Source: Eledone cirrhosa (lineage: Eukaryota). Taken from it: a stretch of DNA of 64,000 bases. The stretch covers positions 122,512,001 through 122,576,000 of the forward strand of contig OZ024742.1 of assembly GCA_964016885.1 (NCBI GenBank). Direction: 5' to 3'. Under the pieces are notes generated by a model. It saw only the letters and a program-made list of their open reading frames with translations. It was not told where the DNA came from and did no database searches. This document shows positions 1 through 64,000 of this stretch, one piece after another (within the stretch, counting starts at the first letter, position 1; each line of letters begins with the position of its first letter). The position numbers and the translations under genes were made by a program.

Positions 1-1184
1 CTTGTTATTCTTCCTCACTAAGAAAACTATGTCAGACATACTAGCTACGATAAAATGCTTGCACTGGATGGTTATGTTCCACATGGTCTTATAGTGTTCG
101 TTTTCAGCAACCATTTCCGGTTGGTGCTCATACCATTTCTCACTTCTGTTCATGTCATTCTTATGACAATGCTTCCAATGAACCCGTCTTGTACTCTTTC
201 TGCACAATCATCTTACATTCACTAATAATGTACTTTATTGATTCCCCTGTCCCACTACACAACTTACACAGTGGGAAATTTACTGACTTGTCAATAAGAA
301 CTTTATATAGATCGGTCTTACTGTGTGTTCCTAGGCTGCGAAAATAAGAGCTTCAGTTTCAAATTTTAAGTCACGTTTTCTAGCACATTCCCAGTTCTTA
401 TATTTGTCAACTGTCTCAGGCATTTCACGGCGTTATTCCGTTTTTCTTGTATAAATTCTTCCTTTTCTTTGAGCCATCACTGTTAGGACCTTTGTTTTTC
501 TTACTCCTGTCATCAGTCCTTCCTTTAAAAACTTTATATACTATACCAGATGATTTTCCTCAGAATTCACACATCTTTTACAATTAATGAGATCCCTCCC
601 TACTCTCTGTCACGATAGATACATGTCCACGTCACTTTCGGAAATAGAACCCCTTGTGGTGTTATCATTTTTCTGGTATTTCTATCAAGCTCCTTAAGTT
701 CATCATATCTCCACTCTATCACATCAGCTCCATAACTTAGCACTGCAACAGCCCATGTGTTGACAGTCAGTATTGTATTCCTACCACTTAACTTTGTCTT
801 TAACATCAATTCCAGTCTCCGTTTATATTCATTTGATAAGAGCTCTTTCATTTCCTTCTGTTTCATTTGGTCTGTTTCCAGGATGCCTAAGTGTTTATAT
901 GCGTTGTCGTCAATTTCATCCATAAGTCTGGTAATACAATTCCTTCCAGCCTGGTAATACAATTCCTTCCATCTTGTCTATTTTACCTCGCTTCAGTAGT
1001 ACCCCACATTTTCTATGCCAGATTCCATTCCTATGACCATACTGAATGTATGAACTGTCTGTAGAGGGGAACAATATGTTCATATGATTTCCCATAAAGT
1101 TTTAGGTCATCCATGTGGGTTTAACTTAAACTCATGTCATCCCCACTCGTATCCAGCATTTGATGCTCTCAAAACCAATGATGT
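1..1184 (-). mobile_element. Decayed R4/Dong-clade (RLE) non-LTR retrotransposon, 3' part (RT C-terminus to RLE region)
   Basis: ORF 600..962 reads YKHLGILE...LSGRNTILTVNTWAVAVLSY...LDRNTRKM, matching the thumb region of the R4 ORFs at 4943-6751 and 14963-16657. MDDLKLYG is readable near 1095-1115 and KWYEHQPE near 115-140. Many stops and frameshifts. Confidence 0.75.
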
Positions 1185-1466
1185 ATGTATTTTTATTTTA
1201 CTATCATTTTGTGATTATTTTAAAGCCTAGAAATGTGTTTCTCTTTTTCGTTTTGTTTTCCCTCTTGTCATAATGCATGATTCCGTCTCTAATTTACATC
1301 AAAATTTGCCTTCTCGCGATAAAAGTGTTTCTGCAAATATATTTAGACCGGTGACTGAGAAAAACTGTGATTCACAAGTACAACTTTTTTTCTCACATGG
1401 GAATCACCCTCACGAATTTATGATGTAGACTGGACATTATGAACACTAAGCCAAACGCCTTCGCAA

Positions 1467-1511
<45 letters not shown>

Positions 1512-1707
1512 ATTTTGCCCGCTGAATGCGCTGTAACATTATATATATATATATATATACATATACTAGAATTGTTGAGCAAGACATTACATTTCAATTT
1601 GTTACAGCGCATTCAGCGGGCAAAATTACGTTATGCATATGTGTAATTTTTAGTCAAAGGAAACTGGATTTACTCTTCGCATAGGAAGACGAGTATATAT
1701 ATATATA

Positions 1708-2025
1708 TTCTAGGTATGACTGCAAAAGTAACAGAAGTGGTGCCACGGTCAATTTATTTCGACTTTAAATAACAAATTACATGACTCCCTTTTAAAGAAA
1801 TCTCCTTTGAGTCTAATGCACGTTTTCACCCTTCTCTGCCAATGCTTCTATGCAATGCTGGAAGGATTCTTCCAGGATGCCCATCAGCTCCTTCCATATG
1901 GCTTTATTGATGGTCTCCATCCCTTCAAAACGGGTTCCATTGATGTCCCCTTCTGCGTGGGGAAAAGTACGGCCATGTTCTTCTCTGTCAGGTACTGCTG
2001 GTGGCTCAGAGAGTTTTGAGTCAGT
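1708..2025 (-). mobile_element. Mariner (Tc1/mariner) transposon 3' remnant with terminal inverted-repeat end
   Basis: Translation RFEGMETINKAIWKELMGILEESFQHCIEA resembles the mariner transposase C-terminus. The end CTGCAAAAGTAACAG... is shared with the copy at 27830-28194 and abuts (TA)n. Confidence 0.7.
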
Positions 2026-2100
2026 GACCATCCACATGCCCAAATCTTTCGCGGTCGCCAAAATGGAACAATATATAATACAAACAACAAAGGCAGACGC

Positions 2101-3900
2101 TTGTCTCCCTGACATTATCCTCTTTTGATGTTCACATCTCCCAATGTTTTTCTACATGATGTCAGCTCAAGCTTTCAATCATCCATACTGCTCACCAGGA
2201 AATATCTAATGTTAACTGCAATACAAAACATTCTACTATCCAACTATATAGATAGGCACCATGTCATAAGCCTAGCCAATGAAAGGTGCGTGTCTCCTTT
2301 TACAATCTTTAATGATCACCTTATCAATCAGTAATTGATCCTTAGCCCCCCTGCTTCTTCTCATACATCCTTTCTGCTCTTCTGTAGAGTTTCCTCGAGG
2401 TATTCATAAATTGTCTCGTCAATCTTACTTGTCATAAGCTTCTAGAAGGGGGAGTCAAGAGATAGTTCTAAAGTTGTCAAATGCATTTCCTTGCTCTAGT
2501 CCTTCAAACAAAATATCTTTCTTCCAAAGGTTAGCCATTTTGCAACCTCTCTTCTCCATTCAAGATCTTATTCCGTTGATCTGCAATTCTGCCATGAAGG
2601 GTCCCCAGATTGTTTAACTAGCTTCCTTGCACTCCGACTCTGCCGGGAGCTTTTTAATTTGGCATATTTCTATACTGGCTAGTTACCATATCACTTGTTA
2701 TCACCAATTCGTCCTATTGATTATCCTCAATGTCATTTTCGCTGTTCGTCAGTCACTCCAAACTTCTATTGTGTTACTTTCTTACACTACAGATATCACT
2801 CCAAACCTTTTTACTTTCATCTGCACCAGGGATAACATCATCATTCCTAACCATGCCATTTATCTCCCGATCGAATCTCTTCTGTTTTGTTGGAAACGAA
2901 CATTTTGTTTATACTTCGTGATCCGTTGTTCATACCTTTTAATCTTTGCAGCTTTGACAATTCCCTAGTGTTTCAGTCTTCAATTACCGTAGTAATCTGC
3001 ATTCTCCCGATATTGTACTTTCCTGTAAGTTGTTCAATATTTTCCCTATTTTCTTAATTCACCTTGTTTTTCCCTTTCCAGAATATGAATATAATTCCTA
3101 AGCATTTTGATGTCCCCTTCAATCCGATTTTTCCACTATGATTCCTTGATCTGCTTTTGTGTGGTCTGTTTCAGCCATGAACCTTTACCAATGTAAATAT
3201 TTGCAGCGCAATGAGATGTTTGTTTATGTCATGGTTCTAGTTGGCACCTTGTCAAGGATGTTGTTTAATTTATTAGTTATTTCTTTTAACTGGCATTCGT
3301 TTTCTTTATAAATCCATTTCTGATTACAGCCTCCTGATTTAGAGATCTTCAATATACCAGCAATCATCTGTCTCTCTTCCTCTGATATGTGCTTAAGTTC
3401 ATTAATGTTAATGTTCCCACCGCATCATTTACGATATTCAGCTCTGCCTCTTCCTGTTGGATTCCATCATTTTCCATACACTCATCTCTATTTGCATCTC
3501 CAACATCCTGATCTTCTATATCCTCCACACCCTCCTTTTCTTTATCATTTCAATCACCATCTGCGTTTCAATCACCATTTTGCGTATCGCTCTTGCCTGA
3601 TCGCAAATCCTCTGTTCAGTTGATTTAAAAAGCCCTATCTCCTGCAATACTCGTAACACCTTTTGTCTATATCCTTTAAATGGCACACCATTTCCTTTCA
3701 AATGCTTGCTTCTAAAACAGCAGTCAATAACAGCCTTGTTTACCTCCTTATTTCACCTCATTCTAGCAATGTCATGACGTTGATTGCGACTGCTCTAGTC
3801 AACCACAGGACGCCTGGCCCCATTCACATCTTCGTGTAAAGATGTTTTTTTTATTCATTTCACTCATTGAACGTAGTGGTTTAATGTTCCACCATGACCG
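2101..3900 (-). mobile_element. Decayed R4/Dong-clade element, 5' part (N-terminal region to RT motif 'NIKRG..QGD'); likely the same insertion as 1-1184
   Basis: 3516..3701 gives [33 protein letters not shown], a typical R4/Dong N-terminal motif. 2101-2170 reads ELTSCRKTLGDVNIKRG*CQGD, which is continued by LVLRASNAGY...MDDLKLYG left of 1184. Confidence 0.65.
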
Positions 3901-4262
3901 GAGTCTCTTTTCTTGGAGGCACCATATCTAGTGGACGACGTTAAGGGACCCTCAGAACTTAAAATTAAAATGTGTTGGTCGGCAGACCAGTATTTTATAC
4001 TCTGCAGCAACAGATTTTACTAATTTTTGAATGGCTGTTAAATCTTCTGAGTTACCCTGTCATTTGACGGGTTTTTTTTTCATCCAGCAAGGTGTCCAAA
4101 AATCAACCTCCTTACAAAGCAAACTTGGTTGGGTCACCAGTTTAATCAACGACGATTCGAACATGCACCACTATCGAAATGACGTTTCTTTAAAACATTT
4201 GTCTCACTTTGAAATAAATATTTCTTTAGCATCTTCTCAACAACGATACATCCAGTTATGAA

Positions 4263-4311
4263 ATAATTATTTCTACTTTTGGTACAAGGCGAGCAATTAC
4301 CCCAGGGCATT
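4263..4311 (-). mobile_element. SINE 3'-end fragment
   Basis: The reverse complement matches the 3' end (TGGGTAATTGCTGGCCTTGTG...AGTAGAAA.AATTAT) of the SINE copies at 59564 and 30420. Confidence 0.55.
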
Positions 4312-4322
4312 AACTTCAATGT

Positions 4323-4362
4323 TTATTATTATTATTATTATTATTATTATTGTTGTTGTTAT
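4323..4362. repeat. (TTA)n/(TTG)n microsatellite, left border of the retrotransposon cluster
   Basis: Direct reading; forms the 3' flank of the minus-strand R4 copy. Confidence 0.95.
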
Positions 4363-4766
4363 TCCTTGAATCTCAGTCATTGATGTTGGTTAACTGGAAA
4401 GTCCGTTGGATTGAATATCAAGCCACTACCTGCAGCCTCAGATATTCAGGACGTATCGGAGGGTTCTTGCTGTTCCAAGCAAGCATGCCTTTTGAAGCGT
4501 TCCAAAAAGCGTGAAGGGGCCGATTTTCTTTAACCATCCCTGGAAACCTTTGGAGATAGTCCCCAGTGCGCCTATGACAATCGGGATCACTTTGACTTCA
4601 TGGCAGTTCCAAATCCTTTTCACCTCCCACTTTAGGTCCTGGTATCGGTTAATTTTCTCCCTCTCCTTCTCTTGCACTCTCGTGTCGAACGGGCAGGCCA
4701 CATCCACAATCAGGCACGATCTTTTTTCTTTGTCCACAACCACCAGGTCAGGTCTATTGTGTTCCA
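4363..4766 (-). mobile_element. R4/Dong family A, heavily 5'-truncated copy (RLE domain plus 3' UTR)
   Basis: ORF 4438..4767 contains RPDLVVVD...IVDVACP...EK..RYQDL...PIVIGALG, a PD-(D/E)xK restriction-like endonuclease. It is highly similar to 13900-14303 and is flanked by (TAA)n on both sides. Confidence 0.92.

Positions 4767-4802
<36 letters not shown>
4767..4802. repeat. (ATT)12 microsatellite spacer
   Basis: Direct reading; lies between R4 family A (5' end) and R4 family B (3' end). Confidence 0.95.
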
Positions 4803-7787
4803 TGCATTTATCTTGCTTTATGTTTATACGAGTTATCACCAAGTCACAACCAGTGACCTCAAGAGACAACAAGGTCCGCCATGTTCAAGAAAGAACACAC
4901 ATATTCACACATGCATCCTTAGTGTTTAGACTTGTGATGTACTTATATTGACAGGATCTTCCTTAGTATATGGGCAGTTCCCATTAGTACTATCTTTTGT
5001 ATTTCTCCTATACGCGGGTTTCCTGGGATTTGCGATAAGTAGTCGTTAGACCCCTTAGGTATCATTCCCAGAGCGCCTACAACCACTGGTATTGTTTTAG
5101 TTCTCAATTTCCACATTTTTCCAATTTCTATCTCCAGGTCCTTATACTTGCTCAATTTTTCAAATGTTTTTATAGATACATTCTTGTCTATTGGAACAGA
5201 CATATCAATTAGCAGGCATACCCTCCTTTGAAAGTCCTTCAATATTATATCAGGTCTATTTGCATCTATTTTTCGGTCTGTTTGGATGCTAAAGTTCCAC
5301 AAGATTGAGATGTGATCTTTTTCAAGTATGGGAGGTGGTTGATGCTCCCACCAATTCTTTTGATGGGGCAGGTCAAAATGCTTACACATTATCCAATGTA
5401 TGTATTGTGCAGCTCTGTCATGCCTGTTTAGGTATTCGGTTGGAGCTATAGGACTGCACATTGAAATTATATGGTCAATGGTCTCTGGTTGTTTTTTGCA
5501 TACACGGCATAATGGGCTGCACCCATTTTTTATTATGTTGGCTTGGTCATTTTTTGTTGGCAGACACTGATCTTGTGCGGATATAATCAGTCCTTCAGTC
5601 TCCGATTTCAGTCCAGAGGATGCCAACCACTGATGGGTTAAAGTTTTGTCAACATCAGGATTGTTAGCTCGCTCTGGGTATTTTCCATACAGAGGCTTTT
5701 CTTGCCATTTCTTAGCCAGTTTCTGTAGCAGTTCTTTCTTTGCAGTTACTTTTACCTGCTTTGCTTTTTCTGTGTTTTCCATTTCAGCAGTAAATGGGAC
5801 TTCTGAAATTTGTAGTCCATTACTGTATCTTTGTGCATCTTTTGTAATGGAATATGATCTTTTGGTGCTTTCGTGTTTCAAAACGAGTTTGATCATCCAA
5901 TCATGTGATTCCCTTACATATGTGGATAATCCAATTGTTGCAGTTTTCAACGCAATGTCTAACTGGATTAACCCACGTCCTCCTTCTTTCCTAGGGAGAT
6001 ATATTCTATCTATGTCTGCCTTAGGGTGATGCATTCTGTGCATGGTTAAGAATTTTCGGATTTTTGTATCGAGCCTACGGATCTCTGTGCTTGACCAGTT
6101 GATGACATTGTAACTGTAGGTTACTACTGGTATGGCAAGCGTGTTTATGGCATCGATCCTATTCCTTGCATTCAATTCCGTTCTTAAGATTGCTCTGACT
6201 CTGCGGTAACATTCCTTCCTTATCCTTTCCCTCATTGTCGAGTGCTTGATTCCGTCTCCTTCACAAACACCTAGATATTTGTAAGTTTGTTCTTGATCAA
6301 GCTCTCTTATCACGTTCCCCCGATCAAGATTAATGTCTGAACTCTTCAGCAGCTTTCCTCTGGTGAACGTTGCTTTGGCGCATTTATCCAGTCCAAACTC
6401 CATTTTAATGTCATCACTGAACTGCTTCACAGTGGATAATAGCCCTTGCAATTGTTCATCATTTTTTGCGAATAGTTTCAGGTCATCCATGTAGAACAGG
6501 TGATTAATGGTTTTGTCATAGACTCTATATCCATGTTTTGTTTCATTGAGCATTTTACTTAATGGTACAAGTGCGATGCAGAATAAAAGCGGTGATAAAG
6601 AGTCACCCTGAAAAATTCCACAATTAATGTTAACTTCTCCAGCTTCCAGTGATTTTGTTTCACTATTCAAAAGGAGTGTCGTTCTCCATGTCCTCATACT
6701 GAATGACAAAAACCTCCTGACAACGGGGATATTTTGAAAATCTCTAAACATTTTTCAATCCAACTGTGTGGCAAACTATCAAATGCTTTTTTATAATCTA
6801 TCCAAGCAATCGATAGATTTTTGTGTCTATTATGACAATCTTCCAGTATCATTTTGTTAACCAGAAGCTGATCCTTACAGCCATATGAGCCTCGTTTACA
6901 CCCTTTCTGCTCAATGGGAAATAGGTCATTTGTTATCAGGTGGTCATATGTGTATTCAGTTAGGACTGATGTTAACATTTTATACATTGTGGTCAAGCAG
7001 GTTATCGGTCTGTAATTTTTGGGATTGTTTGTCTCATCATTCTTCGGTAGCAGGAATGTAATGCCGTTAACTAGCCATGATGGTATCTTTTCTGGCTCCT
7101 TAACAATTTCATTGTAAAGTTGGGCCAACAGCTCATGAGACTCTGTGAAGGCATTTATCCAAAAGTTTTGTATTTTGTCTTTTCCTGGGGATTTCCATTT
7201 GCTGGTTTTTCTTAGAGCCAAGCGCAGCTGTTCAACTGTTATATTTTCCCATGTTTGTTCTTCAAGGTGAGCTGTTTCTTTCATTTGTCTGTCTATCCAT
7301 GGGGCATGTATGTTATGAACTTTTTATTCGGCCCAGATCTTTTCCCAGAATTCTTGCACTTCCTCCTTGGGTGGTATTGATTTAGCAGTTATTGTTGACT
7401 TACCAATTTTTCTGTAGAAGTTTCTTTGGTTGTTTTTGAACATATTATTGTCCTTATAGAATCTAGATCGTTTTTCAAAGCGCCTTATACGAGCAGCTTT
7501 GGCCGACACTTTTTGCTTGATTGTTTCTATCAGCATGTCTATGTCACATGTTGATCTTATACTGTACTTTTTTTTCAATTTTCTAAGTTTAGTTTGTTTA
7601 ACATGTTCACCTACTTTATAGTTTGTTAAAATTTCTATGTCAGATCGGAGAAGGTTTATTTGGCGATTGATGTTATCTTGCCAAGTAGATTTCTTGTGGG
7701 AATTCCTTTGTTTTTTCATCTTCACTCCACATAAGTGAGTGGTGACTTTAGCCGATGCATAATAGAGATGATTTAAGTCAGTAATGT
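4803..7787 (-). mobile_element. R4/Dong family B, 5'-truncated, frameshifted RT + CCHC + RLE
   Basis: ORF pieces 7324-7725, 6694-7284 (KSPGKD, NYRPITCL, WIDYKKAFDS) and 4943-6751 (GIFQGDSLSP, FYMDDLK, CRVC..ET..HI..C...RHD, RPDI, PVVVGALG). The 3' UTR differs from family A. (TAA)n at both ends. Confidence 0.93.
4943..7725 (-). pseudogene. Disrupted single ORF of R4/Dong family B (RT-RLE polyprotein)
   Basis: Three consecutive ORFs in different frames reconstruct one RT-RLE protein. Confidence 0.88.
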
Positions 7788-7816
7788 TTATTATTATTAT
7801 TATTATTATTATTATT
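7788..7816. repeat. (TTA)~10 microsatellite spacer
   Basis: Direct reading; lies between the R4-B 5' end and the Tx1 copy 1 5' end. Confidence 0.95.
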
Positions 7817-8031
7817 GAATGCCATGGTTGACGGAGGCTCGGCTCTGTAAGGTATAGTAATTTTTAACCGTTAAAACAATTGTAAATTGTTTAAAACTTG
7901 AACCAAATTGTTGATAAAGACACCCTCCTCCTCGTGAGAGGGGTCTTTCTGTCCGTTATTTGGCCCTTCGGGGCTAAATAACCAGTTATTGGGGTTTTGT
8001 ACCCAACATTTCATTTTAAACAAAAAACAAC

Positions 8032-10128
8032 ATGGCTACGAAAAAGAAATTTCATACGTCACTCCCACTCATTCCGTCTTCTTCTTCCTCAATCATCACT
8101 ACAGCAGAGAGAAGATTGTCTCTCTCCCTCCCTTCTTTAAATGTGTCTCTCTCCCTCCCTTCTCTTTCGCAAGTGACGAAAGAAAAGAAAAGTCTCGTGC
8201 AAAGCGTGCAAGGTTTCTCCACGACGACGACGACAGCGACGAAACAGGTGTGCGGGAAATACGAAAACCCAGTTCATTCGTCTGACGTCAGGAATAATAG
8301 CAGTAGCAGCCGTAATAACAACAGCAACAGTGACAATGAAAACAACAGTAGCAGCCGCAACAGCATCACCAGCAGCATAAACAACAACAGCATTAGCAGC
8401 AGCAACACCAACAACAACTACAGCAACAGCGGCGGAGGCAGTAGTCGTAGTACCTGCAGCAACAACAAAAGTAGCAGCAGCTCTGACGACAACAACAACA
8501 GCAGAGAAAAACCAATCTCATTTGCAGGTATTGCGAAAAACTTGGAAACAATCCTCATAACAAATGAGGAATTAGAGGAAGCGAAGAAGATGGTGACAAA
8601 GAACGGACACCGAGCAATCTGCAAGGCAGCGGAAAATTTTTTCGAAACCCAAGAGCACTGTACGGTCACGTACCGTACAGTAAGTACAAAATCCCGTAGG
8701 GTGGAAAGAGCCACAGAGGCCCAAATACAAAAAGCCTTGGGGTCTGTGTGGCAGCGGAAAACGCACATCACCCGAGGCAAAAAATATGCCACCGTAGACG
8801 TACTTTTTGCCACACCCCAGGAGGCAAAGGCCCAATCAGTAGTGACCCTAAGGAGCGAGGAAATGGTGTTGGTGCCCTCCTACTGCGGGCAAAAAATTGT
8901 GAGGGTCAAACTGACCCACGTCCCCCCCGGAATGACCCCTTCTTGGCTGGCCGCGTCTGTCCTCGTCGGAATCGAGGACAAAACAACTGTACTACAAGTA
9001 CAGAAAAAAGTAAGAGAAGATTGGGTCGGCTCCTCCATTGAGATGCTAATCCAAACCAACCAGGAGTGCATCGAAGCTATCCCGGATGTGATAGACTTCG
9101 ATAACGGCACTCAACTGCCCATAAGTGTTGAGGGCAAACGCCCGAAATGCTTTCGCTGTGGATCGAAGACTCACCTCAGGGCCTTCTGCAACGAGAAGAC
9201 CCTGAGAAAGGAGAAAACCCCCCTCCTTCCGAATCCGGCTCCACGGCTACCAGCAACAGGACAAGCGGCAACCAGGAACGATAGGTCCGTGGCACCCATA
9301 CCCAAGCCACGGAAATCAAAGACAGCAGCAGCAGTGGAAATATTAACAACAACAACAGCAATACCAAATGCAGCTGCAACAGAGACTCCAGTGCAAACAT
9401 CACCAACAACAACAAGTGAAAGAGTGGAGCTGGTACCCCTCCCCGACATTACAGAATCAGACATGGAGTGTGAGGTGGGAGAGGGATGGCAAAAGGTCGC
9501 AAGAAGGCACAAACGCAGAAGCAGCGCATCGTCGCCTTTGAAAAGGGAGGAAAGAAATGAGAAAAGGGTAAAGTCTACTGCAAAGAGACCCACAGCAGCA
9601 ACACCACCAACACCATCACCACCCACACCAGCACCACCATCACCACCGGCGACAACCCCACCGCCAACAACACCTTCAACACCACCACCACAAGCACCAA
9701 CATCGCAAACACAACAACAAAACACACACACCCAGCAACAACGACAAGAAAATAGCAGAACCACACCCCACCCCCAGAAAAACAAATGCACGGCAATAAA
9801 CACACACAACAAGAAACTAATGACTTACATAATTGAACACACAGACATTTCACAACAGGACTACATAATACCAGCACCAATCAAAACGCCAACTAACATA
9901 AGACTGCTAAAAATAGCACAGAAACAATACACAAACATTAAAACGAAATTCCCCAACGCAGTTGGTGATTTCAGGGACCTAGGAGGAACCATCAATCGAA
10001 GAGTATATTCAGATATTCTCTTAGAAGAGCCGACGACCAGCCGAAGGGACGATTCAACGGTCCCTTCACCAGACGATCAAGTGAAAAGGGATGTAAAAAC
10101 CATCCCTCCTCTACCAAAAGTACGGTAA
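8032..10128 (+). CDS. Tx1 ORF1, gag-like nucleic-acid-binding protein (698 aa)
   Basis: CCHC knuckle CFRCGSKTHLRAFC, N/S-rich and P/T-rich low-complexity tracts, basic WQKVARRHKRR motif. Open with the same length in copy 3. Confidence 0.9.
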   Translation: MATKKKFHTSLPLIPSSSSSIITTAERRLSLSLPSLNVSLSLPSLSQVTKEKKSLVQSVQGFSTTTTTATKQVCGKYENPVHSSDVRNNSSSSRNNNSNSDNENNSSSRNSITSSINNNSISSSNTNNNYSNSGGGSSRSTCSNNKSSSSSDDNNNSREKPISFAGIAKNLETILITNEELEEAKKMVTKNGHRAICKAAENFFETQEHCTVTYRTVSTKSRRVERATEAQIQKALGSVWQRKTHITRGKKYATVDVLFATPQEAKAQSVVTLRSEEMVLVPSYCGQKIVRVKLTHVPPGMTPSWLAASVLVGIEDKTTVLQVQKKVREDWVGSSIEMLIQTNQECIEAIPDVIDFDNGTQLPISVEGKRPKCFRCGSKTHLRAFCNEKTLRKEKTPLLPNPAPRLPATGQAATRNDRSVAPIPKPRKSKTAAAVEILTTTTAIPNAAATETPVQTSPTTTSERVELVPLPDITESDMECEVGEGWQKVARRHKRRSSASSPLKREERNEKRVKSTAKRPTAATPPTPSPPTPAPPSPPATTPPPTTPSTPPPQAPTSQTQQQNTHTQQQRQENSRTTPHPQKNKCTAINTHNKKLMTYIIEHTDISQQDYIIPAPIKTPTNIRLLKIAQKQYTNIKTKFPNAVGDFRDLGGTINRRVYSDILLEEPTTSRRDDSTVPSPDDQVKRDVKTIPPLPKVR

Positions 10129-10163
10129 GTGGTCTTTCCCATCTTTTCCACTCTATTTTAAAC

Positions 10164-13100
10164 ATGACCTCACTCAGAATAGGCAGCATAAATGCGCGTG
10201 GCTTGGGGTCGTCATGGAAGCAGGGTCACCTGCTCAACGACCTCAGGTCACTAAACATAGATGTAGTGGCCATCAGCGAGACCAGAATCTCCGAAGCACG
10301 GGCCTTCGCACCGATCTTCGGCGGCTACGATGTGTACGCATCTCCCAGCCGTCCTGGATCGGGTGGAGGAGTTGCTGTGCTTTTTCGGAGAGGTTTGGAT
10401 CTCGCCATACGGGCCATCTTCCTGGACCCAGAGGGTAAGCTGGTGGTGCTGGACGTGACCAGCGGAGACGGGCAAGCTTTCAGGCTAGTGGCCGTCTATG
10501 CCCCGACAGGAGCAGGGCGGCCTGATTTCTTCCGGCGTCTGGAGACCTTTCTTGGAACGTCCCGCTCTTTAGTGTTAGTGGGCGACTGGAACGGGATCTT
10601 AGATGCACGCTGGGACTGTGTGGGATTAGCGGATAGGGGTGGAGGGTGCAAGAGCCTCACCAACCTGCTCAGGCGTTTTGAACTGTCTGACAGGTACCGA
10701 TTGGATTTCCCGAATGTGCCAATGTGGACTTGGACAAACCGCATAGGGTCATCCAGATCATATCTAGATAGAGTATTTTGTAGGGAAATAGATAGGTCTA
10801 GCATAGGCTGTCCACAATTCAAGATAGTCAGCTACACGGACCACAAATTCGTGACCTGTGTGCTTGACTTAGATAGGCTTCATAGACGAGGACCCGGTTA
10901 CTGGAAGCTAAACGCGTCCTTACCAGCGCGCAAGGCCTACAGAGACCGGATTAGCGAACTAGTTAAGCGGGCGTTGACGGGGGCCATCGTCAACAACAAG
11001 TGGTGGTTTGCTCTGAAAAGAGCGATTAGAATAGAATCGATTAGGTTTAGTAAGGCTTTAGCAATAGAGAAAAATAGAGCAGAGGGAGAACTAGTTAGAA
11101 AATTAGACGAGGCGCTTAGCAAAGGCATTGCGACCGACGTGCTTGCGGCGAAATTGGCCCTTGACCAATTCTTCAATGCAAAGCACGAAGGCTGCGTTGT
11201 CAGAGCAAGGGTGCGTGCTCTCAGACACGAGGGGACGAAAGCCGTTCAATGGGCCCGAGTGGCGGAGGCGCGTCGTGGCAACAAAGCCACGATCCGGTCT
11301 TTGGTGGACCACGACGGGCGCATGCTACTCGATCCCGGGCAAATGTGTGAAGCTTTTCAGCGACACTTCGCTCAGCTGTTCGGGGGCAGCGGGGGGCCGG
11401 GTAGAGGGATGGACTTTAGTGTCTACCTCGACGGACTGCCGCGGCTCTCGGCCACTGAGGCGAAGTGTTGCGAAAAGCCGATAACAGCCGCTGAAGTACG
11501 GGAGGCAATGACTGGCTGCACAAGGGGTAAATCGCCTGGTTTGGATGGTCTGCCCTATGAACTTTACGTACAGATGCCAGACTTGTTCGGAGGCCTCTTG
11601 GCGGACGTCTACTGCAACTGGCAACAGAACGGGAGAATTCCCAGTTCTGTGAGCCGAGGAGCGGTGGCACTGCTGAGAAAGGATCCGAACAAGGGGGATA
11701 ACATAGACAATTTCCGGCCCATAACTCTGCTAAACACAGAGTTTAAGATTTTGGCCAAGGTGCTAGCAAATAGGTTGGCGCTTGTCGTTGGTGGTCTGGT
11801 GGGAGAGGCGCAGACATGCGCCATTCCCGACAGATCCATCCACGACAACCTCCACCTCATGCGATACATCGTAGAGAGGGTAGCTAGGGAACCTGGCACG
11901 GGTGGGTCCTTGATCAATTTAGATCAGTCGAAAGCTTTCGATAGGGTCGACCATCGTTACCTAGCGGCAGTCCTGAGGGCGGCTGGCTTTGGGCCCGTCT
12001 TCAGAGGCTGGATCGCTGCCATGCACAGCGACATCTGCTCTGTGGTGAGAGTGAACGGTCACCTGTCGGAACCGTTCAACATCATGCGCTCGGTCCGCCA
12101 AAGATGTCCCCTCTCGTCCCTCTTGTACGTATTGACTCTCGAGCCATTACTGCACAAACTGGAGACGTTGAGGGGAGTCCCGCGCGAACTAGGATGCGGA
12201 AGATCCGTGTCAGCATATGCGGACGATGTCACCGTAGTGGTGTCGAACGCCAAACACATCGAGGCGATCGGCACTACACTAAGAGAATACGAAGCGGTGA
12301 CAGGAGCAATGATCAACCAGGAAAAGTCAGTGGGCCTGCAGCTCGGCACCTGGAGAGGCAGGTCCATGCCGTCCAACAGCGTCGTCGGGCGCTGGACGGA
12401 CGGACCGGTTAAATTGCTAGGGGTCTGGTTCGGTCCGGACCTCCAGACGGACAAAAACTGGGACGAGGTGACGAGCAGGGTGGCTTCTCTCACCCAGAAA
12501 TGGGCCGAGAGGAAGCTATCCCTGAAAGGTCGAGCGGAGGTGGCTAACGCGTACATCGCGTCTGTCATCTGCTACCGCCTAACCGTCGTACCTTGTCCTA
12601 AGCCTCGCCTGACTGCGCTGGAGCGTTTGCTCTTTCGCTTTTTGTGGAAGGGACGTGCTCCGATGGTCAGGCGGTCCATCTGTTGTCAACACCCGCTACG
12701 TGGAGGGCTGGGCATGCCGTGGCTGATGATGCGCAGGCACGCGCTCAGGCTACGACATCTCCACCTCTTCCTCGACGGTGATCAGGTGTGGTCGCCGTTT
12801 GCTAGACGCGTTTTTCCCCAGCTCGTTTCCTTGACGGAGCTGCAGTCCTGGGTCAAGCGAAGACCGAGAGGGAGCGCCTGGAGACTGGAATGTCTTCAGG
12901 CGCTCACAGCCCTCGACCAATCGGGCAATGTGATCGGTGGAAACTCCACCTCGGCGTTCTATAGAGGATTAGTGGAGGAGAAGAGCGACGACGTACTTGG
13001 GGAAACTCTAGGCGTCGACGAAAATCAACTAGCCAATCTCTTCGGAAGAACTTTCGGGCCAGGGCCTATGGACAACTTCCAGAAATCTCTGGCCTGGCAG

Positions 13101-13583
13101 TGCTACCGAGGAGCCTTGCCAGTTCGGGATAAACTCTACAGGCATGGAGGTGCCGTCAGCCGGGCATGTCCGAGATGCGCGCAGGGCGACGAAACCGTCC
13201 TGCACGCACTCGTCCAGTGTCCGAAAATTGCTGACTTGTGGGTTTATGTCGAACACCTGCTGTCGCGTTTAGGACGGATCCAGCTATCATCTGAGTCTAT
13301 CGTGAGGATTGCCCCGCCCTCCTCCTTTAGCCGGGAAGGGCAGGCAGTTTTTATCTGTCTGGTGGCCATGGCGAAAGAGATAGTATGGTGGACACGTTTG
13401 AAAGGGCTGAAGACGAGCACTTACCTCTTCGGTGATGCTCTGATTGACTTTTTCAAATTTCATTTGAAAAGGAAAATCAGAGTAGAGAAGGAAGTGCTCT
13501 CTTCCCAGCATTTTGTTGAAAGATGGGTGAGAGAAGCAAGAATGGCCCGAGTGAATGGGCCGACTCTGAGTATATATCTGTAA
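10164..13583 (+). CDS. Tx1 ORF2: APE endonuclease + reverse transcriptase + C-terminal zinc finger (1139 aa)
   Basis: APE motifs SINARG, ISET, VYAP, GDWN, YLDR, TDH. RT motifs through YADD. C-terminal CPRC...ET..H....C. Motif B' reads QRCPLS rather than QGCPLS. Confidence 0.95.
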   Translation: MTSLRIGSINARGLGSSWKQGHLLNDLRSLNIDVVAISETRISEARAFAPIFGGYDVYASPSRPGSGGGVAVLFRRGLDLAIRAIFLDPEGKLVVLDVTSGDGQAFRLVAVYAPTGAGRPDFFRRLETFLGTSRSLVLVGDWNGILDARWDCVGLADRGGGCKSLTNLLRRFELSDRYRLDFPNVPMWTWTNRIGSSRSYLDRVFCREIDRSSIGCPQFKIVSYTDHKFVTCVLDLDRLHRRGPGYWKLNASLPARKAYRDRISELVKRALTGAIVNNKWWFALKRAIRIESIRFSKALAIEKNRAEGELVRKLDEALSKGIATDVLAAKLALDQFFNAKHEGCVVRARVRALRHEGTKAVQWARVAEARRGNKATIRSLVDHDGRMLLDPGQMCEAFQRHFAQLFGGSGGPGRGMDFSVYLDGLPRLSATEAKCCEKPITAAEVREAMTGCTRGKSPGLDGLPYELYVQMPDLFGGLLADVYCNWQQNGRIPSSVSRGAVALLRKDPNKGDNIDNFRPITLLNTEFKILAKVLANRLALVVGGLVGEAQTCAIPDRSIHDNLHLMRYIVERVAREPGTGGSLINLDQSKAFDRVDHRYLAAVLRAAGFGPVFRGWIAAMHSDICSVVRVNGHLSEPFNIMRSVRQRCPLSSLLYVLTLEPLLHKLETLRGVPRELGCGRSVSAYADDVTVVVSNAKHIEAIGTTLREYEAVTGAMINQEKSVGLQLGTWRGRSMPSNSVVGRWTDGPVKLLGVWFGPDLQTDKNWDEVTSRVASLTQKWAERKLSLKGRAEVANAYIASVICYRLTVVPCPKPRLTALERLLFRFLWKGRAPMVRRSICCQHPLRGGLGMPWLMMRRHALRLRHLHLFLDGDQVWSPFARRVFPQLVSLTELQSWVKRRPRGSAWRLECLQALTALDQSGNVIGGNSTSAFYRGLVEEKSDDVLGETLGVDENQLANLFGRTFGPGPMDNFQKSLAWQCYRGALPVRDKLYRHGGAVSRACPRCAQGDETVLHALVQCPKIADLWVYVEHLLSRLGRIQLSSESIVRIAPPSSFSREGQAVFICLVAMAKEIVWWTRLKGLKTSTYLFGDALIDFFKFHLKRKIRVEKEVLSSQHFVERWVREARMARVNGPTLSIYL

Positions 13584-13844
13584 ACTAAAGGTGGAAAACT
13601 GGGAGAGGGCACTTGCCTTGGTGGTCAGGGTCATTGTGGCTTTTTACGGGGCTTTCTCCACAAATGTCCCTCCGAAGTCTCCCCCCTATTGGGGAATTTT
13701 TCATTGTTATTTTCATTGTTATTTTTGTTACATCCTCTGTTTTTGTTTTTTTTACACGCAGAAATGCCCATTTGTACCGTCCTGCATTGTCCTGCACTGT
13801 CCTTAATGTCTACTTTATGTAAACCCTTGTGGTTAATAAAGAAA

Positions 13845-13846
<2 letters not shown>

Positions 13847-13891
<45 letters not shown>

Positions 13892-13899
13892 GTTATTAC
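13847..13899. repeat. (ATT)~17 microsatellite shared as 3' flank by Tx1 copy 1 and R4-A (tail-to-tail)
   Basis: Direct reading. Confidence 0.95.
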
Positions 13900-16817
13900 T
13901 CCTTGAGTCTCAATCATTGATGTTAGTTAACTGGAAAGTTTGTTGGAATGAATATCAAGCCACTACCTGCAGCCTCAGATATTCAGGACGTATCGGAGGG
14001 TTCTTGCTGTTCACAGCAAGCATGCCTTTGGAAGCGTTCCAAAAAGCGTGAAGGGGACGATTTTCTTTAACCATCCCTGGAAACTTTTGGAGATAGTCCC
14101 CAGTGCACCTATGACAATCGGGATCACTTTGACTTCATGGCAGTTCCAAATCCTTTTTATCTCCCACTTTAAGTCTTGGTATCGGTTAATTTTCTCCCTC
14201 TCCTTCTCTTGCACTCACGTGTCGAATGGGCAGGCCACATCCACAATCAGGCACGATCTTTTTTCGTTGTCCACAACCACCAGGTCAGGTCTATTGTGTT
14301 CCAGTTTCTTGTCCGTCTGTATCCTAAAATCCCACAGCATCTTCACCTGATCGTTCTCTATCACCGCCTCTGGCTTATGCTCATACCATTTCTCAGAATG
14401 TGGTAAATTGTTTACTTTGCACAGGTGCGAGTGGATTACCCTGCCCATCACATCATGTCTCCAGCCTTTATAGTGGGTCTGGGCTAGGTGTTTACACTCG
14501 GATACAATGTGAGCCACAGTCTCCTCTCTCCACAGATCGTGCACAGTGGGCTAGCTTCCTCCTTGTAAATATGGTGTTTCAATCACTTCGTTTTGAGGGC
14601 CCGCTCCTGCGCAGCCATTAACATTCCTTCTGTAGCCTTTTTAAGGTCTCCTCTTTTCAACCAGTTCCATGTCTGTGGATCTCTAAATTCAGTTTTCTCA
14701 AAGAAGGTACTATGAAGGGATTTTTCCTGAAGGCTGCTCTTTCTCCTTGATGTTATTTCCTCCTTGGACATCCCCTGGCCAATTGTCACCTCCTTCAGTA
14801 CAGTTCTGAGCATTGGCTCCTTACTATCATTCACGTATTTGTGTAGGTTGTTTTTCTCCATCTGAACACAGTCCTCTATGCTGATAAGACCTCTTCCACC
14901 CTCAGATCTCCTTAAGTAGAGTCTATCGACATCACTCCTCTTGTGGGACATGTTGTAGATAGTCAATAGCTTCCTAGTCTTCCTTCCATTTCTTTTTGTT
15001 CAGCAACATTCCATCTCAGAATTCCCGCACTGTACCTAATAATAGACACAGCTCGGGAATTTACTGCACTTATGGCATTCCTACTGTTCAGATGTGACTT
15101 CAATACGCTCCTTACTCTCCGAAGGTATTCAGTTCTTATCAATTCCTTTATTTTTTTGTTCTTGATGTCATCAGCCTCCAGAACGCCCAAATACTTGTAT
15201 CCTTCCTCAGAGTCAATTTCCTTTATCATCTCACCTGTTGGTATCTGGATTCTGTTACTTCTGCTCAACCTACCCCTCCTCATCACAATGACTCCACACT
15301 TACTAATACCAAATTGCATACATAAATCATTGCTGAAAATACGGACAGTGTCAACAAGCACATCCAACTCCTTCTCACTCTTCCCGAAGAGCTTAAGATC
15401 GTCCATGAAGAGGAGGTGATTGTTGGTAAGCCCTCCCTTTCCCAACCTGTATCCTGCTCTCACCTTTCGCAGTACACTGGTCAGGGGCATCAGGGCAAGG
15501 ACAAACAACAGAGGGGACAGGCTATCGCCCTGGAAGATACCTCTCTTGATCTTCACGCTTCCCAAGGATTCTCCAGTTGATGTCAGCTCTGTTTCCCAGG
15601 ACCTCATACTTTTGCCCAACAACTGTCTGATGTTATCTGCCACATTGAAGATCTCCAGGCTTCTGGTGATCCAAGAATGAGGCACCATGTAAAATGCCTT
15701 TCTGTAGTCTATCCATTCCATGGCAAGATCAGTGTGTCTCCTCTTGCAATTCCCCATTACCATCTTATCAATAAGTAACTGCTCCTTTGTACCACGTAAC
15801 TTCTTTCGGCATCCTTTCTGTTCGTCCGGTAACAAGTTGTTTGTGTGGAGGTGATGGTAGATTTCCTCAGACATAATGCTTGTCAACAGTTTCCACATTA
15901 CGGACAGACATGTGATAGGTCTATAGTTGGTAACATCATTACCCTTGATTCGGTCTTTCATTATCAGAACTGTGGTACCTTTTGTCAACCACTCTGGTAC
16001 CTCACCTGACATCAAGCAGTCATTGAACATGGTTGTCAGTTTCGGGTGGAGGGATGTTATGCTTTTAATCCAATACCTCTGAACACCATCTGGGCCTTGT
16101 GATTTCCAGTTGGTTAGTTTTTTGGCCTGCCCCTTAAGAGTTTCAACTGTGATACTCAAATCAGTTTGTCGGTGTGCCTGTTCACTAATCTCCTTCTGTA
16201 CTGTCTCAATCCACACTGCCTGGTCATTATGTTTAACATCCTGCTCCCATATTCCTCTCCAGAATGTTTTAGTTTGTTCCGCCTCAGGGATCAAGTCGTT
16301 TCCTCTTTCTTTCCCTTCAAGCTGTCCAAACAACATCTTCTGGTTGTTGTCGAACATGCGGTTCTGTCTATACTGACTGACTCTGTTCTCGTATCGCCTG
16401 ATCTTTGCACTCTTTGCTACAATGCGTTGCTTCAGTTCCTCTATGATAATATTTAGCTTTTTCCTCCTAGTTTTGTACTTTATTTCCAGTCTAATTTTTG
16501 TGTCTATGTTTTTTAGTGTCCCATTCAGTAGGGACTCAAGCTTTCCAATGTCATTTCTCATTTCCCTGATTTGACCACTCAGTCGTTTCTTCCACCATGG
16601 CTCTGCTCTTTCTTGTCTTTTGTTTCCTCTCGCTTTTATACCAAGTAGTTTCCTCACAGTATTTGCTGTTTATTTGAGGATATTGTTGCACTGGTGAAGG
16701 CTCCTTGCCTCAAGGTATGGGATGACTTTGTTTACCTTAGCTGTTGTTTCTTTTAACTTTTTCCTGTCTACAAATCTTAGGTTCATAGTTCTCCCACTAT
16801 CATTGTTCAATTCATCT
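13900..16817 (-). mobile_element. R4/Dong family A, longer 5'-truncated copy with disrupted RT-RLE ORF
   Basis: ORF pieces 14963-16657 (NYRPITCL, GIFQGDSLSP, LFMDDLK, YKYLG), 14583-14966, 14215-14544 and 14011-14214. The 3' end matches 4363-4766. Confidence 0.92.
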
Positions 16818-18951
16818 ATTTACCCCTTGTGCAACTATGGGATAACATAGACAATTTCCGGCCCATAACTCTGCTAAACACAGAGTTCAAGATTTTGGCC
16901 AAGGTGCTAGCAAAGAGGTTGGCGCTTGTCGTTGGTGGTCTGGTGGGAGAGGCGCAGATCCATCCACGACAACCTCCACCTCATGCGATACATCGTAGAG
17001 AGGGTAGCTAGGGAACCTGGCACGGGTGGGTCCTTGATCAATTTAGATCAGTCGAAAGCTTTCGATAGGGTCGACCATCGTTACCTAACGGCAGTCCTGA
17101 GGGCGGCTGGCTTTGTGCCCGTCTTCAGAGGCTGGATCGCTGCCATGCACAGCGACATCTGCTCTGTAGTGAGAGTGAACGGTCACCTTTCGGAACCGTT
17201 CAACATCATGCGCTCGGTCCGCCAAGGATGTCCCCTCTCGTCCCTATTGTACGTATTGACTCTCGAGCCATTACTGCACAAACTGGAGACGTTGAGGGGG
17301 GGTCCCGCGCGAACTAGGATGCGGAAGATCCGTGTCAGCATATGCGGACGATGTCACCGTAGTGGTGTCGAACGCCAAACACATCGAGGCGATCGGCACT
17401 ACACTAAGAGAATACGAAGCGGTGACAGGAGCAATGATCAACCAGGAAAAGTCAGTGGGCCTGCAGCTCGGCACCTGGAGAGGCAGGTCCATGCCGTCCA
17501 ACAACGTCGTCGGGCGCTGGACGGACGGACCGGTTAAATTGCTAGGGGTCTGGTTCGGTCCAGACCTCCAGACGGACAAAAACTGGGACGAGGTGACGAG
17601 CAGGGTGGCTTCTCTCACCCAGAAATGGGCCGAGAGGAAGCTATCCCTGAAAGGTCGAGCGGAGGTGGCGAATGCGTACAGCGCATCCGTCATCTACTAC
17701 CGCCTGACCGTCGTACCTTGTCCTAAGCCCCGCCTGACTGCGCTGGAGCGTTTGCTCTTTCGCTTCTTGTGGAAGGGACGCGCTCCGATGGTCAGGCGGT
17801 CCATCTGCTGTCAACACCCGCTACGTGGAGGGCTGGGCATGCCGTGGCTGATGATGCGCAGACATGCGCTCAGGCTACGACATCTCCACCTCTTCCTCGA
17901 CGGTGATCAGGTGTGGTCGCCGTTTGCAAGACACGTTTTACCCCAGCTCGTCTCCTTGACGGAGATGCAGTCCTGGGTCAAGCGAAGACCGAGAGGGAGC
18001 GCTTGGAGACTGGAATGTCTTCAGGCGCTCACAGCCCTCGACCAATCGGGCAATGTGATCGGTGGAAACTCCACCTTGGCGTTCTATAGGGGATTAGTGG
18101 AGGGGAAGAGCGACGACGTACTTGGAGAAACTCTAGGCGTCGACGAAAATCAACTAGCCAATCTCTTCGGAAGGACTTTCGGGCCGGGGCCTATGGACAA
18201 CTTCCAGAAATCCCTGGCCTGGCAGTGCTACCGAGGAGCTTTGCCAGTTCGGGATAAACTCTACAGGCATGGAGGTGCCGTCAGCCGGGCATGTCCGAGA
18301 TTCGCAAAGGGCGACGAAACCGTCCTGCACGCACTCGTCCAGTGTCCGAGCATTGCTGACTTGTGGGTTTATGTCGAACACCTGCTGTCACGCGTAGGAC
18401 GGATCCAGCTATCAGCTGAGTCCATCGTGAGGATTGCCCCGCCCCCTTCCTTTAGCCGGGAAGGGCAGGCAGTTTTTATCTGTCTGGTGGCCATGGCGAA
18501 AGAGATAGTATGGTGGACACGTTTGAAAGGGCTGAAGACGAGCACTTACCTCTTCGGTGATGCCCTGATTAACTTTTTCAAATTTCATTTGAAAAGGAAA
18601 ATCAGGGTAGAGAGGGAAGTGCTCTCTTCCCAGCATTTTGTTGAAAGATGGGTGAGAGAAGCAAGTATGGCCCGAATGAATGGGCCTTCTCTGAGTATGT
18701 GTCTGTAAATTAAAGGTGGAAAACTGGGAGAGGGCACTTGCCCTGGTGGTCAGGGCCACTGTGGTCTTTTAATGGGCTTTCTCCACAAATGTCCCTCGGA
18801 AGTCTCCCCCCTATTGGGGAATTTTTTCTTTGTTATTTTATTTCAACCTCCGTTTTTTACACGCAGAAATGCCCATTTGTACCGTCCTGTATTGTCCTGT
18901 ACTGTCCTTAATGTCTACTTTATGTGAACCCTTGTGGTTAATAAAGAAAAC
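16818..18951 (+). mobile_element. Tx1 copy 2, 5'-truncated within the RT, with a short inverted 5' segment
   Basis: Sense homology to copy 1 begins at 16839 (= 11695). 16818-16833 is the reverse complement of 11517-11532. Carries a 20-bp deletion and a +1 frameshift. Ends AATAAAGAAAAC then (ATT)6. Confidence 0.93.
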
Positions 18952-18969
18952 ATTATTATTATTATTATT
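18952..18969. repeat. (ATT)6 spacer between tandem Tx1 copies 2 and 3
   Basis: Direct reading. Confidence 0.95.
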
Positions 18970-19185
18970 GAATGCCATGGTTGACGGAGACTCGGCTCTG
19001 TAAGGTATAGTAATTTTTAACCGTTAAAACAATTGTAAATTGTTTAAAACTTGAACCAAATTGTTGATAAAGACACCCTCCTCCTCGTGAGAGGGGTCTT
19101 TCTGTCCGTTATTTGGCCCTTCGGGGTTAAATAACCAGTTATTGGGGTTTTGTACCCAAAATTTCATTTTAAACAAAAAAACAAC

Positions 19186-21282
19186 ATGGCTACGAAAAAG
19201 AAATTTCATACGTCACTCCCACTCATTCCGTCTTCTTCTTTCTCAATCATCACTACAGCAGAGAGAAGATTGTCTCTCTCCCTCCCTTCTTTAAATGTGT
19301 CTCTCTCCCTCCCTTCTCTTTCGCAAGTGACGAAAGAAAAGAAAAGTCTCGTGCAAAGCGTGCAAGGTTTCTCCACGACGACGACGACAGCGACGAAACA
19401 GGTGTACGGGAAATACGAAAACCCAGTTCATTCGTCTGACGTCAGGAATAATAGCAGTAGCAGCCGTAATAACAACAGCAACAGTGACAATGAAAACAAC
19501 AGTAGCAGCCGCAACAGCATCACCAGCAGCATAAACAACAACAGCATTAGCAGCAGCAACACCAACAACAACCACAGCAACAGCGGCGGAGGCAGTAGTC
19601 GTAGTACCTGCAGCAACAACAAAAATACCAGCAGCTCTGACGACAACAACAACAGCAGAGAAAAACCAATCTCATTTGCAGGTATTGCGAAAAACTTGGA
19701 AACAATCCTCATAACAAATGAGGAATTAGAGGAAGCGAAGAAGATGGTGACAAACAACGGACACCGAGCAATCTGCAAGGCAGCGGAAAAATTTTTCGAA
19801 ACCCAAGAGCACTGTACGGTCACGTACCGTACAGTAAGTACAAAATCCCGTAGGGTGGAAAGAGCCACAGAGGCCCAAATACAAAAAGCCTTGGGGTCTG
19901 TGTGGCAGCGGAAAACGCACATCACCCGAGGCAAAAAATATGCCACCGTAGACGTACTTTTTGCCACACCCCAGGAGGCAAAGGCCCAATCAGTAGTGAC
20001 CCTAAGGAGCGAGGAAATGGTGTTGGTGCCCTCCTACTGCGGGCAAAAAATTGTGAGGGTCAAACTGACCCACGTCCCCCCCGGAATGACCCCTTCTTGG
20101 CTGGCCGCGTCTGTCATCGTCGGAATCGAGGACAAAACAACTGTACTGCAAGTACAGAAAAAAGTAAGAGAAGATTGGGTCGGCTCCTCCATTGAGATGC
20201 TAATCCAAACCAACCAGGAGTGCATCGAAGCTATCCCGGATGTGATAGACTTCGATAACGGCACTCAACTGCCCATAAGTGTTGAGGGCAAACGCCCGAA
20301 ATGCTTTCGCTGTGGATCGAAGACTCACCTCAGGGCCTTCTGCAACGAGAAGACCCTGAGAAAGGAGAAACCCCCCCTCCTTCCGAATCCGGCTCCACGG
20401 CTACCAGCAACAGGACAAGTGGCAACCAGGAACAATAGGCCCGTGGCACCCATACCCACTCCACGGAAATCAAAAACAGCAGCAGCAGTGGAAATATTAA
20501 CAACAACAACAGCAATACCAAATGCAGCTGCAACAGAGACTCCAGTGCAAACATCACCAACAACAACAAGTGAAAGAGTGGAGCTGGTACCCCTCCCCGA
20601 CCTCACAGAATCAGACATGGAGTGTGAGGTGGGAGAGGGATGGCAAAAGGTCGTAAGAAGGCACAAACGCAGAAGCAGCGCATCGTCGCCTTTGAAAAGG
20701 GAGGAAAGAAATGAGAAAAGGGTAAAGTCTACTGCAAAGAGACCCACAGCAGCAACAACACCAACACCATCACCACCCACACTAGCACCACCATCACCAC
20801 CGGCGACAACCCCACCGCCAACAACACCTTCAACACCACCACCACAAGCACCAACATCGCAAACACAACAACAAAACACACACACCCAGCAACAACGACA
20901 AGAAAATAGCAGAACCACACCCCACCCCCAGAAAAACAAATGCACGGCAATAAATACACACAACAAGAAACTAATGACTTACATAATTGAACACACAGAC
21001 ATTTCACAACAGGACTACATAATACCAGCACCAATCAAAACGCCAACTAACATAAGACTGCTAAAAATAGCACAGAAACAATACACAAACATTAAAACGA
21101 AATTCCCCAACGTAGTTGGTGATTTCAGGGACCTAGGAGGAACCATCAATCGAAGAGTATATTCAGACATTCTCTTAGAAGAGCCGACGACCAGCCGAAG
21201 GGACGATTCAACGGTCCCTTCACCAGACGATCAAGTGAAAAGAGATGTAAAAACCATCCCTCCTCTACCAAAAGTACGGTAA
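19186..21282 (+). CDS. Tx1 ORF1 of copy 3 (698 aa, open)
   Basis: ATG at 19186 is homologous to 8032; same length; few substitutions. Confidence 0.88.
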   Translation: MATKKKFHTSLPLIPSSSFSIITTAERRLSLSLPSLNVSLSLPSLSQVTKEKKSLVQSVQGFSTTTTTATKQVYGKYENPVHSSDVRNNSSSSRNNNSNSDNENNSSSRNSITSSINNNSISSSNTNNNHSNSGGGSSRSTCSNNKNTSSSDDNNNSREKPISFAGIAKNLETILITNEELEEAKKMVTNNGHRAICKAAEKFFETQEHCTVTYRTVSTKSRRVERATEAQIQKALGSVWQRKTHITRGKKYATVDVLFATPQEAKAQSVVTLRSEEMVLVPSYCGQKIVRVKLTHVPPGMTPSWLAASVIVGIEDKTTVLQVQKKVREDWVGSSIEMLIQTNQECIEAIPDVIDFDNGTQLPISVEGKRPKCFRCGSKTHLRAFCNEKTLRKEKPPLLPNPAPRLPATGQVATRNNRPVAPIPTPRKSKTAAAVEILTTTTAIPNAAATETPVQTSPTTTSERVELVPLPDLTESDMECEVGEGWQKVVRRHKRRSSASSPLKREERNEKRVKSTAKRPTAATTPTPSPPTLAPPSPPATTPPPTTPSTPPPQAPTSQTQQQNTHTQQQRQENSRTTPHPQKNKCTAINTHNKKLMTYIIEHTDISQQDYIIPAPIKTPTNIRLLKIAQKQYTNIKTKFPNVVGDFRDLGGTINRRVYSDILLEEPTTSRRDDSTVPSPDDQVKRDVKTIPPLPKVR

Positions 21283-21317
21283 GAGGTCTTTCCCATCTTT
21301 TCCACTCTATTTTAAAC

Positions 21318-24300
21318 ATGACCTCACTCAGAATAGGCAGCATAAATGCGCGTGGCTTGGGGTCGTCATGGAAGCAGGGTCACCTGCTCAACGACCTCAG
21401 GTCACTAAACATAGATGTAGTGGCCATCAGCGAGACCAGAATCTCCGAAGCACGGGCCTTCGCACCGATCTTCGGCGGCTACGATGTGTACGCATCTCCC
21501 AGCCGTCCTGGATGGGGTGGAGGAGTTGCTGTGCTTTTTCGGAGAGGTTTGGATATCGCCATACGGGCCATCTTCCTGGACCCAGAGGGTAAGCTGGTGG
21601 TGCTGGACGTGACCAGCGGAGACGGGCAAGCTTTCAGGCTAGTGGCCGTCTATGCCCCGACAGGAGCAGGGCGGCCTGATTTCTTCCGGCGTCTGGAGAC
21701 CTTTCTTGGAACGTCCCGCTCTTTAGTGTTAGTGGGCGACTGGAACAGGATCTTAGATGCACGCTGGGACTGTGTGGGATTAGCGGATAGGGGTGGAGGG
21801 TGCAAGAGCCTCACCAACCTGCTCAGACGTATTGAACTGTCTGACAGGTACCGATTGGATTTCCCGAATGTGCCAATGTGGACTTGGACAAACCGCATAG
21901 GGTCATCCAGATCATATCTAGATAGAGTATTTTGTAGGGAAATAGATAGGTCTAGCATAGGCTGTCCACAATTCAAGATAGTCAGCTACACGGACCACAA
22001 ATTCGTGATCTGTGTGCTTGACTTAGATAGGCTTCATAGACGAGGACCCGGCTACTGGAAGCTAAACGCGTCTTTACCAGCGCGCAAGGCCTACAGAGAC
22101 CGGATTAGCGAACTAGTTAAGCGGGCGTTGACGGGGGCCATCGTCAACAACAAGTGGTGGTTTGCTCTGAAAAGAGCGATTAGAATAGAATCGATTAGGT
22201 TTATTAAGGCTTTAGCAATAGAGAAAAATAGAGCAGAGGGAGAACTAGTTAGAAAATTAGACGAGGCGCTTAGCAAAGGCATTGCGACCGACGTGCTTGC
22301 GGCGAAATTGGCCCTTGACCAATTCTTCAATGCAAAGCACGAAGGCTGCGTTGTCAGAGCAAGGGTGCGTGCTCTCAGACACGAGGGGACGAAAGCCGTT
22401 CAATGGGCCCGAGTGGCGGAGGCGCGTCGTGGCAACAAAGCCACGATCCGGTCTTTGGTGGCCAACGGCGGGCGCATGCTACTCGATCCCGGGTTAATGT
22501 GTGAAGCTTTTCAGCGACACTTCGCTCAGCTGTTCGGGGGCAGCGGTGGGCCGGGTAGAGGGATGGACTTTAGTGTCTACCTCAACGGACTGCCGCGGCT
22601 CTCGGCCACTGAGGCGAATTGTTGCGAAAAGCCGATAACAGCCGCTGAAGTACGGGAGGCAATGACTGGCTGCACAAGGGGTAAATCGCCTGGTTTGGAT
22701 GGTCTGCCCTATGAACTTTACGTACAGATGCCACACTTGTTCGGAGGCCTCTTGGCGGACGTCTACTGCAACTGGCAACAGAACGGGAGAATTCCCAGTT
22801 CTGTGAGCCGAGGAGCGGTGGCACTGCTGAGAAAGGATCCGAACAAGGGGGATAACATAGACAATTTCCGGCCCATAACTCTGCTAAACACAGAGTTCAA
22901 GATTTTGGCCAAGGTGCTAGCAAAGAGGTTGGCGCTTGTCGTTGGTGGTCTGGTGGGAGAGGCGCAGATCCATCCACGACAACCTCCACCTCATGCGATA
23001 CATCGTAGAGAGGGTAGCTAGGGAACCTGGCACGGGTGGGTCCTTGATCAATTTAGATCAGTCGAAAGCTTTCGATAGGGTCGACCATCGTTACCTAGCG
23101 GCAGTCCTGAGGGCGGCTGGCTTTGGGCCCGTCTTCAGAGGCTGGATCGCTGCCATGCACAACGACATCTGCTCTGTGGTGAGAGTGAACGGTCATCTGT
23201 CGGAACCGTTCAACATCATGCGCTCGGTCCGCCAAGGATGTCCCCTCTCGTCCCTCTTGTACGTATTGACTCTCGAGCCATTACTGCACAAACTGGAGAC
23301 GTTGAGGGGAGTCCCGCGCGAACTAGGATGCGGAAGATCCGTGTCAGCTTATGCGGACGATGTCACCGTAGTGGTGTCGAACGCCAAACACATCGAGGCG
23401 ATCGGCACTACACTAAGAGAATACGAAGCGGTGACGGGAGCAATGATCAACCAGGAAAAGTCAGTGGGCCTGCAGCTCGGCACCTGGAGAGGCAGGTCCA
23501 TGCCGTCCAACAGCGTCGTCGGACGCTGGACGGACGGACCGGTTAAATTGCTAGGGGTCTGGTTCGGTCCGGACCTCCAGACGGACAAAAACTGGGACGA
23601 GGTGACGAGCAGGGTGGCTTCTCTCACCCAGAAATGGGCGGAGAGGAAGCTATCCCTGAAAGGTCGAGCGGTGGTGGCTAACGCGTACATCGCGTCTGTC
23701 ATCTGCTACCGCCTGACCGTCGTACCTTGTCCTAAGCCTTGTCTGACTGCGCTGGAGCGTTTGCTCTTTCGCTTTTTGTGGAAGGGACGTGCTCCGATGG
23801 TCAGGCGGTCCATCAGTTGTCAACACCCGCTAAGTGGAGGGCTGGCATGCCGTGGCTGATGATGCGCAGGCACGCGCTCAGGCTACGACATCTCCACCTC
23901 TTCCTCGACGGTGATCAGGTGTGGTCGCCGTTTGCTAGGCGCGTATTTCCCCAGCTCGTTTCCTTGACGGAGCTGCAGTCCTTCAAGCGAAGACCGAGAG
24001 GGAGCGCCTGGAGACCGGAATGTCTTCAGGCGCTCACAGCCCTCGACCAATCGGGCAATGTGATCGGTGAAAACTCCACCTCGGCGTTCTATAGAGGATT
24101 AGTGGAGGGTAAGAGCGACGACGTACTTGGGGAAACTCTAGGCGTCGACGAAAATCAACTAGCCAATCTCTTCGGAAGAACTTTCGGGCCGGGGCCTATG
24201 GACAACTTCCAGAAATCTCTGGCCTGGCAGTGCTACAGAGGAGCCTTGCCAGTTCGGGATAAACTCTACAGGCATGGAGGTGCCGTCAGCCGGGCATGTC

Positions 24301-24712
24301 GAGATGCGCGCAGGGCGACGAAACCGTCCTGCACGCACTCGTCCAGTGTCCGAAAATTGCTGACTTGTGGGTTTATGTCGAACACCTGCTGTCGCGTTTA
24401 GGACGGATCCGACTATCATCTGAGTCCATCGTGAGGATTGCCCCGCCCTCCTCCTTTAGCCGGGAAGGGCAGGCAGTTTTTATCTGTCTGGTGGCCATGG
24501 CGAAAGAGATAGTATGGTGGACACGTTTGAAAGGGCTGAAGACGAGCACTTTCCTCTTCGGTGATGCTCTGATTGACTTTTTCAAATTTCATTTGAAAAG
24601 GAAAATCAGAGTAGAGAGGGAAGTGCACTCTTCCCAGCATTTTGTTGAAAGATGGGTGAGAGAAGCAAGAATGGCCCGAGTGAATGGGCCTACTCTGAGT
24701 ATATATCTGTAA
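21318..24712 (+). pseudogene. Tx1 ORF2 of copy 3, disrupted
   Basis: Split into 21318-23021, 22936-23859, 23739-24401 and 24296-24712 by a 20-bp deletion and further indels. Confidence 0.92.
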
Positions 24713-24974
24713 ATTAAAGGTGGAAAACTGGGAGAGGGCACTTGCCTTGGTGGTCCGGGTCATTGTGGCTTTTTACTGGGCTTTCTCCACAAATGTCCCT
24801 CCGAAGTCTCCCCCCTATTGGGGAATTTTTCATTGTTATTTTCATTGTTATTTTTTGTTACATCCTCTGTTTTTGTTTTTTACACGCAGAAATGCCCATT
24901 TGTACCGTCCTGCATTGTCCTGCACTGTCCTTAATGTCTACTTTATGTAAACCCTTGTGGTTAATATAGAAATC

Positions 24975-24992
24975 ATTATTATTATTATTACC

Positions 24993-25050
<58 letters not shown>
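24975..25050. repeat. (ATT)5 + (AGT)~19 microsatellite, right border of the cluster
   Basis: Direct reading. Confidence 0.95.
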
Positions 25051-25539
25051 ACAGTATTACTAGTAGAAATAGGAATAATGTTAATGTTGGTTGGTTAGGT
25101 GGTAGTAGTGGTAAATGGTAGTGGTGTAGGGTGTAGTAATAATAATATTATTAATTGTGGTAGTTGCAGGAAGGGGAAGTGGGAGTAGGAGTAGTAATAG
25201 TTGTTGTAGTGTTAGTGTTCATTGTTGTAGTAACAATAATGCCGGTGGTGTGTTGAGTACTAGCTGTGGTGGTAATAGTCACCCCGGGCACCCATTGCCT
25301 TAGGACAGAAAGAAAAAAATATATATTCATCATTTTATTTTTTCTTACCTAAATATGAGAAAGAAATTAAATGTGTTCTTGTTTGATGGAAATGTTAGAA
25401 AATCATTCTATATATTTTTTTAACGATGTAACTAGCTGAAAGGAAACATAACACATGAAACATGAAAAGTAATAGAAATTTATTAAAAAAACCTCGTATG
25501 TTTCACATACATTTTTTTCATTCTGGATCCATGTCGATA

Positions 25540-25858
<319 letters not shown>

Positions 25859-26053
25859 GCACATGTAAACCTATTTTGGTTTGAGCTTAAACAATCCGTA
25901 TGCGAATGCTTATTGCATGCTTATCCCCGACAACAACCCTCATTTAATGATATAATTCTATGTTATACCATACAGCGTACTTACAAGTACATGCATATAT
26001 ACATACACACAGACACACACATATATATCTATATTTATGTATGTATGTGTGTG

Positions 26054-26084
<31 letters not shown>

Positions 26085-26164
26085 GTATATATATATATAT
26101 TTTTTATATATATATATATATACATGAATGTATGTATGCAAAACAGACATTTATCATGATAAAG

Positions 26165-26350
26165 AAAGATTCGGCCGATAAAGATTTGTTAAAGCTAACG
26201 GACGTCATGCTTTGACGCATAGAGTTACGGCCCTTTACATTCTGAGTTCAAATCCCGCCGAGGTCAACTCTTTGCCATTCATCCTTACGGGGTCGATAAA
26301 ATAAAGTACCAGTAATGTACTGGGTAATTGCCAAAAGTAGAAAGGACTAT
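26165..26350 (+). mobile_element. tRNA-derived SINE (cephalopod-type core), decayed
   Basis: B-box GAGTTCAAATC and core TTCATCCTTACGGGGTCGATAAAATAAAGTACCAGT; matches 59564-59753. Confidence 0.8.
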
Positions 26351-26659
26351 ATTTTTAACATTTTAGGATGTAAATTTGAAGTCATGAAATTTGGGGGTAC
26401 AACAGTTATTGTAATGTTACGACACAACAGCTCCGGTGTTACAGGGAATCTCGGCTATACAGGGCATACGTCTTCCTGTGCAAGACTAAAGCTTTATTTT
26501 ACTAACTACCATTTATACATTTATAATAGTTTACATTTCCTCTCACATGATTTAATCTGTTTAGGTTTTCTTGTTCTATCAAAACAACTCTGCCAAACAA
26601 TGAGGTCTCTAAGTGCATGTGACAAGGCTTGGTCGGACACTGAGTCAATGCATTACTGA

Positions 26660-27020
26660 AACAATCCCGAGTAAGAAGCCTGCCTCCTTAGACGGTATCA
26701 TTGTAAAGTAGAGTACCACTATCTCGATATATTTGAGAAACACAGCGTCCAAGCAAATCTGCGTACACGGCAATGAGTACATTTGATTCACGACAAACTA
26801 AAACAAACATTGAGTTCGAGAACCCTAGCATGAAGCTACACTTCCCAGTACAGTTATCAAACGCATGGAAATTCCTGAAGAAGATATCACAAGGAAAACA
26901 CTCGTGGAACACCTCCGAATTGAAGAACATTTCATTAGAAATCAGAAACCTATCCAGGACAAATTTACTAACACATGTAGGAAGTAGATTTTCCAGGTCA
27001 ATATACACAATATACTAAAA
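26660..27020 (+). mobile_element. Decayed Penelope-like GIY-YIG endonuclease remnant
   Basis: Reads RYI*ETQRP (YIGET-like), then ...HSWNT...; several frameshifts. Confidence 0.4.
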
Positions 27021-27829
27021 CTGCTCACTAATAATAACTATTAACATTCCAACCACGAACGAGCTAGTCCCCTGTAAAAATGCCCTTCCACTTCCATTTA
27101 CCTAATTAATCTACCTGAAGCACACTAAATACCTCCATCTACACAGACATTTATGAGCCATCCCATAATCATTGTTTCTCCTCGAGGCGCAAGACCAGCA
27201 ATTATTCCAGTGCATTACTGATGCTTTATTTTTATCGAGCTATCGTAAGGATGAGAAGCAAAGATAACCTTTTTTTAAAACTCTTTTTACAAAAAAAAAT
27301 TAAAATGAACACCACTTTTCATGTAGTAAGAATGAGGGCAAGGAGAATTCAATACCTGCATTTCGCGCAAGTTTATGTAGGTGTGTATCTCTCCCTGTGA
27401 CGTTTATCGCATATAATTGAAAAAAGATCGCATTATTTATGGGATGATCCCAAATTCCATGCATAAACAAAAGTAGCATTTAAAAAAGTTTGATAGCGCT
27501 TTAATTTTATCAATATTTCTACTTTGTTATACGTCAATCATTTCTCAACTTAACTAAAACTGCCATGAACTGCAGCAACTACAACTACTACAATATTAAT
27601 ACGTATAAACTTGTAACATATATATATATACATGCAAGATGAGACAATGTCGTGCTCACGGATTTTCGAGTAGCACAAAGGTATTAGAGGACGTGGAAAG
27701 AAAATGAGGTGTGCTAGGCCTACAAAGAGCAGGACTGAAGCCAATGTTGAGAGCGGGAGGCATGCGATGCGTGGAGATTGTCAGCAGACTGTTTGACTGA
27801 TCGCAAGGGAGCTGGCAATGAGGATGGTC

Positions 27830-28194
27830 GCTGGCTCAAAACGCTCTGAGCATCCAGCAGTTCCTGACAGAGAAGAACATAGCCGTACTGGAACAATCTC
27901 CTTATTCACCTGATCTTGCTCCGTGAGACATTTTCCTTTTCTCCAAGCACAAGTGTGTCGTCAATGGGACCCGTTGAGAAAGTGTGGAGACCATTAATAA
28001 GGCCCCATCGAAGGAGCTGATGGGTATCCTGGAAGAATCCTTCCAGCATTACATAGAAGCATTGGCAGAGAAAGATGAAAAAGTGCATTAGACTCGAAGG
28101 AGATTAATTTAAAAGGGAAAATATGTAATTCATTTGAAATCAAAGTAAGTTGACTGTGGCAACAATCCTGTTACTTTTGCAGACAGAACTAGTA
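27830..28194 (+). mobile_element. Mariner transposon 3' remnant
   Basis: LSIQQFLTEKNIAVLEQSPYSPDLAP*D contains the mariner YSPDLAP motif. The terminus is homologous to 1708-1790 and ends in (TA)n. Confidence 0.8.
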
Positions 28195-28196
28195 TA

Positions 28197-28268
<72 letters not shown>

Positions 28269-28431
28269 AAATTAAGATAAATTAAATGAATTTAATCTAA
28301 ATCGAAATTGTGGGTGTCATGCCATAACGGCGTGCGCCATATCGCCCGGAAAATAAGGTCAAAGATTTTGTAGGTCGGAGCATTTTATAATAACTAGAAA
28401 TTGATTAACATATATATAAACATGAATAATT

Positions 28432-28470
<39 letters not shown>

Positions 28471-28474
<4 letters not shown>

Positions 28475-28675
28475 AAAATGTATGACCCCGACGGCAGAGC
28501 GCAAGCCGTTTCGACGGCTATTTCTGGACTATTTTACTCCAGAAATAACCGTCGAAACGACTTGAGCTCTGCCGTCGGGGGTCATACATTTTTCTATTAC
28601 CCTCTCTACTACCCTAAGTATTGAGTACTCTGGTGCGTTATGGTCCATCTGCTTCCTTTCCACAACTCCTTCGTT
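28471..28675. mobile_element. Fold-back mini-element made of the terminal sequence of the Neptune-like PLE at 34263-34403
   Basis: Inverted arms of ~58 bp (28471-28529 / 28537-28596) plus a tail matching 34312-34403. (TA)n on both sides. Confidence 0.8.
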
Positions 28676-28769
28676 ATATATATATGTATATATATAGATA
28701 GATATATATAAATTAATAAAAACAATGAAATAAAAACAAAGAACAAGTTCCTTATATTAAAAAATCATT

Positions 28770-28895
28770 ATTTTACGATCGTTTCTAGGATGTATATGTG
28801 TGTTGGTATTTATATCATATAGATCTATGTAAACATATTACAAATTATCAGAGGAAATATACTTACCCTCACATATACACGCTGTCTTCAGAAAT
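28770..28895 (-). ncRNA. Type I hammerhead ribozyme motif in PLE terminal region
   Basis: attt-CTGAAGA-[stem II GTATATGTG/CACATATAC, base degenerate]-GAA-ACGATCGT (palindromic stem III)-A|aaat. Confidence 0.65.
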
Positions 28896-30419
28896 GATGA
28901 GATTTGTTTATTGAAAAAAACCAACAAAGATTTAATATAAAAGGACTGTTTGGGAACAGGTTTTGAATTTACCAATAGAAAAGTAGTTATAGGTCAAGTT
29001 GATAGAATAGTGGTAGTAGACATTTAATTTAGGGGTAGACTTATGTTTTGAATGAAAAGAATACTTCGAATGAAAAGAATACTTTGGAGATGAAAAGGGG
29101 TCAAGCCAGTGAAATGTACACGAAAATTTGATGTTATTAAAGAATCATGTTAAAAACGAAAGAATCTTAATTAAACCACAAGGAATCTAAATCTATAACA
29201 AGAAATTACATTACATGATAGGTATACTGAAAGGGATAAATTTATATTAATTCATATGAATGTGATAAATAAGAATTAGATATTATTAAAGAGTGTTGTT
29301 AAAAGTAAAATTTTGGGGTACGGATAGTAGTGAGAAATACCAATCTTATATATAAACTACAAGGAATCTAGATTCATAACACGAACATAAATTAATTTAT
29401 AAGTATACTGTTAGGTATTAATTTTAGGAAAATAGAGCAGTAAGAGGGAAATAAAATTATGAAGTTCTTGGTAGTAAAGTACTAATTATAGGTTAACCAA
29501 ATTAAAAAAAAATAATTATAATAATATGTAAAATATAAGTGTAAGGTGTATATTAATTAGGTTTATAATATTTGAAGGTTCTTCTAATTCTATGATTGCA
29601 AGATATAATTAATTCCTGTCGCTTATTTAATAGGATATCCTTAGATTTCATGATTTCAAAAAGTTCCTGGGAGCATAACCTACACTCGTATCTGTTATTT
29701 TGATAAGGCGTGGCCCTTTTGAGCACACTCCAGGTCAGGTTATAATCGATACTCCTTTTTCTATAATTATTAACTGTTTCAGCCAAGGATGTATTAGCTA
29801 ATGCGGCATTTTTATAACTATGTTTGTGGGTATTAAATATTACTTTAAATTGGTTAGACGTAGCTCCTATATATGCATAAATGGAGTCCTTAGTGCTAGT
29901 TTTACATTTATAGACTATGTTATTAATGAGACAATTTCCCTTTAATGGGCAATTTCTTTTGATTCTACAGTTACAACCATTCGTGAATATTATATCAGGG
30001 GAATTAGTCAAATTTGGTGTGGAATTTACTCGACTTTTTATAGGTGAAGGAAATGGTGCTTTGTTGCAGTTTATTTTAGTATTATGGTTAGTTTGATGTG
30101 TTGGTGGTATATTTGTGTTTTTGTTTGCATTTATATGCGTGGTACGCACTTATATTTTGCTGTATAATTTTGGTAGTGGAGTAGGAACATTTGACAGTTG
30201 ATCTATTTAAAATTTGATGGTATTTATCGTTTGGCGGGAAGTTTTTCTCTAGGATAGTGAAAACATGTTTAGGGATATCTTTAATTTGTAGATTAAATGG
30301 AGCATTATACCAAATTACCCGTCTATTACGGTTTCGATATTGTTTTTTATATTTATACGATGTATCAGGATGTTTACTAAGAGAGTTACTATTAGTGAAT
30401 TTATTATATATAGGTTTTG

Positions 30420-30465
30420 TACTGGGTAATTGCTGGCCTTGTGCTTAAAGTAGAAACAATTATAT
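30420..30465 (+). mobile_element. SINE 3'-end fragment inside the Neptune element
   Basis: TACTGGGTAATTGCTGGCCTTGTGCTTAAAGTAGAAACAATTAT matches the SINE 3' end. Confidence 0.65.
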
Positions 30466-31338
30466 ATAGGTTTAGTTAGATTAACTGATTTAGGTGTTTT
30501 AGTTGGATTACTAGGAATTTCGTTAGTAATGTTGTTAACATATATTGGAGTATTAGGATGAATGTATTTTTGAAAGTCATTTTATTTTATGTGATAAGAG
30601 GTAGAGAAATAAAGTTTTAGGTTGGTATTTTGGGGTGTAGTATGAGTGGCATTTAGGTGTGGGTTTTTCATTTGGTGTTTGTTGGTAATATTGGGTTGTA
30701 TGTTTGAAGTATTATTGGTGCAAGGTATACAGACTAATTTGTTTTTGTGGCCGCTTTTAGCTATATCTTCGTTATAAAAGGGCGCGTCTTTATCGAATAC
30801 ATCCTGGTTAGATGAAAGGTTAGAGGTTCTGAGTGAGATATTATATGCTAGGTTTTTAGGGATAGATCTAGGGTGATTGGATTGTGAGTGTATGTAATGT
30901 AAGTTTTGGTTAGGTTTATGGTAAGGTTGGTAGATACCCGTAGATAGGTCTAAAGTTATATCTAGGAAATTGACTATTTTACTGGTGTTTTCAAATGTAA
31001 TAGTGAGATTGTAAAGTCTTTGAGGAAAGTTCTAAGTTTTTTATTTTTTTGCAATTTCTGATAAGCTAAGAGTAGTGGAAAGAAGAAGAAGTCATCACGA
31101 TATAAATCACGTTTAAGGTGGGGAAAATGAATTAATGTTAAATAGAAGAAAGAGGCCCACAAGATCGATAATTTAGGCGGAATCACTAGAGCCCATAGTG
31201 ATATCGAAGAGATTACTATATGTATTTCTGGTCCAGTATTCCTTCTGAAATTCCAGTAATGTTTGTCTAGCCTGCGTGATAATATTAATGTCATGCATAG
31301 TTAAGTTTGATCTATTTTTGGCAAATATATATATATAT

Positions 31339-31587
31339 GTCGTTTCTGAATTTGTTTAGCAAGATTCTTTATCTGAAATCGTGTGTTGAAACCGATATTG
31401 TTATACTTTGGGACTATGACTATATATAAACAACTATCTGGTTTTGGAACCAACCAACCAACCAGAAATTTATAAGTTTGTAGATTTGTAAATTTATAAA
31501 TTTATAAATATATAATAAATTGAAGTGAAAGCAACTGGTGCGTGTGTTTCTTATTAGCAACATGACCCTCCCAAAGTATAACAATAT
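31339..31587. mobile_element. Short fold-back derivative of the Naiad-like PLE terminus
   Basis: 31397-31587 matches 38903-39055. A 19-bp inverted repeat ATATTGTTATACTTTGGGA/TCCCAAAGTATAACAATAT is present. The left part matches 41315-41380. (TA)n flanks. Confidence 0.75.
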
Positions 31588-31599
31588 ATATATATGTGT

Positions 31600-32990
31600 A
31601 TATATATATAAACGTTTGTATTTGTAAAGCCAAAACAATGCAGGTATGGACAGAGAATAAAGAATGCAAAGGCAATAGATATTGTTGACAATTAGTCTTT
31701 TATCTTAGATTTATTTAAATGTCCTTAATTTTAGAGATAATATCTCTTCTTCGGAGGGAAGTAAAGCGGTTAAACCAGTGTTCTAAATACTTGCCAAGTC
31801 ATGCTGACAGGAAATGGTATAGGGTGTCTGTTCTATCTCTAATGTCAGAGAGTTATGATTAGGTGGATAAAGAGTAGTCTCCCTTTAAAAGGGGTTTAAG
31901 GGAGAATGCGTGAAGGTGTAAGTATGTGTATGTGTGTGTGTGTGAGTATGAGAAGATATGTCTATACGTAAAAGTGGGGGATAGATGTTCTATCGTGTTA
32001 GAACTGGTATTTGTGTGTGTATGTGTGTGTGTGTGAGAGAATAAGTGGAGGTGTAAGCGTGTGTGTGTGTGTGTGTGCACGTGCGTGCGTGTGTGTGTGT
32101 GAGCGGGGTGTAAGTATGGGGCTAGATGGTCATCAAGTTATAAATTGGGTGTTGAGTTCTAGTCTATTATTGATTGGTGGTTGTGTTTTGTCTATAACTA
32201 GTGCTTCCTTAATTCTAAGATTGCCGAGGTTTCTTTCGTTAGTTTCTATCCTAACTGTTATGGTTTTGTCGATGTTTTTGCATTTAACTATGTGTTTCTT
32301 AAATGAGGAATCGTTAGTATTGAGGTGTACTTTTATTCTTATGTGGAGTGGTCTGGTGGTGCTACCTACATAGAAGTTGCTGCATTTGCCGCACTCTAGT
32401 CTGTATACGACGTAAGCCTGGTGGTATAGGTCTGTGTCGTTGATGGAGCAGTTGGCTAGCCTGAAGCGGTTGTCATGTCTGGTGGAGTGTCTTTTGGTTA
32501 GCTGTCCGCGTAGAGAAGGACCTGAGTGGGCCAGTTGGATATCTAGTCCCTCTCGTCTAATAGCTCTACGGATGGATGTTGTTGTTTCGTCACTGAAGTG
32601 TGGGAGCTTCAGGAAGCAAGTGTTAGTGCCTCGGGTGTGGTGTCCTCTGTTCTTTCTGGCACAGTTTGTGGTGGATGTCGTGTATTTGTTCAGTTTGAGT
32701 ACTTCCAGGAAATGTATGGTGTGTGTGTCTCGGGCTCTAGCGTCGGTGCATTTGTTCCGGATACGTGTTAGTTCGTTCCTTATGTATCCGAACATAGCGC
32801 CGCTGAGAGAGCCGATCTGAAATGTACGAACAGGTCCCTGCTGGCGGCTTTTTTATAGAATCAGGTGTGGATGTTGCCCTCCTCTGTTACCCTGAGTTGG
32901 AAGTCCGGTAGGGATAGGGATCCGCGGTCATCGGGGTGTTCAATGCTGAACTTTATACTGGCGTCCATGCTGGATAATGTTGTGTATATT
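31600..32990 (-). mobile_element. Penelope-like element (non-Neptune type), 5'-truncated: RT thumb + GIY-YIG + 3' region
   Basis: IKFSIEHPDD.GSLSL, LFVHFRSAL, then ORF 32133-32795 VVYRLECGKC..FYVGSTTRPL..R...H...IKEAL.I....P.IN. Confidence 0.85.
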
Positions 32991-32994
32991 GCGG

Positions 32995-34517
<1,523 letters not shown>

Positions 34518-34649
34518 ATATATATGTGTGAAGTAATTCCGTCGGAAAAGTCCAGGAAAAAAGAGTGCTCTATGTAGGTAACAGAGCTTAATAGTTATGT
34601 AATAAAAAACATAAGGCAACTATTCCATTTACCAGTGGTTTCTTAAAAG

Positions 34650-34728
34650 CAAAAGATTTTGCTTTCAATCCTCAGAATGAAAAAATCCTGGATTTTTTCA
34701 TTCTGAGGATTGAAAGCAAAATCTTTTG
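34650..34728. repeat. Perfect palindrome, 39-bp arms with a 1-nt spacer
   Basis: CAAAAGATTTTGCTTTCAATCCTCAGAATGAAAAAATCC-T-GGATTTTTTCATTCTGAGGATTGAAAGCAAAATCTTTTG. Confidence 0.9.
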
Positions 34729-34731
34729 GTG

Positions 34732-34817
<86 letters not shown>

Positions 34818-35000
34818 AATATATATATATATGTATATATATATATTGTTATGATTTGGGATGGGAGGGACATGTTGCCAATAAGAAATACATGCACCAG
34901 TTGCTTTTACTCCAATTTATAAATTAAATTCATAAATTTAAAAATTTATACATTTCCGTTTGGTTGGTTGGCTCCATAACCGGACGGTTGTTCATATATT

Positions 35001-35043
35001 GTCAACGTTCTTTCGTCACACATTTTGTGACCTCTTCAGTGAC
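35001..35043 (-). ncRNA. Minimal hammerhead motif in the inverted arm
   Basis: gtca-CTGAAGA-g-GTCAC..GTGAC-GAAAgaacgt-tgac; the cleavage-site U appears mutated. Confidence 0.55.
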
Positions 35044-37109
35044 TGGGGTTTATTTTCTTTTGTTTGTGTCTCTCCTTTGTTCTGTCCTACGCCATCTTGT
35101 TTTTGTGTGTGTTGTGAGCTTAGATTGCGCATGTGTTACATCCGGGTGTCTGTGTGAGTTACTATTTGTTTATTTATTTGTTTATTTACATTTTACTGGT
35201 TGGTTGTTTGTTCTATGTTTGTGTGTTTTCAATTTGTCCTTAATTGTAAGTTATGATGTTGCTATTCTATTCATGTTTTCTATTCAATTTTGGTTGGAGT
35301 TCATTTATGTTTATTGCTTCTGTGATTTGTCTAAACATTGCGTATTTTCTGCGTGTAGATTCTATTTTTATTTCTATGTTCTCTAATTTTCCCTTATGTT
35401 CTATTTTAGCATGTTGGTGGAGTATTGATGGTTATTTTTATCTTGAAATTCTCGCCAGTGTTCAGTTAACAGTTCTGCTATGCTACGAGCTGTCTCACCT
35501 ATGTACACTATATTCTTATCTTTACATTGTCCTTCAGTATATCTTATGCTTTATACTACCTTTCTAGTTTTACAGTTAATAAGGGGGCTTAGTTTACAAA
35601 TTATGCATTTCTTATCTATACAGGGAGGTCTTTGAGAAGGGTATGTATTGCTAATAAGTGTTTTTATGGAGGTACCTTGTCTTTCTACTATCTTAATAAT
35701 AATTTTATGTTTAGCTAGGGCCCTTCTAATTTGTAAGCTAATTCCCCTCTAGGGGTTGTATTGATGAACATTATACTCTGGTGTTTATTGCTATCATACC
35801 ATGAGTTTATTCTAATAACCTTATTCCTAGTTCTTTCTATTCTATTCCAAAATTTGCCCCTATACAAGTTGCAGGTCCCATTTGTATCATTATTTACCAT
35901 TTTTTTCCCATTATATACTCTGATTTTATCTCTCTGATTGTAACCAGACAATTTTGATGGTATAAACATGGCCGACATCTCATTAACAGATGAATTCAAC
36001 AACAACAACACAAATATATACGGCAACACTACAGTCGACTCTGATGAATTATCGATATTACAGTTACCACCTAAATATGCCACATATAATAAGGTAAATA
36101 TGATAAAATGCTTGTCAGAAATAGAAAAATCATTTACAAAAATACGTTGGAGACTCAAAAACAAAAACAAAAGTAACAACATTCGCACACACACACACAC
36201 ACACACATACAGCACACATCCCAACAACAACAGACACAAACAACGATAACAACAACAGACACATCAACAATAATAACATACTCAGAGACAACAACAACAG
36301 ACAATCAGACACAAACGACAATAACAACAACACATACAACAATAATAACATACACGGAGACAACAACAACAACACACATCAACAACGGCACACATCAACT
36401 ACAACAAAAACACACACATTCTATGCCTCTCACTACCACCACAATCTTAACAAACACACAGACACAGAAAACACGTAATGACAGTAACACAGAAGTAAGG
36501 GAAGGTAATGGGATTGAAAGGAGAAGGGAGACTATCGACACTGACAGAGAAAATAACCAGGACAAACACACAGACATACAAAATAGAGTAGATAATAACA
36601 ATGAGCCAGAGGAAAGAGACAGGAGTAATAATGAGAGACATAGAAACAACCATGAGGCTGATGGTGGGAATAGAAATAGAAACAACACAACTATCAATAA
36701 CAATAGCAATAGTACACATAAAGCAGCATCCTGGAATTCTACTTTTCATAATCCTTCCGATATGTCCTTCGACCTACGCGAGTCCACATCACGGCTTTAG
36801 CTTTTAACAAACGCACGCAATTGCCGTCGCAGGTCGATGAACAAACAGAAGCACAATTTAGTATAGCTAGATCTAAACTTAGAAATATTATAGAACAGTA
36901 TAGCAAGAAGTGAAATAGAATGGAGGCCCAGCAACTGGCAGAAAAATCTGCAAATGGCTTGCTTAAGATCATGCAGCGCTCCCGTAATGGAGAGATTGCA
37001 TGCTTTCCAACAGACAAGTATGGCAGAATGTCGGTTGACAGTCTGTCACACTACATCCAGGCAATGCAACCCCACATCACTAACACAAGAGAAGTAACAC
37101 CACAAGAGC

Positions 37110-38660
37110 ATGAGGATAGGGAGAAAACCCTCAATGCCGATGATGATGTGGACAAACATAATACAGCCCAGTAAAAGGACTGCTAACAACTTCCGGGCTT
37201 GGAACAATGACATGCCAGTGTTCTATGGGCTTCGAAAAGACCATAAAACGAGCAGTGACCTTGTTACTGGACCACCAACACGGCCAGTCTGTGAAGCTAA
37301 CATGGCTAGTAACTACAGACTTTCCTACTTCCTCTCCCTGATCATACACCCCATCATTGGAATGTCCCCAGATATATGTGACAGCACGGAGGACCTCCTC
37401 AGCAGAATCAGCGAAAATAACCGATCTATGGACCTAACACACTGTATAATAGGTAGTATGGATGTTGTGTCCCTATATACATCCATTGTCGTTGATTTTG
37501 CTGTGAAGAAATGCGTAGAAATGATCAGTGAGAGCAATGTTGAATTCCGTGGAATTGATACCAGTAAGCTGGGACTCCTACTTAAACTTACCTATAGTAA
37601 TGATTATCTAGATACATATAACCTTAGCAACCTGTGCCCTAAAAGACCAGCAAGAGGCAGACCACCTACCATTAACTCAATGGTCAAGAAATCCCACACA
37701 GAAAGGTGGAACGGGTGGACCAGAGCCATACTGACACCCGAAAACCACGATGAACTAAAGAAAATGATTGCACATATGGTGGTGGCCAGTATAAAATTAA
37801 CCCTTAAGGAACATATGTTCAAATTTAATGGAAAAACATATGCCCAAGAGGAGGGATCAGCTATTGGTGTTAGCATTGCAGGTGATATAGCTAACCTATT
37901 CATGATATGGTGGGACAGTAGACTTAAGCTTAAACTTAAAGAACAATTAGAAGACAGCAACCTCTTAACCCTGATAATGTACTCCCGCTACGTTGATGAT
38001 ATAAACATCGTAGTAAAAACACCCCCACTAGAGAACAGTCAGGAATTAGAGAAAAACCCCATGGAAAGCATCCAGCAAATAGCTGACTCCATCCACCAGA
38101 GTATTAGAGTTACTATAGACTACCCAAGCAAACACCCCAACCATCGATTACCTGTACTAGACACAGAGCTCTGGTTAGAAAACATTAATAACTCAAAACA
38201 AATCCTCCATTCTCATTATGCCAAAGCCATGACTTCCAAATATCTGATCTTTTCGAAGACCTTTTCAAAGACCTTCCTGTATAGATAAGAAATGTATAAT
38301 CTGTAAATTAAGCCCCCATATTAACTGAAAAATTAGAAATGTTGTATATAGCATAAAATGTACTGAAGGACAATGTAGAGATAACAATATAGTGTACATA
38401 GGTGAGACAGCTCGTAGTATAGGGGAACGGATAAATGAACACTGGCGAGACCTTCAAGATAGTAAAGAATCATCTGTACTCTACCAACATGTTAAACTAT
38501 AACATAACGGTAAGTTAGAGAACATAGAAATAAAAATAGAATCTACACACAGAAAAGACGCAATGTTTAGACAAATCACAGAGGCAATAAACATAAATGA
38601 ATTACAACCAAAATTAAATAGAAAACATGAGTGGAACAGCAACATCACAACTTACAATTA
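37110..38660 (+). pseudogene. PLE reverse transcriptase plus GIY-YIG endonuclease, disrupted, linker deleted
   Basis: The RT ORF ends at KYLI and is fused out of frame to the endonuclease. In-frame TGA and TAA occur in the endonuclease. Confidence 0.82.
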
Positions 38661-38863
38661 AGGACGAAATGAAAACACACACGCACATAGAACAAACAAC
38701 CAACCAGTAACATGTAAATAAACAAATAAATAAACGAATATAAACACACACAGACACCCGGATGTAACACATGCGCCAACTAAGCACACAACACACACAC
38801 AAAAACAAGATGGCGTAGGACAGAACAAAGGAGAGGTACAAAAAACAAAGAAAAGAATCCCCA

Positions 38864-38906
38864 GTCACTGAAGAGGTCACAGAATGTGTGACGAAAGAAC
38901 TTTGAC
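38864..38906 (+). ncRNA. Minimal type I hammerhead ribozyme motif
   Basis: gtca-CTGAAGA-g-GTCAC agaatgt GTGAC-GAA-AG aa CT-T|tgac. Confidence 0.7.
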
Positions 38907-39060
38907 AATATATAAACAACCATCTAGTTGTGGAACCAACCAACCAACCGGAAATGTATAAATTCCTAAATTTATAAATTTATTATAATGAATTGAAGTG
39001 AAGCAACTGGTGCGTGTGTTTCTTATTGGCAACATGACCCTCCCAAACTATACTAATAAT

Positions 39061-39108
<48 letters not shown>

Positions 39109-39113
<5 letters not shown>

Positions 39114-39600
39114 TAACAGATTAAAGGTTTAAGCAAAGAATCGCTGCTTTCACCCTTAACGAGATCTTTCTGAACTAAAAATGTCAATCTGTGGTTTTGT
39201 CTTTGCGTGTAATTGTTCTCACTGGTCCACATAATGACGTATTATCTTCGTTTTTTCGGTTCATTGCCAGAGAACGTCTCCATGAACCACCTAATAGAAT
39301 ATTAGTCTACGAATTCATTTATACCATAAACGTGGTTTTGTCTTTGCGTGTAATTGTTTTCACTGAACCAAATAATCACGTATTATGTTCGTTTTTTTTT
39401 CGTTCTTAGCCAGGGAACGTTTCCACGAACCAAAGGATCGTCTTCTTGTCTTCCTTCGGTTGCAACGTTTTTTGAAATATTTAATTCTGGGTTCACAGAT
39501 TGACTCTTTTAGTTTCAGAAGATCCCGTTAAGGGTGAAAGCAGCGATTCTTTGCTTACATTTTAATAAATACTTGCTCTACGGTTCTTATATATCTGATA
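39109..39600. mobile_element. Non-coding fold-back element with an internal ~141-bp tandem duplication
   Basis: Arms 39130-39193 / 39493-39556 are inverted. Internal repeat at 39191 and 39332. Hammerhead-like cagaaga-tccc gttaa gggt-GAAA at ~39514-39539. Other copies at 63430-63710 and 62940-63062. Confidence 0.7.
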
Positions 39601-39665
39601 TATATTTATCCTTATCGAGCCCTCTTTGGATTTTAGTCTTCAAACAATTATTATTACTATATATA

Positions 39666-41279
39666 TGGTTTTCTGTTGAGCTCTGCTGATGAATGATATT
39701 CCAACCGTGACCATCTCCACTGAAAGTTTTCATGAACTAGTCTTTTAAGACTATACAGAGCATTTGATGTTATTCCAAATTGAAGGATAAGTGTTTCAAA
39801 CTTTGTTTTATCATGAGTTAAAGGTCTATAGATTTTTCCATGGATTTTACTAAATTCTGTGGATGAATTTGTATCCTGATTCTCTTTTGAGATGAGTTTG
39901 AGTTATTTTTCCTAAATCTTTCGTTAACTACTTTTCCCATCTTGACGTTATAGTCGCATATATGTTATAGAATGCCGTTAGCTTCTTGCTAAAACAATCT
40001 CTATACGTCTCATTTATATTTATACTCGGATTCTTTTCCTAGAGTGCTTAAACTATCTGTGACTAATCCCGGTTTTTTTCATAAAAACTGTGATAATTAT
40101 TGCTATTTTGCTGAACTCCTTGTAGAGTTTTTTTTCAGAATGTATTTGACTGCTATTTCTTGTAAATAAACATTCACTTCCATCCTGACGTCACTAGCCC
40201 CGTTTTTTCCTCATGTGCTTTTTCATAAATACACATGAAGGCGAACTAGCCAGTTTTAGAATTCCCTTTTTCGGACTATATTACTGTGAGAGCCCTGGTT
40301 TTCTGTTGAGCTCTGCTGATGAATGATATTCCAACCGTGACCATCTCCACTGAAAGTTTTCATGAACTAGTCTTTTAAGACTATACAGAGCATTTGATGT
40401 TATTCCAAATTGAAGGATAAGTGTTTCAAACTTTGTTTTATCATGAGTTAAAGGTCTATAGATTTTTCCATGGATTTTACTAAATTCTGTGGATGAATTT
40501 GTATCCTGATTCTCTTTTGAGATGAGTTTGAGTTATTTTTCCTAAATCTTTCGTTAACTACTTTTCCCATCTTGACGTTATAGTCGCATATATGTTATAG
40601 AATGCCGTTAGCTTCTTGCTAAAACAATCTCTATACGTCTCATTTATATTTATACTCGGATTCTTTTCCTAGAGTGCTTAAACTATCTGTGACTAATCCC
40701 GGTTTTTTTCATAAAAACTGTGATAATTATTGCTATTTTGCTGAACTCCTTGTAGAGTTTTTTTTCAGAATGTATTTGACTGCTATTTCTTGTAAATAAA
40801 CATTCACTTCCATCCTGACGTCACTAGCCCCGTTTTTTCCTCATGTGCTTTTTCATAAATACACATGAAGGCGAACTAGCCAGTTTTAGAATTCCCTTTT
40901 TCGGACTATATTACTGTGAGAGCCCTGGTTTTCTGTTGAGCTCTGCTGATGAATGATATTCCAACCGTGACCATCTCCACTGAAAGTTTTCATGAACTAG
41001 TCTTTTAAGACTATACAGAGCATTTGATGTTATTCCAAATTGAAGGATAAGTGTTTCAAACTTTGTTTTATCATGAGTTAAAGGTCTATAGATTTTTCCA
41101 TGGATTTTACTAAATTCTGTGGATGAATTTGTATCCTGATTCTCTTTTGAGATGAGTTTGAGTTATTTTTCCTAAATCTTTCGTTAACTACTTTTCCCAT
41201 CTTGACGTTATAGTCGCATATATGTTATAGAATGCCGTTAATTTCTTGCTAAAACAATCTCTATACGTCTCATTTATAT
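39666..41279. repeat. Tandem array, 630-bp unit x ~2.55, near-identical
   Basis: Units start at 39666, 40296 and 40926. The only difference noticed is GC>AT at 41241-41242. The minus strand of the unit shows decayed APE-like motifs (ICDYNVKMGK; KTKFE). Confidence 0.92.
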
Positions 41280-41303
41280 ATATATATATATATTTATTTA
41301 TAT

Positions 41304-42475
41304 AATGACGGCGATGAATTTGTTTTGCGAGGTTTCTGATATGAAATCGTGTGTTGAAACAAATATTGTTATACTTGGGAACGTCATTATACTTGCAACA
41401 TCATTAGTGGTACTTTTATGTTCCTCCTGTTGTATTGTATGCCTACGACATTTTTATTTTATCTGTTTTTTTATTTATTTATTTTTGCCTTCTTCTCTGC
41501 GTGTGTGTATAGTATTTGATGTGCGTGTTCCCGATTGGGTGACTGTGTATTGGTTATTGTATTCTGTCTTAGTTTACTAGTGGGGGTTTATATGTGTTTG
41601 TTGCTTTTGTGCTTGTGTATATAATTATTTATTTATTTATTTATATTTCTCTTAAATCAGTATTGTTTATTTGGTTGTTGTTGTTATTCCATTCATTTTT
41701 TCTGTTGAGCTTTGACCTCATAACCTCTATTTTGCTTGCTTTTCTGATTTGCCTAACTGCTGGGTTATTTCTATGTTTATATATTATTTTTAATTTTTAT
41801 TTTGTCTATGTTACTGTCATCTTGTTGTCTGACGTGTTCATATAGTACTGAACCCTTTTTTCGTTCTTTTAATTCCCCCCAGACTAAATGAATGGAATAA
41901 CAACAACACCCAAACAAACAATACTGATTTAAGAGAAATATAAATAAATAAGTAAATAAATAATGATATACACAAGCACAAAAGCAACAAACACATATAA
42001 ACACACACTAGTAACTAAGATAGAATACAATAACCAAAACAGAGTCACCCAAACACGAACACATACCAGACACTATACACACACGCAAACACATGCGCAG
42101 AGAATAAGACAAAAATAAATAAATAAACAGATAAAATAAAATGGCGTAGACATACAATACAACAGGAGGAACATAATAGTACCACTGATAATGTTGCAGA
42201 TGTGTAACGAAAGAAATTTGTTAGACTATATATATGTGTTTATATCTGAATTTTTTACCGTTGGTCAGTCAATGATAAACATTGAGGACCAAATGAATTA
42301 ACTGTGGAGATATAAAAGATACAGAACGAAAACCAACCAAACAGTGAGTGTGTTCTGTTATTATTTTTGGCAATATTATTACAACAATATGACCCTTCCC
42401 AAGTGTAACAATATATGTTTCAACACACGATTTCATATCAAAAACCTTGCAAAACAAATTCATCGCCGTTACTAT
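41304..42475. mobile_element. Fold-back non-coding element built from two inverted PLE terminal regions
   Basis: 41304-41695 is an inverted, diverged and partly deleted copy of 41887-42472. Degenerate hammerhead CTGATAA-t-GTTGCA..TGTAAC-GAAA at 42185-42212. (TA)n flanks. Related to 54740-55260. Confidence 0.8.
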
Positions 42476-42582
42476 ATAAATATATATATATAGAGAGAGA
42501 GAGATGAGATTCTACAGGACTAGAACTGTTTCATTCTTTAGAAATCATCAGGTTACCTCCGATTCAACCCAGAATAACTTAT

Positions 42583-42639
<57 letters not shown>

Positions 42640-42994
42640 TTAATTGTTTTTTTTCGTGGTTGATTATGCTAATTTGGAGAACAAATAGTGTATATATATT
42701 ATCAAATGATTCTATGGACATACTTTATAGTATATATATACATATATATATATATATATAAAACAAATAAAGATTTAGCGAGAATCGCATTTCGGCGGGC
42801 AGGAAAGGCGAAACGAAACGCAAAAATCAGAAATGACACTGGCAAAGTGCTCAATAGTTAAAAACCAGAGCTACACAATGTGTTAAGAAGCCATACAAAA
42901 CTGAAAAGGTGGTCAAGAAGGCATTAACGACCCAAGCCCCCAAAACAAAGCAAGCTAAATAGGTCAAAACAAAATAAATGATAAAAAATAAATG

Positions 42995-43467
<473 letters not shown>

Positions 43468-44043
43468 CAAATCTAGTTTCCTGTATGTTTGTGTATGTGT
43501 GTGTGGACAATTTTTAATGAGGGCTCCTATATTCTAAACCATTTATGCGATTTCTTTGAAATTTTTTACAGAGATTCTCCATGCACAAAATCTGTACATG
43601 ATCTACACAGGCTTTCAAAAATGGATATTAGGGCCTTTTTAGACATTAAAAAAGCTTCGGTTATTTGTGTCAATTTTCGTGATTAAATCAGACAAGAGTT
43701 ATCTTTCGTCAATACAATAGGAACTCATTTTTTATGTCAAAAGTTTTGTTGGGGATTTTGATTATTACAATTCGGCTCATTCGGATTTTAATTCACTCTT
43801 TGTACTTGAAATAAAAGGTTTTACTGTTGTCAAAAACATGTATACCTAGACTGGATTTCTGTTGTTACATGGTATAACGGATGACACTGAGCTCACATAT
43901 TCATTATTTCGCTGGAATAGTGCCTAAGTTTTCATGTTTACATAAAATACGTTTTTCTTCTATGTATTCAAATTTACTTTGTTTAGTTTAATGAGCTACA
44001 TCGAAAGCTACTTGAACCGTCCAAAGGATGGGTACTTTAGCTA

Positions 44044-44087
<44 letters not shown>

Positions 44088-44366
44088 AAATGGGGATGCT
44101 CCATTGTAGATGTCTTCTAAGTGGAAATTATATAGGTTATAGCTTAGTCTTGACTCTGTATCGAGGGAGTAAACGTCAAGGATAATGGATACACATCCTA
44201 AAATGTTGGCATCGAGCATTCTCACATGTTTACTAAGTTAACTGTGGCTTGTAGCAAGACATATATAGGTTTTATATATACGAGAACATTTCGTATATGC
44301 ATTTTCATACAACCCACTTATTCATATATGGTAGTGGTTACGTTACATCCTATTACCTTACTACCT

Positions 44367-44494
44367 ATTTCTGAAGAGGAGTGTCGATTGAACAGGAATT
44401 TCCAGACTAGAAATAGGTAGTAACGTAACCACTCCATACTAGTCAATACATCGATCTTCGACGATCAATCGACTCTCTGAAACGATCGCAAATT
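44367..44494 (+). ncRNA. Degenerate hammerhead motif (same stem I/III type as 28770-28895)
   Basis: attt-CTGAAGA-GGAG(t)GTCGATTGA...TCAATCGACTCTCT-GAA-ACGATCGc-a-aat; the conserved U before the cleavage site is C. Confidence 0.55.
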
Positions 44495-44576
44495 AATTAA
44501 TTAAATTAACTACCTACCTTTGACTTCTGACTTGTTTTCATTGTTCTATACACAAAGCACTTCTATTCCTTTCACA

Positions 44577-45760
44577 GCGCTCCGTGCTACACGCACGCAT
44601 CTCTCCTCGCTGACCTCAATACTTGTATCCGAACAGCAGCCGAGGAGATATGCAACGTTAAGATTGACGACATTGGATGGCAACAGGCCACTTTACCTGT
44701 CAGGTATGGTGGCCTTGGCCTCCGATCCCCGATCTCCCTGGCTTTGTCGGCGTTTCTTTCGTCGGTAACCTCATGCCGCGTCCTCCTCAGCAGGGTTCTT
44801 CAAAACACAATAGAACCCTCTGTCTTTTCAGGACGTGAGGCCGCCTGTGAGACGTGGGACTGGCTGGGACTTAGCCCAGTAGACGCCCCTCTTCCTTTTC
44901 CCCCCCTAAACACTTGGGATGCCATCCAGTGCAGACTGGCCTCAGACAGGCTTATGCGCCAGCCCGACCAGCACCGCCTTCCCTGTTTTCGTACGGCCTC
45001 CAATCCCCACAGTAGTGTATGGCTCCATTCATTGCTCTCCTTCTCCACTAACACGTAGCTAGACAACAATAGCCTGCGCATCGGCGTTTCCTTGAGGCTC
45101 GGCCTCCAGATCTGCGAGCCACACCAATGTCGCTGCGGATCCACCGTGGACTCTTTCGGTTTCCACCCACTGTCCTGTCGCCACAGTGCCGGTCGCCATC
45201 CACGCCATGCAGCCCTCAACAAGGTAATAAAGCATGATTTGGACACTGCAGGCTTCCCTTCCCAGCTTGAGCCGGTAGGGCTGGACCGAGGGGACGGCAA
45301 AAGGCTAGATGGCATGACCATCTTCCCTTTTCCCGGTCGCAACCCCTCGTCTGGGAAGCCACTTGCACCGACACTTTCTGCAGCCGCAGCTTGGTGCAGT
45401 CTGCGACTAACCCAGGTTCTGCTGCACGTCGGGCTGAGGAGGCCAAACTCGTCAAATGCCGGTCGCTCCAGGACAGGTTTGCGGTTGTACCCTTGGCAGT
45501 GGAGACTTCTGTTGTCCTCGGCCCTAGAGCTACCTCCCTACTCACTACCATAGACGCTGAGCTGGCCAGCCACAGGTGTGAGCCCAGCGAGTTGGAGTAG
45601 CTTTTCTGCGCGTCTCCCTTGCCGTCACCCGAGGAAACACCTTCTCCATTCTGTCCGCCGGGGCTGTGTGTGTGGTGGTGGGGTTTTGTGGCATCACATA
45701 TCATTCCACTGAATCAAGTTTTTAAAATGTATGTTTTGAATACTTTTCATCTAGTTGATA
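44577..45760 (+). mobile_element. CRE-clade RLE non-LTR retrotransposon, 5'-truncated and decayed
   Basis: WQQATLPVRYGGLG; LRLG...CRCG..VD..G.H.LSC....GRH.RH..LN; LEP.GL.R.DGKR.DG; AARRAE..K; PLAVET..LGP; SLAVTRGN. These are CRE-type C-terminal zinc finger and RLE motifs. Confidence 0.85.
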
Positions 45761-46155
45761 GTTGAAAACCTCTAAGCTCTGTATTATTGAACTCACATCA
45801 ATGAACCTTATGAATACAATGAGGATCATACTGAAGGAGAAAGACTTCAAAACAGTGGAAAAAATGTACAACTACTTCAGAAAATATTTCATACTGCTGA
45901 AGAATAGAAGCACACACATATATATATACATAGAGAGAGATAATGCATACATATATTACACATGTATATAAATGACTCTGTAACCATGGGTTTTTTTCAT
46001 CGAAAAAAACGTTATGCCGTGGACATCTACTCAAAAAATAATAACTAATCTCGCTGTAACCATCTTTCCAAGTACACATTGAGTTCTAACAACGTTATCA
46101 GCCCCACCACTAGCAGGTGGAATACGGTATATATATATATATACACACACACACG

Positions 46156-46199
<44 letters not shown>

Positions 46200-46208
<9 letters not shown>

Positions 46209-46957
46209 CGTAAAATAAGAAAATTTAAAAAAACTTTTTTTTTTTTAAATTAACTTACTTACTTAAATTTTCACTCCAACTAATTAGTTTCTTATTTTAC
46301 GTCTTTTATATTATTGTTCTGCATTCTCCTGCATTGAACCACCTAGGTACTATGACATAACCTGTGTATTTGCTGGCATTAGCGTACATCTGTGCGCTTA
46401 TGTTAGTAGATATATTAAATTATTTATATTTATCTCCAAATCACTGATTTGTCGAGCAAACCTGCCAAAACCACTTCTAAATTTTTTTTGGGGGGTGTTA
46501 GTAGGCGCCTGTCATCTTACCATCCCATTCCTACTGACTAGCCTCTGTGTCATGTGATTGTTTCTTTAGAATCGGCCATATGATCAGTGGCAGTGAGAAT
46601 TTTCAGTAGCTGGAATCCAGTACTCGATAGCTGTTCCATTTACCGAATTATTATTATTTTTATATGAGTCCCCAGTGTCCGCGCATCGCCTGGAGAATGA
46701 CCTCCCTGATGACGCAATGAAATTCTCAACAGTTCATTACGTAACTGTCTTTATCCCATTGCAGAAACTAATTAGTTGGAGTGAAAATTTAAGTAAGTAA
46801 GTTAATTTTTTTTTTTTTAAATTTTCTTATTTTACGTCTTTTATATTATTGTTCTGCATTCTCCTGCATTGAACCACCTAGGTACTATGACATAACCTGT
46901 GTGTTTGCTGGCATTAGCGTACATCTATGCGCTTATGTTAGTAGATATATTAAATTA

Positions 46958-46960
<3 letters not shown>
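46200..46960 (+). mobile_element. Non-coding hammerhead-bearing mini-element: inverted 5' piece + ~535-bp unit x ~1.25
   Basis: 46200-46291 is the inverse of 46763-46846. 46288-46423 directly repeats 46823-46958. (TA)n on both sides. Confidence 0.85.
46702..46781 (+). ncRNA. Type I hammerhead ribozyme motif with intact conserved core
   Basis: ctcc-CTGATGA-c-GCAATG...CATTGC-a-GAA-ACTAATTAGT (palindromic stem III)-T|ggag; predicted cleavage after 46777. The first stem II pair is C.A. Confidence 0.78.
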
Positions 46961-47011
<51 letters not shown>

Positions 47012-47012
<1 letters not shown>

Positions 47013-47147
47013 TAGCTGGTGTCCGGCTCGCGTTCGGCTAGGTATACTTGCCCCCACCACTCCACTGCAAAGATAACACAAACCCTCCCGTGTCACATTG
47101 TCCTTCTGACTCCTCTTTCTCTGTCTATCTCTCTCCCTCTCTCTCCC

Positions 47148-47178
<31 letters not shown>

Positions 47179-47984
47179 GTATATATTAAAGGGAGATACA
47201 GAAACTAAAACAGTGTTGTCATATAGAGAGTGAAGAGCGACAGAGAGAGTAAATCAGTTAAATTATAGAGGGGGAATGATCTTACATACATATATACATA
47301 CATTCATACATACATACATACATACATACATATAAAGTATAGATAGGTGTGTGTTTGTGTGTTTGTGTATAGGTGTATGTGCATGTGTGTGTCTGTGTGT
47401 ATTGTTTTGATGTTATCCGGCAATTGGCGACATCAGGTGTGAAAGCACGTGTGTGTGTGTGTGTGTTACTTATGCGAGCGACGACAGAAAATGTGTGTGG
47501 GATATATACATTATTATATTTGTCTGTATTTTCGTTCTGCAACCATTATATTATGATATTTGTATCCATATTCACTCGCTGTCTTTCTGAGAGGGTTGCC
47601 TTTTGTTGTATGTATTACCGGCTTGTGTGTTGACCGAATTTTAAGGAGGTTATCTTTTTGAAATAAACATACATATGACGCTCATCTCTATGTTGATATA
47701 ATGAAGGTAGATACGAAAAGTAAATGAGTGTTGTCATATAGAGAGTGAAGAGAGACATAGAGTAAAGCAGTTAAATTATAGAGAGGGTGAAAGAGGGAGC
47801 GAGAGAGAGAGAGAGAGACGGCGGTCAGCTTTATAATATTTGAGAGTGAAGAGCGACAGAGAGAGTAAAGAAGCTAAATTATAGAGAGGGGGATGAGCGA
47901 CGGAGAGAGTAAAGCTAAGAAATTATAGGGAGGTGTGTAGGATACATACATAATACACGACACTCAGCTTTATAATATTATAGA
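47012..47984 (-). mobile_element. Non-autonomous Helitron
   Basis: The minus strand begins A|TCTATAATATTATAAAGCTG and ends with GC-rich GCCGAACGCGAGCCGG...CTAG|T inside (TA)n. Internal microsatellites and repeated GAGAGTGAAGAGCGACAG blocks. Confidence 0.72.
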
Positions 47985-49479
47985 TATATATATTCATACT
48001 CATTTTTGTGTGTGTGCTAGTGTGTGAGACAGAGAAAGCGGAGAGGAAAACTGATGTGGTAATGACAGTGGTGTTTGCAATACGAAAACTGTATTTTTTT
48101 TTTTTGAGAACGATAGAAGCCCTTCTTCTAAGTAAATACCCTATAAATACAACCTTTAAAATGTCACATTGATCTTTAATACATGGTTGTTCTTAAACCG
48201 TTGAATATCCATAGTGTCACTTATATTTAAAAATATAATATATATTATTCCCACCGTGACGATCTTTACTCCAAAAAACGCAGATCGAATGTTTATCAGC
48301 CGAAAAAATGGGTAGGAATTTGAATTTATCCAGAGTTTATATGCACTCATAAGTGTAAAATCACACGAAGTAAACAGACTGTGAAACCTCATGAAATTCA
48401 GATTTCTGAAATTTTATGTAGAGTACCTCGGTGAATATTGATTTAGCTAAACAGATTTAGCATCTATATCGTCACTCAATAAATATAAATTTGTCTATGT
48501 CTATAGCATAAATGGCTTATACTTTTTCTCACAATATATCAAGTGTGCAGTGTACAATGAACATGCTTCAGCGCTATATTATATAGCTTATTATTATGTA
48601 GACATAAAAACAAAAGAATTATATGATGTAGAGGAAAAAAAAAGCAAAACAAAATATTCCAAGACAAAACCTATTAAATTACAATATATATTCCCCCAAT
48701 GGTAATACAAAACATGTTTCCAGTATGCGGCTCAAACGTGAAGAAATATCCAATTCGTAAAATGACATTTGTTCCCGTCTGGGACATACGAAAAAACATG
48801 CATTTTATGTTAATATGCAACGACGTATGGTCGGGTCAGGCGTCTGATTGCTACTGGTACCATAGACCCAGAACAATTTGCTTCATGGTGGAGTAGCTGG
48901 TGGCTAAACTGGTTGCGCCACCAGAGTCTATTCAGGTGAGAAGGGTAAGTGGAACACCATCAGCACAAAAGACACAGCAAGAGAGGTTAAAGGGGCGGAT
49001 GAACTCTTCTGGGTCAACGACCATCCACCCCGACTATGGGTTAAATAGCCTCATCAATCGGCAATAGGCGAAGTGTGGTGTGTAGAGCTACACCTTTGAC
49101 ATTACCGAAATCAAACAGAAAGTGGTGGAGATCAATAAGACTATGAATTGGATTAGATTTTTTAATTTAAATTTTCTTACCTATGACTATAACTTAGACT
49201 CTATATTCCTTCACTCTGGGGATGGATGTCCCTTAACCGCAATAGTCTCTCTTCTGTTAGTCTTTGAAACGGCTTTTTGACCCTCAAATTAGATGGGGAC
49301 GATAGACTCATACACTGGTTTACAGAGACCCACGTTGTCTTCTCCCCACCGCGATCCCAGTTTCCCTCTCCCACCTAATTTAAATTTCCATATAATAACC
49401 TTTTCAGCATTATATATTTAATTACTAAAACAATTTATTTACAAGCCGATACAAAGCTTACTTTCAGGGATTATTCTGT

Positions 49480-49866
49480 AATATATGCTAGAGAGTCACA
49501 TCCATATCTGGATTCATGTCCTCCGCCATAAGATATGGGCATATACGCCCAGATCATCACCAGGTTTTATAAATTGTAATAGCCACAATCGTTAAACGTT
49601 ACCAGAGCAAGTTAAGGTGAGGCGGTGTTTCATAGTCGAAACCTTTATAAATCCAAATAGATTTTATATCTGAAGTAGATTGTTTTGTGAACCTGTAATT
49701 CGTGATCGTTCGTATAATTGTGTATATTGGTATTCATTTGATATGTACACAATAAACGCTATTCATTCCCAATATGGTTTCAATCACTTGGATAAGACTG
49801 GAAGGCAAGTGCTACACGTTTCAAAATCCCTAGTCACATTGGTCATGGAAATTCATACCATATACG

Positions 49867-49961
<95 letters not shown>

Positions 49962-51700
49962 TATTGGTGGCTGTTTAGTGTGAATTTTCAGCAGATGGTG
50001 CTTGTTTGGCAGTGGATGTCTGCCGCTGCAATCCTCTCCCACCAGTAGTGGAAATGTATTTTCTGAACATACTGGATGTCAAGAGACACATCATGTAAAT
50101 ATGCTCAAATAAATGAGTGTCAAAGAACAGACTGCTCGGTATATAGAAACCATGGGAATGATGCTGAGCTGTATACTAATAAAAATCTATTTACGGAGAT
50201 TCCCAATGCCAGGGATGTCTCTTCAACGCCGTTTATAATCTCTTCGTCCAATGTTAACAGTTTAGAAATTATATTGCCCTACCTAAGTATCAGGTTTGGG
50301 AGATTATTATTGCATTTTTACTGAGAAAGGGGGAGGAGAATATGATAGCGTTTAATGCACCATTGCCAGATGACCACAGTGTCCTGCAGATTAATTTTCT
50401 TAGCAGTAATAGTGGGCTTGATGCTTCCAGAGTGTCAGCTACTACATCAATTATCAGTTTAATACAGATTACTGAGCACTAGAGATCTGAGATTTCTGGT
50501 TGCCTCTCGAATATTAAAATCTTTCCAACGAAACCAAGCATTTCGGTGACACTCCCGTCGAATTACCCTCTTATTCGTATCAATCTATTCACGCAGATGA
50601 GATTATCATTACATATTATATTGATGAACTGGCTATATTGTGTAAATCCTGTTTTTACAGTGAATTGCCCAGTTTTCCTCTCACCAGGATCAACAATGAC
50701 CATCATCTTTCCATGAAATTTATATTGGAGATTGACTCATTTCTATAAGCAATCACATTTTCTAGGGCATCTCACAGAATGTAACTACACACTACTTTAA
50801 AAGCTCCTGATGGATCCACAAGTGCAATGTAATGACGGTGTTGTTTTCTCCATTTCTTTTTCATTTGCCTTGTAAAAAAGGCCATAACTACTGTGACTCA
50901 GTCTATGTGGAAGTCATAATGGTTTCTTATATAGGCACAAGGCCAGCAATTAGGGGGGAGGGGGGGGAGTCGATTAAATCGACCCCAGATCCTGCCTGGT
51001 ACTTTATTCTATCGACCCATTAAGGATGAAAGGCAAAGTTAACCTCGGCGGGAGTTGAACTCAGATCATAAAGGGCCGTAACTCTATACTGAAAAGCATG
51101 GCGCCCGACCCTCTACCGATACTGCCAAGACTCTGGTAGGATGGTTTGGATTATTGACACAGTCAGCTTTTTTAAGTATAACTTTAGCTAGAGTAGTCCC
51201 AATAATAGTATGGGTTGGTATAGTCTACAGGTGTAAAAACAGATTTGTTTCTTCTGTTTATTTAGACTGCGATAATGTTAGCATTCTTTCATATGGCAGA
51301 TATTTGGTTGTTGTTTCTAGGAAATCACTGAGCCATATGAACTTTTATTGGCTCATATTAAGTATTTAATTGGATAACATTGGGGGGTTGAAATATTCAA
51401 AAGCTGGGACTTGATCGACAACTTCCTTTTCTCTTTCTGCTGCCGTCGAGATCTCTGGTGTATTTCCTCCTTAAACTGCTGTTTACCTACACAACAGGGA
51501 AGAGTTCATCTCGCGCAAAAAAGGTCACCTGTTAGGTGGAGAATATAATGCAGTGTGTCGCTGACAGTTTTCTGCGGGAATGCATTTGCTATTTTGTCGC
51601 CGGAGTACCGTTGATGTATATCACCTATCGAAGGGGGTAGAGTTTGCTTCTCCCCTCCATTTACACTCATCTCCATTATTCAATTTTCTGTATTCTCCTC
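49480..51700 (-). mobile_element. Possible very decayed LINE (RTE-like) remnant
   Basis: Only scattered motif-like fragments and LINE-like composition; no readable ORF. Confidence 0.25.
50916..51129 (-). mobile_element. tRNA-derived SINE
   Basis: The reverse complement has A-box TGGCAGTATCGG, B-box GAGTTCAACTC, the core and the GCTGGCCTTGTGCC 3' end. Confidence 0.82.
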
Positions 51701-53676
51701 CCTCGTTTTTGTATTGCAAATTAACTTCGGGGGATGCACTCTCAGATTGATGAGGGTGATGTTCAATTTGAAATTCTGAAGGTTGATGTCAACTAGGAAA
51801 CATATGGACATGTAAGTAGTTCCAGGAATTGTAACTTTGATTTGAATGGTGATCCGGAAATATGCTTAGTGTGTTATATGTTGAGGGTAAGGGTTGTGTG
51901 TGTACGTTTGTATTTGTTCTCATTTGTTGTGGGTGTGTTTTTGTGTATGTTTATTGTAGCATGTATTGGGGTGTATGTACCTTTTGATAGAATCTGTGTA
52001 TATGTGTGTGTATGTTCACATGTGTTGAAGATTGTATAGATATATGTGTGTCTATATTCACTTTTGGTTGCACCTGTACATATACACGATCACATTTGAA
52101 CGTGTATATCTATACGTTCACATTTGTTGCTGGTGAGGTGGTGATTCTGCACATTTAGTAATGTGTGCAAAACTGTTTGTGAGAATACACTGCTGTATTG
52201 CTGTGGTGTAGTGATAAAAGATGCTTTCACTGAAATAGTATCGCATCTTTCAGATGAATACTGGAATATCACTGGGGTGAAGATACAATTTATATTATTG
52301 CACAATGTCACAACCTCTGTTGATGATACGGTAGTCATCTCAGAGGTCATGGCAGAGAAGATAGCATATCTGATACAAGCAATTAGACTGCAACCTGATA
52401 TGGTCTTACTGATAAATGAGTTAACGATTGTCATGTATATGTGAATATCAAATACGTTAGCGACTACCATGTATATGCATATATATTTGAAAATATACAC
52501 ACATACATATGTAGACGCACACACACACACTCAAATGTGAGTTTGTATGTTTGTGTGTGTTACTTTTCATGTGACTTTCTTAACGTTCTTCCGCTATGTA
52601 TGCATTGCTTGCAAATTGAACCTTTCATAGAGTAGTGGATTCAATATCCATGCTATTACAAGCAGCCCAAATAGTAGTTAAAACTATGTTACAAAGAATT
52701 GATTTTACATTAATGTCAAATAGTTTTAATGTCAATTATTAAAACAAGCGAAGCGCGGTATCTTTCATTATTATTTACATTATTGAGATAAATAAAATGT
52801 TCCTTTCGAAAGGGGTCTTCAGCTACTAAAATATGTTTGCAATATAAATTTATGTATATGCGCCTATGATTTACAGGAAAATTGCCTGCTTAAACGATTT
52901 ATCAATTGATACGTCTGAGAGTGCGTCTAACTGTTACTGATGTCACGCTGTGTTAATGCTTACCATAAAATATGTAAGTGATATGCTATAGTCTCAAAGC
53001 AAACTTAGTAAAGTAGAGTCATAACAATGCAGAAAGCAATAATATAAGCAGAAAGAAAGCAAGGTTAAAATATGAAAACGGAAGTAATAACAGCTTGTTC
53101 TTCTTGAACCTGAATGGTATTGTCAGCACATTGCCACTTTTAACCAAATGTAATATTTCTGAGAATAATTGCATTTGGAAGTTAGAAAAACAAAGAAAAC
53201 TAAACAAAAATCTTAATCAATATTTTTGAATGCCTATGTTTGGGATTAACCCCCCCCCCCCACACTCTCTAAAAATGTGTGTTTTTATCCTTGTGTTTGT
53301 CTTATCTATTCTTTAACTACATATATATATATATATACATATACTTCTAGGGGGCCGACCGAACTAGAAACTGCTAAATGTGTGGCCGCCTTCTTGTCTC
53401 TCTGCCTTTTCAGCCCCTTTATTAAATCTCGAATATCTGATGATGTCACTGGATTCATACTGAACCCGGTCATTGAATTGTTCATAGTATAATAAACCTT
53501 TAAGGAATTACACCAGTCTAGCCTCCTGTAATTTTATTATATTAATATATATATATATATATTATATATATATATATATTCCAACTTGACCGCGACTACG
53601 TCACGATTTTTAGCCATTTTGAAATGAATTCTTGGCGCGATCGTTTTGGAAAATATAATGTCTAGATATGAGCGAG

Positions 53677-53762
53677 CTTCCTGAAGAATCCGGCGCTCGA
53701 GTTTATATAATTATTACATAATTATTGGAAAACTCAAAACACGGACGAAACCATGGTAGAGG
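53677..53762 (+). ncRNA. Type I hammerhead ribozyme motif, copy 1
   Basis: cttc-CTGAAGA-a-TCCG...CGGA-c-GAA-ACCATGGT (palindromic stem III)-A|gagg. Confidence 0.75.
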
Positions 53763-54336
53763 TTTTAAATGTATTCTATTTTCTTCTAGTTTATTTTAAA
53801 CCTAATTCTGCTTAGTTGACTGTATCTAGGCGATTACGCTGTCGAAATATTCGATAAATATTCCACTACGGCCGACGCGAATCGCTAGTTTTGGTTATTT
53901 GTCGGAGATTCCTTCATAGAAGCCTCATTCTTATAGCCTGGTCTATTCGATTTTTTATATAGTTAATTATGCTAATTGGGAGAGGAAATAGTATATATTT
54001 TATCTTGTGATTCTATAGACATGTTTTATGATATATAGCTCTGATTGTTTAAATTATTAATTTTTCATTGAGCCACAAAGTGACCGGTTGCAAAACACGT
54101 ATATGTATGTGTATGTATATATATATATGTAAACATTTATATGAAATAATCTCCCACTAGGTTGAGATAAAAATTTGGCTGTATTGTGCTGTGCTTTCTA
54201 GCAAAAATGCCCCCAGTCGTAAGCAACTACCACACCCCTTCCAACTTGACCGCGACTACGTCACGATTTTTAGCCATTTTGAAATGAATTCTTGGCGCGA
54301 TCGTTTTGGAAAATTTAATGTCTAGATATGAGCGAG

Positions 54337-54422
54337 CTTCCTGAAGAATCCGGCGCTCGAGTTTATATAATTATTACATAATTATTGGAAAACTCAAAAC
54401 ACGGACGAAACCATGGTAGAGG
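54337..54422 (+). ncRNA. Type I hammerhead ribozyme motif, copy 2
   Basis: Identical to 53677-53762, 660 bp downstream. Confidence 0.75.
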
Positions 54423-54689
54423 TATTTAAATGTATTCTATTTCCTTCTAGTTTATTTTAAACCTAATTCTGCTTAGTTGACTGTATCTAGGCGATTACGC
54501 TGTCGAAATATTCGATAAATATTCCACTACGGCCGACGCGAAGCGCTAGTTTTGGTTATTTGTCGGAGATTCCTTCATAGAAGCCTCATTCTTATAGCCT
54601 GGTCTATTCGATTTTTTATATAGTTAATTATGCTAATTGGGAGAGGAAATAGTATATATTTTATCTTGTGATTCTATAGACATGTTTTA

Positions 54690-54739
<50 letters not shown>

Positions 54740-54744
<5 letters not shown>

Positions 54745-55260
54745 AATATTTGCGGAGGATCAGGTTATTGCCAGAAAAATATAATAAAACACACCCACTG
54801 TTTGATTTGGTTTCGTTTTCGCCTCACTGTATTTCTACATTTAATTCAGCTGGTAATCAATGTTTATCATTGACTGTCCAGCAGTTGAAAACTATAGATA
54901 TAAATATAGTCTATCAGATTTCTTTCGTCACACACCCGTGGCATCATCAGTGATATTATTATGTTTACTCCCTGTGTATTGTTGTAATGTTTTTTTATTC
55001 TAATTTATTTATTTATTTATTGTTGTCTCTGTTTGCGCATTTGTTTGTGTTCGTGTTTTCTGTTTGGCGAATGTTGGTGTGTTCGTCTCTGAGCATGTGT
55101 TTCTTTGTATTCTATCTTTGGTCACTAGAGTTTTGGTGCTGTTATTGTATCTGTGAATATGTATTTATATTTATCTTAGATCACTATTGCGTATTTGCAT
55201 ATGGTTGTTGTTGTTGTTATTCTGTCTTAGTGATCTCTCTTAAATTCTTGAGATATGGTC
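54740..55260 (-). mobile_element. PLE terminal-region copy related to 41887-42400
   Basis: Shared blocks, e.g. CACTGTTTG.TTGGTTT.CGTT and TCAATGTTTATCATTGACTG; contains a hammerhead; starts at (TA)n. Confidence 0.7.
54912..54955 (-). ncRNA. Minimal type I hammerhead ribozyme motif
   Basis: tatca-CTGATGA-t-GCCAC gggtgt GTGAC-GAAA-gaaa-TC|tgata. Confidence 0.72.
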
Positions 55261-55579
55261 AATAACTTAGTTAGCGATTTAGTTCTGTGCATGAAGATAA
55301 ATAATTAATGAAATATAATTTGTTGTAATGTAATAATATAATGTGTTTAGCCCTTCTTCAGAAGTACACAAATAGAGATAGAATCACAACGGATAGACGC
55401 AGAGAATAAAGGCTGTTCATAGTAACAAAAAAAAAAAAACACGAAAATAATGAGAGTAGATAATACAGAGCCTTAGGTAGTCTTGGTAACGATTTCTGAA
55501 CGTAAAGTGGAATATGTATGTATTAGGGCAAGCTTGTCCGTGCACATTTAATTGGCGGTAGAATTAATATATATATATA

Positions 55580-57980
55580 TATATCATAAAACATGTCTAT
55601 AGAATCTCCAGATTAAATATATACCGTTTCCTCTCCCAATTAGCATAATTAACCATATAAAAAATCGATTAGACCAAGCTATATAAGTAAAAAAATATAT
55701 AAGTGTGTGAAAAAAAGTGAACATAATATGATTGTTGAAAATAATTGTGGTGGTGGTTGTGGTGGTTAAAGTATAAAGATGTGATGGTATAAATATGAAA
55801 ATATTAAATATATACTTATATGTATTGGTTAAATTATATTATGAAGAAACAGTACAGTGCTAAATAAAGGATGAATTAATAAATAAGGCACTAATCTTTG
55901 CACAGAAAGACTCGGACCTATCCTCTGATGAACTTAGAATAATACTAGCTGCTAGAAGAACTATCATTAGGTTCGATAATAGTTACCGGGAAAGAAAAAA
56001 ACAGTCAGAATAGCTTTGATATCACTATGGGATCTAATAAGTCAGCTCCAGTAACAGATATAGTTAGAATATATATATATAGCACATATCTTACATAAGA
56101 AATTTGATAACCTCCAAAGCGGAATTTATAGAGACGATACGCTCCTTTTAGCTAAAAGCTTAAATAATCAAAACTTGGAAAGATTACGTAAAAAGATTAG
56201 AATCTTCTTCAATAAACTAGGCCTAGGCATCACTTTCTAACTTAGTTCTAAAAAAGTTAACTTCTTAGATTTATCACTCACCTAAACACAGGACTAATAG
56301 AGCCATTCCATAAAAATAACAAAAATCTAGCCTACATTAGTTATAACTCAAACCACCCTCGCTCCGTAATTAACTTCATAGCACATAGTGTATCGCTTAG
56401 AATTTCACGCTTATCTTCTAACCTAGATATTTTTAATGAGCACGCGAACTACTACAACATAGCTTTACTTAAGGCAGGCCACAAGGAGAGGCTCAAATGC
56501 ATACCAGATACAAACAACAACAACACACCTAACAACAATAACACCACCCACACCTATAGAAATAACAAATATAAGACTAAACATAGAAATAAACAAGGAG
56601 CACCAGGAATAAATGAACCGAATATAAGGACCCCTAGGAACTATAAACAAATCCAGCGATAGGAAATACTTATGGTTCAATCCAATATTTAACTCATCTA
56701 TAAAAACCAAACTACCTTCTAGGTTCTTTAAACTAATTGACAATCACTTTCCTAAACTTCACAAATACCATAAAATCTTTAATAGAAAAACTATTAAACT
56801 GTCTTACTCTACTGCAGCCAACATAGAATCGCACATGCATACAATTAACTATAGAAGAATCTCTAGTGAAAATAACCTACAAACAAACACCATAGCGCCA
56901 AATACAAAACACAAACACATAAAAACATCGCAACCGCACACACGTCAGGACGCATCACAACAAAACATCAACAAACCCAAATCTCATCCCATACATAACA
57001 ACATACAAAACCGCATCGAAGAACCGGCACACAGGAAGGCCTCAAAATGTAACTGTCACTTACCGGATAAGTGGCCACTACAAAATAGATGCTCTGATTC
57101 AAATATAGTGTACCTGTGTACTATAAATTCAGGCAAATTAGCAGGCACTACAGAGCGTCTACGGCTGGGGAGTTAAAAAAAGATGTTACGTCCACAGACA
57201 TGCTATAAAGAACCGTAGACTAATGAACACAGCAACGCTCGCCAATAAAATCTGGCAACTTAAAGATACAAACCAAGAAAACGGGATTAGCTGGTCGAAG
57301 CTGTCGGTGGCAAAGGCCTACTAAAATGGAATGTCCCACTGCGGTCATTGCAATATGGAGTTGCTCCATATTTTAAAGTATGACAAAATGTTGCTTAACA
57401 GCAACATATAAGAGTCAATGTTCTGTAGGCATAAAGCAGCTACTAAATTCGCTAATTTCAAACAAACATGATTCAATCCAACCATCACATTATTCAAACT
57501 GAACCACTCACGGTCTATTATAATAACCCATTATTATTAATCCCGCAGAGGTTAGCCTTGCATTTCATCCTTACGGGGTCGATAAAATCAAGTACCAGTA
57601 ATACACTGGTTAATAGCTGGCCTTGTGCCAAAAGCAGAAACAATTATTAACTGTCAATAGATCAACTAATCACTGAATCAACATCATAACCTCCTAACCT
57701 TTCTTTCTTTCACTCTCTTTCCCTAAAAATATTTCACCTCTTCCATTATGTCCTATCATGTTCTCTTCACCTGTCACATAAATTCCAATTTATTGATTTA
57801 TCCTTTATTTAGAACTGTAGTATTTCTTCATAATATAATTTAACCAATACCTGTATGTATATATTTAATATTTTCATATTTATACCATCACATCTTTATA
57901 CTTTAACCACCACGACTACCACAACTATTTTCAACAATCACTATGTTCACTTTTTTTCACACACATACTTATTTTTTTAC
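55580..57980 (+). mobile_element. Neptune-like PLE, decayed, with inverted 5' arm
   Basis: FDITMGS, GIYRDD, VNFLDL, SNHP, LWFNP, IFNRKTIKLSYS, CNC...PL...C...IVY. 55688-55885 is inverted to 57785-57977. 55580-55683 is the inverted terminus of the 660-bp element family. Confidence 0.85.
57541..57650 (+). mobile_element. 5'-truncated SINE with ATTATTAA target-site duplication
   Basis: Core and 3' end present; ATTATTAA at 57533-57540 and 57643-57650. Confidence 0.8.
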
Positions 57981-58684
57981 TTATTTTTTATCATCTTCAT
58001 TCTCACTTATTTATTAATATTTATTTATTATTATTTTTCTTCTTTCTTTTTTCTTTTTCTCTCTCTCTTTTTCTTTTTCTTTTTTTCTTTTTCTTTCTTT
58101 ATTAATGATGTTGTGATTTGAATTTTCCTAGTATATTACAAACGCCGTGTATAATTTTAATCAGTTATTCTGATGATTTGATTAGCCATACATTGTATTT
58201 AAAATTGAGTGACACAACTTCAAGTGATGAGCAATTTTTAGACAACCTAATCAATGAAACAATTGTTCATACTGTAAATTATACCCTTTTTGTACTGTTG
58301 ACCATGTTATTCTTCACTCTCACTATTATTACTCCAAGATCAACCTGCATAGGAATTCCCGGGAACTCGCCACCTAACTAAGGAAACCTCTTGTTGAGTC
58401 AAAAACACCGTACGTTAACACTATCCACAATACGGATTACCTATAACGATAATTTGTTATCCCATATATATAAATAAATATATATATAAATAAATATACA
58501 CAGATATATCCACAGCTAGTTGTGGCGTCTAGTCTGCATGAAGAACTCAATGTAATCCATATGTTGAAAATGTTGTAGCTTAAAATAATTCCCTAAAACA
58601 ATAAAACATTAATAGGAAAACAGAGTCATGATATAAGTTAAAACAATGAAATAAAAAATAAAAAATAAAAAATAAAAAAATAGA

Positions 58685-58880
58685 TTTCAAGCTATCGTGG
58701 AACACCGTTCTACAAAAAACTCCATATCTTGGAAACAGGAGAGAATGCAGGTTATGTTCAGGGGAGATCTTGGAAATTACTAAATCTAAGGACGATTTAT
58801 TGAATAAAAGACAGGACCTGATTATAGTTTGTCATCACGGTATACGAAAAACATTTAAATACTATAAACATAAATAAATA
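58685..58880 (+). mobile_element. Neptune-like GIY-YIG C-terminal fragment
   Basis: TPYLGNRRECRLCSGEILEITKSKDDLLNKRQDLIIVCHHGIRKTFKYYKHK, closely similar to the end of ORF 29553-30149. Confidence 0.75.
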
Positions 58881-59563
58881 TTCTAAATAGCAACTCACTA
58901 TAATTCTATATGGCGTAAGATTTGTTAGTATCCCTTTCCCCTAATTATACGTATTCATGCTTATTTCTTACCTTTTAATGTTATAGCTTCCTTAGATTTA
59001 AGCGTTAATGACTAAGGGCAATAAGGTACACAACCACCCGTAATTGCATAAGTAAATATGTATCTATGTATGTATGATATGGGAATATATATATATATGT
59101 GTGTGTGTGTATGTGTGTATATGCGAGTATATGTGTATGAGTGTTTATATGTGTGTGTGTACATATATGTGTGGGTACATACATATATATATGTGTGTAT
59201 AGGTGTGTATATGTAAATATATATATATATATAAATATATGTGTATATGGTTGTGTGCACATGTGTAGATGTATGTATATGTTTGCATCTATTTATGTGT
59301 ATGTATATTTAGTTGAGTATCAATATAATTATACCTTTATTTATAATGTGTGTATATGCACTTTGTGATCTATGAAATTTATGCGTTTTGACTATGTCAA
59401 CATGTATTTATCTGAGTTTGATTATTTATACGTAGACATACTGGAAAGTATTTTAAGGCGTATCATACGCTGTATTATACTAAGTACAATTTACCACACC
59501 GTACTATATTGTGTTACATTATATTATATTATTATATATTATATTATATATTATATTATTATA

Positions 59564-59753
59564 GGGCGGTGGATTGGCAGTATCGGTAGAGGGTCGGACG
59601 TCATGCTTTCCAGCATAGTTACGTCCCTTTACGATCTGAGTTCAAATCACGCCGAGGTTGACTTTGCCTTTCATCCTTACGGGGTCGATAAAATAAAGTA
59701 CCAGTAATGCACTGGGTATTTGCTGGCCTTGTGCCTAAAGTAGAAACAATTAT
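59564..59753 (+). mobile_element. Full-length tRNA-derived SINE (~190 bp)
   Basis: A-box TGGCAGTATCGG, B-box GAGTTCAAATC, conserved core, 3' end CCTTGTGCCTAAAGTAGAAACAATTAT; ATT-rich left flank. Confidence 0.88.
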
Positions 59754-60814
59754 GTTACGAAGTTTTGAAGTACATCTGTTACACTCACTTAACATGGCAC
59801 ATTGAATGTCTACAGTATCGTTGTTATCATAAATTCATTGAAGAATAAGCCACTTCACTCTTTCAATATTTGTCGTTTTTGACTCGTCGATATAATTCAA
59901 TTTACTAACAGAGGGTGATTTAAAATGTGTAACTAACTGATCATCTGGTTCCTCCAATCTCACGGCCACGAGCAACTCTGCTATTTCATCATTTTCTGTT
60001 CGTGACAACGTTTGATGAAACTAATTCATGCCAAACCTGCGCAGGTCATCTATAAGAGTGGATGTTCATAACGTTTTTAGCCTACCTTTTGGTAATTTCC
60101 CAACACCTGGCAACCATGACATTGCGGTGTTTGCAGTATATGGTTGCATATTTATAGGATATACCCTGTCAGCTGCATTCTTTTGCTCTTGATGACAATA
60201 CTTAGGTGTGTGTAATTATCTCTTCGTTTGTGATCGTAACTTGGGATCATTCAGGAACATTCGGAGGCATCTTTGTTAGAATGTGTCAGCAGCATATGTT
60301 GTGATAACAATTGAGCAGAATAACCTCAGTATTAATTTTAACACTATATGTTAAAATTAATACTGAAACTCTTTTACCTGTTTCAGCCATCCGGCTGAGG
60401 CCATGCTGGGGCACCGCCTGTGTAACTTTTTTATATCATGCCGCCAACGAAGCAACAACATAATGATCTGGGTCTAAAACAGCACCACATAACGCTTTAT
60501 GTTAAATCATTACCCTTAAAATCATTGTGCGAGGTAAAAATAAATGAAAGATATCTAATCAATGAAATATCAACGAAAATTGTTAGGAAACAGATGTAGG
60601 GTTTATAGTACATTTTTTTATGGTCCCTTAACTCCCGATGGAGCCGTCGTAGGTGTACCGTAGACGCTAACGGCGTTTCTATGACATTTTAATCCAGGCA
60701 AGGCCTATCCATCTCTTGGTCTGAACACATCAGATTTTTTCCACAGAAGGATTGAAAATGAGAGGGATGCAGTGAGAAAGAGATATAGAGAAAGAATCTA
60801 CAACAGTATAAGAC

Positions 60815-60950
60815 TGCCATTTATTATCGACTTCGAAAGCATGAAAGGCAAAGTTTACCTCGGCGGCATTTGAACTCAGAAAGCAGAAAGTCGGAATGAA
60901 TATTGCAAAGAATTCTATCCTACGTTCCAACTTCACTGACAATTTGCCGC
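60815..60950 (-). mobile_element. Decayed SINE of the same superfamily
   Basis: The reverse complement shows GAGTTCAAATGCCGCCGAGGTAAACTTTGCCTTTCAT...GTCGATAA. Confidence 0.7.
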
Positions 60951-61216
60951 TTTATAATAAAGTCCAAATGTTCTATTTGTGAGAAAATTTGTTTGCCTCG
61001 TGAGACTGTTGTCATGTATGATAGGTTAAACATATGTAATAACACATGAAATACGGAATTAATCATCTAATTGACCTCATAATGGAAATCTTATATATTA
61101 CCACATCTATTATATATTATTAGATATATAAACTAGCCCAGTATGATTATGCTTGTAAATGGCAACACACAAGCTCTTAAGAAAACACATATAATTCTTC
61201 AGAAACTATTATATAG

Positions 61217-61308
<92 letters not shown>

Positions 61309-62038
61309 TGAATATTATACGTAATCTAAATGTACATAAAAATATATTTCTATATTACATTATGTTTATTTTCAGAATTTCATAAGATAATTCACTTACG
61401 AGAGAGGGGAAGAAAACGAGAGGGAGAGAGAGAGAGAAACATAAATTAATATAATAGATAGATTGAAGACAGATTCATAGACAGACATACATATGTGTAT
61501 ATATATATATATACATATATATGGTGGCTGTCATCTCGTTTTCGAGTACGGCCACTACTTTATATCCATGTGGGAGAACTCCTACCGATGCGCTGAACGA
61601 GTGTCACTTTTTAGTCCAGCCAGCGACTTGAAAACTCTGGTACAAACACTAAACTTGTGACAATTATTGACACATAGTGCTGGGCCCATGGTACCATTTG
61701 ACGACAAGTGCAGAGAGATCTCCAGATATTAAGCAATGCCTGTGCCGTGGAGCTTGTATAGTGAGCAAAGGCACTACACAAAGCCAGTCCCACTCTCTTA
61801 ACCAAGATGATATTTACCAACAAGAACTAGTCAACATCATTGGATACCATCAGGGTTGCAGGTGGTATATCAGAGTTTTTCTTCTCCTAGAATTCTGCCT
61901 TGACAAAGGCTAAGGGATCATCTCTCCCGGTGATTTTGGATGGCCATTGACTCTTAAGAGCTCCTTTGCCCTTTGACAGGTTTTGTTTATAGTCCTGCAG
62001 GATGTCCAAAGTCACCCTCCTCACCAAGAAACCTTGGT

Positions 62039-62216
<178 letters not shown>

Positions 62217-62702
62217 GGACGGTACTTGATTTAGGAGCCGCAGAAACCCATATACTGGATTTTACCAACCTTCCAGGGGTCCCGGTAAATTTTCAATACC
62301 CGAATTACTTGATCGTGTTTTTTTGGGGGGGCTATGCGAGTGATTGTTTAACCATCGTCTCAGTGTGTTTGGCCTTTAACGTTTGTTATAGCTCTGGTTC
62401 ATCTGAATCATTGAGCACTTGCCGCACACCTCGGAGGATGTTTTTCGTTATTTCGTGAGCCGAAATGCGAATCTCGATAATTTATGTTTATATATATATA
62501 TATATATATATGAAATAAACGAATTTTCGTGTACATATGAAAAATGTTTAGTGTGTATCGACCTGTTACTCGCGTTTCGCCGCAGATGATTGGCTCAAGG
62601 TAGTCTATAAGAGTTATAGGCCAGAGTTTATTATATACACTCTGCCTGTTCATAGAATGCTTGATTTGGTACCAACACCAGTAATTCGCTATATTACGCA
62701 CG

Positions 62703-63409
62703 CTATATATATATATTAAAACTGTAGTTGTCTGTGTGTGTGTCCTCATTTTTGCAAAGTCTATACAAATCCACATTTCTACTCCGATTGACTTCAAACT
62801 TGCATTTATATGTTCCTTGCGGTCTAAAGATATTAACTGCAGCTTTTATCTTTTCAATTTTCTGTTGTTAAAGGGGTGTTAGGTGCTGGTTATCGATCTC
62901 CGTCGCGCCCTTATAATATCTGTCTGTATGTCTGGCTGTCTCCATTACGACATTATGACAAACATTGATGACATATTATGTTCGCTATTTTCCGTTCATT
63001 GCCAGGGAAGGTCTTCATGGACCAAAGTATCGTCTTCCTGTTTTCCTTCGGTTGCAACGTTTGTAACTTAGTGAAAAGACTGCGAACGAAATTTTGAGGT
63101 AAGTAGTCTACGCCTTACTGCTATTGAACTGGAACCTTCTGCCAACTTAACCTGTGACTTTCTCTTTCACATTTACTCCAATAGGCCAACACAGGGGAGT
63201 ATGGAAATAAGGGGCTCAATAATATTTCTATGAACAATGCACGTAGACAGCGAAACTGTACTTTCAACTTCTTAATTTTCTCCAAATAAAAAAAAATTCC
63301 AGTTGGTATATTTTTGTGAGTTTTTAACAGGCACTGACAAATAACGGTTTCTCATTGGAGGTGCTATTACCAATGTTCTTACCCCTGCAACGCCGGGATA
63401 CACTGCTAG
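62703..63409 (+). mobile_element. Probable non-autonomous Helitron
   Basis: 5' CTATATATATATATTAAAACTG...GTCTGTGTGT start; 3' CCCCTGCAACGCCGGG...CTAG|T end. Confidence 0.55.
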
Positions 63410-63429
63410 TATATATATAAATTATTTAT

Positions 63430-63710
63430 TAAAATAACAGATTAAAGTTTAAGCAAAAAATCACTGCTTTCACCCTTAACGGGATCTGAAACTAAAAAAA
63501 CCAATCTGTGAACGCAGAAGTAAATATTTCGAAAAATGTTGCAATCGAAGGAAAACAGGAAGACGATACTTTGGTTCTTGAAGAGGTTCCCTGGCAATGA
63601 ACGGAAACAAAGTGAAGATAAAACGTCGTTATGTGAAGCGATGAGAACAATTACACGCAAATATAAAATCACGTTAATGGTATAAATGGAGTCGTAGACT
63701 AATATTCTAT
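63430..63710 (-). mobile_element. Copy of the 39109-39600 element family
   Basis: The start matches 39109-39193; the remainder is the reverse complement of ~39295-39495. Confidence 0.75.
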
Positions 63711-64000
63711 TTAGGAAGCCGGATGATTCTCGGCTTCAGATTTTAGAATAATGTAAATAAATTAGTAGAACGAAAATGACAGAGGTTATTGAAATCAACA
63801 ATAACTAAATATATACATACACGCATCCATATACGTACTTACACATGCATAATCGAAAACACCCGGCATGCATGCATATAAAAGCACGTACACATAAACA
63901 CGCGCACACATACATAAACCCGCGCGACACCTGTATCCGCACACATACGAATGTATACACCAAATACACATAAAAAATATATGTATGTGTGTGTGTGCAT

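Follow-up and report, generated by a model that had tools for sequence, protein, structure and literature searches.

How do six LINE copies of two endonuclease classes come to lie in a single ATT/TAA microsatellite, and does the place where they lie differ from the rest of the genome? The window analysed here, a stretch of 64,000 nucleotides from Eledone cirrhosa, contains a 20.7-kb array in which six LINE copies are parted by (ATT)n tracts, with three Dong/R4-type copies (restriction-like endonuclease, RLE) on the minus strand and three Tx1-like APE copies on the plus strand. We consider it probable that these six LINEs inserted successively into one microsatellite, of a kind that serves throughout the genome as the target of a Tx1-like family and of two families of Dong/R4 type, which insert in opposite orientations.

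The array is confirmed as real, and the order and strands of its elements proposed in a first-pass annotation were borne out by the coordinates. At its left edge a (TTA)n tract with GTT variants (4323-4363, plus strand; 9 perfect TTA, 13.7 units with variants) forms the 3' flank of R4A-1, a 5'-truncated Dong/R4-type copy that retains the end of the RLE domain and the 3' UTR (4364-4766, minus; 95% identity to R4A-2). An (ATT)12 tract (4767-4802, plus) leads to R4B, a Dong/R4-type copy that is 5'-truncated and frameshifted (4803-7787, minus) and has an RT (YMDD), a CCHC finger and a PD-(D/E)xK-type RLE motif. Between two 5' ends, a TTA/ATT tract of 9.7 units (7788-7816, plus) precedes Tx1-1, a full-length 6.03-kb APE element of subfamily A with ORF1 and ORF2 open (7817-13846, plus), and between two 3' ends an ATT tract (13847-13898, plus; 15 perfect units, 17.3 with variants) precedes R4A-2, which is 2.9 kb long, lacks its 5' end and carries stops and frameshifts (13899-16818, minus). 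There follow 20 bp of Tx1 ORF2 in inverted orientation, at the tract-less junction where R4A-2 and Tx1-2 meet head to head (16819-16838, minus), the 3' 2.1 kb of a Tx1 (Tx1-2, 16839-18951, plus; ~96% identity to Tx1-1 and Tx1-3), an (ATT)6 tract (18952-18969, plus), and Tx1-3, a full-length copy of subfamily A with ORF1 open and ORF2 frameshifted (18970-24974, plus; 98.65% identity to Tx1-1). The right flank (24975-25066, plus) begins with (ATT)5 (24975-24989) and runs on as (AGT)19 with variants, so that the site is a compound microsatellite. As the annotation had stated, each of the six copies lies outside the bodies of the others, and the tracts it had given as 12, 10, 17, 6 and 5 units measure 12, 9.7, 17.3 (variants counted), 6 and 5 units.

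To the left of the array lies R4C, an older degenerate R4-type copy (~22-3900, minus, as R4A and R4B) that insertions interrupt at ~1118-2000, and between its end and the array is a fragment of a short repeat of the other polarity (~4244-4312). The idea that the array begins precisely where R4C has its 5' end is unsupported; similarity to R4C stops near 3700-3900. No empty allele was found: contigs from four sequencing runs over window positions 3300-5000 are fragmented at the tracts and contain no informative joint, and the Hi-C run gave no contigs there.

In Tx1-1, ORF1 (8032-10128) carries a CCHC knuckle (CFRCGSKTHLRAFC) and ORF2 (10164-13583) carries APE, RT and zf-RVT domains, with Pfam matches to Exo_endo_phos, RVT_1 and zf-RVT and a conserved RT motif that reads RQRCPLS. 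ORF2 is nearer to L1 than to R2 (E 3e-52 for human L1 ORF2p vs 2e-20 for R2). ORF1 of the Tx1 clade has a CCHC knuckle, not an L1-type coiled coil. The element has the features expected of this clade, namely two ORFs, an N-terminal APE, an RT, a C-terminal zinc finger and the ORF1 knuckle. Look-alikes of ORF1, at scores of 0.91-0.94, carry zf-CCHC and ZCCHC3 RNA-binding domains and offer no more than a lead towards a putative ZCCHC3-like, RNA-binding region; ZCCHC3 goes unmentioned in PMC9004415, and no paper stands behind this lead. A search with the Tx1-like element returned 44 homologues, and relatives in other organisms are 40% identical. The 5' UTRs of the two subfamilies, A and B, are unrelated and their ORF1 cores only ~50% identical, and Tx1 copies often carry internal deletions.

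The two R4 families share 39-43% amino-acid identity. R4B shows an RT, then a CCHC finger, then a PD-(D/E)xK restriction-like endonuclease, with no match to the APE family, and the R4 matches among solved structures are R2 proteins only; domain layout and target together suggest the Dong/R4 label. Rfam searches of window positions 1-27000 and nine loci, some of them with R4 5' ends, gave no HDV-like or other ribozyme and no tRNA-like head, only low-complexity miRNA noise, and a crude HDV-like ribozyme descriptor applied to R4, whose window copies are without 5' ends, gave nothing convincing. The description of the two classes as unrelated holds for their endonucleases but not for the reverse transcriptase, which is common to both at 23-26% identity.

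Exact 3' ends number 7,811 for Tx1, 7,503 for R4A and 4,764 for R4B genome-wide; exact patterns were used for these counts, and the Tx1 3' UTR as a DNA query gave only 14 diverged copies because such a search passes over common words. Exact full-length Tx1A heads are preceded by ATTATTATT, i.e. (ATT)3 in fixed phase, in 1,660 of 1,707 cases, and among 100 sampled Tx1 copies a 5' ATT tract adjoins all 52 that are full-length members of subfamily A or B (most of the loci sampled for flanks and clusters lie within the first 55 Mb of contig C1, and the sampled tracts are non-independent). Truncated R4 5' ends adjoin ATT in 23 of 26 cases, and R4 3' flanks read TAA on the sense strand in 60 of 60. 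Truncated Tx1 copies have a 5' tract in 18 of 48 cases (vs 13 of 2,026 background windows), no 5' tract in 29 and an opposite tract in one, and of the 18 that share 94% identity or more with the window copy only 4 have a 5' tract; internal deletions could be the cause of the missing tracts. The expectation that copies elsewhere have ATT 5' flanks thus held for full-length Tx1 and truncated R4 but not for most truncated Tx1. PMC4494074 takes a target to be one found in >20% of flanks, and here the repeat precedes 97% of full-length Tx1A heads and 70 of 100 sampled 5' ends. On the other side, ATT follows the Tx1 3' end in 97 of 100 copies, as a single unit in 8, some of which give way to (ACT)n, (CTT)n or a different sequence, and the long tract 3' of Tx1 is mostly target rather than encoded tail.

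The polarity of insertion obeys one rule, in which Tx1 sense is the ATT strand and R4 sense is the TAA strand. This is observed for 94 of 95 neighbours of the 100 Tx1 copies (Tx1-Tx1 joints may count twice) and for 52 of 57 R4 3' ends in the same loci, and 57 of 62 clusters are of one polarity, with five mixed; orientation relative to the ATT strand is non-random, as anticipated. Given the element orientations and standard target-primed reverse transcription, the two classes would therefore prime on opposite strands, with a nicked (AAT)n strand as primer for the Tx1 RNA, whose end has one AUU or more, and a nicked (ATT)n strand as primer for the R4 RNA, which ends in UAA. This choice of strand may be made by the two enzymes themselves. 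Alternatively, and with a likelihood that we place a little under one half, the Tx1 APE loosely prefers T^A and nicks both strands, and pairing of AUU with nicked (AAT)n sets the orientation. The data fit such a scheme: the fixed ATT/G phase at full-length 5' junctions is also compatible with T^A cleavage of the ATT strand, a single ATT unit is enough at the 3' junction, copies also lie in (ACT)n and (CTT)n, and the available text of PMC7265360 proposes that SART1 RNA anneals to its target. The same text reports, however, that endonuclease swaps between TRAS1 and SART1 move specificity, and abundant (TA)n tracts offer T^A yet seldom form the direct flank. Guidance by the tail is a refinement of successive insertion into a shared target, not a replacement for it, and would place the convergence in the RNA tails instead of the enzymes.

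The two classes also occur together far more often than random tracts would allow. On contig C1, an R4 3' end lies no more than 200 bp from the Tx1 3' end in 17 of 100 cases, always in a tail-to-tail arrangement, against means of 0.14 and 0.21 in two null models (maximum 2, 500 draws each), and 185 of 257 copies (72%) are clustered, against 9-24% expected from random filling of 50,000-150,000 tracts. Cluster sizes are better described by a geometric law than by a truncated Poisson (log-likelihood -177.9 vs -185.7). A geometric size law can also come from uneven tract attractiveness or uneven removal by selection. The array's locus is typical of the genome and not a special landing pad.

The three Tx1 copies in the window show 99.8, 98.3 and 98.5% identity to distant copies and 94.7-98.3% among themselves; they are nearer to distant copies than to each other and were therefore inserted independently. 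Growth of arrays mainly via unequal recombination or tandem duplication between flanking tracts is accordingly contradicted at this locus, where the six copies are distinct, and it is improbable in general. Tandem duplications do exist elsewhere, with near-identical units at L261-L263 (99.5-99.9%, R4B junction repeated), L028/L029 and L242/L243, and a 34-bp interrupted tract is common to L152/L153, but identity is below 99.5% in 13 of 17 near pairs, nearly all copies have an equal or better distant match, and families and truncation points are mixed within arrays. We give still less credence to the idea that the tracts are encoded tails only and that clustering is passive build-up in repeat-rich regions, of the kind proposed near microsatellites for Waldo-A/B in the available text of PMC3812793. 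The repeat does end both classes and a 5' tract is missing from most of the truncated Tx1 copies, but an element could not encode the 5' tracts of truncated R4, polarity holds across families, and the null that preserves local density gives 0.21 where 17 were observed. A mis-assembly stitched at ATT tracts is the least credible reading of all, for although short-read contigs leave the ATT junctions unspanned (the read method skips repeats), the tracts are 15-50 bp inside contigs of hundreds of Mb, identical junction types recur at many loci, the copies are distinct, and the tract-less junction is present in one short-read contig of depth 3 that runs 29-30 letters past the insert.

This junction is the sole one in the array without an ATT tract, and its inverted 20 bp match Tx1 ORF2 ~170 bp upstream of the Tx1-2 start. 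The contig that carries it has 79 bases and comes from run X5, possibly of the source sample; its letters beyond the insert edges fall just below the 31-letter bridging threshold, and neither another run from that sample nor two further runs cover the junction. It may have arisen when a Tx1 inserted with 5' inversion and loss of the target, or when a subsequent deletion was repaired by means of a templated insert.

Under successive insertion into a shared target, the elements likely pile up because every insertion leaves flanking repeat for the next. Around 28 copies, one of them mis-anchored, the median tract length is 40.5 nt 5' of the element and 39 nt 3' of it, and unoccupied tracts have a median of 8 units (n=13). 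Target duplications at interrupted tracts measure 17 bp and 11 bp in L170 and L151, with 2-3 informative in all. An insertion would split the tract, and target duplication with slippage would leave a near-full-length tract on each side, so that occupied sites would gain targets and arrays would grow in a rich-get-richer manner. Many of the starting tracts were likely tails of short interspersed repeats. The earlier interpretation is supported overall; its self-perpetuating target agrees with tract lengths and cluster sizes but is inseparable from uneven tract attractiveness. Only tentatively, at slightly less than even chances, do we extend it to a self-renewing dispersed target common to short repeats and two classes with non-homologous nucleases, in which short-repeat tails seed (ATT)n and Tx1 and Dong/R4 insert and rebuild it.

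Precedents for the concept exist in Dong/TAA, Keno/Utopia and TRAS1/SART1. In the available text of PMC3812793, Dong, an RLE element of the R4 clade in Bombyx mori, Anopheles gambiae and Biomphalaria glabrata, targets a TAA microsatellite, in agreement with the background of the first-pass annotation, and a Dong 5'-junction primer in that of PMC3774820 places (TAA)n ahead of the sense strand. As far as these texts describe it, Dong has the TAA target, polarity and RT-CCHC-RLE layout in common with R4A and R4B, whereas here two families ~40% identical, with >12,000 exact 3' ends, are interleaved with an APE element, and the 5' HDV-like ribozyme of Dong was not detected (Rfam, 9 loci; crude descriptor). 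The annotation's statement that some Tx1 families target microsatellites likewise agrees with the available text of PMC4494074, where Kibi occupies (TC)n, Koshi (TTC)n and crocodilian Tx1 (TTCC)n/(TTTC)n. All are L1-group APE elements in a simple repeat; compared with those described there, the target here is (ATT)n and common with an RLE family, and the subfamilies differ in their 5' ends yet hold the junction phase. Keno (Tx1, APE) and Utopia (RLE) provide APE and RLE lineages on one target, the U2 snRNA gene, reached in parallel (PMC4640811, available text). Their 3' flanks are identical and their orientation is thus the same, and their gene target, as described, is broken by insertion, whereas here the orientations are opposite and the target survives. 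TRAS1 and SART1 are related APE elements of the R1 clade. They are two families that enter one repeat, telomeric (TTAGG)n, in opposite directions (PMC7265360, available text), whereas the present families have non-homologous endonucleases and occupy microsatellites dispersed over many contigs. Neither a Tx1 family that targets (ATT)n nor shared arrays of this kind were reported in the literature searched, Repbase being outside its scope.

With one repeat, two unrelated nucleases, opposite polarity and young copies by the thousands, the system offers a natural experiment on whether nuclease or RNA tail sets the target and orientation of a LINE. As an APE element that enters a neutral repeat with near-absolute junction phase, Tx1 is also a candidate on which targeted-insertion tools could be built. 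Many ATT/TAA microsatellite markers of this lineage are predicted to be element junctions, and insertions that favour occupied sites give a testable feedback model of genome growth. If the self-renewing target is correct, tens of thousands of copies would have been channelled into polarised arrays, each class lengthening them for the other, and a large share of the genome's long ATT tracts, together with its recent LINE growth, would be the product of one undescribed feedback system.

Six ATT-type tracts lie within positions 4323-24989 of the window, which comes from a 3.0 Gb genome, and only two others, of four units each, occur elsewhere in it. Between these tracts we recover the three RLE copies that the first-pass annotation had placed on the minus strand (R4A-1, R4B and R4A-2), with RT, a CCHC finger and a PD-(D/E)xK-type motif; among solved structures, R2 proteins are the sole matches to the R4-type copies. 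The three APE copies on the plus strand were likewise borne out (Tx1-1, Tx1-2 and Tx1-3, with APE, RT and zf-RVT; closest to human L1 ORF2p). Both ORF1 and ORF2 are open in Tx1-1; Tx1-3 spans the full length, its ORF2 being broken, and of Tx1-2 only the 3' 2.1 kb remain. Dong/R4 and Tx1 are provisional clade names, drawn from layout and target rather than from a tree against named references. Two features had been passed over: an old R4-type copy (R4C, ~22-3900), oriented like the R4 copies of the array, and (AGT)19 directly after the last ATT tract. R4C is split by a MITE-like hairpin of 150 bp (1495-1644) and by a repeat (1694-2037) with a second copy at 27818-28208. The window also holds a GIY-YIG endonuclease fragment, likely of a Penelope-like element (32133-32852, minus strand), and the remnant of a separate retroelement, a 396-aa frame that matches RT weakly (37098-38288, plus strand).

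Exact end patterns, which give lower bounds, place at least 7,811 Tx1, 7,503 R4A and 4,764 R4B copies in the genome. Because both classes terminate in the repeat, the real test of targeting is the 5' flank. Exact heads of subfamily Tx1A directly follow ATTATTATT in a single phase in 1,660 of 1,707 cases, and another subfamily, whose 5' UTR is unrelated and whose ORF1 core is ~50% identical, likewise begins directly after ATT. In 10-kb loci around the first 100 Tx1 3' ends of contig C1, all 52 full-length copies, that other subfamily included, have an ATT tract on the 5' side; the association is weaker for truncated copies (tract in 18/48, none in 29, opposite tract in one, against a background of 13/2,026 windows). 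As in the window, some truncated copies that lack a tract directly adjoin the 5' end of a truncated R4 copy; internal deletions are common. All 60 R4 copies located through their 3' ends have a 3' tract; 26 terminate inside the locus, and 23 of those 5' ends adjoin ATT. About half of the sampled Tx1 copies are full length. Their subfamilies (L145, L168, L189, L193 and other loci on C1) have ORF2 and 3' UTR in common at ~95% identity, with unrelated 5' UTRs and ~50% identical ORF1 cores; at least two more kinds of head were observed. All of these heads begin directly after ATT, and G is mostly their first base. Tx1 copies also occur among (ACT)n or (CTT)n repeats (L151, L158, L160, L183), which indicates that related triplets are tolerated.

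The orientation rule proposed for the array (Tx1 sense on the ATT strand, R4 sense on the TAA strand) extends to 94 of 95 elements adjoining 100 Tx1 copies. Over the initial 55.5 Mb of C1 (100 Tx1 ends, 257 copies), an R4 end lies within 200 bp of a Tx1 end in 17/100 cases, always tail-to-tail (null means 0.14 and 0.21); 185 copies (72%) there are in clusters, of which 57/62 have a single polarity and 36/62 mix both classes. The genome holds 44,308 counted (ATT)6 tracts starting in one of three phases, hence an estimated 10^5 or so in total; were tracts filled at random, 9-24% of copies would be expected at shared sites, against the 72% observed.

Each insertion would add a target, and array growth through such renewal is likely. 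Tracts flanking Tx1 copies (median near 40 nt each side) are longer than the 13 unoccupied ones examined, whose median is 8 units. Two interrupted tracts show duplications, of 11 and 17 bp, and a geometric law describes the sizes of clusters better than a truncated Poisson does. These observations suit the self-perpetuating landing pad first proposed, but the geometric sizes are explained equally by tracts of uneven attractiveness, which predict the same law as target renewal. Among the first 30 (ATT)6 tracts on C1, 16 touch a library Tx1/R4 copy and 13 do not (one, unclear, was left out); by eye, 10 of these 13 are preceded by the end of a short repeat, of one of two recurring types resembling SINE tails. 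Two abundant short repeats with (ATT)n ends (L195-L224; window 26199-26331, 51000-51107, 57539-57617 and 59595-59723) occur in the genome, and heads of short repeats often follow ATT tracts, in Tx1 polarity. They had no tRNA match in Rfam, and as putative SINEs they may both seed and use the same tracts.

In target-primed reverse transcription the orientation of an element determines the primer strand, so that (AAT)n would prime Tx1 and (ATT)n would prime R4. ATT follows 97 of 100 Tx1 3' ends, as a single unit only in 8; the tail of Tx1 is short, and long 3' tracts are therefore mostly target. Since one unit is enough at this junction, and the fixed 5' phase is also compatible with cleavage of the ATT strand at T^A, the strand may be decided by pairing of the RNA tail rather than by the APE; we consider the chances evenly balanced.

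Duplication and misassembly account poorly for the window array, whose Tx1 copies each have closer matches at distant sites than among themselves and are therefore separate insertions. True tandem duplications exist among some arrays elsewhere (element-plus-tract units of 0.4-8 kb at L028/L029, L261-L263, L241-L243 and L164/L165). Pieces of the region occur in sequencing runs labelled as several organisms. The R4A-2/Tx1-2 junction (16819-16838) lacks an ATT tract and holds an inverted 20-bp piece of Tx1 ORF2; one short-read contig of depth 3 carries it and lends it weak support. An empty allele did not turn up among short-read contigs, which break at ATT tracts. The inversion would be consistent with either of two known processes, twin priming accompanied by loss of the target, or repair of a deletion. 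Tract-less head-to-head R4/Tx1 junctions also occur at L143, L168, L175, L227, L244 and L251.

Known microsatellite targets are TAA for Dong elements of silkworm, mosquito and a snail, TC for Kibi and TTC for Koshi (PMC3812793); Dong carries a ribozyme at its 5' end and has TAA on the sense strand (PMC3774820). Tx1 families of crocodilians target TTCC/TTTC (PMC4494074), Keno (APE) and Utopia (RLE) arrived in parallel at the same U2 site (PMC4640811), and telomeric repeats receive both TRAS1 and SART1, which face opposite ways (PMC7265360). A repeat survey of Octopus vulgaris describes recently active Dong-R4 and L1-Tx1 families, without using the word "target" (PMC13282606), and an octopus Dong element is mentioned, in the available passages, without target data (PMC9115989); PMC3747384 and PMC9004415 gave no further evidence. 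Our literature search found neither shared Tx1/Dong arrays nor an (ATT)n-targeting Tx1 family, although Kojima and Fujiwara 2004, Repbase Reports or PMC4494074, in its supplements and figure labels, may list one of the latter. Every ingredient of the shared targeting has precedent; the (ATT)n target for Tx1, the Tx1/R4 combination and its scale appear to be unreported, and that both classes share this target with fixed polarity, as a real and general behavior, is well supported.

Follow-up and report, generated by a model that had tools for sequence, protein, structure and literature searches.

A truncated Tx1-type LINE joined head to head to a truncated R4-type LINE through a 20-nt inverted Tx1 snippet in Eledone cirrhosa

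The window analysed here, a 64,000-nt stretch of the Eledone cirrhosa genome, contains a cluster of LINE copies in which two truncated elements of different families meet head to head around positions 16805–16860. The initial annotation had singled out this point as the only element junction of the cluster lacking a microsatellite, and every other one does have a TTA/ATT repeat. How were the two elements joined, and where does the short inverted Tx1 segment lying between them come from?

Anatomy of the junction

The full-length type I Tx1 element TxA (7817–13846, plus strand), with ORF1 (702 aa) and ORF2 (1204 aa; APE, RT and zf-RVT) both open, served as the coordinate reference for the Tx1 positions 11513–11532 and 11695. 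An (ATT)n microsatellite (13847–13898) separates its 3' end from that of R4A, the two elements lying tail to tail. R4A, a 5'-truncated R4/R2-type (RLE-type) LINE with an RVT_1 domain, occupies 13899–16818 on the minus strand, and its homology to other copies stops at 16818. The inverted Tx1 piece (16818–16837, minus strand) and a single T at 16838 link it to the sense Tx1 copy TxB. The first part of TxB (16839–17087, plus strand) shows type I states from 16852 to 17060, a 20-bp deletion at 16953 and the variant C16888, and the body and 3' end (17088–18951, plus strand) are type II throughout. The 3' end of TxB is complete and runs into (ATT)6 (18952–18969), as in a normal target-primed insertion. 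This repeat joins it to the 5' end of TxC (18970–24990, plus strand), a full-length type I Tx1 with a 20-bp deletion in ORF2 and the putative donor of 16839–17087. The junction is a 5'-truncated Tx1 copy placed head to head with a 5'-truncated R4-type LINE through a 20-nt inverted Tx1 snippet.

The left flank had been read as an antisense R4 element, and it is indeed an RT-bearing LINE on the minus strand with an RT closest to R2 proteins, which are its best solved relatives (E = 4.6e-25, versus 6e-12 for L1 ORF2p). The Pfam search of R4A returned RVT_1 alone, with no APE domain. The frame downstream of the RT reads ...RPDLVVVD...IVDVACPFD...EK..RYQDLK and resembles, by eye, the RLE motif (CCHC then PD..D..K); a sequence search of this putative RLE domain against solved structures gave no match at E <= 10. 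At its 3' end R4A borders on (ATT)n as read on the plus strand, or (AAT)n in the orientation of the element, and truncated 5' ends abut (TTA)n. Dong, which with Rex6 typifies the R4 clade, inserts into (TAA)n-type repeats. Two marks of that clade, an R2-like RT without APE and insertion at (TAA)n-type repeats, are present in R4A.

The ORF2 of TxA contains Exo_endo_phos, RVT_1 and zf-RVT, and its best solved relative is L1 ORF2p (E = 2.5e-52); APE, RT, zinc knuckle and proximity to L1 ORF2p are the domain features of the Tx1 group within the L1 clade. The name Tx1 is the label chosen in the initial annotation, and the proteins compared were those of solved structure. (TTA)n flanks the full-length copies and many of the truncated ones, with tandem arrays at a spacing of about 6 kb, and this insertion into a repeated target agrees with the sequence specificity of the group. 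Several truncated copies have no repeat on their 5' side. The 20-mer at the Tx1 3' end occurs 9913 times in the genome. The R4 and Tx1 families have the same repeat as target, one on each strand, and both enzymes act at such sites.

Sequence comparison bore out that the segment 16818–16833 (ATTTACCCCTTGTGCA) is the exact reverse complement of 11517–11532; this 16-mer has a second match at 22671 in TxC. Position 16839 aligns with 11695 of TxA, where the sense Tx1 had been said to start, and with 22849 of TxC. The stretch skipped, previously put at about 160 nt, measures 162 nt (11533–11694). A chance origin of the inverted match is excluded: about 3e-5 such 16-mers would be expected in the window, and for a 20-mer compared with a 6-kb element the expectation is about 1e-8.

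The match is in fact 20 nt long. What had been described as an ACTAT filler between the inverted and sense parts is mostly templated, since the 20-mer 16818–16837, found at 920 genomic places, is the exact reverse complement of 11513–11532 in the form (TAGTT...) present in 25 of 30 sampled Tx1 copies. TxA and TxC read TGGCT where type II Tx1 has TAGTT; both full-length copies of the window belonging to this TGGCT subfamily, only 16 nt had been recognised earlier, and neither copy served as the template of the inverted piece. Including T16838, the resulting 21-mer is found at three genomic places, the junction and two copies (L032 and L033). The latter are ordinary antisense Tx1, and no contiguous genomic repeat carrying the junction sequence was found elsewhere. 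No more than one odd base, T16838, is left over; it would be templated if this rare two-copy variant was the source, and is otherwise extra or mutated. The TxB body differs from L032 and L033 at 15–16 of about 1060 sites, compared with 7–10 for its nearest copies; it is not especially close to them, which favours an extra or mutated base at 16838.

On the R4A side, all 39 non-self matches end at query base 419 (= 16818), and after ...TTCATCTA the 29 other genomic R4A copies that were fetched all continue with CCAC(T/C)AA.... The 16-mer is foreign to R4, as had been supposed, and the microhomology at the junction amounts to 1 nt: A16818 can be assigned equally well to R4A or to the inverted piece. 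Of the 29 copies, 11 to 13 are 5'-truncated within 1 kb and abut (TTA)n at once. Truncation of R4A beside (TTA)n being routine, neither a deletion in R4A nor an R4 enzyme is needed at the junction. The target deletion that had been attached to a twin-priming origin of the Tx1 part can be dispensed with for the same reason. A truncated R4A end adjoining the target repeat is the expected state before the insertion.

Subfamily types and relative ages

The type II state of the inverted piece is shared by the TxB body. TAGTT was linked to type II in 12 copies and in one near-type II copy among 26 unselected copies. Between these two type II segments lie the 237 nt, approximately, that adjoin the inverted piece and resemble type I and TxC. 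TxB is a mosaic in which this first part combines type I states with the 20-bp deletion, and type II sequence sets in at 17088 and continues to the 3' end. No difference separates TxB from TxC over 16839–17087. The 20-bp deletion with C16888 on a type I background was found only in TxB and TxC among the five genomic places with the deletion junction, and it was absent from all 20 sampled type I copies. Likewise, TAGTT together with CAATTTCC was seen in none of 26 unselected copies and none of 19 type I copies. Since only TxC shares the combination of type I with the 20-bp deletion, the first 237 nt or so of TxB probably represent a local DNA-level copy from TxC. This tract, overlooked in the earlier reading, would be DNA-level recombination right at the junction, and it keeps post-insertion repair alive as an explanation. 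The rarer combination was used as the marker of the mosaic in place of C16852/CC16858-9, which seemed private to the three window copies (0 of 30 sampled copies) but has 1150 exact genomic copies, the earlier figure being due to sampling bias. Mosaicism is common among Tx1 copies (L055, L057, L058, L062, L064 and L068 are examples), so an independent conversion tract in TxB is not far-fetched.

Private substitutions were counted at 23 of 1910 sites in R4A, 14 of 1495 in TxC and 10 of 1866 in the TxB body. R4A has about twice as many as TxB (Fisher p = 0.035), and with all differences from the majority the counts are 39 for R4A and 12 for TxB (p = 0.0002). Tx1 is four times richer in CpG (119 versus 29 in R4A), yet R4A is the more diverged. 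The private counts are consistent with TxB having been inserted last, between two older neighbours. For a tract of the same age as the elements, the probability of finding 0 differences across 237 nt would be about 0.03.

Possible histories of the junction

The inverted piece continues the top strand, antisense for R4A, after ...TTCATCTA. Its template was therefore a sense-strand Tx1 molecule, and the RNA of the inserting Tx1 is the natural one. We propose, with a probability of roughly 0.45, that the joint was made during the insertion of TxB by a twin-priming-like step on the Tx1 RNA, starting from the end of the top strand at R4A. What the sequence shows is the anatomy, the subfamily types, the relative ages and the rarity of the junction; which event came when, what RNA was copied and by which enzyme are inferred. 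R4A would have inserted into a (TAA/TTA)n microsatellite with its 5' end directly against (TTA)n, like its relatives, and TxC would then have inserted into the repeat beside it. In the short repeat separating R4A from TxC, a nick in the bottom strand would have primed reverse transcription of a type II Tx1 RNA, and this would have yielded the sense part, complete at its 3' end. The top-strand 3' end (...TCTA, or ...TCTATT if repeat bases stayed) would have annealed by 1–3 nt at RNA position 11532 and been extended by about 20 nt on the same RNA. The two cDNAs would have been joined without microhomology and with at most one extra T, with loss of 162 nt of Tx1 and of the left part of the repeat. 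Then or later, the first 237 nt or so of TxB would have been rewritten from TxC, by cDNA or strand invasion or by ordinary gene conversion.

A twin-priming signature had already been recognised at this locus. The geometry fits, as the inverted piece comes from further upstream in the element than the sense 3' part, which belongs to the same family. The need for a sense-strand template and the subfamily type that the piece shares with the TxB body also speak for it. The 5-nt filler falls away, and the coupled R4 cDNA event is disfavoured. Several observations weigh against twin priming. The family has no habit of inversion: an inverted Tx1 piece of at least 14 nt was found at none of 35 other truncated Tx1 5' junctions, a sample that includes two probable duplicate pairs and two doubtful truncations, and across the 188 loci examined BLAST found no antisense Tx1 directly beside a sense one. 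Inversion of the 5' part affects about 31% of human and chimpanzee L1 insertions according to the figures given in PMC2912911. Besides the large gap of 162 nt there is the TxC-derived tract starting at the junction, which demands a second event or an added step, and a target-site duplication is unreadable in a (TTA)n repeat whose left part is lost. The microhomology is 1 nt (A16818) at the 5' junction, possibly rising to 3 nt (ATT) if bases of the repeat were retained, and 0 nt with one extra T at the inversion junction. For 5'-inverted L1, PMC2912911 reports 4.6% without microhomology at the 5' junction and about 70% with 2–5 bp. The 20-nt size of the inverted part is typical of templated inserts in break repair. 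L1 inversions are generally far longer.

Repair of a break after insertion, with a templated insert, is a rather unlikely but serious competitor. TxB, as a type II element, and R4A would once have extended further or had (TTA)n between them; DNA would have been lost in the repair of a break within the repeat or close to it, one end copying about 240 nt from TxC by aborted synthesis-dependent strand annealing and the other making the 20-nt insert through a microhomology-guided template switch, by polymerase-theta-type end joining or MMBIR/FoSTeS. The repeat is itself a cleavage target for thousands of LINE endonucleases. The TxC-like tract, with the deletion and C16888 on a type I background, begins at the junction itself, as expected of the repair synthesis that made it, and its lack of differences would be unlikely at the age of the elements. 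A 20-nt insert with 0–1 nt of microhomology and a stray base also matches the classic templated insertions described in PMC4912351 and PMC8421209, and no other 5' inversion was seen in the Tx1 sample. However, the insert requires a sense-strand type II Tx1 template, which neither retained flank provides. Snap-back synthesis on either flank was rejected, as polarity and coordinates do not fit (reasoned from the sequence), and TxA and TxC are excluded by TGGCT. With 1 nt for annealing, the top-strand end would have had to pair with sense single-stranded DNA, either from the deleted part or from another copy. Much DNA would have to have been lost on both sides and the template switched twice, when the usual truncation of R4A beside the repeat calls for no deletion. 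A separate antisense Tx1 insertion was also rejected as the origin of the inverted piece, an internal 20-nt ORF2 fragment with no target-primed 3' end.

The initial annotation had favoured a single coupled event. Here R4A and TxB would have integrated at the two ends of one break, the nascent R4A first-strand cDNA (the top strand) leaving the R4 RNA for the Tx1 RNA, being extended on it for about 20 nt and then joining up with the Tx1 cDNA, in what would be a cross-family 'dual priming'. The top strand is the R4A cDNA strand and is directly continued by the inverted piece, and the two families act on opposite strands of one repeat. Template jumping without homology is described for R2-type and APE-type LINE RTs in PMC6895275, and dual priming by two RNAs is among the proposals for L1 in PMC2837659. 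We nevertheless regard this event as very improbable because R4A carries about twice the private substitutions of TxB, and the count of all differences agrees. Moreover, R2-type jumps in vitro run end to end and both break points here are internal, and two ribonucleoprotein particles of different families would have had to meet at one site and one time. A search for further head-to-head R4/Tx1 junctions devoid of a microsatellite was negative, all 7 others keeping (TTA)n, and a recurrent coupled mode is not apparent. Still more remote is the chance that the junction or the type I tract is absent from the DNA of the animal and results from assembly or polishing. The region consists wholly of high-copy repeats, and the identity of the tract with TxC could in principle reflect mis-polishing. 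Against this, a mis-join would not yield an inverted piece with an exact 20-nt match to a subfamily that neither full-length neighbour represents, TxB measures only 2.1 kb and is easily spanned by long reads, and the junction is unique and internally coherent.

Comparison with known systems

Twin priming of L1, leading to 5' inversion with deletion, was reportedly described by Ostertag and Kazazian in 2001. The junction shares with it an inverted upstream segment followed by a sense 3' segment, an inverted part that continues the upstream target strand, the loss of element sequence at the inversion point and a normal 3' end. It departs from it by its 20-nt inverted part, 162-nt gap, minimal microhomology and unreadable target-site duplication, and by belonging to a microsatellite-specific Tx1-type LINE family in which none of the 35 other truncated copies sampled is inverted. 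The sense part beside the joint was, in addition, probably overwritten from a neighbouring copy. Chimeric L1 insertions and insertion-linked deletions are said to have been described by Gilbert et al. and Symer et al. in 2002. As in these, the 5' part derives from a pre-existing genomic copy of the family, which there occurs through cDNA annealing or invasion, but here the putative donor lies downstream and was copied rather than fused, with no sign of a deletion separating it from the insert.

In the L1 variants of Meyer et al. 2010, as presented in PMC2837659, one of the primed parts can also be very short, and priming by two RNAs was considered. What is short or odd in their insertions is a poly(A) tail in inverted orientation; here it is an internal 20-nt ORF2 segment. 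The inserts of polymerase-theta or MMBIR repair, in the accounts of PMC4912351, PMC8421209 and PMC2943611, resemble the junction by a short templated insert, minimal microhomology, a stray base, a deletion-type joint and an adjoining tract copied from a nearby homologue. They differ in that the template here lies outside both retained flanks, with the wrong polarity for snap-back, and would have to be RNA or a distant or deleted DNA copy; it is absent also from TxA and TxC and could have lain in deleted TxB DNA.

The junction is a curiosity of LINE integration and no new kind of element. It opens no long-standing question, being one scar with two plausible histories. If the twin-priming-like reading is correct, internal RNA priming by the second strand, known from mammalian L1, would occasionally take place in a microsatellite-specific Tx1-type LINE. 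A cross-family origin, very improbable as it is, would make the junction a fossil of template jumping between LINE families that cut opposite strands of (TTA)n. A practical lesson is that an apparent 'filler' at a repeat junction can disappear when the right subfamily is compared. Copies of LINE clusters exchange sequence locally, and the forensics of such junctions must therefore type each segment.

A break-point hot spot near the G-run at 11690–11697 was considered and rejected, since 2 of about 41 right-hand break points in the unselected sample fall in the 60-nt span. In TxA numbering, L060 starts at 3864 near this G-run, L014 and L176 end at 3891 and 3888, and the sequence resumes at 3851 in L157 and at 3855 in L164.

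Layout of the cluster

The window corresponded to C3:122512001-122576000 in a genome of 3.0 Gb, and its bases 4300-25000 contained a cluster of two LINE families that use the two opposite strands of a single (TTA)n/(ATT)n microsatellite. By self-comparison, the plus-strand order of elements started with (TTA)n, a 3' fragment of the R4A type, (ATT)n and a second R4-like element. These were followed by (TTA)n (7788-7816), the full-length plus-strand Tx1-type copy TxA (7817-13846), (ATT)n (13847-13898), the 5'-truncated minus-strand R4-type copy R4A (13899-16818), the junction under study, the 5'-truncated plus-strand Tx1 copy TxB (16839-18951), (ATT)6 and the full-length plus-strand copy TxC (18970-24990). 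After TxC, an (AGT)n-rich repeat (24993-25066) occupied the place of the (ATT)n found at other 3' ends. The two halves of the cluster were parallel, with 95% identity for the R4A 3' part and its repeat (4323-4766 versus 13860-14303) and 98.2% for TxA versus TxC (7799-13862 versus 18952-24990). An ancient local duplication could explain this, as could the same subfamilies reusing the site.

The plus-strand Tx1 family encoded an ORF1 of about 700 aa and an ORF2 of 1204 aa with APE endonuclease, RT and zinc knuckle, the closest solved relative of ORF2 being human L1 ORF2p (E = 2.5e-52). A 20-mer from the 3' end of the family occurred at 9913 genomic places, so that Tx1 may represent approximately 1-2% of the genome. 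Arrays at a spacing of about 6 kb were common, for instance five matches in C1:234594579-234619244. The RT of the minus-strand R4 family was nearest to R2 proteins (E = 4.6e-25) and the APE domain was absent. The frame downstream of this RT showed a PD..D..K-like motif, judged by eye, and had 0 matches among solved structures.

Anatomy and rarity of the junction

Within the assembly, this junction is genuine, unique and clearly defined. The initial annotation described a 16-nt inverted Tx1 piece, a filler ACTAT and a sense Tx1 restart. Positions 16818-16833 were indeed the exact reverse complement of 11517-11532 in TxA, and also of 22671-22686 in TxC, a match for which the computed probability of a chance origin was negligible. 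The sense sequence restarted at 16839, equivalent to 11695, with 162 nt skipped. Most of the supposed filler turned out to be Tx1 sequence as well. Typing of this site in 30 readable copies from 32 loci (it was absent in two, TxB itself and L060) gave ...gaCTAGTTGCACAAGGGGTAAAT in 25, TGGCT in four and TAGCT in one, and the entire 20-mer 16818-16837 is thus an exact inverted copy of the type II form of Tx1. TGGCT is also the state of TxA and TxC; as both full-length copies in the window belong to another subfamily, the full 20-nt match escaped the initial annotation. The 20-mer was present at 920 genomic places. The sole leftover base was T16838, and the 21-mer 16818-16838 existed at two other places, both ordinary antisense Tx1 copies with this same base at the homologous position. 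TxB showed no special relatedness to these two copies.

On the R4 side, the 39 non-self matches to 16400-16838 all ended at 16818. After ...TTCATCTA, CCAC(T/C)AAGTTTAGG... was read in 29/29 fetched R4A copies and the 16-mer in none, in agreement with its proposed non-R4 origin. Microhomology between R4A and Tx1 was limited to a single base, A16818, assignable to either partner.

The 5' truncation of R4A copies was variable, and 11 to 13 of the 29 abutted (TTA)n within 1 kb of the position equivalent to 16818. The repeat was retained at each of seven further head-to-head R4/Tx1 junctions (L010, L016, L126, L156, L162, L184 and the in-window 7788-7816). Of the other truncated Tx1 junctions that were read, between about one third and one half had no repeat on the 5' side, which makes its absence less odd there than in head-to-head pairs. 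Inverted Tx1 pieces of at least 14 nt were found in 0 of 35 other truncated Tx1 5' junctions (13 + 22, among them two pairs that are probably duplicates and two copies whose truncation is doubtful), where the longest reverse-complement matches were of 10-13 nt and of low complexity. No adjacent antisense/sense Tx1 pairs were detected by BLAST in the loci examined. Figures given in PMC2912911 for human and chimpanzee L1 are of about 31% 5'-inverted insertions, only 4.6% of the 5'-inverted ones being without 5' microhomology.

Mosaic structure of TxB and relative ages

TxB was compared site by site with TxA, TxC and 30 other copies. At least three Tx1 types were distinguished at the studied sites: I (TGGCT...CAATTTCC), II (TAGTT...TAATTTTA) and III (TGGCT...TAATTTCA). 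From 17088 to its 3' end TxB showed type II states at all sites, and between 16852 and 17060 those of type I (such as GACAATTTCCGG). The type I subfamily is large and young (its 31-mer was found at 1150 places), and its sampled copies had TGGCT in 19/19 readable cases and a 20-bp deletion in 0/20. This deletion, at 16953, and a C at 16888 were common to TxB and TxC. The deletion junction existed at only five genomic places, with type I states alongside only in TxB and TxC, the other three copies being of an older lineage. Over approximately 237 nt TxB and TxC showed 0 differences (P ~0.03 were the tract as old as the elements). Among 26 copies taken without selection, TAGTT was accompanied by type II in 12 and by a near-type II sequence in one, and the type I word did not occur together with it in any. 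Judging from these type states, the inverted piece agrees with the TxB body and not with the adjoining 237 nt, the putative donor of which is the neighbour TxC or a TxC transcript.

The 20-bp deletion sits between short CAGA repeats (TxC 22955-22980, TxB 16945-16970), and in TxC, otherwise full-length, it breaks ORF2 into frames 21123-23021 and 22921-23859. Its presence in L064, L065 and L068, three older and unrelated-looking copies, indicates that it is recurrent or was spread by recombination.

Private substitutions, scored against the majority of sampled relatives, numbered 23 in 1910 sites for R4A, 14 in 1495 for TxC, 10 in 1866 for the TxB body and 3 in 1520 for TxA. R4A differed from TxB with p = 0.035, and with p = 0.0002 for all differences from the majority, a value possibly inflated by subfamily structure. 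CpG was fourfold richer in the Tx1 stretch, making the R4A/TxB difference conservative. The likely order of insertion is R4A, TxC and then TxB, between the other two.

Origin of the junction

The junction is most fittingly classed as a rare, twin-priming-like 5' joint formed by a Tx1-type LINE next to an older LINE of the R4 type. Exchange of sequence with a nearby copy is superimposed on it, and the whole is a fresh example of known processes and not a new system. We tentatively propose (probability of about 0.45) twin priming from the second target strand with the inserting RNA of TxB as the template. The inverted piece extends the top strand ending ...TTCATCTA-3', so that the template was sense-strand type II Tx1, copied from 11532. 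Such a template was absent from both retained flanks; TxA and TxC were ruled out by type, and a snap-back on either end by its coordinates. The simplest template would be the inserting TxB RNA. The top-strand end would have primed at 11532 through 1 nt of microhomology, or through as many as 3 nt (ATT) had some repeat bases been left, and the extended product would then have undergone blunt joining with no more than a single additional T. Twin priming alone does not account for the TxC tract, which begins right at the joint. The nascent cDNA may have invaded the adjacent TxC or switched onto a TxC transcript, or a later conversion may have run up to the homology edge, which is not far-fetched as mosaic copies are numerous in the Tx1 family.

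Both the TxC tract and the insert size would be accounted for by a single event of DNA-level repair, in which a break in the repeat was followed by DNA loss, aborted copying of TxC and a 20-nt templated insert. We consider this somewhat less likely than twin priming. The template would have to be sense DNA in single-stranded form, from a type II copy that was deleted or lies far away. The coupled insertion of R4 and Tx1 raised by the initial annotation fits the strand logic, and template jumping is described in PMC6895275. The age difference between R4A and TxB and the lack of recurrent microsatellite-free R4/Tx1 pairs make it highly improbable, and an assembly artefact would be more improbable still.

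Other joints were observed elsewhere in the genome. At L014 (C5:89723529-89726947, locus bases 1400-1410) sense Tx1 was joined directly to antisense R4A with no repeat. Tx1 ended there at TxA coordinate 3891 (...GGGGGATAACATAGAT), 12 nt from the TxB start, and the joint resembles the product of a deletion spanning a tail-to-tail Tx1-(ATT)n-R4A pair. A few further break points were located nearby (3851, 3855, 3864 and 3888); the excess near the TxB start was not significant in an unselected sample. At L060 (C3:255657156-255660825) (TTA)n was directly followed by a head of some 350 nt with the start TTGGCGACCTA..., which was fused to Tx1 sequence beginning at TxA coordinate 3864. This head was also found after (TTA)n beside R4A copies at L002, L004 and L026. 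It could represent a Tx1 derivative (non-autonomous or with an internal deletion) or else the 5' end of another element.
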